This document shows, piece by piece, positions 1 through 64,000 of a stretch of DNA of 64,000 nt. The first letter of the stretch is position 1; each line of letters opens with the position of its first letter. Position numbers and translations under genes: made by a program. Below the pieces are notes generated by a model. The model worked only from the letters and a program-made list of their open reading frames with translations. It searched no databases and was not told where the DNA came from. This stretch comes from Octopus vulgaris (Eukaryota): the NCBI GenBank assembly GCA_951406725.2, contig OX597823.1:24490001-24554000 (forward strand), given 5' to 3'.

Positions 1-74
1 AAACATGGCTGATGCCAGCACTGCCTTGACTGGCTTCCATGCTAGTGCCATGTAAAAGCACCATCCAAATCTGG

Positions 75-1010
75 TTGGCCATTAGTAATCGTCAAGATTC
101 GAGACTGCCAAATCTTGTTGAAACTTTGCTCATGATTTGCTTCATGAGAGCTGAGTTGTGTTTTCTTCAGAAAACACAACTCAAGTTGATACCTAACACT
201 TAACTGCTTAACTAGAGAAAAAGAGTGTGAATCCCGAGGACACTTGAGAGGATGTTCTACCTGGAAGTCTGCTCACCTGCAAACTTGTTGGTTGAGAAAA
301 AAAGAGATGTTCACGTTAAGATTGCATGTCCCAACTGTGGTTCACTCATGAAAGGGAACTGATAAATTAGTGTAAAGGCTTCAAATCCTAGGGCTCACTA
401 CAATGTAAACAAGTTTGAAGAATTTTACTGCCATGTTCTGGAGTGTGTTGCTGAGAACCAGAAGTTGTTTTCAGAACTTTAACAGAATTTTGTATGAAGT
501 TACTGTCTTCACAAAGCAAAGATTTAAAACACCATTGCTTTAAAATTTTGAGTTCAGATTTATTGATTGTTGAATCTAAAACTTTTTCATGCTTATCACA
601 AGAATTTTGGATGTCTATAAAAACATATTGGATTTAGATGGATTGAAATGCAAGCTAAAATTAGGTTATGCTTCACATTTTGCAAAGCAAGTGTCAAACC
701 TCCAAGAAATCACAGGCATAATATGAGGGCTTGAACTAAATCAAGTTCTGGACAAAGTAACAAAATTATTTTGTCTCTTTCTGCTAGATCTGCTTCCTGT
801 GAGAAACCACTTTCTTCATTAAAGCAAGTAAATAATTATATGACGTGTTCTCAAAGTGAAGAGAGATTCAGTAATTTGGTCTTCATTTCCATGAATAAAA
901 AAACTTCTGAAGATGAAAGTAGAGTGTGATGCTGATACATTTTAAACCAAAGTGATCAATGAATTTGTCAATAAGAAATAAAGAAGTGAACTGATTTACC
1001 AATAAATTTT
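75..1010 (+). mobile_element. Decayed hAT-family transposase remnant (copy 1)
   Basis: Aligns by eye to 62183-63140; contains tctcaaagtgaagagagattcagtaatttggtcttcatttcc ([14 protein letters not shown]), resembling the hAT C-terminal dimerisation domain. Confidence 0.6.
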
Positions 1011-1316
1011 AAATAGCTCATTCTTTTTAGGTTCTCTTGTTTTCTCAGATTTCTCTTTTAAACAATAACAGTCATCATGGCAATCCCTTTACCAGGGTAT
1101 TGTTAATTGGGAAACATCAAATCTAGTGGAGAGGATATCAACCTTGAAGTGTACCCTGTTAGTAGAAGTGCATTTTCACACATTAAAATTTGTTTATAAA
1201 ACATTCAGCCTTTGGTGAGGAGGACAGTAATATACCCCTGACCTTCTTTTCAACTAGAGAATTGGCCTGCATCGTGAACTGCATGCTCTGGTTTCCAAGT
1301 CACCCTTTATCACTGA

Positions 1317-1319
<3 letters not shown>

Positions 1320-1372
<53 letters not shown>
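1320..1372. repeat. (GT)n microsatellite
   Basis: Perfect GT run; its paralog at ~63428-63480 is degenerate. Confidence 0.95.
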
Positions 1373-1373
<1 letters not shown>

Positions 1374-1497
1374 AAATGATTCAGTTTTTTTTTTTTTAGT
1401 CAATAACTTTTATTCTGAATTTGTTGCTATCTCCTCATTCTCCCCTTCCTTCTGTCATAAACTCAAAATTGATATGAATTTCTCTCATCACTTCCAG

Positions 1498-1665
1498 TTG
1501 TCACAAAAGTTAACTGTGGAGCACCAGAAGATGTTGCTGGTGCATCTAAATCCTATGATACTACTACCTATAAATCTGAAGTGATCTATACTTGTCGAGA
1601 TGGAGAAGAATTAAAGGCAACATGTAAAGAGAATGAGAAATGGGCTCCAGCAGTGTCTTGTAAAG
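1498..1665 (+). CDS. Exon A1: compact Sushi/CCP domain (V-subtype), 168 nt
   Basis: cacttccag|TT...TGTAAAG|gtaatg; encodes [55 protein letters not shown] (C-x-x-P, YTC, C-x5-W, terminal C). Not in the ORF track in this frame. Confidence 0.9.
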
Positions 1666-4600
1666 GTAATGTAAATAGGTTCTCTCTTTTTGACTCTGTC
1701 TTGGTAATTTTGTTTTAGCCTTGTGTTCAAAGTTTGTCAGAGAAAGTCTGATTGTGTCCATGAAAATTTCCATTGTTTGTGACTGGTAGGAGGGTCAGAG
1801 CTGGCTATCCTCAGACAAGAGACGTTCCTAAATGCTTGCAACACAGTGGGCTTCATTAAAGATATTGAAAAGCCAAGTAACAGTATTAATTTGGTTGATG
1901 GATTAAGTCTGCCAAACAAGAGCAGGATATGAGGAAGTGTGTGCTCTCCAGTAGTTTTCTGCATAGTTCCCTTCCACCAAATTTCATTCAAAATCTTTAC
2001 TAATGAAGCAGATTTTTGACCATGTAGCCATAAGTCCAGACAGTACCACATTCTTGTTAAGTAAACTTATTACTTCCACAGCTCTACCTCAGCTAACCTA
2101 GGTCATTTTTCTCTTAAATTCTGCCCTCAGGTTTTTCCCACATATTTTGTTTCATCCTCTGGAACTCTATACAGTACAATTCATTGAATTCTTCTTTACT
2201 AGAATTCTGCAATCATCCAAAACTTTTGTTGCACTAATGGTCATCCATTCCACCAGCTTTCAGCAGGAAGATTTTAGGCAGTATTATTAGCTCCAAAACT
2301 TGACTCCATTTTGTGTTGTTGACTCCCCTACCCTTACCTGGCTGCATTTGAACTGAAAGCATGAAGAGCCTGAATGCATACCATAAAGCATTTCTTTCAG
2401 TTTTCTAATTGGTATTCAGGTTTAGATTTCAAAAGAAAAATTAGAATGATGTTGCAATTCTCTTGAATGTTGATAGATCTTTATCTAAAAGTAATTGGAA
2501 AACCCCACCATCAAAAACCACCATGAACTCCAAGGACAAGTGTCCTCTCCATTTAATATTCTTTCACAAACAGGTTTTATGCACCATGGGACCCATCCAC
2601 TCTCACATCACTTTCAATAATTTTCCTTGAGAATATCTTCCTCTCCATCTTTATCTTCTTTACAAGTGAAACTTTAAAAATATAGATTAGGGATTGACTA
2701 AAGAGGAAAGTCCCTATTGTCAGACCTTTCAAACCTCATCCATCAAACAACCTCTTTTGCTATAGCTAGCATTCAGAGGAAAACGATCATCTCTGCTCAG
2801 TTAAAGGAAGATGTGATGAGGTCATAATGATGGACTAGAATAACAGCTGGATCTGTCTACACACAACACCTGCTGTTTGACATAAATCAACAAGTTTATA
2901 ATAACTGGACACTGAACAAGTGCATGTAAAATTAATTTGTTCCACTATGAACATGTTGCACAGCACTCTCTGTTAGAACTTTTATGAGTACACTTTATCT
3001 TGGTTTCATATAGTTATTTGATAACACTGCCAAGGATTCCAAGAAGTTGCTCATAGTATTCTATGGCCAAATTTTCTTTGAAACAAATTTGTCTCCTCAT
3101 TCACATCAAACTCCAGAATATCCCTAAGAATATCGATGATTTTCCCCTCAATTAGTCTTCTATAGATTACAAGCATGTAATGCCCATTAACGACATTGCC
3201 CAAGTCAAGCTTGATCTGGTATACTTAGGATTACATTAGGTAATTTGACCTTCCCATTTTTAAAATTGTGGCATGTGATTGAGAGAGATTTTGTTAATAT
3301 ATCTGACATGCTGGGCATACATATAGCAAGCTGCCCCAGTGGCTGGCCAACAGTAAATGTTGAACTTAATATTATCAGCTAACAGATTAGACACAGTTGA
3401 TCCTATATCATTATATTATGTCTGATTAAATACAACCACCTGGTCCTTCAGATGCTTACTGTGTTGTTGGTGGACAGTATTTGGTCCAGTGTATTAACAT
3501 TGGACCATTACATTAATAAACAGGCACATTGACCTACAGTTGCTCTTGCTGGACATGGACCACAGGTTACCATAGAATTCATGACATAGCTGTTTCTCTC
3601 ACAACTAGCTTATAAGAAAATATAAATACTACCATTACAATGTAATCAATTATGGATGCATTATTTAAGTACATTCCCAAAAGTATTTAGAAAAAGCGAT
3701 GAGTTAATGTCTTTCTGAAGGTCACTAATTGTCTATGTAAAGTGAACTCACTTAAACTGAGAATCAAATCATTGACTCACACCGTTCAATCCAAATTTGT
3801 AGTAGTGGAAAATACTCAGGGTCACTTTCTGCATAAAAAACAAATAGGAAAATGGCTACTTATTGAACCAAGTTGTGATGACTAATTAAAATTACACCCT
3901 CAGCAGCTGGTAAAATCATTATGCTAATCACTTATTCTGGTCATTAAATTCAGAAGAGAAAACCTCTTAAAGATAATCACTTTTCATCTCACTAAAAGGG
4001 TAATGTTGATGAAATAAAATTTTCTAGCTTGTTACATGAGGTTGTGAGTGTCCACAAATCCCATCTAGATGTACTACACCTTTCATACTCCTCTCACTTA
4101 TGAAACAAGCATTAGTCAAGTACAGAGTTTTACTCATTTTAGTGTACCCTCACTGCAGAATGTGTTATGAATATTGGTAACATCAACAATAATTATAAAT
4201 ATTCATGTTGGTGATGGATTGAGAGAATCATCAGAACATCAGATGAAATGTGTTGTGGTACTTGTTCTGGCTCTTTGACATTTGAGTTCAGATTTGGCTG
4301 ATATCAACTTTGCTTTTCCAGAGACAATAAATTAAAATACCAATCAAGTATAGGGGCCAATTTAATCAATCAGCCTCAAATTTTTGTCCATTTTTCTACA
4401 TTAGAAATTATTGATGTTGATTTTGTTTATTTTTTTTGTTTCAATCTTACTTTAATTCTAGCTACCATGATCAGTTTTGTGAAAGTAAAAGGTGCAATTC
4501 TGGATGTACCTGGGAAAACATTGTGGAGTAAGAAAAATGTATCAGCAGAAGCCTGTGCAGAAAAATGTTTGTCTGAAAAAACTTGTTTATCATTTGAAAT

Positions 4601-7600
4601 AACAAAGGGAAGTCGAAAATGTTATTTATCAAATGTGGCTGCAGCTTCCGTCAAGAAAATGAAAGCAGCCAAAGACAGAGATTACTATCAACAAGTAAAA
4701 TGTAATTATTTTTTGCGTTTCTCTTTTCCTCACTTTCTGAAATTTGTGATTCCATTTGTGCTTCATAGTTTATAGAAAACCATTTCTGTAAAGACATTGA
4801 CAGATTTATCTATAGGGACAGACATAAACACATTCCTGAAATAAGAAATTTTAGGAACTATAATTACTGTTAGGGAATCCTCACAATACATTTATTTAGC
4901 TTGAACACTTTCCTGTATTATCTTTTCAATTGGTTCTTTTTTGTGTGTAAGAAAGGAAACACTTGTCATTTTCCTTAAACATGAATAGTAGTTGTAGTGG
5001 TGGTGGTGGTGGTTGTGGTTTCAAATTTTAGCACAAGGCTAGCATATTTGAGGGAAGTTTTAGTTTAAACCACCATCCCCAGTTCTTCACTGGCATTATG
5101 TTGTATCTTCCCTGGAAGGATGAAAGGCAGTTATCCCTGGCAGAATTTGAATTTGAAATGTATTGAGTTGGAAGATATATAGCAAGTTAGCATGGCATTT
5201 TCCTCATCATTTGTTATTCTCATCCATAATATGATATATAAAATAACAAAAAAATGTAATGCTAATCTATTTAGTTGTGTTTTCCTGATATGTTTGCAAC
5301 ATTTTTATGGTTGGATGCCCTTATCACCAATTGTTTTACCAAACCTCTGCCTTACTTAATACTGACAAATGAACAGGTTGTGGTTTCAAAGTGACAAAAA
5401 TATTTTGACACAAATTAAATTCAAATGTTGGAGTGAAACTAGCAGTTTTTGAGTGTTCTTAAATGGCTAACAAACATCTTCCATGCTGAAATTGTTTTTG
5501 CTTCAGCACATGATCTCAGATCAAGTCACTTTCTATGCAAGTACATCTCCATAATAGTATATATATGTACATGCATGGACACATACACACATATTTGTAT
5601 ATTATATATGTGTGTGTGTGTATGTACACATACATATATGTATGTATATATGTTCAATTAGCATCTATCAAATCCACTCACAAGGCTTTGGTCAGCATGG
5701 GAGTATAGTAGAACTTGCTCAGGTGGGCCACAAAGTAGGGCTAAAACTGGATGACATTTAATTATTAGTAAATTACTTTCCTCAAAAGACTTAATTTTTT
5801 TTTTATATATATTTCTTCCAAATCCTGCATGGCAGATAAAATAGCAAACTAAGGAACAAATAGATATGCAGTTATTTCCCACATATATGGGAAATATATA
5901 TGCAGTCATTTTTCCAATATATGGGAAAGAGATATGAAGTCATTTTTCCCATATAAGGTCTGATTACCAGTATCTGGACTGTTGCCATAGTAACGAAGTT
6001 AAAGCACGCAAAGTGAAGCACACAGAGTAGCACAGATTGACCTTGAACTCTGCTGTGCATGTGCACTAAGTTTTATCGCTCTAGATCATCTCCACTGCTT
6101 CCAGCAAAGCTTGGAAGGAAGGTGTTTAGCATGTAATCATCACATTGAGACATGACAGAGAACATTGAGCTGAGAATCTGCATCAAATTTTGCCGGAAGC
6201 TTGGTGATATCTGCTCAGAGGCCTACACAATGTTTTCATCTTGACACGATCAAGGAGATCTTGTGCAACTGAAACCTGAGTGTCATTTTGGTCAGCTGAA
6301 AGCAGTTTTGGCACAAACTTGGCAGACACGCATCTCACACCCAAATCTTCAGTGATAATGGACTGAACTGAACTGTAACTAACCTGCACATCCTCTGATA
6401 ACTCATGGATGGTGATTCAACAATTTCCCCTCACATCTACAATGCTTTTCTCAGTTCTGCTGGTTGTAGGTCTCCTGAACATTTGTCACTATCGACATTT
6501 TTTGTCCAGCCTGGAAACGTCTGAAACACTTGTACATTGGTGTGCAGCTTATACACTCCTCTCCATACACTTTCTGCAACTTTGCATAGGCCTTTGGGCA
6601 GTATCACAATTTTCTCTTACATGGTCAAGGTGACGATCATGCCATACACACTTTCCTTCCAAGCACTGATGTACACAGTAGAAGTGAGCTATAATGTTAA
6701 AATTTAGTGCGCATGCACAGCAGAGTTCAAGTTCAATCTGTGCCAAGCAGCTTCACTTTGCATGCATTAGCTTTGTTACTCTGGCAACAATCCGGATACT
6801 TATTGATCAGATGTTGGATGGATGGACATGTGTGTTATAAGTACATTTTTAAAACACGAACACTACAAACTGACACAAAACTTATGCCTTTATTTGTATG
6901 CTTTCTGAGTTCACATTTTACAACCTGATGCAATATGATCAATATTATCCACTTGCTAATTACATTTGTGTCATTTACTTATGGAAGTAGTTCAATAAAT
7001 ATTCTTATTTATTTGTATTTAGTATTTTTGAGAAGCAACCATATTATTTCAGGTCAATAAAATGAAATTATAATCAAGTACTAGGGTTGTCTATCCACCT
7101 TCCTTTAATTATTGCTGGTCTTTTGCCAAAATTTTGAGCATTTGTTTTATTGTTGTTATTGTTTGTGCTCTTCTTCATCATCATCATCATCATCCTTATC
7201 ATCAATCTGGGCCTACAAAGAGCAAAGACATGGTATGAGCAAACTCTAAAAGGAGTCACTTAAAATGAAAATTGCAAAATCCTGTGGGATGTAATGATCC
7301 AGTGCAATCACCTGACAAGATATCGGAAACTGAACATTGTTGTGTTGAATAGAAAAGAAAGAACATGTATCATAATCAGCATAGCATGCCCTGATATAAA
7401 CAGGATCAACATGAAAGAAGGAAAAATAAACAACTATGACAATTTAAAATGGGAAATACGATGGTTGTGGGATCAATGAAGAGAGTAGTCATGATACCAA
7501 TAGTAATTGGTACACTTGGAAGTATCAGCATTCAACTACCAACATGGCTGAAAAAGATCGGTGCAAGAGTGAAGATAGAACAAAAATCAACATTGCTTGG

Positions 7601-7727
7601 AACTGCAAGAATTCTTTGCAGGGTTCTTGAAGCATGACCAGTAAATAAGTGTCACCTTAGTTTTCTGGCTGCAGGCACGACACTTTCCAACTTACATGGC
7701 AAAATAAGTTGTGAGATTCCATATAAC

Positions 7728-7783
<56 letters not shown>

Positions 7784-10700
7784 TAATAAATGAACACTTT
7801 TGATTAAATATAAAGTCAACCAGAGACTGGTTACTTTGCCCCACTGCAGAAAATTTACAATGCAAAAATTTTGAAGGTGAAACAACAGAACAAGCAGGAT
7901 GTCCTGAATGCACTTGTGTGAACATGGACAAACTGCATCAGGTCATCCAGATCATATTCAGATCAGGTATTCTGTAGGCCGGTAGTTAAGAATAGCATAA
8001 GTTGTCCTCAAATTAAAACCATTGGCTACACACCTTAAATTTGTGATGTGTACAGTTGATTTAAAAAGGATTTGTAAATGGGGACATGGTTCCTGAAAAG
8101 TGAAGATGTCACTGCCAGTGCACCTAGCTCACAGGAATGAGATTAGTGAATCAGTTAAATGGGTTGTGATGGGGCAATCATCAAAAACAAATGGTGGCTC
8201 ACTTTGAAAAGTGTTTAAAGCAAAATCATTAATATTTTATAAGGAAATGGTGATAGATAAAAATTTAATAAATGGATTTAGATAGAGACTTAGAAGACAC
8301 ACTTAAGAAAGACAACACAACTGATAGGCTTGCAGTGATACTGGCTCTAGAATAATTGTTAGATATAAAGCATGGAGGCTTGATTGTCAGATATATCAAA
8401 TGCTTTGAGACACAAGGCATTTTGATGAGCCCAAGTGGCTGGGATGCAACATGGCAATAAAGCCACAATTCAGTCTTTTGCAGACCCTGGTGGGTATGTG
8501 TTACTAGATCACAAACAGGTCTGTGAGGCTTTCTAGCAGTATTTTGCACATTTGTTCAGGATGAGTGACAAGCTGGATCATATAATGGATTTCAGGGCCC
8601 AACTTGACAGCCTGCCATGACACTCTGTAAGAGATGTGCAGTGTTTCTAAAGCCATTAACAGCCATAGGAGTTTGAGACTCAATGATTAACTGTACAAGT
8701 CTGGAGAGATACCTGCCTTGGATTGTCTACCCAACAAGCTATACTTTTGTATGTCAGACTTGTTTCAAAATCCTTGGTTGACATCCATTACAACTGGCAG
8801 AGGAATGATAGAATCCCTGGTTATGTGAGTTAGAAAGCAATGGCACTGGTTAAAAGCAACCCAAACAATGGGGATCACATTGAAAATTTTTGGTCCATAA
8901 CTCCTTTGAACGTATATTGCAAGATTTAATCCAACATTTTCACCAAAATGCAAACATGTACCATCACAAATATATCTATCCATGATAACCTCCACTTCAT
9001 GTGATACATAATAGAGAGGGTAGAGGAAAAAGCCCGTGTGAGTAGGGCCATAATCAATTTAGATCAGTCAAATGCTTCTGATAGGGTTTACACATAATAC
9101 TTGGCTATCATTCTTAAAACAGGTGGTTTCAGTCCCATCTTTGGCAGTTGGTTCACCATAATGTACTAGAATATTTCCTTCATGGTGAGAGTTCCAAATG
9201 GGAACTATTCAGCATCATACTCACGGTATGTCAAGGTTGTTCTTTCACAGCTCTTCTGAATGTTCTAACTGGGAGTCACTAACATGGAAACTAAAGACTT
9301 TGAGGCGTATCCTAGATGATGTAGGATAAGAAAATTCAATGTTAGTACCAGACATTTCAGGGCACTTACTAAGCAATTATGTAGCAGTGACAAGAGCAAA
9401 AATCAACCAAGAAATGTCAGTGGGCCTGCAGCTCAGCTCCTGAGAAGGCGAGACCATAATTTCCGATTGTTTTGTGTACTGCTTGATGGTCAGGCTGGTT
9501 AAATTGCTTGGAGCTTGCTTTGGTCCAGAGCTCCAGATAGAGAAATGGGACAAAGTGATGAGCAATGTAACCAATATCTCCCAGAAATGAGAAAAGCTAA
9601 GTGTGAAAGATTTAGAAGAAGGAGCAAACAAATATATCAACTCCATCAATGTTTTTTTTTTAATATTTGAAAGCCATCATTTTCATTATTTTCTAAAGGG
9701 ACATTTTATTATAAAAATACAGCCCATCCACAAAATTATTTTTCTGCATAAGATACCCTTCTCAGAATTAATGTGAATTCTAATACATCATGTGTCACAC
9801 ATGGAACCTCGTCTCATGGTTTTAGATTGTAGATAATACATTTGCACATTCCTCTTCTGATGGTGTGCTTTTTAAAAAAATTAAATTACCAAAAGGATAG
9901 TTCATATGCGGGTTGACCATCGTTTGAACTATGTTAAGATTCTACAAGTCATTTTGTGAATCGGTTATTTGTTTATAACACAGGCATGTGCAACCCATAT
10001 CTGCATGAAAAATGAACATTCAATGATGGTGATAATAATTATGAGGGGGATGATGATGATCATTTAAAACAAACTGAGAGCTAAATTCTATATAATATTT
10101 AATATGCATGTGTGAATATAAAATGTTTTTCTTGTTTTCTTTCATTTTTTTTATCTAGCTGATGATGATCTTTTTACATTTAAAAAAACTGCCATACCAG
10201 GGCATGATACATTTGGTCAGATTAAAGGAGTCACTTTAAAGGAGTGTGATCGTGCTTGCCTTCAAATTCCAGGATGTAAATCATATGAGTATCATGCAAA
10301 AAAAGAATTCTGTAATCCATCTAATGAGACTCACCTGACTTATGACCTTAAACCCAACAAAGATGGATGGGATATACATATCATGAACCCAGGTCAGTGA
10401 AGTGTAATTCATTTAATTTTATGTGTGTTTGCATGCATGCGTCTACATATACCATATGTATTATATGTATGTTTATAATACACACACACCCACGCACACA
10501 GAGATACATATATACCTTAGTTCAAGGGAATACTCTAGCTTATGTAGATATGGCTTGTATATAACACTGAAAGGTAAAAATAATAGACCAATAAAATTCA
10601 TTAGTCAATATATCACATTCACTTCATTGTATATCAAAATTAATGGAGTAATTTTGTTAACATGACAAATGCTCCAGATTGAATAGCAATGTACATAGTA

Positions 10701-13700
10701 TAGTATGTGATGAATAAACTTAGGAATAATGAAAAATGGAGAAATAATCTTAAGTACAATGCATATCTGTGAAGCAGACAATTTCAAACTATAAGTGTAA
10801 TTACATCATAAAATAATGATATAATAAATATGCTTCATCTTCGGGTATAACACCACTCAGATCAAATCAAATTCCACGTTGAGTATTGATGCAAATATCA
10901 AGTGTTTTATGAAATATCTACACTTATGATTTGGTAATGTGCTGTATTTAACTGCATTTGTTCATAAATATTACTGATATGGCAGTTTGGTCAGGGGAGC
11001 CTGACAGAGTAAGTACCAGATTTAAAAACGGGTACTGGATTCAGTTTGTTATATATGTGTGTGTGTGTGCGTGCATAATCACAAATTCAAAAGAATGGAA
11101 CTATTGATATGTAAGCTACTTACATTTCTTAACTAGTTGAAGTTCATTACATAAGTATTATGTAATAAACACTTTAATAAACACATAAATTGGAACACAG
11201 TATACAAAGAAGCCACTGCAACTATCCATAATCTTTTTTAATAAGACTTTATTGCCTGAATACTTAACCACTCATTCCTCATAATGATGTTTTTTCTTTT
11301 CTTTTTTCATTCCTTCCCTTTCTTCTTTTCTTCCTACTCTTTGACCCTTAACCACACTCACACTATCCATGGTTTTCATTCCAACTAACACCAAAACATT
11401 CGTTGGTTGTTTAAACTTGCTTTCAGTATTTTGTTTTGCTTTTGTTTTTTTCTTGTTATTGACTTTTCTTTTCATTTGAAATTCCTTGCAGCAATGTAAA
11501 CTTCATTGAGGTAATTTCAGCCTGATTATTACATACACTGTGGAGAGTTTGTTATGTAATACTTATGTAATTAGCTTCAGCTAGTTAAGAAACATATGTA
11601 GTTTACATATTATTGACAGGGTTTATTCAAGAATGTATGAAGGCCTACAAACTTGATATCAGTGAGAACCTTTGAGTGTCATATAGTTTCTATCATACAG
11701 CAGCTAGGAAACAAAAGCAACAAAAATTAATACATAAACCAAGTGCTGAAACACAAAGAGAAGAGCATCATGTATCTCAGCAGTGATCTCTGTAAGAAGC
11801 AATCTCTTCATGACCTAAAAGAGCCTGGCTAATATAACTCAAAGAAGTCCTAGCTGTGAAACACACAGCACACCAAAGAAAAAAAACTATGCTTGTGTGT
11901 ATTTGTTGAAGATTTGGAGAAGACAAAAATATTGTCATGAAATGCAGCCTTCCTGGACTCATGACCACTACATAATGTCACACTTCAAAGCTTATAGGTT
12001 TGCTATATGTACCGAATGCACCTCTATCTAAAAGCTGTATGGCCCTCATAAGACATTCATCTCTTAGCTTGCTTAGTGACTAAAAAATCAAAGAGCATGT
12101 GACACTGATTAAGGACTTCTCTAAGTTGATCAAGGAGAAATAACATCACACTTTGAAGACTATATGTTCACAATTCAAGAGAAGGTGATTGCTACAGAAT
12201 ACCCAATAAATAAAAGAAACAGTGAAGTCATTGGAAGCTCAAAATGCAAGAAGACATGGCTATTGTCATATTTCTGTGGAAGACATCACAAATCTGATCA
12301 GCAACTGCCCAAAAATGTCATCAAGGTACTATTTGCTAATGTGACATGATGTTGTACCTAACACAATATACAACGCTATCTGAAAACAAGAATGTTCCGG
12401 GATAACTACTGAAGATCCCTCTATAATTGAATATATACACAATACTTCCATATCATAACATTTCTCATGACTGTATTTTCTGTGAATCTTTTCTTAGGCT
12501 GGTTAATATGTCTTTTGTATTTGAAAATTTTACCTTTTTTAGGAATATCGTTCTTCCAATTTGTTTAAATATTATAATGTCCTCTCAGCTTTCTTTATCA
12601 TATCTGCATGACCTAGTTTCTTGGAAGGTTTATACTCCATCTTGATATCATAGTTTAATAATATTGTACCCCAGTGTTGTAACCCATTTCTGGTATGGGT
12701 AGAAATTCCCTTTTTTGATACAATAATTGATAATAATGGACAATAATGAGTTTCTAGATGAAAACTTCTACTGTGCAAAAAATTGTTGAATTTTTCATGG
12801 CAGAAATGATTGCTAGAGCTTCTTTTTTGATTTGACTACAATTTTTCTTTGCTGATATCAGAGAACATGAGTCATGAACCACTGCCTTCATGTTACCATC
12901 TTTATATTTAAGTAGTATTACTGCTCCTGTATCATACTCAGAAGCATCTGAAGCTTCAATAATCTTCATTGTAGGATCGAAATGCAGTAACAACAAATCA
13001 GATATATTTTTTCTTCTTCAAACACCTTTTGACAGTTTTCTGATCAATTCTTTTCCTTATCCTTTATCAGCAGATTATTCGGTGGAACCTACACCTTATG
13101 CATATTCAGAATATAATTTTGGTAATAATTTGCCAGTCCTAAAAATGCTTGTAAGATCACTGTATTATTCGCAGGGGGAATATTTTTAATTGCATCTGCC
13201 CTCGATGGATCTGGTCAATGTCCCTTTCTGTCAATGATTTGTCCTAAATATCTTATTTTCTGGAAGAAAAATTCACACTTTTCTTCACTCAAAGTAAAGC
13301 TGTAATCCCTAATTTTTTGAAATACATATTTTATGTGCTCAACATGTTGATCCCTATATTCACTTTTAATGAGTATATCATCCACATATGGAATTGCGAA
13401 TTCACAGTCTGCTAACATTGCATCCATAATCTGTTGAAAAAACACTGGTGCAAATTTTAAGGCAAATGGTGACCTGTTGTATTTATGCAGTCATTTATGC
13501 AGTCAACTCATTCATTTTGTATTTCTCACTCTCTGTTAAACACTCCAGCATAGGTGCCAAAATCTTCATCATCTCTTTTGACCAGCATGTATTGAACAGA
13601 GAACCTTTTTGCAAGCCAGTATTGAACAGAGAACTCCTTTCTCTGAAAATTTTCCATAAACTATTGTTCCATCAAAACAAACTCACCTGGTTTCTTTGAC

Positions 13701-16700
13701 AGAATATAATTACTATATTTTTCAGGTTCAGTAGAGGATAAATTTCTTAAAATTACAAATGTTTTTCTCATCGGACCAACTGTTAAACACTTCTTTGAAG
13801 ATTTCTTCATATCTATGAAAATATGCAGAGAAGGTAGTACCTTCTTCTGGTTTATAGCTGAATTTTTCATTTGAGTCTGCTACACTGTCAAGCAAGTACA
13901 AACCTGAAGTATTTTCAAACTCCCTCAGCATTAATTCCAGCAATTATTGGTTTAGTTGTTGTTGCTGTTGTAGTTGCTGCTACTACTAGTTGCAATGGCA
14001 ACACAGAGGCCAATAAGTTATCCATGTTAAATGATTCTTTGTTTAGTTTCATACTAAAATGTAATTTAAACATCCAATGCAAGCTTTGAACAACTCATCG
14101 CCACTTTTATATCCTTGTCGTGGATATATACTGTAATAAAGCAATGGGGAAGGAAGTATATACACGATGCACTACTATTACTATTATATGAGATTCAATG
14201 CTCTATATCAAAGGATCATAGTGAAGTGCTACCAACACAAACTGCCAATTTCTCACAGTTCTTCAATTTATAACAATGAGTGAGTCACTTTAGTCACTTG
14301 GGGGTTGGTCGGAATCCTTCCACAACACATATATACATACATGTATTTATATGTGTGAGCAAATTTCTTCAGTTTGTTTCTCACAATATGTTTTATTGTA
14401 ACATTTTCTTAATCTCCTCATTCTCACCCTCTTCCTAACGTGCACACATCATTGATGTCAGTTTTTGTTTTCAATTCCAGCTTACAACAAAATAGACTGT
14501 GGAACACCAAGAGACATTGCTGGTGCATCAAAGTCCTACAATACCACCAAATATAGATCTGAAGTGATCTACAAATGTCCACGGGAAGAAAAACTAGTGT
14601 CGAGATGTGAAAAGGACAAAAAGTGGACTGTGGTAGATTCTGCTTGTGAAGGTAAAACAAATAGATTTTCTCTTGTTAATTCTCTCTATCTAATTTTTAT
14701 TTATCTTTGTGCTAAATGTCTTCTGTCAGAATGGGACTGGTTAACTCTATGGCAATTTCCACCATGATTGTGGATTGTAATCAGATAAATATACAGAAAA
14801 TATAAGTGCACATGATATACACTTGAAAAAGATGATGATGTTGATGATAATGATACAATCCTCCTGATTCAGGACTACTTCAATTTTGACCTATGAAGAA
14901 AACCTATGACCTGAAATCACTGTTTACACTGCTGATTGGATATCCTCAATAAATGTCATTCTTTAATCAACAGGTTTATACAGATTTATCCCATTAAGTC
15001 TTGAAAATTTTGCCACTTTCACCCTATTTCAATGAATTCACACAAGGACAATATATCTCTCATCACTCTCATTTTCATTTACAAGTGAAACTTGACATAA
15101 AAATGAGTTATCAAACAAACATGGAAGTCACAGTCCTTAGACCTGTCAGACTTATCTACCTTGGACTTATTTTCCTTTAGCTTCAAGAATGTAATATTAT
15201 CAGGGCTAGTGGTTGGTATTTGAGTAGTGAGAATACAATATTGAGAGAGCCATTTATTTTTGTCTTATCAACAACATGGTGACCTGTGTAGTGCTGGTGC
15301 TATGATGAATTACACATTATACAAACTGAGAGTGGATGGTGTTGTCAATGGCATTCAACCAAGAAACCATGCCAAATATAACATACAAGTGAGAAGTGAA
15401 ACTGAAATTTAATAATAATTTAAAGGACAGTACTTTCAAATACAAACTGAGTTACTTACTACAAACTGTCCAGTCAAGGCCAGCAGCTTGAAAATTAGAC
15501 ATGTTATGATAATAATGAAGATATACATATACGTACTTACATACATTCATACATACATACATACATATTCATATTTATATTTATATATATGTATGTCATC
15601 TCATCAGGGTAACAAGCCAAAGTCATTTATAAATATTTAACCCTTTTGTACTTAAACCAGCTAAAATATTCTAACTGTTTCAAGCTAAAACTGGTCAGAT
15701 ATGGTCTTTCATAGCTACCTTACAGTGTCATTTCAAAATTAAGCAATCACATTATTGAAATCTCAAAGCTATGAAATAATGCATGATTAACTTAAAATGG
15801 GGTCAATACATAAGTTTCATATTTGACAGAATAATCTAAAATGCTTAATGGTTAATGAAGCAAATAGAAAGAAAGCTGAGAAGAGGAAATGTAAAAAGGA
15901 AGAGGTAGCAAGTGGTAGAGAGGAAAAAAAACAAACAAAAGGGAAATGGCTGAACAATATAGTAGTAAAGAGGATAGAAAGTAAAGGTATACTAGAAAAT
16001 AAATAAACATATAAATCTTTGCCTTTTACTTGTTTCAGTCATTAGACTACAGCCATGCTGGGGCACCTCCTTGAAGAATTTTAGTTGACAGAATAGACCC
16101 CAGTACTTATTGCACATTCTTGGAGCATACTAGCTTCATTCATCTCTAGTCTTTGCAGATCATCTCCATTCACAGTCCACATCTCACTGCCATATAGTAT
16201 ACTTGTTTCTACACATGAACATACAATCTGCCTTTCACTCAAAGAGAGAGATCTTTTGTTGCTAGCAAAGATAATAGCTCTCTAGGCTTTATCTCATTTT
16301 ATTAATCAAGCAACTATACATTCAGAATATCCTACTCTGCTGCTAATTAGGTCACCCATGTAACAGACACTGTCTACAACTTCCAGGAGGCTTCCTGGAA
16401 AATCCAATTCCTGTGTGTCCTTAATATTTACTGTTCCTGCACATCTGCCACATTACAAAGACTACTTTCTCTGTTAACCTTCCAGTAATTCCACTGCACC
16501 TCTTATATGTCTATATGTTGCACAGAGTACAGCATATGGAATTCCTACCAACACCTTTCCTACTTATTTAACAGGGCACACACATAATATACATGCAACA
16601 TTCTTGTCATTTTCTGTTTTCAATTTCAGCTTTTGAAGAAATCGACTGTGGAAATCCAAAAGACATTGCTGGTGCAGACAAGTCCTATGAAACTACTACC

Positions 16701-19700
16701 TATAAATCTGAAGTGACCTATACTTGCCCAGAGGGAGAACAAATAAAGTCAATATGTGAAAAGGACAACAAATGGTCTCCAATTGTGGAAACTTGTAAAG
16801 GTAACATAAATGGCTTATTTCTTGTTCTCTCTGCCTATGTAATTTTGTTTTAACTTTTTGTTAAATGCATTTGTCAGAGAAAGATTGATTGAATATTTGA
16901 CAAGTTCCTCAGTGGTTGTGGTTGTTGGTGGGGGGAACTCTAGTTATCCTCAGACCAGAGATCTCACAAATGCTTATAACAAAGTGGACATGGTCAATTC
17001 CACTGAAGGCCAAGGTAATGGTATTAAACTGGATGATGGATTAAGTCCACCAACCAAGAGCTGGAAGTGTGGACAGTTTTTTTCTCTCCTACCCTCTTCA
17101 ATATAGTTCACATCCACCAAATTTCTTCTTCAAGGCTTAATTGTGAAGTGAATTTTTAACCATGCAGAAATAACTCTACCTGTACCTAATGTCTGACAAG
17201 AAAACTTACTATCTCCATAGCTATACTACAGCTCATCTTGATAGATTTTCTCTTAACTTCTAGCAGGAAATTTCTCTTCCATATTTTGTGCTACCATCCA
17301 GAACTCTGTAAATATAATGTCTGAGTTTTTCTTTACTAAAATGTAGCAATCCCCTAATACAGACTGCTGATGCCCTTGTTATCTTTCATTCAACTACCTA
17401 TAATTATAATACTACTAATAACAATAATGGTTTCTGATTTAGGCACAAAGCAGTAGTTTTTAATGGATTGCATTTAGTCAAAACCATGAACACTGCTAAT
17501 TGCCTGGCACATTGTTTTATTCATCCCCACAAGATTGAAAGCCAAATTTGACCTTGGTTTAATCTGAACTAATGGCCAAATGAGCCTGAATATTTATTGT
17601 AAAGCCTTTATTCTAATATTCTAATTAGTGCTCATCATCATCATAATTTAAAAGCAATTTTCTATGCTGGCATGGGTTGGACAGTTTGATAGTGTCCAAT
17701 GAACTGTAGAGCTGCATTAAACCCAATGTCATTTTTGACATGGTTTCCATGGCTGGATTTCTTTCCTAACACTAACCACTTTACAGTGTGTACTGGATCC
17801 CTTTCCTTGGTACTTATGAGGTCACCAGTAGCTTGCAAGACAAAATAAAGAAAAGGTAACAAAATGCCCCCTAAGCTAAGTGGGAGTGTATTTGAGAGAG
17901 TGAGAGGTAGATTGGTGCTGTGTGTTGAAGGCTAAGGTATGATAGAGTGACAAGCATAGGTGTCTTACTATGGAGAAGCTGCACAACTACTCTATATTAC
18001 GTGATGATGGGTAAGAGTAACTGGAAGAGAGATAAAGTTGGTGATAGAAGGGTACTAGATCTTGCTCTCAAGGTAAAAGATGATGAATATAAGGAAGAAT
18101 ATAGATTGTGGGTGAAGAAGAAAGAAAAGGATGGGTAATTTCATAAGGATGTGGGAAGAGATTGGGCTAGAAGTGGGTGTTCAGAGTGATAAAAGAAGGT
18201 GAAGCTATGGTTACTAGGAAATACTGGTATGAAGAGAGAGGTGAGAGATAGAATTCACTCAAGAAGGAGGAGGTGATGAGTAGAGTAGCATATATTTTAC
18301 TGTATTCATCTCAAAGAGGACTGTCCAAGCACTTCCATGACTGTAGATCATATTTAGGACCAAGAGAACCCTTTGGTAGCACTGCTAACCCAAGGGCTTC
18401 AGAAAGTTTCCCAATGTTATTACCTGAGCAAAAAGTCTTCCGAAACAAACTTATCAATTCATTGTCATTGATGACAAAAGGAAACCTGAGATTATCATTA
18501 CTTTATCCCACCATTAACCCTCAATAGATTGTTAGAGTGGAACTTCCACCAATCCCATTGCCTGAGATATGTTTGATCCTGCATACTTTATCTTTGGAAA
18601 TCCTTTGTTTTCCATTAGATAATGTGAAATGCCCTTTTTAAATATGGTTGAGAGCGATTGATAGAGGTTTTGTTAATATTTCTAATATATTGGGCATCCA
18701 AATAGGGATTCCACAGTAAATATTGAACTTAATATTACAAGCTAACAGATCTGACACAGCTTATCCTCTGCTGTAAATTGTTGCTTGGTTCAACACCACC
18801 AAATGACACTTCAGGTGATCATGGTACACGATTGTTGGTCACTGTATCTATATTTATTACATTATCGGGCATTCATATTGACTCACAACTGCTGATGTTG
18901 AACATGGACCACAGGAATCTCATAAACATAGAAAGAAGAGTGGCCACAGAATTTCATGAAATAACTGTTTCTGTCATGACTAGCTTATTAAAAGATACCA
19001 TCTTGTTGTACTCAATTCTGTATGACACATAGCCAAATATATTTAGAGAAAACAGTGAGATTGTGTGACTTCATGGGCACTAACTGTCTTTATAAAATGA
19101 AATTTTGTTGCACTGAGGATCAAACCCAGATCATTGACTGGCGTCACTTAATTCCTATTTATACTAAAAGAATACCCATGGCAAAATACTCAGTGTTACT
19201 TCCTGCATGGAAAAAAAATAGCAATGTAACTACTCATTGAACCAAGATATTATGATCAATTAAAGATTCACTCTCAGCGTATGATGTGGGGAGGTTAAAA
19301 TTATTACATAAGTGTCTTACTTTGGTCATGAAATTAAGAAGAGAGAGCCTTGTGAAGATAATCTCTCTTCTTTTATTCATTTCATTAAAAGTTAAATTTC
19401 CACGAATTAAAATTTCTTGGTTTGCTACTTTAAGTAGTGAGTGTCCATATTTACTACATAGTTATATGATTCACAAGATGGTTATGGAAGAGAAATGATT
19501 TTTGTTTTCCCACACAAACTTTTGCAAAATAGTAAAGTAGTGAGTTACACCCTTTTGCATTCACAGTTCAATTCCAAACAAGATGTGCTTCAGCTTTTAT
19601 GATTCGATGGTTGATAAAGCAAATACTTGTCAAGTTCTGAGGTTGATTTATTTTCATTTATATTGGGTTATCCCATAAATAATACTGTTTTCTCAATTGC

Positions 19701-21793
19701 ATGAACTAAAAGTTAGAGAGGAAGCTATAATGGGAGTAACAAAAGAGCTTATTTGGTATATTTTGCTTTATGAGTTCAATAAAGGCAACAACGCCATGGA
19801 AAGTGCAAAGAATATTAATGCAATATATGGGGATCGGACAATAAGTGCAAGCCAGTGTCTATGGTGGTTCCAGAAATTCCAAACCCAAAACTACAGCCTA
19901 GAAGACAATCCTCATCCTGGAAGATCTGTAGATCTCAACAAGGACGTCCTACAAACCCTGGTGGAACAAAATCCCATCGTAACTGTTGAGGAACTAGCAG
20001 AGAAGCTTGGATGTGGCAAGTCAACCTTTCATGAAAACCTGTATGCCATCGGAAAAGTCAGCTAATTGGGTCAATGGGTTCCTCGCAAACTTTCCATGTC
20101 TAATCGATCACACAGTATGAATGAGTGATTTTCTTGCTGTCTCATTTCACAAATGAATGTTTTTGGGACTGAATAGTGACTGGTGATAAGAAATGGGTTC
20201 TCTATGAATATGTCAGGCACTGATGAGAGTGGGTAGGGAAAGGAGAAGCACTGCCACCCCAGGTGAAAGAAGATCTTCACCCATATAATGTAGTGAAATA
20301 TATAGTCTGTACAATGTGTTGATTTGGTTGCATGTATGTTATTACAAGAGTTCATACAGAGATGAAAGAATAAATACAAGATCTATATATTTACTACACC
20401 CACATAAGGTGTTATTACATGTTTGGTGGGATATAAAAGGTTTAGTCCACTTTGAACTTTTAAACCCAAATCAGATGATAACAAAGGACATCTACAACAA
20501 GCAGCTCGAACAGCTTAAATCAGCACTAGAAGGGAAACGACCACAGATAATGCTCTAACACATACAGTGAGGATGACATTCCAAAGGCTGGAGCAGTTTG
20601 AATGAGAAATGATGCCCAACCCGCCATATTCACTGGACATTACCCCATTTCCTTATCGTTTATTCTGCAGTCTTCAAAATCATTTGAACGGGAGAAATAT
20701 GAATTCTGTAGATGAGGTTCAAGCAGTAATAGAGGAGTATTTTTTGTCACAGACAAGTGAATTCTGGAAGAGGGGCCTTGCAAGTCTACCAAATAGATGG
20801 AAGAGCATTGTGGAAAATGAAAGAGAGTATATTTTAGAGTACAAAAGAACTTTGTTTATCTTAAATTTGAAAAATAGAAGAAGTATAAAAAAAAAACACA
20901 TTTTAAGTTAGGAAATATTATCATTAATAATATTGCTATCAATAATAATTATAACTATTCTTGTTGTTAAGGATAATACATTGACAGAATCATTTGAGCA
21001 TCGGACAAACTGTGTTATAGCATTTGTTCAGGCATCAGAGTTCAAATGCTGTTGATGTTAACTTTACTCTTCTAGGGCCAATGAAATATGATACTGGTCA
21101 GGATTAGTAGGCAATTTCATTGATAAATTCCAGCCTCAAAGTTTTGTCTTAATTTCTATGATGGATTATCATTTATTTTGCTGTAGGTGTTATTGTTTAT
21201 TGGTTTCAATTTTACTTTAATTCCAGATACTCAGATACATTTTGTGAAAGTAAAAGGTGCAGCTCTTGCTGTACCTGGCAAAATATTTTGGAATAAGGAA
21301 AATGTAACAGTAAAAGGCTGTGCAGAAAAGTGTTTATCTGTCCCAAATTGCTTATCATTTGAAATAAATAAAGTAAATGGGAAATGTTTCTTATCAAAGC
21401 AAGCTGCAAGTTCCTCCAAGAATATGAAAACAGACTCAAGCAAAGATTACTACCAACGAGTAAAATGTAATTATTCTTTGTATTTTATTATTGAAATTAT
21501 CCTCTCCTCTTCTTACGAAATTTGTGATTCCATTTGAATTTCTTTGAATAATTATGGACAACTATTTCTGTAAAGACATTGATAGGTTCATCTATAACAC
21601 TAAGCATAAACATTTTCCTGTAAAAGAAAAACAATATTAAGAACTGTAAATACTCCTAAGACATTGTCATACAGCATTTGTTCACCTTGAACATTCCTGT
21701 GAATGTTTTCAGTTGTTTGTGTGTGTGTATTTCTGTGTCTGTCTGTGTGTAAGAAAGGAAATTATTGTTCTTTTTCTTAAAACCAAATGGTGA

Positions 21794-21826
<33 letters not shown>

Positions 21827-21848
21827 CAGCAGCAGCAGCAGTAGTAGT

Positions 21849-21880
<32 letters not shown>

Positions 21881-24800
21881 CAGCAGCAGCAGTAGTAGTA
21901 GCAGCAGCAGCAGCAGATTTCATTCATTCTACATGTTGACAATGTCTCACTCCTGCTTGTGCTACTTAATCCAATATACAGAATTACAGAAAAAGTAATA
22001 CCAAGCTGTTGTTGTGCATTTTGTATATTTTCTCATGGTTAATATAGCAAGATACCCTTCATGTCACCAACCATTATACCACATGAAGAGAGTACATTTT
22101 CCCATACTTCTAGAATCAGAGGAGTTATCTGCAGAGACAAAAGAAAAGTTTCTGCTTAAAGAACAACACAGCAAAGAAAATCATTCAGTGTAGCTCAAGG
22201 ATTTTATCCTTTCCTGTTGAAATTCTTCCTTACTGAAATCCTGGACATAAGAAGAAATTTGCAAGTATTAGTGATCCAGTATTCAAATATTCATGGTTGC
22301 CAGGATGTCGTTGATTATGATCAGACTTTCTGGCTCAAAAATAAAATGTGGGATCCATTTCTCTGAATATTTATGTGGAACTTTAACTGAGCTGAAGTTG
22401 CAGATTTCACTCCAATATTTATTATTGGCACTCTCAAGAAGTTCAAGCACATTCACAGATCAGGTTTATACAGAGGTAATATTCCAGCAATTTCAATAAT
22501 ATGAACAGCAATGACATGAAAAGGTTTAGCAAGAAATTGACATGAATCTTCAAAGAGTTTGATATAACCATAAGAATTACTACCAATCTAACTATGTTCA
22601 ACAAAGTGGACATTACATTAGAATTAAAGTCTGGTATCTTACAAAAAGCCTGACAAGGAGAACAGACATCTTCATTTGAGCTCCTTCTTCCAAGCTATAG
22701 TAAACCATTACATAAGAGAATCTCCAATTCATCCTCAAATTGAGATATTTGTGACAGCATCTAAAGATAGCTGTTAGCTAGGATTGGCTTTTGTGAGAAG
22801 TATAATAAGAGTATCTTCCACCAACACACTCGAAAAATATTTAGAAAGAGGATAATTTGATTCAGTTCATCCTTCAAACTAAATGTCACCATGAACATAA
22901 CAAGAGAATTTTTGTCTTCCATTTGACACAATTTCTCAGGCATGCATAAGTATCACAAGCTAGTTAATGCACATTGTGTTAAGTTTCATGTCTAGACATG
23001 ACATATAGCATTCTATGCTACAGCAGGAAAATACACTTATACAACCTTTATTGCAGACATCAACTTGCGTCTGTCAACATCACTCCACATCTATGCTGAA
23101 AGAATTCTGCCTTTTTATGACAGTAGTTTATAGAACAAACTTACTCCACCTGATGAATTCCTAATGAATTTCATGGGACTCTTTCAGGGGAGTTTGAATC
23201 AGCATATATACTCCTTCAAGTTCATATATAGGAAAATTTCACCTCTCTTGCTCTGTTTTATTTGGGAAGTTCAGGAACAGGGAAATGATCTTCCCATATA
23301 ACCTCAAGTATACTCACCACACCTACTCCCTAATCAGAAAGCAATCTTTGTTTCACTGACTTGGCCATAGACTTAAAACAGTTTGTTGGGGGAAGATACA
23401 ACTCCAGGATGCTCACTGTGAAAAAGCACTGTGTATTTTAGGGTGCAGCACTTATAATGAGAAATGAAGAGAGAAACTATTTTGTGCTCTCACACTAACT
23501 GTGGATTTTATGCCATTATTGGGCCTTTGGCACTATATCAAATCATACAAAGAGTAAAGCTGTAAATCAGGTTCCATTTCAAACACTAAAGTGCTCAAAT
23601 GCACCTTGCAGAAAATTTGGAATATAATATTTATGCTTAACTAGCAAAGATACCCGGCATTGCCCGTGTTACATACAATTGAAGAATTAGACTTTTCTGT
23701 TATACTTTCTCTAATGAACTGGAATATCTATGTTTCGATTTTCATCAAAATTGCAGATGAGGGTTATTTCCCTCTTTACACACTCCCAAAAAATTGTAAT
23801 CGTCCCATATGTATCCCATGCTACTGATTTTTATGTGCATATTCCAAAATTCCAGTCTTATTGAACCTGTTAAAAAGATATTGCTCCTGAAAAATGAAGG
23901 TCATGGAGCTCTAAAATGTGAGAGTTAAGGCCCCTGTTGGGGGTGGCATCTTAATGTCAACCAGAGAAGTTATCTCTCCATTTCTCCTCTCTGTCTATGT
24001 CACTCCTTTGTGTTCCATCTTTTACGGTACGTCGCCAATCTTTACAGTTACTGGCAACTGCTTCCCAGTGGGTAATATTGATGTTGCAGGCATTCATGTC
24101 TGTTTTGCAAACATCCTTGTATCATAAGAACAGTCTTCCCACAGACCAAGTGCCCCTCGCAAGCTCTTCGAAGAGTATGTCCTTGGGGATTCTGCCATCT
24201 TCCATACAGGTAACATGTCCATCCATCTCATACGTCTTTGTGTGAGGAGTGCAAACATGCTTCGTATTCCTGCTTGCTTGAGGACATCTTTGTTGGGGAC
24301 ATGATTCAGCCATTTAATGTGAAGGATTTTCTGGAGGCTGTGCAGGTGAAAGATATTTAGGCAACGCTCTTGGCGTGTGTATGGCGTCCAAGTCTTACTT
24401 GGACATGCCTGGTAAATCTTCCTTTTTGTGGTCTTGGTTAGCTTATTGTTGTCCCATGCCTGTTTCGAGAGTTGGGCCATCACAGCAGCTGCCTTGCCAA
24501 TGCGTAAATTGAGCTCAGCATCAAGGTATAGGTTGTAGGTGACGGTAGATCCAAGATAGGTAAACTTCTCTACCTCCTGTAGTATGTGGTCTCCGATATG
24601 TATGTTTCAGATGTCCGATGGAACCTGACCCATGATGTTGGTCTTCTTGAGGCTGATAACTAAGCCAAAGTCGCTACATTCTTGCTCAAAACAGTTGATG
24701 AGCCTTTGTAGGGCTTCTTCTGTGTGATACCAGAGCGGCATCATCAGCAAATAGCATCACCTTGATGAAGACGCTTCTGATTTTGGTCTTGGCATGCAGA

Positions 24801-27800
24801 TGCGAGAGATTGAACAGTTTCCCGTCACTTCTACTGTGCAGAAACACTCCATCATCTGATGTCTCAAAGGCATGTGACAGCAGCAGTGAGAAGATGCCAA
24901 ATAATGTAGGAGCGAGGACACAACCTTGCTTTACCCCGTTTTTTATTTGGAAGGCGGCTGATGTTGAACCATTGTGCTGTATGGTGCCTTGCATAGCATC
25001 ATGGAAAGATTTGATGATCCTCAGCAGCTTTGGTGGACATCTGATTTTTTGGAGCAGGATGAAGAGGCCTTTTCTACTTACCAATCTACTTGTCCAATCA
25101 ATGAAGGCCATATATACTGGCCTTTTCTGCTCTCTGGACTTCTCCTGAAGTTGGCGTATGGAGAATATCATGTCAGTAGTTGATCTGCTTCTTCTAAAGC
25201 CACACTGCGATTCTGGATAAATTCGAGAAGCAAGCAGTTGTAGCCTGGACAGGATAATGTGAGCAAAAGCCTTTCCAACAGTTCTTAGAAGAGATATTCC
25301 ATGGTAATTGTTACAATCACCATGGTCAACTTTGTTTTTGTAAAGTGTAATGATATTAGCATCCCACATATCCTGAGGGACCGTACCCTCTTCCAAGACT
25401 GTGACACAGAAGCTCATGAAGGTGCCGAAGCAGGATGGTGTTTTTTCCGGTTTTGATGATCTCTAATGGGATACCGTCTTTTCCCGGAGCCTTGTTACTT
25501 GCTAGAGAGTTGGTGAGCTCTGCTATAGATGGCAAGATCTTGACACCCTCGATTGCAGCCTCACCTACTGTGGTCTCTCATGAGTAGAGATCCTGGTGGT
25601 ACTCCACCCATCTATCCCTTTGTTTGCTTTGGTCCTTGATGAGATCTCCAGTAGTTGATTTCAGAGGGGCTGACTTGGTTGTGGATGGATCGAGGGCCTT
25701 CTTCAAACCGGCATACATCTCACGGGTGTCACCACTGTCAGCAGCTGACTGGATACTCTGACAGATTTCCTGCCAATACCTATTTGCACAGCATCTGGCA
25801 GTCAGTTGGGTTTTATTTCTTGCTTTTCTGAGTTCTTCGTGTGACTTTGTAGAAGAATCACTCTTGTATTGCATCAGAGCTGCACGCTTTGCTTCTATAA
25901 CTGTTTCCAGCTTTGAGAGCCCAGCACTGAACCAATCTGGGTTTTGCCTTTCTCTCATGCTGAAAGTCTCTATTGATGTGGTATACAAAGCTTCCCTGAT
26001 ATAATTCCACCTACTTTCAGCAGAGGACATTGGGCAGCTACTGAGGGCAACCTTGATAGAAACAGCAAAACATTTTCGCAGAGTAGGGTCCGAGGTTCTG
26101 GCAGTGTTAATGCGTGGTCGGCCCATTTTCTTGAAGTGATGGACTTTTTTAGGCAGAATCCTCACCCTGCTTCTTATTAGTGAATGATCTGTGTCACAAT
26201 CTGCGCTCTGGTAACTATGGGTCAGTTGAACAAAATTCAGAAAGGATCTTCGTGTAATGATGAGATCCAGCTGATGCCAGTTGTGAGATCTTGGATGTCT
26301 TCAAGATGACTTGTGGGATGTCTTGTTGGCAAAGAATGTGTTGGTGATGCACATGTTATGGTATGTGCTAAATTCAAGTAGTCTCTGACCATTGTCATTC
26401 ACGTTGCCAATACCAAAACACATACACTTACATATATACATACATATACATACAGTTGATTTCTTTTAGTTTCTGTCTACAAAATCCACTGACAAGGCTT
26501 TGGTTGGTCTCAGGCTATAGCAGAACACACATGCCAAGTTACCACACAGTGGGACTGAACTGGAGACCATGTGTTTTTGGAACCAAGTTTGTTACCATAC
26601 AGCCATACCTGCACCTATGTATGTGTAGGTGTGTGTGTTTGTGTATGTGTGTATGGCAGTATATATGTATGCATTATATTATATGTATATATATGTGTGC
26701 ATATTACATGTACATCTATATATATACATCTAGACATACATGTATACATATACATGTATATCTATAGAAATATATCTATATATATACATGTATACATATA
26801 CAAGTATATATATACATGTATATATATATATATATATACATCCATATACATACAACAGAGAGATGCTTTTGTTTCACTTTTAACACGTAATACTGAAATA
26901 GTGGAGAAGATGTGATATTGCTGTGGGCTCGCCCTAGGCATGAAGTTAAACATTTCTTTTGCCCATGACACTACATGGACCCTAAGTAAGGCATGTGTAA
27001 AATTTGAATGAAATTGGTTGTGTAGTTCTCACGTTTTAGGGATTCACAGTCAGATAGACAGACAGACACACATTCTCAGTTTTATATATATAGATTCCTT
27101 TAGATTTAGCACACCATTTTCATGCTAATGTTACATATAATAGTTATTGATATAATACCATGTAATATAATATAAATGTATAAACAAAATCACAAATCAA
27201 TGAATAGCAAGGTACAAATGTAAATGGTTCCTAACTTTCATCTAATTTGTCTTTACACACAAATTCATTACCATCTTTTTCTTATTTTGCTGATATTTGG
27301 AAAAATGTAAATTTTTATTATGTTTGAGAAATTTATTATGATTACGAGTGCTGAAAAACACCAATTACAACTGATAAATTGGCTGAGCTATGGTGTAGAG
27401 CAGAAATAAACAGAATTGGATCTGTACACAATTAAAGGAGAGAAGTACAAATGTATTATCTGCAGCTTAATTATGGAATCAAGGTTTCAAATAAGTCTGA
27501 AGGTGTTCTACAAATCATATGCATTCTGATTAGGGTGTCATTTTGCAGATCAATTATTTGTTTATAATAAATCGACCATTTTCAAAATTATGCATCACAT
27601 GCTTTACAGTATTTAATATATGCTAGGAAATATGTGTGTCTGCATGTGCATTTGTGTCTGTGTGTTTGTATGGGTGGATGTGTATAAAATAAATTTCTTG
27701 TTTTCTATTTTGTTTCAGTCGATAAAGGGCCTATTATGCTGAAGAAGGTTGGGATACCAAGCAAAGCTACCTTAGGACAGCTTAAGGATAAAACCTTAAA

Positions 27801-28285
27801 GGAGTGTGATAAGGCTTGTCAACAATATGAAGGATGTAACTCTTATCAGTACAATGATGAATTTAAGTTGTGTGATCTGAGTAATGCGACTCAGTTGAGT
27901 GATGATGTACTTAAACCCAGCGATGGAAAATGGGATATATACTTAACTAACCCAGGTCAGTAAAGTGTTTCTATTTCATTTGTTGTGTGCATGCCTGGTG
28001 TATTTACATAAATGTGTGTGTGTGTGTGTGTACATATTTATCTATTTATGTGTCTATATATTTATATACATAATCATATATATATACAGGTATGTTGGTC
28101 CATGCAGGAAAAAGAGAACTCAGACTATGAGTACATGTATATTTTTATTACTATTTAGCAGAAGTAACAGAGTGACTCAAGGTTTGGGATTTTGTGCATT
28201 GGCACTTATCAAAGTTTGATAAGTGCCAGCACATGCAACTCTCAGACCTTGAGTCACTCTGTTACTTGTGCTAAATAGTAATAAG

Positions 28286-28316
<31 letters not shown>

Positions 28317-28511
28317 ATATATATATATATGTGTGTGTGTGTATGTGTCTCTCTCTCTCTTGTTTCTCTCCTTGTGTTTTTCTGTGTCTCTTTCTGTAGA
28401 AGAGCTTAGGCTCGAAATGTAAAAGACTTTTTCAATTCCTGAGCGTTATACTAATACATCTGTTTGTTTTCTACACCACCTGTCTTCATCTTTTGTTTTT
28501 TCGAAAGCTCT

Positions 28512-28549
<38 letters not shown>

Positions 28550-31500
28550 TAAAGCAGCAGAAAATTCAACAAAACCTGTTACTCTGAGTTTCCTGTTGCC
28601 GTTCATCGGACAGTTTTTGCTAGAATGGAACCGATATGTCCATATCGGTTCCATTCTAGCAAAAACTGTCCGATGAACGGCAACGGGAAACTCAGAGTAA
28701 CAGGTTTTGTTGAATTTTCTGCTGCTTTAAATAAAGCATATTACTCTACCACTGATATTTGAGTACTCCTTTTTCCACCTTGTTTCACATTTATGTGTTT
28801 ACTCCGGTGTATATATATATATATATATATATATAGCCTCAGTATATTCCATTACAATTTGCCTTTCTTCAGTGTTAGAGTTACAGCTAGCCTGTCTTTA
28901 ATTTAATTTATTGTTTTTATTCTAATATTCCTCTTCGTTGTTATGAGCCTGCATCAGTATTGTCTCTATCCTGAGCTTGTTTCATTTTCAGTCTGTTGAA
29001 AATTTATATATCATGTTCTTAGTATATTTCCCCCCTCGTTCCAGTCATGCAACTTCTTTGTTCACAGTACACCCACCCATTTCTGCCACTTCATCTATAC
29101 TACAAGTCTTCCTTCTATACCAGATACTCTTCTTCTTCTTCTTCTTCTCCTTCTTCTTCTTCTTCTTCTTCTTCTTCTTCTTCTTCTTCTTCTTCTTCTT
29201 CTTCTTCTTCGTCTTCTTCTTCTTTTTCTTCTTCTCCTGCAGCTGCTCCTCCTTCTTCTCCTCTTCTTGAAACTTATCTCGTGTATCAGAAACACTTTTA
29301 CTTTCCTCACCAAATTTCTACTCCCATCAGCACTTTATCAACCACACTATTGCAATACCAAAGGCATAGCTAGCATCCTCACCTTGCTAATGTAACTCAA
29401 GCATACTTACCAGTTCACTAATTAATCTGTATTATTTATATTTCATAAACAATGGTCGTCTGCTACACACTCTTCTAGTAGATGCAATGGGGATAGGCTG
29501 ATATAGTTTTTACTTGTTGGTGACATTCATGCAAATATATTCAGATGCTGAATACTATTCACCATCACCTATTCCTTCTTATTATCAATTACACATCCTT
29601 GGAGTGAACATAATCAATGTAAGCACATTGAAAGTTAGGTCTGGTAGTAAGATTGTCTAAATGCAAGAAAAGAAGCATGAAGATGTGTGATGCATTCAAG
29701 AAGTAAGGTGGAGGGGTGCTTCAGCCAGGTTCATCACAGGCAAAGAACATAAATATAAAATATTCTGAGTAGATAGTGGTGATGGGCTAGATTATATAGG
29801 CATATTTCTAGATAAAAATTGGCTGGGTAAATTGATCAAGGTAGTCAGAATGTGTGACAGGATACATATGCTTAGATGAGTTTTGCAAAGTAGTACAACT
29901 ACATTAAATTTTACATTGGATCAACCATGGATTTAAAAAAAAACTTTCCCACTCATGTAAATATTTCTTCCTCCAACACAAGACATGTTCATGAAATATT
30001 AGTCTTGGAATATATGCATGACATTAGATAAAAAATATACACACTATAAATTATAGTAGCTATACTACATACAATGGATCCCTATAAAGAAGATAGATGT
30101 AACTACTGTTTATGCATAACTAAAGCATTGGAAATTTTTATGGGTAGAGAATAATAGAAACAAAATGATCATTCACTGTTTGCAGAAAAACTCTTGACTA
30201 TTCAATTTCTATAAGAACAGAAGTATAAAATATGAAGTTACAATATTCACATTTCACATCTATATTTGAATTATAAGTATGGAAGAACATAAGTAGTTGA
30301 TCTAACCATATTGAAATTCCTACATATTGTCTTATACCTGTCTATAGCATCATCATCATCAACCAATATCTTCCTTAAGTCAAAACTTTGCTCCTGCACT
30401 TTCACCAAAACATTGCAGATAGAATAGTTTCTTGACCAAAAGAAGGTTGCAAGTTGGAGATACAGGTTTATGCACTGAGGGACCCATCCACCCTCATGTC
30501 ACTTTCAATAATTTTCCTTGAAGAGAATATGTTCCTCTCCATTCTCATCTTCTTTACACAGTGAAACTTTAAAAATACAGATTACAGATTGACTGAAGAC
30601 ATTAAGTCCAAATTGCCAGGCCTTTCAGCCTCATCCATCACACAACCTCTTTTGCTATAGCTAGCAGACAGAGGAAAAGGAACATCTCTGCTCAGTTAAA
30701 GGAGGATTTGAGGTAATCAAAATGATGGACTTGAATTACCAGATCTGTCCCACACACAATAGCATCAGTTTGACATAAGTCTGCATGTGACAAATTTCTG
30801 GACATGGAATATAAATTGTTTTGAATAAAATAAACAGTGAATTTAGAAATAATATTTCACAGGAAAAGCCACAAAGACAAAAAGGCTTTAAGATTAGGAA
30901 AATACATACCAAGTCCATCAATAATATAGAACAGTAGACAGAAATAGATACATGGGATTATTTTATGGTCTTCAGCAAAAATAGTTATGAAAGACTGCTT
31001 TTGTTATTTCAATGTGGCCAAAATGCTCTGGATACTCAGTTCCGTTTCCAACATGACTTTGATATTGAGCCTGTCAGTGATCATTTGTTGAGAATCCAGT
31101 TGCTACCCTGTTTTGTATTGCCTGCCCACCCATCATTGTTTCTGGGTATTTAATACCTGCCTTTGTAAATGAAATATGTCAGTGAAACGTTATTAATAGA
31201 ATCATAATATAAAATGTAAGAAGTTAAGGGCTGAAAGACTTGCCTGAGAGGGTCTTCTCTGAAGATCTGCTGTTCAGGTCCCTTGAGAGCTTCTTGCCAC
31301 TAAATGTGAAGACAATTAAAAAAGGGAAGGAAAAAATTAAAAGATAATAAGGAGCCCAAGACTTAGCTCATTCATATTCTTCTGAACTAAACTATACTGA
31401 TTGCACGGGAGGAAATTTTATCAAAATAATAGTGGTAGCTACTAGGTCATTTGTCATAAGTGTGTATTTAGCCGGCTAGAAAGAAGTAGGGAGGCTTGCA

Positions 31501-33786
31501 CTGAGAAAAACATTAATGCTTTTCATATCTAACCAACAAAGAATTGAAATACCAATTACTATTAAATGCTTAATGATGGTTAATGATTAGAATACGTTGA
31601 TGTTGTAACTTCCAAATTCACTTTCTTGTTCCTGTGCTTTAGTGTATCTTATTGATAAGTGAGTAATATCAAGCAAATATTTTAATATGTATTTTATTTA
31701 ATATATTAAAAACCAGAAATTCCTTCTGACTTATCCTTAACTTACTCTTAAAATATCTCAATAAACTTAATTCTTCTTTATTATATTTTTCTGAAATCAT
31801 TCTAATATTAACTGTATCCTTAATAATTAACTGGAGGTGGAATAATCTGACTTACAGGGGGACAATTGACTGTTCTCTTTGTTATAAATACTTCACCCTG
31901 TCTTCAGTTTGAGAATATATTCACATCATGACTTGCATAACATTTTTTCCTTTAATAATACTTCAACAATTAGGAAGAATTTTAATTTGCTCTGTTTTGT
32001 CTTTTGCCACAACCTGAATCTAATAAAGCAAGATAATAAATTTCAATGCTTTCTTAGTCAGAGGCAAAGAACTTGTATGTTTATTTTGGTATAAGCCACC
32101 CATTTTTATCTAGTTGGTCAAACATTGACCAAAACTGTCTTATAATAAGTGACATAGTTCCTGTAACCATTGCTTTGGTCATTACTGGAAGACAGTATGG
32201 TTTAGCTCTGGAGAAGATTAATAGAGTATGTTCTCCACTTTCTTCAATTGTTTGATTATGACATTTATTAATAAATGTGACTATTGTATTTGGGAACTAT
32301 GATACTCCAAACTTATCAGAAACTCATGTAAGCTAACTGGAATAAAATATGTAAATATCCATCATTTTTGTACCTTTCCTATAATACGCTGTAACTACAT
32401 ACCAGCTTTACTCGGTGACTAAACTTTGAGACTTACAAATTGGACTGGTAATGTTTTGTTAAACCAAGGATTATCTGGATTTCTAAATCTATCATGGCTC
32501 AGCTTTGTTAGTCTGGTTTCCTTTTCTACACAGAGAGCTTACATGATATTTCACCAGGATCCTTAATCATTTCTTTTCATGTGATATATGTATGTCTGTA
32601 TGTGTGTGTGTCAATATCTTTAGTTTGTTACAGTCAATATCTTATATTCTAGATTTGTCATTATCTCTTCATTCACATCCTCCTCCTGACATATATTGAC
32701 CATTGATATTAATTTCTATTATCACTTCCAGTTATTACAATAGTTAACTGTGGACCTCCCAAAGATGTTGTTGAAGCAAAGAAGTCCTACACTACCACCA
32801 CCTATAAATCTGAAGTGACCTACACATGTCCAGGAGGACGAAAGTTGAAGTCAATGTGTAAAGACGACAATAAATGGACTCCAGTTACATCCAATTGCAA
32901 AGGTAATGTAAATAGGTTCTCTTTCGTTGTCTCTTTCTAGGTTTTTTTTTATTAAATATCTTTGTCAGAGAAAGAATGACTGTATCCATGACAATTTCCA
33001 TGGTATTTGTGGCTGGTTGAAGGGAGAGAGAAACCTATCCTCAGAGGAGAAAACTTCCTAAATCTATGCAATAGAGAGAGCATAATTAAAGCTATCCAAG
33101 ATTCAGACAATGGTATTAATTTGGGTAATGGATTAAATCTGCCAAACAAGAGCAGCAAATGAGGCAGTGTATTCTCTCCAGCAGGCGTCTGTATATTTTG
33201 TATCTAACATATTCCATTCAAAATCCTTTGTCCTGAAGCGGATTTTTAATTATGGAGCCATAAGTCCACACAATGCCACATTCTTGTTCAGTAAAATCTA
33301 CAGCTCTACCTCAGCAAATCTAGGAAGTTTTTCTCTTAAATTCTAACTTCAGCTTTCTTTCGCACACTTCATTTCATCCCTTGAAACTCTGTAGAATATA
33401 GTGCATGGAATTTTTCTTTACTAGAAAAAGTTCTGATGCTCTAATGGTCTTCCATTCCACCATCCTAAATCATTATGAGACAAATGATGATAGTGCTTTT
33501 AGATAGAAAAAGAGGCAACATTTTTCATTAGAAAGATGTTAGTATCATTACCTCCAGTACTTGATTGCTATTTTGTGTTGTTGACCCACCCCTGACAGGA
33601 ATGAAACATAAAGTTAATATAGGCGTAGGAGTGGCTGTGTGTTAAGTAGCTTGCTTACCAACCACATGGTTCCAGGTTCAGTCCCACTGCGTGGAACCTT
33701 GAGCAAGTGTCTTCTACTATAGCCTCAGGCTGACCAAAGCCTTGTGAGTGGATTTGGTAGATGGAAACTGAAAGAAGCCCATCGTA

Positions 33787-33818
<32 letters not shown>

Positions 33819-36800
33819 GCATGGAAAGCGGATGTTAAACGATGATGATGATGATGATGATGATGATATATATATATATGTATGTGTGTGTGTATATGTT
33901 TGTGTGTCTGTGTTTGTCCTCCCCAACATCGCTTGACAAACGATGCTGGTGTGTTTATGTCCCCATAACTTAGCGGTTCGGCGAAAGAGACCGATAGAAT
34001 AAGTACTAGGCTTACAAAGAATAAGTCCTGGGGTCGATTTGCTCAACTAAAGACAGTGCTCCAGCATGGCCACAGTCAACTGACTGAAACAAGTAAATGA
34101 GTATGGGCTGGATTTCAACTGCGAACATGATGAGCCTGTATACATACCATAAAGCATCTCTTCCAATGCTGTAATTAGTATACAGGTATACATTTAATAT
34201 AAAGATTAAAATGATGATGAAATCCTTTTCAAAGTAGAAGGAATTTTATCTTGGACCAATTGAAGAACCACCCACATCAAAGGTCACCGTGAACTTCTGA
34301 GACAAGAGTCCTTTCCGTTCAATATTCTTTGACCTACAGGTTTATGCTATGTGGAACCCACCTACCCTCATGTCACTTTAAATAATTTTCCTTGAAGAGA
34401 ATATGGTCCTCTCCATCCTCCTTTTCTTTACAAGTGAAACTTTAAAAATACAGATTACAGATTGACCAATGAGCAAATTCCCAATTACCAGACCTTTCAA
34501 TCTCATCCACCACACAACATCTTTTGATATGGCTAACAGACAGAGGAAAAGAAACTTCTCTACTCAGTTAAAGGAGGATGAGGGGCTGTCATAATGATGG
34601 ACTTGAATTACAACCAGATCTGTCCCACACACAATGGCAGCAGTTTCACATAAATCTACATGTGACAAATGCCTGGACATGGAATAAGTGCATGGAACAG
34701 CACTCTTGGACAGAAATGTTTGATGGTATATCCATGACTGTAGATCTTGTCTTGTACCAGTAATGCACTTTGGTAGTATTGCCAAGGATTCCAGGTAGTT
34801 GTTCATAGTATTCTCTGATGAAAAGGATCTTTGAAACAATCTTTCCAGTTCATTCTCATGAATGCCTAGAATATCCTTGAGAATATTGGTTCTCTTTCCC
34901 CTCTGCTAATCTTCTATAGATTGCTAGAGTGTAACACCTACCAATTCCATTGTCCAGGTTAGGTTTGATGTGGCATACTTAGGATTACATTAGGTAATCT
35001 GACCTTCCCTTCTTAAGATTGTGGAATGTAATTAAGAGAGATTTAGTTAATATATCTAACATGTTGGACATCCAATAGAGTGCTTCCACCATGGTGGTCA
35101 ACAGTAAATATTAACCCTCTGAAAGATCTTATACAGCTTATCTGTCAGTATAATCTGATGCCTGGTTCAACACTACCACATGACCCTTCAGGGGCAAATG
35201 TAGTCGAGAATACATCAGCAATGATAACATATTTATTAGAGATGCATGCATTCACATTGAGCCACAGATGCATTGATTGGGCAGGGATGATATGAATCTC
35301 ACAGGTGTAGAATGGAGGATACCGTCAACACTTCATGAGATTGCTGTTTCTGTCATGAATTGCTATGTCAGAAATAAAAATATGACCTCATTTTAATCAG
35401 TCATGTATTTATTATTTAAGTATATGACAAACACAATTAGAGAAAGCAATGAGATTGTGTGCCATTCGCATCTTTCTGAAGGGCAGTAATTGTCTATGTA
35501 AATTGAACTGACTTAGATTGACAATTAAATCCAGATTATTGACTCACACCACTCAATTCATATATATACATTAAAAGAACAACTAGGGAAAAATACTCAT
35601 ATGACTTACAGCATGAAAAATAAATAATAATGTGTGGGGCAAAAGTGTATTTACTAGCATGCAAGCATCTCATTATCATTTCCAAAACTCTATTAATGAG
35701 CTTCTCATTAATCCACAAAATACACAGTGATTCTTCAGAGCATAGTCAGCATCTCTTGTAAAGAGCATTGTACGATTATGCATGTCATATTGTGGTCCAA
35801 GTGAGATCGTATTCGATCATATTATCTTTAAGTTGCCACAAAAGTACCAACATCACTGGGATATCTCTTGGCATGCTAGTAAATGACCATTTGCACCATA
35901 TAGTAGATACAAATTAGCATAACCGTTGACAAAATTAATAATCACAATTTACCTAATTGTATGGATGAATAACAACTTCCTTATTTTTAGAAATACCCCA
36001 CCATATAATTTATCAACACCACTGGGATAATTCTTGCCCCTTGTATACTGCTTAGAGAGAGCTAAAGGCTAACTTGGGCCTGTCAATATATATCGCTATC
36101 CAAAAGATGAAAACACAAGAAACCTACGAGTGACTACACTGGATATCCTAAACCTGGCATTGATGTTTTCTACAGGCTATTGGTTGTTTGATTAGCTGCA
36201 CATTCAAAAAACACCCTTCTACTCTGTGCACCATTGTAGACTGCATATGCATGCTACTATGGACTACAAACAATATGCCTAAATGGAATATATAATCAGA
36301 GATTACACTATGTTCATGCAATTCTTGATCTGTTGCTGACTTATGTCATTTAGTTGTTTCATTATTATATTGCATAATTGTACTTGCCACCTCTTCTTAT
36401 GCATAACATCTCTGTGTCTGTGTGTCCGATTTATCTATTTGTACTTAAATGGTTGTGTATCTGTGCACGATTACATACATCTATGTGCCTATTCATATAC
36501 ACTTATATAGATGTGGAAGTATCTATGTACAGAAATGTGTTTCAGTGTATGCGTGAGCATATATTTCCATGAAGATGTGCCTAGAAATGTATGTAAATGT
36601 GCCTTATATACAAATAACTGTAAATATATGTGTATTCATACATATACATATAGCAATATATACCAGACTGTGTGAATATGTTCATGTGAGTATATATGAG
36701 TGTATATCAATATTTATTTCTGTATTTAAGTGTGTATAAGTACCATAAATATAAATCAGTGAGACTGAGTGTTGCGCAGCATAGAATGTGTGACCCCCAC

Positions 36801-38438
36801 CAAGCGGTATTGTTTCACTTGCCACTAATCAATACCAGCTTTATTAACACTTACTTAATTCTGTGTACAAATGTCTGTATGTGTGCCAGACCACACGTCT
36901 GTGTGTTTGTATGAGCATGTATACATATTCCAGGCCATTTATATGTGGGTGTTGTACATCCATATCTATTAACAGTGTCATGTAATAACTGTTTTTGCTG
37001 TATTGTGTATTTGCTTCTTTTTGTATCTGATCTTTTTGATCAAGCTTCCATAAGAATGAAACTCTATCCCTTAACTTGCCATTTCTATCTACAAAGACCA
37101 ATAAGAAACTAAGCAATAATAAGTTGTGTGAAACAGTTTATTTTAATGAGACACCTCTTGAAATCACCTGAAGAAACACAGCTACACTGACAGAACCTGA
37201 TTCCTTTATATGTATCCTCAATGCAGAATTTGTGAATTTGTGTTTAAGTTCTGTATCTATCATAAATATTGGTAACATCAACAATAATTATATTCTTGTT
37301 AACAACGGATGGAATCCATAGAGCATCAGACAAACTGCACTGGGTATTTTTGTTCTAGATGTATTATATAACTTTTGAATTCAAATTCTGCTAATGTCAA
37401 CTCTGCCTTTTCAGGCCCATTAAAATTTTTAAAAAACCAGTCAAGTGTAGGAGTCAACTTAATTGATTAACTTCTACCTCAAATGTTTGTCTTTTTTCTA
37501 TATTAGAAATCATTGTTGTTTTTGGTGTTTACATTTGTCTCAATCTTCCTTTAATTCCAGTTTCTAAGATCCATTTTGTGAAAGTAAAAGGTGCAATTCT
37601 GGATGTACCTGGAAAAACTTTGGGGAGTACTGAAAGTGTAACAACAGATGTCTGTGCAGAAAAATGTTTGTCTAACAAAAATTGTTTATCATTTGAAATG
37701 AAGAGAAAAAGTGGAAAATGCTACTTATCAAAGGAAACTGCAGCTTCCTCCAAGAAAATAAAAGCAGCCAAAGGCAAAGATTACTACCAACGAGTAAATG
37801 GTAATTATTCTTTGTGTTTCTATTTTCTATTACAGAAAGTGACCTGATCTTAGACCATGTACTGAAACAAAAACAATTGCAGCATGGAAGGTGTTTATAA
37901 ACCATTTAAAAACACACAAAAACTGTTAGATTCACTTCAACATTTAAATTTAATTTGCCAAAATATTTTTGTCGCTGTGAGACTGCGACCTGTTCACTGA
38001 CAAAATTCTGTGCTTTATCTATTTTGGCAAATTAAAATGAAATGTAGAAGTGAATCTAACAGGTTTTGTGTGTTTTTAAATGGCTTACAAGACCTTCCAT
38101 GCTGCAATTGTTCTATTTTCTAGTATTACTGAAATTTGTGATTCCATTTCTATGTCATAGTACAGTCTATTCCAATAGAACATCCACTTCACTGGCACCT
38201 CTGTCGGTGGCACGTGTAAAAGATTCAAGCAAGGTCATTGCCAGTACCGCCTGACTGGCCCCCGTGCAGGTGGCACGTAAAAAGCACCCACTACACTTTC
38301 GGAGTGGTTGGCGTTAGGAAGGGCATCCAGCTGTAGAAACTCTGCCAGATCAAGACTGGAGCCTGGTGCAGCCATCTGGTTGCCAGCCCTCAGTCAAAAC
38401 CGTCCAACCCATGCCAGCATGGAAAACGGACGTTAAAC

Positions 38439-38477
<39 letters not shown>

Positions 38478-39221
38478 ATATATATATATATATATAGTAT
38501 TTACAGTTCCTAAAATTGCTTATTTCAGGAATGTGTTTGTGCCTGTGGTTATAGATAAACTTGCCAATGTCTTTAAAGAAACAGTTCTATATATATCGTG
38601 CCGGTGGCACACATAAAGCACCATCCGACCGTGGCTGTTGCCAGCTTCGTCTGGTCTCCATGCCGGTGGCACGTAAAAAGCACCATCTGATCATGGCCGT
38701 TTGCCAGCCTCGCCTGGCACCTGTGCCGGTGACACGTAAAAAGCACCCACTACACTCACGGAGTGGTTGGCGTTAGGAAGAGCATCCAGCTGTAGAAACA
38801 CTGCCAGATCAGACAGGGCCTGGTGCAGCCTTCTGGCTTCCCAGACCCCAGTTAAACGGTCCAACCCATGCTAGCTTGGAAAGCGGACGTTAAACGATGA
38901 TGATGATGATGATGATATATATATATAGGAATATATATATATTTCAGGAATGTGTTTGTGCCTGTGGTTATAGATAAACTTGCCAATGTCTTTAAAGAAA
39001 CAGTCCTATATATATATATATATACGCGCGGCTGAAGAAGGCCACAGACATACATTATGCATTGTTATAAATCTGTCTAATAAAGGCCCGAAACATATGT
39101 ACCGCTGAATCCTTCGCATCATGTTTTTATTTTATTTTGATCAATTTACTCCACCACCTACACCACCAAACGGTATACACAGGTGCTTATAATTATCAAG
39201 TACTCACCCCGAATTTCTATA

Positions 39222-39317
<96 letters not shown>

Positions 39318-39321
39318 ACTG

Positions 39322-39392
<71 letters not shown>

Positions 39393-39899
39393 TTATTTTA
39401 TAGAAGGAGCTTCTACAGGACTAGAACTGTTTCATTCAAATGAAATCATCAGGAAGCTTGGTGTCAAGAATAGTTTTGGCATTTATACATTTAGGCAGGT
39501 GGTGGGGGACTTTTTTGGGGTAGGCATGGCGCAAACTGTCTTTCTTAGGGGAGTGGTCAAAAGAATCAGTGATAAAGTAGATAAATGAATAAATAGAATA
39601 ATAGAATAGAGTTTGAGGTAAATAAGAAGACTATTGCTTATATATATATATACATACATATACACACACACATATATATACATATATATACATACATATA
39701 CGTACACACACATACACATACTCATACATACACCCACACACATATATATATATATACACACACATATATATATATATACAAATACATATACACATACATG
39801 CCAACATGCTAGCACACGCACACATATATCTACACACATATATATATAAAAGAATATACACACCCATACACACACACGCACATATATATACACATATAT

Positions 39900-39940
<41 letters not shown>

Positions 39941-40503
39941 TATACATATGTGTATACATGCACACATATACACACACATTTCCTCCCTTATTTTATTTTA
40001 ATTTTTATTTTGACCTCGACCTACCAACCCGGGGCGCTGAAGTAGACCCTCCTCAGGGAGCTAGCCGGCCTAAATGAAAACCATTTATTGCCCCTCTCCC
40101 TTCCTTTCTATCTCTCTTCCCACAGATATGAGCACAAACACTCACACACACACACTCACACGCACACTCATACACATACACAAACGCACATGTTCTATGT
40201 ATACACTTACATATACACACACAAGTACACATATTCATACATACATAAGTGTACCCACTTTCACATAAACGTACACATAACTATGTACACACAGAACCAC
40301 ATATATAAATGTACTTCAGTACACATAAACACACATGAACATATATAGGACTGTTTCTTTAAAGACATTGGCAAGTTTATCTATAACCACAGGCACAAAC
40401 ACATTCCTGAAATAAGCAATTTTAGGAACTGTAAATACTGTTAGGGCATTCTCATACAACATTTGTTCATAAGTAACACTTTTCTGTATGTCTTCAATTA
40501 CTT

Positions 40504-40538
<35 letters not shown>

Positions 40539-43500
40539 GTAAAGAAATTCTTGTTATTTTCTTTTAAAGCTGAATGCCAGTTGTAGTAGTATTAGTAGTA
40601 GTAGCAGCAGCAGCAGGAATTTCAAAGTTTGTGATAACAGTGTTAGTTCATATCACCAACCTCATCATCATCATCATTGTTCGACCGTGGTCGAGACAAT
40701 GGAATTTACCATGCTACTCCAGACTTCACGGTCCTTCATGGCATTACAGAGGTCCTGTTGCTGGATTCCTGCATCCCTGGAGATTACATCAGGGTAGGAG
40801 AGTGTGCGCCCTCTGGTATTGCGAGTAGATGGCTTCCAGAGGAGAAGAGTAGAAATTGCCTCGTTTTCAGCTCTACAACAATGTCCAGCAAACTGGACTC
40901 TCCTACCTTTCATCAACCTCAGTTCTTTACTGGTATTATATTGTAACTACACCAGAAGAATGAAAAGCAGTATTCCCCAACAGAGTTTGAACTTAGATTG
41001 TAAAGAGTTTAAACATGGAATGTAAATGGCTTTTGCACAGTATCTCATTATCTGTTGCTCTCTTCTGATATGCAAAATAACAGGATCAAATAATATAATT
41101 TCTCAGGCACACACACAAGTATCACAAGCTCTTGAATGTGCATAGTGTTAGAGTTTGTTACTCTTCCAGCATTGTATGTTACAATAGGAAATGCATACAC
41201 ATATTGAGCTTTTATTTGAGACACCTATTTGTAACTGTTTAAATCCATCCACCTCTCTGATGAGAGAATTCTACATAAGACCGTGGTATATAGAGCAACC
41301 TTCACTGCAACTGACGGTTTCTCATTGAATTACATGAGACTTACAGCCAGTAACTTCATGGAAAATTTCACTCAACTTATACATTCCTTTAAGTTCATGT
41401 ACAGGGATAAGTCCACCTTACTGTACTCTTTCATTTGGAATCTACCCAGCATAATCTGAAGCTTTCTTAACAAATCATAATCTTTTCCTACCAGAGCATT
41501 TAATTGCAGTCTTTGTCTTTCTAATCCATAGAAGATGAAAAACACATACATAATGTGTACATAGACAAGTGGAGGAGATAAATATGTGTGTGTATAGATC
41601 TATATATGTGTGTGTATGATTGCATATGCATATATTTATAGTTATGTATATTTTCGTGTATACATGTATATATTGTTTTTGAGACATTCCAATATGTTAA
41701 AACCTTGTTCTTCAACAAAAAATTTCAGTTCAAACATACCTACCTCTCTGCCTACATACATGTAAATGTACATATATACATGGTTAATCCAAACAAGAAA
41801 GCACAAAAAAACACAACAACATGAGGACGTGGAACAAATATAGTATTATTGGATGCTCAGGAAAGAAGGAGGGTTTAACGTTTCAAGTGGAGCTCTTCGT
41901 CGGAAACATAGAAGAAGGAAAGATCCAGAGAAGGGAAGACAGAGGAAAAAAATCGCCAACGGTACACACGGGGTCGTTTATGTGTGTATTCAAAAGAACT
42001 GTGTAAGGCCAAATTGATTCACTGTTGCATGAGTGAATTCTTTAGCCAAAAATGAAACCACCAAGTTGGCAGAAAACTCTTGGCACTTTGCTTGCCTAAA
42101 TGTTATGTACAATCTGTATATAAGGTGTCACAACAAATCATTGTAAGTCCAATTACATAGGTGACTAATGAACAACCAGCTGGGAAGAAGAGGATGTGGG
42201 CTTGTGCCAAACAAATTTTGATAAACACAATTGAGCTGTCCAAAGTATGAAAACACAGTAGAATCCTTGTGGCTATATGGCTAAATTACAACATAAGTAT
42301 AAATCTATATGTATTAATAGTTGTTTTTATGTTCAATTATAATAAAACAATTTTACATTAATCTGAAGGGTTACTCTATACATTTGTATAGTACAAAATT
42401 ATGATTCGCATGCAATAATATTGTTGACAGTAACTTTGAAGTTTTGGCCAGCTAAGCAGTCTAACAATGGTTTAGGAGACCAAAACTTCAAAGTTACTGT
42501 CAACAACATTCTTATATAAAAATTATGTGTGTGTGTGTGTGTGTTTGTCTCTTTGTTTACATCCCAGTAACATAGCAGTTTGGCAAAATAAACTGATAGA
42601 ATAAATATGTTCAGATTCCAAATTCTGAACATATTTATTCCAAGGTCAGCTTTGCCTTTTGTCCTTTTGAGGTTAAGTATTGGGGCTGATGCAGTTGACT
42701 GGCCCTCTCCTCAAAATTTCAAGTTTTGTGCATATTGTAGAAAGGATTGGTGGTTAGTAAATGAAATCATCATTATTATTATGATTAAGGCAGTGAGCTG
42801 GCAGAATCACTGGCACAATGGACAAAATGCTTTGCGACATTTCGTCTATCTTTACCTTCTGAGTTCAAATTCTGCCACAGTCGACTTTGCCTTTCATCCT
42901 TTCAGGATCGATAAAACACTGGAATCAACTATTCCCTTCCCCCAGAATGTCAGGCCTTATGCCTATAATAGAAAGGATTATTATTATATGTTTGGCTTTT
43001 GCTTTGTATTTGTACAAGCGAATTCTAAGTCTCACCCAGAGATTTCAAGACAACAGGTTAGAAGTTCAAGTTGGTGTTAAAACTAGTATGCCATCTTTTT
43101 AGGTTCAGCACAGAGTATAGTTCTAAAGAATGTTTAAGACTTTTTCTTTTATATCTTTCAGGAAGATGGGTATCATTTTATGAAAATTTATTCAAATCCC
43201 TTTCAAATGGTACAAATTACGTTTATAAAGAAATTTGAGGTGGGTGGGATTTTCCCCATTTTTTAAAACCCACAGTCTTCGGAATGATGATGTTGATGGT
43301 GGGGGGCATCTTTGAAAAAGCTTTTGAAAACTCATTTTTTTTTACACCCCGCTCTGTCATCATCTCACTCCAGACCTATTTTGGCCATTTTTTTTTTTGC
43401 ACTTCAAAGCCATGGGAAGAACATTTTCAGTAAACATTTTTTTAAAAATTGTTAATAGGTTCAGAAGGAAAAGTGATTTAAGAGTGGTTTGGCTGTTGTT

Positions 43501-45630
43501 TCTAGTACATCCAAAGACAGCCCTCCTTGTTTCTTTATCACTCTCACATGTATTGATGTTTTTCAATATTCTTTCCCCATAAATACATTTATATGCTATA
43601 AAAAAAGAAAATTTGAGAAATTATGAATTTTTTGACACCCCCACACCCTGCCCTTGATTGTTTCTGTTTAGAAATTAAAATATTGGAGAGTCTGAGAAGG
43701 TCATTGCTGGCATTTATCCACACTGATTTTAAAAAATTATGGTAATGTACCTGCATAGCAAGTTACTTGATCTGAGATTGTGTGCTGAAACAAAGTCAAT
43801 TGTGGCCCTTTAAAATGGAAGATAAGAAAGTTCATTTTTGGCACTTGATGCTATTCTTTTTCCATAAAGAGAAAAAGGCCTCACAAGCAACCAAAGAATT
43901 ATGCGTAGTTTATGGTGATGTTTCTTTATCCGAAAGAACTGTACGAAAGTGGTTCGCAAGGTTCTGAACTGGAGATTGGAGCCTTATTGATAAAGAGCGA
44001 TCAGGCAGACCATCCACTACAGATGATGACCAAGTCAAGTCATTAATTGAGAATAACCCACATTGCTCAACCTGAGAATTGGCAGAAAGCCTCAACCTAT
44101 CAAAATCCGTAGTTCATGAGCACCTAGTAAAGCTTGGGTACCCAATCACTACTTTGTTTGGGTACCACATGAGTTGAGTGAGAAGAACCTTTTGGATCAC
44201 ATTTCCATCTGTGATTCGCTTTATAAATGGAATGAAAATGCGCCTCTTTTAAAGCAAATTGTGACAGGTGATGAGAAATGGATTATCTACTGAAATGTTC
44301 AGAGAAAGCGATCCTAGAGAACGCGACATGAGCCATCCTTAGCCACTCCAAAAGTGAGTCTTCACCCTAAAAAAGTCTTGCTTTGTTTCTGGTGGAATTG
44401 GAAAGGAATTCTGTATTATGAGCTTCTCCCAAGTAACCAGACAATTAATTCTAAGAAAACTGCAGACAACTTGACGAGTTAAAAGCAGCAATTCAAGAGA
44501 AACATCCAGAATTGACCACCAGAAAAGGTGTTGTTTTCCAATATGATAATGCAAGACAGCACGTTTCTTTGGGAACCAGAGAAAAATTGCTGCAGCTCGG
44601 CTGGGATGTGTTACCCCATCCTCCATATTCACCAGATATTGCTCCTTCGGACTTCCACTTATTCAGGTCTCTGCGGAATAGTCTTAATGGTAAAAATTTC
44701 AATTCCTTGGATGATGTAAAAAGATACCTTGATGAATTCTTTGCCATGGAACCATCTCAATTCTGGGAAGAGGGTATTTTCAAGTTAAAGGAAAGATAGA
44801 GATGCATTGTGCAACAAAATGGTTCATATTTGGTTGATTAAAAATGTAATGGCAAGTATTTATTGACCTTTTCCTTTCCTTTAAACATCTGGATTAACTT
44901 TTCGGACAACCCAATACATCCCTCTTCTGCTGGTGTGCTTTTCTTTAAGATTAAATGGTTTTAACAACACTTGACACCTTGGCTAAACACCTGTTGATCA
45001 GCAATTAGACAATACTAAATTAATCCACTAGAAAAAGTTTATACAAATGATACACAACTTAAATTTTGAAGGAAGCTTTCAAATGAGTCTGAAGATTTAT
45101 TAAATCTCACATGAATTACAATTGTAATTTTGCAGATAAATTATTTGTTTATAATAAATTGTCCATTTAAAACAAATTATGCACCAAATGCTATATAATA
45201 TTTAATGTGGTTGGGAGAATAAAATGTATTTCTTGTTTTCTTTCCTTTCTTTTCAAGCTGATGATGATATTTTAGAATTTAAAAGCACTTCCATACCAGG
45301 AGAAGATATATTTGAACAGCTAAAAGATGTGACTATAAAGGAGTGTGACCATGCTTGTCATCAAACTCCAGGATGTAACTCTTATGAGTATAAGCAAAAA
45401 GCTAAATTCTGTGATCGAAGTAATGTGACTCACTTGACTCATGACCTTGAGCCCAACAAAAAGGGTTGGGATACTTACGTCATTAACCCAGGTCAGTAGA
45501 ATGCTTCCATTTTATTTGATTTTATTATGCACATGCTTGCATGTATGTATGTGTTTGTGTGTATTTACATAATCATACATGTGTTTGTGCAATATATATT
45601 GATATATATATATATATGTACATATATATA

Positions 45631-45676
<46 letters not shown>

Positions 45677-45973
45677 ACTTACATTGAAAGTCAGCAAGCT
45701 TTAGAAGCGTTGAAATGTATTGAAAGATTCAGATAACGGAATAATTTTTTTCTCAAACGCAGGATAATGCAATTATTTAGCATGAACAGGATAAACTATC
45801 CATATTTTTGAGAAAAATCTGTCTCATGGCTAGCCACCAACAAATGTTTCTGCAAAATATAGATAGTTTATCCTGTTCATGGTATATTATTAGCATTATC
45901 CTGCATTTGAGAATGAAATTATTTCCTTATCTGTATCTTTCAAGATATATGTGTTTGTATGTATGTATGTATG

Positions 45974-46027
<54 letters not shown>

Positions 46028-49000
46028 TACATATATATTTATACCAAATGATAAGAAAATTCTTTAACACATCTTTAATGGGCGATCAGTGTATTGTTTC
46101 TTGTCTTTCTTGAGTTTCACAGCCAAATGGCTGGGTGGATTTGTGAAAAATGGCACACATGTGGAGATGGGTGTATAGACTGGAATGCGGTTTGTATTTT
46201 TTTTCCTAGCCCCCATATTTACTGAGAAAATTGATTAAAACTTTTCTAATGGAATTCCTGTTTGTTCTGCCATTAAAACAACCAGTTGCTCATAGAGCCA
46301 GCATAAACCATTTTGCTAGCAACAAGGGGAGTACAGGATGACAGTCAGCCAAAACTTTCGCTATGATGTCTCTCTTCTGTCACCTCTCTGTGGGGTTAAT
46401 AATCTTAATCTTTAGTTACAGTTTTTCATTCAAACTACATAATAGGCAGAATTGTCGGATTAAGACAGTAGAGTGTTTTGAGGGAGTTTTTGGCTACTAT
46501 CTCTACCAGTTCTAGCTACCATGTAGAGGTCTGAACTGTCTAATCATTAAAACATTGATTTAATTATGAACATTGAAATAAATTATACATTAATCCCTGT
46601 TTTTTGTAAGCAGTTGTATTTGTAAAAAATTTTATTTGCAGAGAGCAGAAATTGAAAGAAGATATATGAAATGGACATGTGCGTGTGTGTGTGCACACAT
46701 GCTTGCACGTGTGTATGTGAGAGAGAAAGTGAGTGAAGGTGTGTGTCGTGATGATTGACGTCTTTTAAGGTACACAAGCATACAAAAAAAATGTGAGGCC
46801 ATCATATAAAATTTTTACGATAGTTGATTTATGGAAAAGATTATGTTAAATTTTTGAAATGCAAACCAAAAGCGATCACACCCACATCATCCAAACAGAC
46901 CAGGTAAAACCGGGCTTAGCTGCTAGTATATATATATATATATATATATCATCACCATCATCATCATCATTGTTTAATGTACACCTTCAATGCTGGCATG
47001 GGTTGGATGGTTTGACATGGGCTGTCTTGACAAGAGCCTGCACCAGACTCCTGTGACTGTTTTGGCATGGCTTTTACAGCTGGATGCCCTTCCAAATGCC
47101 AACTATTTTACAGTGTGGAATGGGTGCATTTTGCATGGCTCAAACACTTGCAGGATCAACAAGTAATTTGCAAGACAAAAATCCTTTTAGAGGAGAGGGG
47201 ACATTGAAGGAAGTGATCTTGTGTCAGATGATGAAAGGTTCAAGTGAGATAGCGTGACAGAAACAGGTATGTTGCTATAGAGGAGGCTCATGGTAACCTG
47301 ACCAGAGAGGGAGAGAGAAAGAGTGATCAAGAATGAGGACAGAAACAGGTGTGCTACTGAAAGGTGATACATGGCTATCCATCCTGAGGGAAGGGAAAGA
47401 GAGAGTAAGAGACAGCAAGAGTGCAAGAGAGAGCAGGAGAGGGATGGTGGCGAAGTGTTAGATCATACTCACAAATGGAGATCAGATTATAAATGGGATG
47501 GTAGGGTAAAGGAAGTGAGAGATATGTGTTTAGAGGGGTGAGGGACTATGGGATAGCAATGATACAGTGAGCAGGGCTGTGAGGACAGGATTGGGGAGTG
47601 TAGTTTGGTGTGTTGGAGTAGGGTGTGTGGATCGTTTTATCATTAAGTGTGAGTGGGAAACACAGCACTTCTAGAACTCAGTTTCACTGAATTGGGCATG
47701 TCTTCTCAAGAATCATATATCACCAGACATCTTGATCCATTGTAATTTCCTCTATGAGGCCCAAAAACCTGAGATTGGTCCTCACACTTCTTCCCATGTC
47801 TGCCTGGGTCTACCTTTTCTGCAGGCACGATCCACTTTTGGTGATCAGCTCTTCTTTATACGGTTATCTTCATTTATATTCATTACATGTCTAAACCAGT
47901 ATAGTCATCTCTCTTGCATGCTGCACGCAATTCCTCTTATGCCCAACTTTGCTCTCAACACATTTGGACTTTGTCGTACATGCACATCCAACTGAGCATA
48001 CGGCCTTCATTTCTTTCTGGTCTTTGCATGGCTTCTGCATTCAGAGCCCATGTCTCACTACCTTGGAGTATAGCCATTCACACACAAGTACAATATAATC
48101 TACCTTTCCCTTGAAAAGAAAGTCCATTTGTTGCCAACAGAGGTAATAGCCGTCTGAACTCTCTCCATCCTCTTCTTACTTTGGAAACAATACTTTCAGA
48201 TCATTCTCCACCATTGCTAATTTGGTCACCTTGGTAACAGAAACTATTTACAACCTCAAGAGAGCCTCCTGGGCATTTGAGAGAGTCTAGTTCCTATGTG
48301 ACCTTAGTGCTTATTCTTCTTGCACATCTGCCACAAACAAAGACAGCTTTATCTGAACCACTACTTGTATGCTAAATTCATCACTGTATTAGTGGCTGAC
48401 TTTCACGTTACTGACAGCACCATTGTACATGGATTGTACAGCTCTAACAAGTCATTCTTCTAATCTTAACTTCCTTAAAGACCACTAGATAACATAGGAG
48501 GGGAATCAGGTGAAAGCTTTCTCCAGGTCGATGCAAGCTATGTATAATGGCTTTTTTTGGCCATCTACTTTTCGTGCAATTATCTCATTAAAAAGACTCT
48601 TCCCAAGTACAAAACCAAACTGAATCTCATCGTAACAAATCTCCAGAAGATAACCAAAACTTTCAGATAGGGACTGTTGGAATCACAAAAGCACAGCACT
48701 CAAAATTACTAGAGAGCTTAATGACCACCTCAAGAATGCAGTTTCCACAAAAACTGTTTGCTGGGAGCTTCACAACGCCAGATTTCATGGGAGGGCTGCA
48801 ATCAGAAAACCACCACTTTCAAAAACAAATGCTGCAAAGCATTTAGAGTAGAGTAAAAGCCTAGTGAATTGGTCCCTAGAGCAGTGGAAGAATGTTATTT
48901 TATCAGACAAATCATCCTTTACCCTATTTCCAACCACTGGCCAAGTATATGTGTGGAGAAAACCAAAAGAAGCATTTGATCCAGACTGCCTTCTTCCAAC

Positions 49001-52000
49001 TGTTAAACATGGAGGAGGATCTGGGGTGGGGTGCGGGCTATATCTTGGAAATCCATCGGTCCAATGGTTTCTTTTCATAGCAGAATTAATAGTCAAGACT
49101 ATTTACGCATTTTATCTGATCAAATTCATCCTATGGTTGCAGAACTGTTTCCAGAGGGAAACACAATCTTTCAGGATGATAATATACCAATTCGCACAGC
49201 TAAAGTTGTTACTAAATGGCATGAGGAACATTCTAGTGAAGTTGAACTTCTTATCTGTCCACTATAGTCCCCAGATCTCAATATTTTTGAACATTTATGG
49301 TGCATTTTAGAACAATAAAGTAAGGAGTCAATATCCTTCACCATCATCACTACAAGAACTGGAGACTGTTTTAGCTAATGAATGAACAAAAATTCCTTTG
49401 GAAACAATTCAAACTTTGTATGAGTCCATACCTCATAGAATTCAAGCAGTAAATACTGCCAAAGGTGGTCCTACCCCATATAAAAATAAATTTGTTTGAA
49501 ATTTTAAGGTGTTTCCATTATTTTGTCCAACCCCTGTATATATAGTTTTATATATCTCTATATGTATTTGTATATGTACACACACAAACTAATAGTGAAA
49601 AAAGGGGAGTTAAGATGCAAATTGTTTTAATATTTCCATTGAGGATACAGCACTTAATGTCCACTTTTCCATGCTAGAATTCAGACAGAATTTGTTGAGT
49701 TGAATTATCTATGGCTGGATGCCCTTACTGTCACCAATCCTATCCAGTTTCCAACTAAGTTAATATTTCCCATGACCAGATGGGTTTGCACAGAATATTG
49801 CAAACAAAGTACATGATGGTGACACTCATTTACAACTATCTCATGGAGTCAAAACATGGAAGCATTAACACTCACACACACATACACACATGAAGGACTT
49901 CTTTCAGCTTCCATCTACCAAATTGACTCACATGCATTGATTGGCCCATAGCTGTAGTAGAAAACACTTACCTAAGGTGCCATGCAGTCAAACTGAACCC
50001 AAACATCTTATCACATGATCATGCCACCTTCTCCCCCTCTTTATCATCATCATCATTTAATACCCTCACTAGCATGGGTTGAACGGTTTGACTGAGAACT
50101 GGGCAGCTGGGGAGCTGCCTCAGGTTCCAATTTGATTTGGCATTGTTTGTATGGCTGGATACCAACCACTCCAAGCGTGTAGTGAGCAATTTTTACATGC
50201 CACTGGCATGTGTGCCAATTATGTAACACCAGCATCAGCCATAGCTATGATCTCACTTGGCTTGACAGGTCTTCCCATGCACGGTATATCACCAAAGGTC
50301 TTGGTCACTTGTCATTGCCTCTGTGAGGCTCAGTGTTCAAAAGGTGTTTTCTGCATGCCACCAGCATGGGTACCAGTCATCTGGCTCTGGCATCAGTCAT
50401 GACTACGATTTCACTTGGCTTGACAGATCTTCTCAAGCACAGCATATCACCCAACATTCAAAGGGTGCTTTCTACATGGAGCTATCATGAGCATTTGAAA
50501 GGCAGCAACTTTGAATAAGAACTGATTCAGGTTGATTCAACCTGTCCAGTTTGCACATAAGCATATTATGGATTAAAAATTATGGTTTATAACTGTAACA
50601 TTCTTCACTCAACTTTGTGTTTCATACAATACTCTGTAGTATTCAGAAGCAAACTGTGCATTTACTATTCAATCAGGAGTACAAGGGAAATTACATGGAT
50701 TACACAGTTCACTCTAATTATCTCTTGATTACCAGTCATCAATCTAGTGAGCCAAGTTGTGTTATCACAGAATAGTCAAAAGGGAATTTGCCTGGATTTC
50801 ACTGTCACTATGCCTCTGAGTTGTGTGTGTGTTAGGTATGTATCTATACACACATTGAGTAGGTATGTATGTCTATGCACATACACTTATTTGTATGTAT
50901 ATGTACATATAACATATGAGTGTAAATTACTTCAATTTCTTTCACTGAATGACTTAATATCTGAAATTGTAAATATTTCAAGTGTGTGTGTATGTGTGTG
51001 TGTGCGTGTGCACATGTATGTATGTATATGTGTATATTTGTATTTATATCTATGTGCAAATGACTTCAATTTGATTCACTAAAAACCTTTCATTCTCCTC
51101 ATTCTCACCCTCCTTTATCTCTTCATTTTCACCCTCTTCATAACATATATTCAACGGAATTTCTCTTTTCAATTTCAGCTTACTCAAATATTAACTGTGG
51201 GCCTCCCAAAGACATTGTTGATACATCAAAGTCCTACAAAGCCACCACCTATAAATCCGAAGTACTTTATACTTGCTCAAATGGAATACAACTAAAGTCA
51301 ATATGTCAAAAGGACAACAAATGGACTCCAGTAGGGTCTTCCTGTAAAGGTAACATAAAAAGCTTCCCTTCTGTTGTCTCTGTTTAAGTAATTTTGTCAA
51401 ACTTTTGTGTTAAATGTCTTTGCCAATAAAAGACTGGTTGGTCCATTACAATTTCCTCAGTGTTTGTGACTGGTGAGAGGGAGACATGAAATTATACTCA
51501 GACAAGAGACTTCTCCAGATAATTGCAAGTGTAGTGAATTCCATTAATATTACTCAAGAGCCAGATAATGCAGTTAAATTTGGTGATGGATTAACTTTGC
51601 TGACTAAGAAATTGAAGTCTACAAACTTGTCACCAATTGGCTTCCAAAACGTTTCCCTCCAGTACTTTTCATCTTCAAGGATTCATTGCGAAGTAGATAT
51701 TTAACCGCACACACAAAACTCTACCCAATACAACAATCTTGTTAAGTAAACTATTGGCTCATTAGCTATACTTTACCTCATCCTGATACACTTTTTTAAA
51801 ATTTCAATCCTGCATATTATATTTTCTGAAATCTTGAGGATTGCATCAGGTTATATGAAATACACATTTTAAAGATGTTTAGGAATGACTGAGGGAGACA
51901 TTGTTTATGGTTCTAACATATTACATGTGCACAAGCTACATGATTTGACAAAGCTTATCTCTTGGTGTAATCTGTTGCCTTATTCCCCACCACCACCTAG

Positions 52001-55000
52001 CCTTCAGATGGTCTTGGTGATGGTGATGAACACTATTTGATCCAATGTTAATATTTATATTACAGTAGCAAAGAATGACTTTGACCCAAAGTTGCTCAGG
52101 CTGAGCATGAACCACTTTAATCTCATGTATGTAGGAGGGAATGTGACCTGAGAATTTCATGACTAAGTGGTTTCTGCCAGGGATAGCTTATTAAAACCTA
52201 TAAATACCATCTCATTGTAATCAATTATGTATTGTTTTGTTTAAGTATGTGGCTGAACATAATTAGAGAAAGCATTGAGACTGTGTGGTATTCATCTTTT
52301 TCTCAAGGGCACTAGCTGTCTATGTAACGTGAACTGATTTAGACTGAGAATCAAACACTGATCAATGACTCACACCATTCAATCCAAATTTATACTAAAA
52401 GAACAACTATAGAAAAATACTGAGAGTCACTTCCTGCATGGACAACAAACAGGAAAATGGCTACTTTTTGAATGAAGATATTATGATCAGCTATAAATTT
52501 ACTCTAATTCATCATTAAAATAGCCTGATAAAAATTTTGGAAGAGACTATCTTATAAACATAATTGCTTTTCTCTTTCTATCACTAAAAGTTAAAGTTTG
52601 GTGACTTCAAATTTTTCTCCTTACTATATTAAGTTGTGAACATCCACATTTACTACATATTTATATTTATTTACTAGATGAAGATGAAAGTCAGATCATA
52701 TTAGCTCTTCAAGGCAAAACATTACAAAATCAGTGGAGTGATGCCTTGACTAGCCATATTTACTTACATCCTTTTATATTCTGGGCTCAAATTCTACCTG
52801 GATGTACTTCACTTTTCATTCCTCTAAACTTGATTAAACAAGCTCTGTTCAAGAACAGAGGTTGATAAATTTTTTTGTATCCTCACTGCAGGATTTGTGG
52901 CCTCGTGTTTAAATTGGGAACCATTATCATTAATATTGGTAACTTCAACAATAATTATGATTCTTCTTGTTGTTAAGGGTGTTGGATTGACAGAATCATT
53001 CAACTGACAGACAAAATATGTTGTGGCATTTGTTCTAGCAATTTTATTTTTGAGTTCAAATCTTGTTGATGCTAACTTCGCCCTTCCTATACCAATAAAA
53101 TAAGCTATCAGTCAAGTGTAGAGGCTAATATAAATGGTCGGTTCATATCTAAAAATTTAGCCTACTTTTTATGTTAGGAATTGCTGCTGTTGCTGTTTTT
53201 CATTAACCTAAATTTTACTTTACCTTTAGATCCTCTGCTCCATTTTGTGAAAATAAAAGATGCAGCTCTGGATGTACCTGGGAAAACAGTGTTGGATAAG
53301 GAAGATGTAACAGAAGAAGAATGTGCAAAAAAATGTCTGTCTGGAAAAAGTTGTTTAGCATTTGAAATAAATAAAAAAAATAGAAAATGTTACTTATCAA
53401 AGAAATCTGCTGCTACCTCCAAGAAATTAAAGGGAAACAAAAACAGAGATTACTACCAACGATTAAAGCGTAATTATTCTTTGTATTTTATTATTGGAAT
53501 TCTCTTTTCTATTATTTCTGAAATTTGTGACTCCATTTGTACTTCACACTATATAGACCCCAATTTCTGTAAAGGCATTGACAGGTTTACCTATAAGGCC
53601 AGATATACACACATTCCAGAAATAAGCAATATTAGGAAATGTAAATACTGATAAGACATTCTCATACAACTTTTATTCACCTTGAACAATTTCTTGCATA
53701 TTTTTGATTGTTTTTATTTTATGTAAGAAAGGAAATTCTTCTTGTTTTTCTTCAGCCTGAGTAGTAATAGTATTACTAGTAGTTGTAGTGGTGGTGGTGG
53801 TGGTGGCTGTGGTGGTGGCATTAGCAATAACAGCAGCTTTTTCTTCATTTCTCCATGTTAGCATCCCTTAGTACTGTTACAACTCCATGTCTTAGCTCTA
53901 GTCTTTCTTGTTCATTATCCAATATTCAAAATAACAGAAAAGTAAAACCAATTTATGAAGTTATATATTTCCTATATTTTCTCATGGATAATATAGCAAG
54001 ATACCCTTTCTATCACCAACCATTATACTCAATGTAGTCAGTATATTTTCCCTGTGTGTGTGTGTGTGTGCAGAGTGGTATATTTATTTCTATATAACAA
54101 ATCAGAGCTGCATAAATCGAGCAATAAACATAAGATCTGACCCTTGAACAAGGACAAAAGACAGATTGCCATAAGATAAGGACAAACACACACATGCACA
54201 CTTGCAGGCACATACACACACTCATACATATGTATTTATATATTGATAAAAATGGTAAGACAACAAAAGAAAGAAAGAGACCTCGATATTATGTAAATAG
54301 AGGAATTTATCTGTAAATGTAATGTGTGACAATTATTCAGTAGCCATGATAAAACTCTGAGTTTCAGATGCCGAGGTGGAAATCCATGCCACCATCTCTT
54401 CAGTTATCCAGCCATCGGAAAAATGCTATGAAAAATGACTGTTATACAAAAGGAAATTACTGTGTGATTGACCATTATCAAGACAAAAGAGCTATTTGAA
54501 TGACTGCTAAGTAAGGGGGTTAGAATTTCATAGTTCTCGTGTAAGCGCGCATGTTCATACCTACACATTTGCGCCCGCACACCCACATGCATGTGCCTAA
54601 AAGTATGCATTCATCCACCCTCACTTGAAAACATACACATCCTCACTCTCATCATTTGCCAAATGTATATGTATATACATACAAACCCACACACATGCAC
54701 ACCATAAAAGTTCATACACACGTCTATATACACACAAGCACAAGAAAAAACAGAGCCAAGGGTAATAATACAGAAAAAGGCATAAGGGAGTATACAATGA
54801 GTAAACCACGTCTATATACGCACATACTCATATGCATGCACACACACACACACACATGCGCCTATATACATACATACCTGCACACATCTATATACACACA
54901 CACAAAAAGGATCATACATACGTCTATATGCGCACATACACAAGAAAAAACAGGGCTAAATGCAAAGAGACAGGAAAAAGTATAAAAACACTGAGTAAAA

Positions 55001-57055
55001 TACTTCTATTTACACATGTACCCACATGCACGTACACACGCACACATCTATATATGCACATACCTGCACACAAGCACACATCCACACGCGCGCACAAAAG
55101 ATTCCATATACACGTCAATATACACACATTTGTATCCTTCCATTCCAATTTGTTTAATCAAGTCTTTATTTGGTAATACTATCCCTGCTAAGGACTGTAC
55201 CATGCCTCTTTTTAGGTAGATTACTCCGCACTTCTTGAGTCCAGATTCCATTCTAATGTTAGTGGGCCGTGTTCACTAAGGATCTCAGTTGTCTCATCTT
55301 TTACATACAGTTTCAAATCATCTATGAAAAAGAGGTGGTTGATTGTTTGAGATTTTTCCTTTAGTTGGTACCCCAGGTTTATTTTTCTAAGTACCAAGAT
55401 CATGGGTATCATGCAGAGGACAAAAAGCAATGGAAATAGGTTGTCACTCTGGAAAATCCCTCTTCAAATACCCAAGGTCCCCAAGCTCTTTCTGTAAGAT
55501 GTCAGTTCAGCTTTCCATCCCAGCATTCTTCTTCTTCTTCCTCATCCTCCAGGCAGTGAGCTGGCAGAATCATTAGCATGCTGGACATAATGCTTAGTGA
55601 CAATCCATTCTTCTTTACATTCTGAGTTCAAATTCCACTGAGATCAGCTTCGCCTTCCATCGTTTTAGAGTCAATAAAATAAGTGCTAGTTGAGTACTGG
55701 GGTCGATGTAATTGACTTATTTCCTCCCACAAAACTGCTGGCCTTGTATAAAAATTTGAAATTATTATTATTATTATTATTATTTTGTTGATAAATATGT
55801 AGAAGTCACAGCTATTGAAATATTATTTCATCACCTGGTACATTGTTTTATAAATGAACAATATGCTGTAATAAAAAACAATCCATCCAGAAAATTATTT
55901 TTCAGCATAAGACACATTTATAAGAATGAACACATATTCTAGTGCACCACAACACATAAACAAAAGCTCACCTGTATGTTTTAGTTGTAGGTAATCCATT
56001 TGTCTTCTGATGGTTTGCTTTTCTTTAAGATTGAATGGCCATAGCATATGATATGTTTAAGAGATTGTCAACCCTACTAAAATACACCATGAGAGATGTG
56101 TACAAATATATATTGTCTGCACCCTATGTGTTGAGACAAGCTTTTGAAAACAAGTTAGAAAAATTGTTCCGTAACACAAATGAATTCTGATTGAGACTTC
56201 ATTTTGTAGATCAATTATTTTCTTTTATACTTTAACTTGTTTCAGTCATTTGACTGGGGTCATACTGGAGCATCGCCTTTTAGTTAAAGAAATCAACCCC
56301 TATACTTATTCTTTGTAAGCCTGTTACTTATTCTATCAGTCTCTTCAGCCGAACCTCTCAGTTACAGGGACATAAATACACCAACATCGGTGGTGGGGGA
56401 CAAACACAGACACCAAGACACATATATAAACATATACATATATACACAACAGGCTTCTTTCAGTTTCTGTCTACCACATCAACTCACAAGGCTTTGGTCA
56501 GCCTGAGGCTAAAGTAGATGACACTTGCCCGAGGTGCCACGCAATGTGACTGAACCCAGAATCATGTGGTTGGAAAGCAAGCTTCTTACCACACATCCTA
56601 GAAAATCATGCACCACATGCTTTCCAATATTTAATACATGTGTGTGATATGCATGTGATATGTATTTGTGATTGGTTGGTGAATGACTATGAAATATATC
56701 TCTTGTGTTTTTCTTCCTTTGCAGTTGATGACAAGCCTGTTGTGATGAAAAAAGTTAGCGTACCAAGAAGTACTACTCTAGGAGAGCTTGAGAATGTGAA
56801 CTTAAATGATTGTAATGAAGCTTGCAATCAGTATTTGGGATGTAATTCTTTTCAGTACAATGAGCAAGATAAATTATGTGAATTGACTAATGCGACTCAG
56901 TTGAATAATGAACTTAAACCCAACGATGGAAGCTGGGACATATACATAGTTACCCCAGGTTAGTAGAGTGTTTTCACCTTATTTATTGTGTGCATGTCCA
57001 TGTATTTATAAATAAATACGTGTGTGTTCTGAAAACAGATGTTCAAGGATGATGA

Positions 57056-57107
<52 letters not shown>

Positions 57108-59552
57108 TAATCATCATCATCATTAACCCAGGTTAGTAGAGTATTTCCATATTATTTATTGTATACATATCTGTGTGTATATATATATACATATCTGTGT
57201 GTGTATAAGGAAAACAGACATTAAAGGATGATGATGGTGATATATATATATAGCAACCTGTGAGCTGCATCTCCAGGAAGAGATGAAAGTTTGCAGATAC
57301 TAAATCTGGTGAATAGATGGGGGCAGAAATGATACCATTTTGTTTTTGATGAGAAACTCATGCCTGACAAGAACTCATCCTTCATGCTCCTCAGATCCAG
57401 ACAACTTTTGCCAAATGTCCTCCATGAAATGCTTAAGAATGCTGCAGTAGAACTCTTAATTCATGGTCAAGTCCTAGAGGATGAATTATGAATGATGCTC
57501 ATGGCAGGCCTTGCACATCGAGTATCATCTTCCAGGGATGTTCTACTTTTGAAGTAACCATGACACTCAAAAGACTATGTACAACCCATTGCTTCATCAC
57601 TGAAAGCTTGCTGAAGCATGCTCAATGTCTCTGTAACAAATTTCATAAGTTTAAGGCAAAATTTCACATAGGCTCTTTGTTCTTTCTATGATAAAATCAC
57701 AGAATACAGCATACACATGATCACAAAAGCACATTTTTCACAACTTGTGAAATAAACAGTGATAGGTTTCAGCAAAAGATTACTTGGTTTATGTCTTGTA
57801 GGAAAGGTTTCCTACAAGGAATGAATCCATGAAGTTTGTAAAAGTTACGCACTGGGGTCAATGTAATCAATTTAATTCCTTTGTCTGTCCTTCTTTGTCC
57901 CCACCCCTTGTGTTTTGCCTCCTGTGAGCTATAAAGAAATATATATATACTAACAGAGATACCCGGCATTGCCCATGTTACATGCAATTGAAGAATTAGA
58001 TTTTCTGTTATATTTTCTGTAATGAACTGGAATACCTATGTTTCAAATTTCATCAAAATTGCAGATGAGGGTTATTTCCCTCTTTACACGCCCTAAAAAA
58101 ATTGTAATCGTGCCACATGTATCCCATACTACTAATTTTTATGTGCATATTCCGAAATTCCAGTCTTATTGAACCTGTTAAAAAGATTTTGTTCCTGAAA
58201 AATGAAGGTTATGGAGCTCTAAAACATAAGAGTTCAGGCCCCTGTTGGGGACAGGCATCTTAATGTCAACCAGAGAAGTTGAATTGTTGAGAATCTTTTT
58301 AACTTGGGTCTTATATCTATTGTTTGAATTTCTTTGAAATAGGAAATATATGTTCACTGGGTTTGTAAAAGAGAGCAAAGCTACAGGAAGCCAAAAGACG
58401 AATGATCACAATAAGCAGTCAGATATCCTACCCTAGTCGTTAGCTCTCCCAATGTAAGATTCCTCATTATCTAGGTGATAGGAACAACCGTAAGATGCAT
58501 TATGAATCTATAGCAGTTGCAAGGGCATGACCCAACTGAAATCAACATTAACAACTGTGTGACGTGAGGGCTAAGGAGAAATGAAAGTGTCACCTCTGGA
58601 GTTTGCAAATGACCACTAATACTGATACATAACTGGACAGAATAAATTTACAATCTATAAATGTCTTTGAATAACCAGTCACTTATCTGGGAAGGCCTTC
58701 AAATCAATGTTACCATCAGGGGACTATGTGTGACCCAGTGATAATAAAAAGACTGAAAGGAGGTCTGCAATCAAATAACTTTACTCAACACTTTGCAACT
58801 GAATCAGTGGAGGCAAAGATGCTTCTCATTTATTTGACGATTTATGCACCACATTGCAGAAATCACAATGTAAGTGTATGTTACAGCAAACTTATACACT
58901 GTTGTACCAATGAATTACAAATAATGCTCATCTTTTATGCTTGGGTAAACCTACAGCTTCCAAGAGCACAACTGTATTCGTTCTTGCTTAGATAAAATGA
59001 CAAAATTGTCCCCATGGAGGGGTCTTTCCAACTTGTAAGAAGATGAAATTTTATAAATATTACTTCATTTGTGTCTAATATCTATGGTTAAAATTTCATC
59101 AACAGTAAACGTATATGAATTGTCATGGGGGTTATAACCCTTATGCATAGAATATAATTTCTAAATTTCATAATGATCTATTCAGTATTTTTGACCTAGT
59201 TTTGGATCATAAAAGAAATTACTAAAATTTGGGAGTTAAGGCCTCCATTAGATATATATAAACACACACATACACATACAAAGATAAATTGATAGATACA
59301 ACTGAGTGGGCAAACAAGAATATGAGACACAGCCTAGTGCTTTTTTATGTTGATAAGCCTGGTTCTTTTTCTATTAGTTTGTTCTTGTGAAACCAGTAAG
59401 TTATGTGGATGTAAATAAATGAACAGCAGCTGTGAAGCAGTGAAGAGGGCGAAACACAGACAAAGACACACACACATACATTTACATATATACATACATT
59501 TATATACGATTGATTTGTTTCAGTTCCTGTCTACGAAATCCATATATATATA

Positions 59553-59623
<71 letters not shown>

Positions 59624-59833
59624 AGATAAATTGATAGATACAACTGAGTGGGCAAACAAAAATACGAAACACTGTTTAGTGCTTTTTTTATTTTGATAAG
59701 CCTGGTACTTATTCTATCAGTTTCTTCTTGTGAAACCAGTAAGTTATGGGGATGTAAATAAACAAACACCAGTTGTGAAGCAGTGATGATTGAGAAACAC
59801 AAAGACACACACATAGATTTACATATATACATG

Positions 59834-59895
<62 letters not shown>

Positions 59896-60257
59896 TGATT
59901 TCTTTCAGTTTGCGTCTACAAAATCCACTGACAAGGCTTTGGTTGGTCTCAGGCTATAGCAGAAGACACATGCCAAGTTACCACACAGTGGGACTGAACT
60001 GAGGACCATGTGTTTTGGAACCAAGTTTGTTACCACACAGCCATACCTGTACCTATGAATGTGGGTGTATGTGTGTATGGGTGTATATATGTATGCATGT
60101 ATATATGTGTATATATATGTGTACATATTACATGTATATCTATATATATACATCTACACATACATGTAGACTTATACATCTATATCTATAGAAATACATC
60201 TATACGTATACAGCTATACATATACATGTATACATATACATCTATATATATACATGC

Positions 60258-60309
<52 letters not shown>

Positions 60310-60318
60310 ATACATATA

Positions 60319-60366
<48 letters not shown>

Positions 60367-61124
60367 CATATATATACATCTATATGTATACATCTATATA
60401 TATATATATGCATGTAAATTTAAATTTAAAATAATAAGGGTGAAGAATTGAATATTAATTTGATTAATATGAATTGTAAACCAGTGGTGTAGCATATAAG
60501 ACCATAGTGGATCTTCTAGCAAAATGGATGTCCACTGTTAATGGTTCATCCCTGTTATATAATAGTTTCAGTATTAAACTGAAAGCTTGTGACATTACAA
60601 TAGAGAGATATTTTTGTTTCACTTTTAACACGTAATACTGAAATAGTGGAGAAGATATGATATTGCTGTGGGCTCGCCCTAGACAAGAAGTTAGAATATT
60701 TTGCCCATGACACTACGTGGACCCTAAGTAAGGCATATGTAAAATTTGAATGAAATTGGTTGTGTAGTTCTCAAGTTTTAGGGATTCACACAGACAGACA
60801 GACACACACACACACACACACATTGTCAGTTTTATATATATATATACACACATACATATATATAATATATATATTATATATATATATATGTGTGTGTATA
60901 TATACGTACATATATATATTTCAAAATGTGACCGCGTGTGTACCATTGGCGATATTTTTTCCTCTGTCTTCCCTTCTTTGGATCTTTCCTTTTCCTATGT
61001 TTCTGACAAAGAGCTCCGCTTGAAACGTTAAAACCTCCTTCTTTCCTGAGCGTCCAATAATACTATACTTGTTCCACGTCCTCGCGTTGTTGTGTTTTCT
61101 CTTTGTGTTTTCATATTTGGATTA

Positions 61125-61162
<38 letters not shown>

Positions 61163-63767
61163 CATACACACATATATATTATATATATTAATCATATATA
61201 TATATATATATATATGTACATATGGCAAAAAATATTATTTGTCTCCTTTTATGGAAACAAAAGAGTTTATAGGACTGCAAAAAAGAAGTGCTCAAATGTA
61301 ATTGAGACAGAGGTAAAGAAGCATTCATCATAAAGTAAACATCAATTTCGAGTCCATGACTTTATATATAACACCATACCTCAAACATTGGTCATATATA
61401 AATAATTCCATGGTTTGTAAGCATATAAAAATATACATATACAAGAAACACATGATTTTAAGAATTTAACTTCTGTAAGGGGAGTAAAAAAAACCTTTTT
61501 TAAAAGTTTTTAGTCGATTGATATTTTGTTTTATCTTATTTGCACATTACATTGTTATGCACATTCACTCAATTTGGTACTCCCTCCATCAGCTTCATAA
61601 ATGTCAAATTTTCTTCCAAACTTTAAAAGAACTTTCAGGTTTTTCTCAAAGTCAATGGCTTGAATAGCCCTACTAGATGAAGTCATTTGAAGATGATATC
61701 CAAAGTTGCCTGAGACATGAAATTTTACATCTTCACAAGTATCTAACAACATTACTGTGTTTTCTAAGGTATTTTCAAACGTAATAGAAAATTCAGTTGT
61801 TTGGAGCACTTCAGAATAAGGTGGTTCTCTGCAATCCTAGAAGATTTTCATGTTAAATGTTTTTGTGATTTTCGAAACTATATTCAGTGGCTCAGAGATT
61901 CTGTTTCCGATTCTTTAAAAAAGTTTGCTTGATATTTCAAGGTGTATTCAAGAGGTTGAAAACTTGAAAAACCAATCGGTTGATATTGTCCTGTTATGTC
62001 TAATTGTTGAATTCATTGTGGTGTGAGATTAGGCTTGCTGCATATATTACAAACAGAAGCAACACTCTTAAATATTTAACACCATATTTAAGGGAAGGTT
62101 AAACATGAATACAAACATAAATCATCAAATTCTCACTGATAAAGAGACCAGGAATTAAGAATCAACTAAACTGTGATTGCTCGGCCATTACTTATCTTTA
62201 AAGTTTGCTCATTATTTGCTTGATTTGCTTGATGAAAGCTGAGTTTCAGATGCCATGAGGGATCAGGTAGATATCTAACACTAAACGACTTAACTGGAAA
62301 AAAAGTGTGAATCTGCAGCACTTGAGATGATGTTCTACTTTGTAGTCTACTCTCCTGCAAACTGGTTGTTTGGAAAAAAAAAGTGGTGTTCACATTAATC
62401 TTGCATGTCCCAATAGTGGTGTAATCATGATGGGGAACTGATCATTTAGTGAAAAAGGTTCAAATCCTAGGGCTCACTGCAATATAAAGAACAAGTTTGA
62501 AAAATTTTACTACCGTGTTATGGAGGGTGTTGCTGAATCACCAGATATGCATGTTCAACATCAAGAACCAGAAGTTATTTTCAGAACTTTGTTTAACAGA
62601 ATTTTGTATGAAGTTATTGTCCACACTGAGCAAATATTTAAAACACCATCTTTTAAAACCTTTTGGTTCAGATTTATCAGTTGTTGAATCCAAAGTTTTT
62701 CCATGCTTATGAAAGCATTTCCATCCATGGGTGTCTATGAAAACATACTGGATTTAGGTAGATTGAAATGCAAGGTAAGATTAGTTTGTGCTTCAAGTTT
62801 TGCAAAACAAGTGTCAAACCTCCAAGAAGGCACAGGCATAATATGGGAGTTTGAACTAAATCACGCTCTGGCCAAAGTAACAAAATTGTTATGTCTTTTT
62901 CTGATCATACCTGTCACATCTGATCCCATTGAGAAACGACTTTCTTCATTTAAGCAAATAAATAATTATATTACCTGTTCTCAAAGTGAAGAGAGATTCA
63001 GTAATTTGGTCTTCATTTCCATGATTAAAAGAACTTCTGAAGATGAAAGTAGAGTGTGGTGCTGATTTTATACCAAAGTGACCAATAAATTTGCCAATAA
63101 GTAATAAAGAAGTGAATTGATTTATGAATAAATTTTAAATAGCTCGTTATATTTAGGTTCTCTCATGTTCTCAGATTTCACTTATAACCAGTAATAGTCA
63201 TCATGGCAATCCCTTCACCAGGGTATTGTTAATGAGGGAACATTAAAACTAGTGGAGAGGATATCAAGCTCCAAGTGTGGCCTGTTAGTAGGAAAGCATT
63301 TTCACACATTAAAATTAGCATATCGCATTCAGCTTTTGGTGAGGAGGACAAGAAGGTTCCACTCCCTTAGAAATTGGCCTACATCATGGATTGCATGTTC
63401 TGGTTTCCAAATAACCTTCATTACTGATGTGAGTGTGTGCTTGTGTGTGCATGTGTGCATATGCGTCTGTGTGTGTATGCAAATGATTCAGTTTTATTTA
63501 GTCAATAACTTTTACTCTAAATTTGTTACTATCTCCTCATTCTCCCTTTCCTCCTGTCATAAACTCAAAATTGATATGAATTTCTCTCATCACTTCCAGT
63601 TCACACAATGCTTGATTGTGGAGCACCAAAAGATGTTGCTGGTGCATCTAAATCCTATGATACTACTACCTATAATTCTGAAGTGATCTATACTTGTCAA
63701 GGTGGAGAAGAATTAAAAGCAAAATGTAGAGAGAACAAGAAATGGGCTCCAGTAGTGTCTTGTAAAG
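1498..63767 (+). CDS. Internal part of a large multi-exon gene encoding a tandem (Sushi/CCP-PAN-PAN)n extracellular protein; 14 exons, 973 codons in window, both ends outside window
   Basis: 14 exons with AG/GT boundaries and lengths of 168-240 nt, all multiples of 3 and phase 1-1. All 13 junction codons are sense (GCT,TCT,GCT,GCT,GAT,TTC,GTT,GTT,GCT,GCT,GAT,CTT,GTT). Cys/Trp patterns are invariant across copies. Confidence 0.9.
4462..4701 (+). CDS. Exon B1: basic PAN/Apple domain, 240 nt
   Basis: ttaattctag|CT...GTAAAAT|gtaatt; C-x3-C-x5-C-x-SF-x8-C-Y-L PAN core ([26 protein letters not shown]) ending DYYQQVK. Confidence 0.9.
5952..6815. mobile_element. Non-autonomous mariner derivative with ~120-bp inverted ends (two 5' ends facing inward)
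   Basis: 5957-6075 is the reverse complement of ~6700-6812. The + strand has the transposase start [13 protein letters not shown] (6152); the - strand has [18 protein letters not shown]. Confidence 0.75.
7205..7790 (+). mobile_element. 3' end of an R4/Dong-clade (restriction-like endonuclease) non-LTR retrotransposon with (TAA)n tail
   Basis: Frameshifted KILWD..IQC...RK.NIVV...TCIII.IACP...LKWEI..LW...IPIVIGTLG motifs, followed by a TAA run at ~7723-7780. Confidence 0.75.
8400..9650 (+). mobile_element. Highly degraded L1/Tx1-like RT remnant
   Basis: IIERVEEK...[15 protein letters not shown] at ~9010-9085 resembles Tx1 ALINLDQSKAFDRV; downstream QG and YxDD-like remnants; boundaries approximate. 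Confidence 0.5.
10159..10392 (+). CDS. Exon C1: acidic PAN/Apple domain (DDD subtype), 234 nt
   Basis: ttttatctag|CT...AACCCAG|gtcagt; encodes [77 protein letters not shown]. Missed by the ORF track. Confidence 0.9.
11108..11612. mobile_element. MITE-like element with ~65-bp imperfect terminal inverted repeats
   Basis: tttcttaactagttgaagttcattacataagtatta (left) versus taatacttatgtaattagcttcagctagttaagaaa (right). Confidence 0.55.
12420..14327 (-). mobile_element. Decayed Ty3/Gypsy LTR retrotransposon (gag, RT and RNase H fragments)
   Basis: [11 protein letters not shown]...PYVDDILI...KCEFF...IRYLG; RNase H LLHFDP...ASDASEY..GAVI...[11 protein letters not shown]; gag [19 protein letters not shown]; PBS-like TGGCGATGAG at 14094-14103 (-); 5' LTR boundary tentative. 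Confidence 0.85.
14481..14651 (+). CDS. Exon A2: compact Sushi/CCP domain (AY subtype), 171 nt
   Basis: tcaattccag|CT...TGTGAAG|gtaaaa; [56 protein letters not shown]. Confidence 0.88.
16110..16570 (-). mobile_element. Degraded RTE-clade LINE fragment
   Basis: Similar to 48000-48360 (acatctgcca...aaagac and acaatct.cctttc blocks); RTE RT C-terminal region; boundaries approximate. Confidence 0.45.
16630..16800 (+). CDS. Exon A3: compact Sushi/CCP domain (AF/AY subtype), 171 nt
   Basis: caatttcag|CT...TGTAAAG|gtaaca; [56 protein letters not shown]. Confidence 0.9.
19661..20905 (+). mobile_element. Mariner element, transposase pseudogene
   Basis: TA+TTGGGTT TIR start; [15 protein letters not shown]...SLED.PHPGR; [23 protein letters not shown] and PPYSLDITP motifs; stops, frameshifts and an internal 110-bp insertion. 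Confidence 0.9.
20289..20398. mobile_element. 110-bp TGT...ACA element with 16-17-bp TIRs and 9-bp TSD, nested in the mariner
   Basis: cccatataa|tgtagtgaaatatatag...ctatatatttactaca|cccacataa; removing it restores GAT CTT CAC CCA CAT AAG GTG (DLHPHKV). Confidence 0.8.
21227..21466 (+). CDS. Exon B2: basic PAN/Apple domain, 240 nt
   Basis: ttaattccag|AT...GTAAAAT|gtaatt; core [26 protein letters not shown], ending DYYQRVK. Confidence 0.9.
21796..21915. repeat. Compound (TAG)n/(CAG)n microsatellite
   Basis: Direct inspection; shorter GTA/GTG-type tracts lie at the paralogous position after B1, B3 and B4. Confidence 0.95.
22250..22950 (+). mobile_element. Highly degraded Penelope-like RT remnant
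   Basis: Frameshifted remnants resembling AEVADL, LDxTLxL...YxKP and RIIWFNPPF..NV.TN (aggataatttgattcagttcatccttcaaactaaatgtcacc). Confidence 0.4.
23641..27094 (-). mobile_element. Non-autonomous Helitron (copy 1), interrupted by an RTE LINE
   Basis: Minus-strand 5' end A|TCTATATATATAAAA (27094) and 3' GC hairpin cgggcaatgccggg plus CTAG|T (23641); both terminal segments recur at 57950-58280 and ~60600-60845. Confidence 0.8.
23971..26420 (-). mobile_element. 5'-truncated RTE-clade (BovB-like) LINE, ORF decayed
   Basis: [14 protein letters not shown]...YHGISLL...PESQCGFR...[12 protein letters not shown]...[13 protein letters not shown]...LFADDAAL; APE C-terminal CITNTFF...HPRS..WHQLD...DCDTDH; C-terminal RIPKDIL. 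Confidence 0.93.
27719..27955 (+). CDS. Exon D1: second-position PAN/Apple domain (DK subtype), 237 nt
   Basis: tgtttcag|TC...AACCCAG|gtcagt; core [29 protein letters not shown], ending WDIYLTNP. Confidence 0.9.
28145..28284. repeat. ~140-bp imperfect palindrome (Penelope-type hairpin element, degenerate hammerhead core)
   Basis: Centre tggcacttatcaaa-g-tttgataagtgcca; outer arms ttattactatttagca...tgctaaatagtaataa. Confidence 0.8.
28544..28735. repeat. 192-bp near-perfect palindrome (95-bp arms, 2-nt loop, 1 mismatch) carrying a hammerhead-like motif in each arm
   Basis: Centre ccgatatg-tc-catatcgg; right arm aaaactgt-CCGATGA-acggcaacgg-GAAA-ctcagag-TA-acaggtttt. Confidence 0.9.
29128..29235. 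repeat. (TTC)n microsatellite
   Basis: Direct inspection; explains the poly-F, poly-S and poly-R ORFs. Confidence 0.95.
29610..29900 (+). mobile_element. RTE-type apurinic endonuclease fragment
   Basis: [10 protein letters not shown]...[16 protein letters not shown] resembles the RTE APE N-terminus. Confidence 0.6.
32732..32902 (+). CDS. Exon A4: compact Sushi/CCP domain (V-subtype), 171 nt
   Basis: atcacttccag|TT...TGCAAAG|gtaatg; [56 protein letters not shown]. Missed by the ORF track. Confidence 0.9.
33621..34100 (+). mobile_element. Octopus-type tRNA-derived SINE
   Basis: A-box-like gtggctgtgtgttaa and B-box-like ggttcagtccc; related copies at ~5660-5750(-), 26455-26620(-), 56228-56595(-) and 59895-60060(-). 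Confidence 0.75.
37561..37800 (+). CDS. Exon B3: basic PAN/Apple domain, 240 nt
   Basis: ttaattccag|TT...GTAAATG|gtaatt; core [26 protein letters not shown], ending DYYQRVN. Confidence 0.9.
37838..38112. mobile_element. Inverted-repeat (Penelope-terminal-like) element inserted ~40 bp after the exon B3 donor
   Basis: Arms 37872-37965 and 38020-38112 (aacaattgcagcatggaagg...ccttccatgctgcaattgtt); a single-arm relative lies at ~5365-5530. Confidence 0.7.
38170..38915 (+). mobile_element. Two tandem SINE/LINE 3'-end copies with (GAT)n tails
   Basis: ggcacgtaaaaagcacccactacact...ggcgttaggaag...ggacgttaaacgatgatgat at 38170-38475 and 38595-38915; relatives at 1-70, 46950-47160(-) and 50045-50460(-). 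Confidence 0.75.
39028..39105 (+). ncRNA. Minimal type I hammerhead ribozyme motif (Penelope-type)
   Basis: gcgg-CTGAAGA-aggcc...ggccc-GAA-Acatatg-T-A-ccgc: intact core, stem I gcgg/ccgc, palindromic stem III ACATATGT, GUA cleavage site. Confidence 0.7.
39225..39385. repeat. (TA)n microsatellite split by ggactgt; AC/AT low-complexity sequence continues to ~40345
   Basis: Direct inspection. Confidence 0.95.
39408..39458 (-). ncRNA. Minimal type I hammerhead ribozyme motif
   Basis: Minus strand agcttc-CTGATGA-tttcatttgaat-GAA-Acagttctagtcctg-T-A-gaagct: 6-bp stem I, intact core, stem III cag/ctg, weak stem II. Confidence 0.7.
40663..40945 (-). mobile_element. 3' end of an RTE-like LINE with (ATG)n tail
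   Basis: [25 protein letters not shown]...[16 protein letters not shown]...AMKDREVW, then a stop and an ATG-repeat tail. Confidence 0.75.
41780..41975 (-). mobile_element. Short dispersed repeat with variant hammerhead core (second copy at 60925-61130, + strand)
   Basis: 41873-41907 (-): gttt-CCGACGA-agagctccactt-GAAA-cg-TT-aaac; 60999-61034 (+): gttt-CTGACAA-agagctccgctt-GAAA-cg-TT-aaaac. Confidence 0.6.
42788..42975 (+). mobile_element. Octopus-type SINE (second family; also 55552-55760)
   Basis: ggcagtgagctggcagaatc...ctgagttcaaatt(c/t)...gactttgcctttcatcc, with A/B-box-like motifs. Confidence 0.7.
43735..44916 (+). mobile_element. Mariner (DD34D) element, transposase pseudogene
   Basis: [14 protein letters not shown] and QYDNAR[17 protein letters not shown] with 34 residues between the last two Asp; 3' TIR ...ggacaacccaa+TA; in-frame stops. 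Confidence 0.93.
45258..45491 (+). CDS. Exon C2: acidic PAN/Apple domain (DDD subtype), 234 nt
   Basis: tcttttcaag|CT (weaker AAG acceptor)...AACCCAG|gtcagt; core [29 protein letters not shown], ending WDTYVINP. Confidence 0.88.
45738..45927. repeat. ~190-bp imperfect palindrome 250 bp downstream of exon C2
   Basis: catgaacaggataaactatc / gatagtttatcctgttcatg and ctcaaacgcaggataatgc / gcattatcctgcatttgag arms, centre tggctagcca. Confidence 0.8.
46072..46926 (+). mobile_element. Non-autonomous Helitron (different family)
   Basis: 5' A|TC, 3' hairpin ccaggtaaaaccggg, then CTAG|T; no TSD. Confidence 0.65.
47700..48640 (-). mobile_element. Degraded RTE-clade LINE fragment
   Basis: Minus-strand remnants QFGF...[22 protein letters not shown] and GRPRQTWEE. 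Confidence 0.6.
48640..49538 (+). mobile_element. Tc1-like (DD34E) transposon, 5'-truncated pseudogene
   Basis: [15 protein letters not shown]...VWRKP...PTVKHGGGS...FQDDN...[11 protein letters not shown]; 3' TIR ...ttttgtccaacccctg+TA. Confidence 0.88.
51179..51349 (+). CDS. Exon A5: compact Sushi/CCP domain (AY subtype), 171 nt
   Basis: caatttcag|CT...TGTAAAG|gtaaca; [56 protein letters not shown]. Missed by the ORF track. Confidence 0.9.
53230..53469 (+). CDS. Exon B4: basic PAN/Apple domain, 240 nt
   Basis: ttacctttag|AT...TTAAAGC|gtaatt; core [26 protein letters not shown], ending DYYQRLK. Confidence 0.9.
54348..54408 (-). ncRNA. Type I hammerhead ribozyme motif in a short dispersed element (~54245-54540)
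   Basis: Minus strand gataa-CTGAAGA-gatg...catct-GAA-Actcagag-T-T-ttatc: intact core, stem I gataa/ttatc, stem III ctc/gag. Confidence 0.65.
55130..55530 (-). mobile_element. R4/Dong-clade RT fragment
   Basis: [33 protein letters not shown]...[13 protein letters not shown]. Confidence 0.8.
56725..56958 (+). CDS. Exon D2: acidic PAN/Apple domain (DK subtype), 234 nt
   Basis: cctttgcag|TT...ACCCCAG|gttagt; core [29 protein letters not shown], ending WDIYIVTP. Confidence 0.9.
57255..57730 (-). mobile_element. Internally deleted mariner remnant
   Basis: Minus-strand YSPDLV..F.LF motif near 57280-57320 plus N-terminal IKFC-like region; boundaries approximate. Confidence 0.5.
57950..60845 (-). 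mobile_element. Non-autonomous Helitron (copy 2) with internal SINE and ~340-bp tandem duplication
   Basis: 57950-58280 matches 23641-23970; ~60600-60845 matches ~26855-27094; 59255-59545 repeats at ~59600-59920. Confidence 0.75.
61555..62036 (-). pseudogene. Decayed coding fragment of unknown family
   Basis: The 84-aa ORF extends upstream through one TAG and one frameshift as complex protein-like sequence ([14 protein letters not shown]...[37 protein letters not shown]...). Confidence 0.35.
62183..63140 (+). mobile_element. Decayed hAT-family transposase remnant (copy 2)
   Basis: ORF 62703-63065 [46 protein letters not shown] matches the hAT dimerisation consensus (L.IP.TS...ER.FS.LK.I...R..M..ERL..L). 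Confidence 0.7.
63600..63767 (+). CDS. Exon A6: compact Sushi/CCP domain (V-subtype, close copy of A1), 168 nt
   Basis: cacttccag|TT...TGTAAAG|gtaatg; [55 protein letters not shown]; same one-codon-shorter length as A1. Confidence 0.9.
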
Positions 63768-64000
63768 GTAATGTAAATAGGTTCTCTCTTTTTGACTCTA
63801 TCTCAGTAATTTTGTTTTAGCCTTGTGTTCAATTTCTATATCAGAGGAAGTCTGACTGTATCCATGAAAATGTCCATTGTTCGTGACTGGTAGGAGGGTC
63901 AGAGGTAGTTATCTTCAGACCAAAGACCTTCCTAAATGCTTGCAGCACAGTGGGCTTCATTAAAGATATTGAAGAGCCAGGTAATGTTATTAATTTGGTA

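Follow-up and report, generated by a model that had tools for sequence, protein, structure and literature searches.

A 343-exon PAN and Sushi array in Octopus vulgaris, probably one gene for a predicted giant secreted protein

Introduction

Cysteine-containing segments of three families recur on the + strand of a 64-kb stretch of Octopus vulgaris DNA (C10, OX597823.1:24,490,001-24,554,000; hereafter the window), as seen by translation and repeat finding, and they raise the question of whether they are exons of a single gene, how far such a gene extends, and what its product would do. An initial annotation, made from the letters of the window, proposed a hidden giant bead-on-string gene of Sushi-PAN-PAN units. 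PAN and Sushi domains are extracellular modules: the Sushi or CCP domain has about 56-60 amino acids, four cysteines, and a conserved tryptophan, while a strict apple domain is distinguished by a third disulfide joining the ends of the domain. The N-domain of HGF binds heparin, and MIC4 and SML-2 bind galactose. Protein and carbohydrate binding has been suggested as a role of PAN domains (PMC9249922).

Exons of the window

Exons were located by stop-to-stop translation and repeat finding, with borders set by splice-site reading, and the window was placed in the genome by a search with one exon of each type. Fourteen exons lie between window positions 1498 and 63767, all on the + strand, and each of the fourteen has an AG acceptor and a GT donor, phase 1-1, a length divisible by 3, and four cysteines. 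Spliced together they give 2,919 nt, or 973 codons, in which one frame is free of stops and the others have 66 and 109; the 14 splicing exons and 973 stop-free codons of the initial annotation were thus recovered over the same span, all with GT-AG introns in phase 1. Six exons encode Sushi domains (type A) and eight encode PAN domains, four of them basic (type B, net charge +9 to +10) and four neutral or acidic (type C, -1 to -6), in the order A B C A A B C A B C A B C A. The proposed domain identities were borne out by Pfam, with all eight PAN exons passing the cut-off of PAN_1 (PF00024) and four of the six Sushi exons passing that of Sushi (PF00084); the other two fall just below it. A tblastn search with the 14 exons across the 64-kb window found no additional exon.

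The first Sushi exon (A1, window 1498..1665; E 8e-5, above the cut-off) is followed by a basic PAN exon recognized by Pfam, splice sites, and charge (B1, 4462..4701, +9) and a neutral PAN exon (C1, 10159..10392). The one Sushi doublet consists of A2 (14481..14651; E 0.004, below the cut-off) and A3 (16630..16800). After it come B2 (21227..21466, basic PAN, +9), C2 (27719..27955, neutral PAN), the Sushi exon A4 (32732..32902), B3 (37561..37800, basic PAN, +10), C3 (45258..45491, acidic PAN, -6), which was placed by Pfam and splice sites and has an AAG acceptor, the Sushi exon A5 (51179..51349), B4 (53230..53469, basic PAN, +10), and C4 (56725..56958, acidic PAN, -6). The last Sushi exon, A6 (63600..63767; E 0.001, below the cut-off), starts 62.1 kb after A1, shows a flanking intron similarity of 86-92%, and is the first exon of the next 13-exon super-repeat. 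Exons A1, C1, A4, and A5 lack an early methionine in their frames, which would account for their absence from the open reading frame track. Two other elements were seen in the window: a broken element on the - strand at 24,050-26,460, inside the B2-C2 intron, with endonuclease- and reverse-transcriptase-like frames, which we take to be of LINE type, and a near-perfect hairpin at 28,538-28,741 with 101-nt arms, 97% complementary and 2 nt apart, possibly a small transposon.

Extent of the array

Genome searches with one exon of each type gave 112, 108, and 134 matches, almost all of them at 23.27-24.98 Mb on the C10 + strand, and the region C10:23,230,001-25,094,000 (1.86 Mb, with no N) was examined. 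Profiles made from the window exons were run over open frames of at least 25 aa, a procedure that badly decayed copies could escape, and gave 355 hits. Seven of them, with scores of -0.7 to 0.2 bits, were excluded from the count. Complete exons bounded by AG and GT, in phase 1-1 and all on the + strand, account for 346 of the 348 remaining hits in the 1.86 Mb; the two others, broken B and C exon fragments inside introns at C10:24,195.9 kb and 24,207.9 kb, were left out of the model. Four cysteines are present in 343 of the 346 intact repeat exons and five in the other 3, and the PAN exons of the region have four in 211 of 212 cases and five in one. The strict apple domain of the factor XI type, with six cysteines, is therefore not the form found here.

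The array proper (C10:23,364,742-24,983,168, + strand, delimited by profile hits) comprises 343 intact exons, 105 basic PAN, 105 neutral PAN, and 133 Sushi, the remaining three of the 346 belonging to a small upstream gene. These 343 exons join into 24,101 codons with zero stops, a single open frame that supports the giant bead-on-string gene of the initial annotation at a greatly increased size, the window being about 4% of the object. A basic PAN exon is followed by a neutral PAN exon in 105 of 105 cases. The periodicity had been called strict and is not: Sushi exons occur singly 73 times, as doubles 27 times (A2-A3 in the window among them), and as triples twice, and are absent in two places. 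Offsets between nearest neighbours in the array are mostly 13 exons or multiples of 13, and the window corresponds to one such super-repeat of 62 kb. The four cysteines are 100% conserved in the 105 B and 105 C copies, as are the cysteines and tryptophan in the 133 Sushi copies, and about a dozen basic positions of type B are kept in 70-100% of its 105 copies. One PAN exon, at array position 140 (C10:24,093,506-24,093,706), is shortened to 201 nt, keeps its four cysteines, and is 82% conserved in O. bimaculoides.

Ends of the gene model

Comparison of the array flanks with a small paralogue provided most of the terminal exons, all on the + strand. At the 5' side are an exon with an ATG and a signal-peptide-like sequence (C10:23,362,495-549) and a 30-nt micro-exon (C10:23,363,457-486). 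The 3' side has three exons of a GON domain (C10:24,990,060-331, 24,994,551-727, and 24,997,435-576), found by a splice-and-codon scan except for the middle one, which came from the paralogue comparison, and a last coding exon with a cysteine-ended tail (C10:25,002,974-25,003,050). Against a Pfam cut-off of 22.6 for GON (PF08685), the first GON exon scores 47.1 bits (E 3e-12) and the third 24.2 bits (E 4e-5); the first has a further, weak match to the collagen C-propeptide family (E 2e-4, short of the cut-off), a lead for end-to-end assembly. The full model (C10:23,362,495-25,003,050) has 349 coding exons over 1,640,556 bases and encodes 24,352 aa (~2.75 MDa) in a 73-kb coding mRNA with a single stop, at the very end. 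The predicted chain has a pI of 8.9, 1,390 cysteines, 13.9% lysine, a mean charge of +7.4 for type B, and 274 sequons. The window supplies exons 225-238 of the 349, residues about 15,620-16,592, an internal part of the model.

Hydrophobicity along the chain peaks at residues 1-26 (hydropathy 1.49), a stretch judged by eye to be a putative signal peptide and encoded by an exon that is conserved in the paralogue. Nowhere in the chain is a 19-residue window more hydrophobic than the N-terminal one, so that the model has no transmembrane segment or GPI tail. Extension of the flanks, advised with the initial annotation, thus yielded a signal-peptide-like start and a GON terminus and no membrane anchor. 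The 5' exons are putative, none of the 161 proteins examined covering residues 1-28. Each terminal exon, from the start exon and micro-exon to the three GON exons and the tail, is credibly present just twice in the region, once at the array flanks and once in the small paralogue, and the region scan found no internal copies of the start or end exons within the array. A scan of 1.57 Mb of introns for internal exons gave two weak candidates on the + strand; short first exons are invisible to such a scan. A signal-exon candidate at C10:23,274,135 was dropped once the conserved ATG exon had been identified.

The small paralogue (C10:23,269,851-23,294,202) is intact and lies upstream of the array. 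Its 9 exons encode 465 aa with a signal-like start, PAN, PAN, Sushi, GON, and tail; stretches of its introns align with both ends of the giant gene, and its GON domain plus tail has 11 cysteines versus 12 in the giant. The domain types of the proposed Sushi-PAN-PAN unit stand, and its order is better read as PAN-PAN-Sushi because the giant protein and the small paralogue both begin with a basic PAN. A gene of the NDUFV1 type (complex I 51-kDa subunit) at C10:23.310-23.334 Mb lies between paralogue and giant gene and serves as a synteny marker.

Splicing and selection

Contigs of four runs from four studies, presumed to be RNA, were aligned to window positions 7800-21700, which cover 3 of the 13 junctions of the window and 3 of the 348 of the gene. 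GT..AG joints, at depths of 2-13, connect C1 to A2 in three of the four runs and A3 to B2 in two of the four; the A2-A3 joint is not among the contig joints listed. The junctions proposed in the initial annotation are accordingly seen at two of the three places examined. Paralogous repeats at 90% likeness can supply such joints, and one contig at the C1-A2 joint agrees with A2 at all 167 bases compared, which speaks against an origin from a distant paralogue. Joints other than GT..AG and the depth peaks in the alignment are located in interspersed repeats and were set aside.

Between nearest paralogous exons, dN/dS is 0.45 for A (113 pairs), 0.66 for B (87), and 0.55 for C (93), values that indicate only moderate constraint. 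No two exons have the same DNA sequence. In a simulation of neutral decay, the fraction of exons keeping frame, cysteines, and splice sites was 31%, 11%, and 4.5% at 0.05, 0.10, and 0.15 substitutions per site; with 346 of 348 hits intact against the 4.5% expected at 0.15, chance is excluded. The dN/dS values and the intact count together indicate that the array has been maintained as coding sequence, though its surfaces drift.

Public records and relatives

The gene is not hidden in the sense first claimed: the public O. vulgaris model CAI9728795.1 (4,087 aa, named SVEP1-like) contains all 14 window exons at 100% identity and in order. Public O. vulgaris models match the array exons at about 100%, and at least 14 Octopus records, several of them named SVEP1-like, would be pieces of the one gene, the SVEP1-like label being a misnomer (four from O. 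vulgaris, three from O. sinensis, and seven from O. bimaculoides). Colinear orthologous pieces of the array occur in two other Octopus species. The O. bimaculoides fragments overall keep exon order at 82-84% identity, including the shortened PAN exon; XP_052826950.1 matches exons 144-200 in order in 56 of 57 segments, with a mean identity of 84%, and LOC106869402 connects the final repeats with GON and the tail of the model, reproducing its 3' end.

Word-based protein searches gave 4, 3, and 1 matches, which are seven named Octopus records and one unnamed. HMMER with a 279-aa fragment against 1.84 billion representatives gave 323 hits, the best 150 of which were used, with names obtained for 18 proteins plus listed cluster members. 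All three repeat types are matched by 16 of 161 proteins, namely 14 named Octopus proteins, one unnamed, and one cuttlefish protein. The secreted, lineage-specific candidate of the initial annotation is supported, as a cephalopod-restricted one. The cuttlefish protein (CAE1175485.1) reads PAN-Sushi-Sushi-GON, a layout like that of the C-terminal part of the giant, and is 66% identical to it in GON exon 1; its record looks 5'-incomplete. Among Atlas clusters, those with PAN+Sushi or GON+PAN come mostly from molluscs; their scores are under 0.9 and they are leads only. A literature search, based on titles and the starts of abstracts and covering few subscription journals, found no papers on the locus or the architecture. 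The domains themselves are known and parts of the locus stand in databases, while the single giant gene, its ends, and its architecture appear undescribed.

The closest solved relatives are the N-domain of HGF for type B and Toxoplasma MIC4 and the Sarcocystis lectin SML-2 for type C, all weak matches (E 1e-8 to 9e-3). An AlphaFold model of one protein (P0004), made with 8 sequences, has a mean pLDDT of 61 and a pTM of 0.33 and resolves PAN cores only, with no domain packing; Foldseek with this model returned PAN/apple proteins at low TM-score.

Comparison with known systems

The claim that the architecture is unlike that of any characterised protein agrees with domain content, which separates the octopus model from SVEP1, ADAMTS, and Dumpy. 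Dumpy is about 23,000 aa long (~2.5 MDa). In contrast to Dumpy, the octopus model has no EGF, DPY, ZP, or transmembrane segment and has 349 exons rather than 78; a C-terminal ZP and transmembrane segment, typical of the Dumpy/PAN-ZP class, is replaced by GON, tail, and stop, in O. bimaculoides as well. Dumpy is nevertheless the nearest working analogy, as a giant extracellular chain in Drosophila of hundreds of small disulfide modules arranged in EGF-DPY-EGF triads, with one distinct C-terminal domain (PMC2930355).

SVEP1 (polydom) is likewise secreted and has many Sushi domains, but the octopus model lacks VWA, pentraxin, EGF, and HYR domains and alternates Sushi with PAN pairs. It consists of PAN, Sushi, and GON exons only, and no VWA, EGF, or pentraxin family of Pfam is listed for the records named SVEP1-like. 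The octopus haemocyte marker svep1 was ruled out as the array gene; it is LOC115222969, with a von Willebrand domain (PMC9712504). ADAMTS9, ADAMTS20, and GON-1 share a long secreted repeat region closed by a GON domain, whereas the octopus model has PAN and Sushi in place of metalloprotease, disintegrin, and thrombospondin domains, and no metalloprotease or thrombospondin exon was found in the model or among the intron candidates.

With the N-domain of HGF, factor XI, MIC4, and SML-2 the chain shares the PAN fold and its four core cysteines, but it has no third apple disulfide, kringle, or protease, and it has 210 PAN copies versus their 1-6. The small, uncharacterised molluscan PAN/Sushi/GON proteins, the cuttlefish protein as recorded and the octopus paralogue among them, have comparable module layouts in 300-470 aa; in the giant the unit is expanded about 105-fold. 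Titin, of about 34,000 aa and 363 exons, and nebulin resemble the model in their hundreds of exons, bead-on-string form, and growth by super-repeat duplication (in octopus mostly by 13 exons), although they are intracellular sarcomere proteins with unrelated domains.

Proposed function

The array is probably one transcription unit and, given that it is, a role as a matrix tether is somewhat favoured. For the whole reading, in which the array likely is one gene for a predicted secreted bead-on-string protein of 24,352 residues that acts as a long multivalent tether in mucus or matrix, we put the chance at about even. The fullest form of this reading, held tentatively at a little under an even chance, has one 1.64-Mb, 349-exon gene encode 344 folded domains in a single 2.75-MDa chain that is fully secreted. 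Such a protein would exceed Dumpy in size and might be the largest of all soluble secreted proteins described, and its gene would come near titin in its number of exons. The gene would have arisen by ~105-fold expansion of a small PAN-PAN-Sushi-GON gene that persists beside it, and the product would be a micrometre-long polycationic filament cross-linking cephalopod mucus or matrix.

In the proposed mechanism the signal peptide, predicted by eye and hydropathy, would send the chain into the secretory pathway, where each repeat domain would fold on two disulfides. The 105 lysine-rich B domains may grip polyanions such as sulfated glycans and acidic mucins, as the N-domain of HGF does with heparin, while their neutral PAN partners may bind sugars or proteins in the manner of apple domains, and the Sushi modules would be spacers. 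Binding of polyanions or glycans by the PAN domains is inferred from the charge pattern and the weak similarity to the HGF N-domain and MIC4. The C-terminal GON domain and cysteine tail could anchor the chain or join chain ends. A secreted, anchorless, uncleaved chain with 105 PAN pairs, its extended length of the order of 1 micrometre by customary domain sizes, is most readily taken as a multivalent tether that would cross-link acidic glycans. The reported action of GON inside the ER (PMC3338439) speaks against this placement.

Alternative readings

One gene could instead serve as a library of in-frame isoforms. Skipping of blocks of symmetric exons would then leave the signal peptide and the GON end constant and produce numerous shorter secreted lectins or recognition proteins, Dumpy- or Dscam-like and perhaps used in immunity. 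Any repeat exon could be skipped in frame, since every one is phase 1-1, the copies are diverse (median nearest-neighbour identity 66-75%), and the reported alternative splicing of Dumpy (PMC2930355) keeps this reading alive. It is nonetheless unlikely: the GT..AG joints among those listed connect only neighbouring exons, O. bimaculoides keeps the same order of exons, and the three types follow a fixed grammar (C after B in 105 of 105) with no clusters of like exons as in a Dscam-type mutually exclusive array, the types alternating and neighbours splicing together. Another use of a single chain would be as a polyprotein precursor cut into many PAN-PAN-Sushi units acting as soluble lectins or cationic defence proteins. 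The unit exists free-standing as the 465-aa paralogue, the PAN pair is a module of other cephalopod proteins, and the lysine content of the chain fits a cationic product, but there are just 3 furin-type sites in the whole 24,352-aa chain, its domains abut with almost no linker, and there is a single terminal GON domain, which makes such processing improbable.

Similarly improbable is a division into several separate genes, each with unseen first and last exons. The annotations of O. vulgaris, O. sinensis, and O. bimaculoides all split the locus into separate models of 380-4,470 aa, and introns of the array, up to 19 kb long, could hide promoters. Yet the public fragments examined start or stop inside domains or run into intron sequence, terminal exons have no internal copy, and breakpoints differ by species, the break between exons 155 and 156 in the O. 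vulgaris models being read through in an O. bimaculoides model. A lumenal role, in which GON aids export from ER to Golgi and the repeats are a scaffold, is very improbable; ADAMTS9 itself is secreted, PAN and Sushi are generally known as extracellular modules, and the chain has no ER-retention tail at its end, against a report that the GON domain of ADAMTS9/GON-1 acts inside the ER (PMC3338439). An assembly artefact or decaying tandem repeat without product is refuted in practice. Long tandem arrays are prone to mis-assembly and this one holds two dead exon fragments, but it has no identical exons and no gaps, its orthologues in two other species are colinear, the 346 intact exons of the region compare with 4.5% expected, and spliced joints occur in contigs.

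Significance

Returning to the single secreted chain, if the array is one transcript it ranks among the largest protein-coding genes both in number of exons and in product, with a product lacking a membrane anchor, and questions arise about the transcription, folding, and export of a 2.75-MDa chain that would contain about 690 disulfides. Annotation would need repair, as the Octopus records noted above would be pieces of one gene, which bears on cephalopod expression and proteomics studies. The one-unit paralogue next door could be expressed as a compact model of the repeat and offers a rare before-and-after view of the evolution of a giant modular protein, and a GON domain outside the ADAMTS proteases becomes available for study.

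Related loci

Downstream of the model, C10:25.04-25.09 Mb has exons of another + strand gene, presumably for a VWA/cache-domain protein; two pieces were scanned and gave no Pfam hit. A third GON-domain locus, at C1:49.327-49.334 Mb, is perhaps an ADAMTS9/20 orthologue. Distant PAN exons occur at C13:19.92-19.98 Mb, with a B-then-C pair at C13:19.98 Mb, and at C13:76.17 Mb and C17:45.99-46.00 Mb. The PAN pair of the repeat also stands at the start of a 'zonadhesin-like' VWD-C8-TIL-VWA protein of Argonauta and of a WSC-domain protein of Octopus, and another Argonauta protein has it twice.
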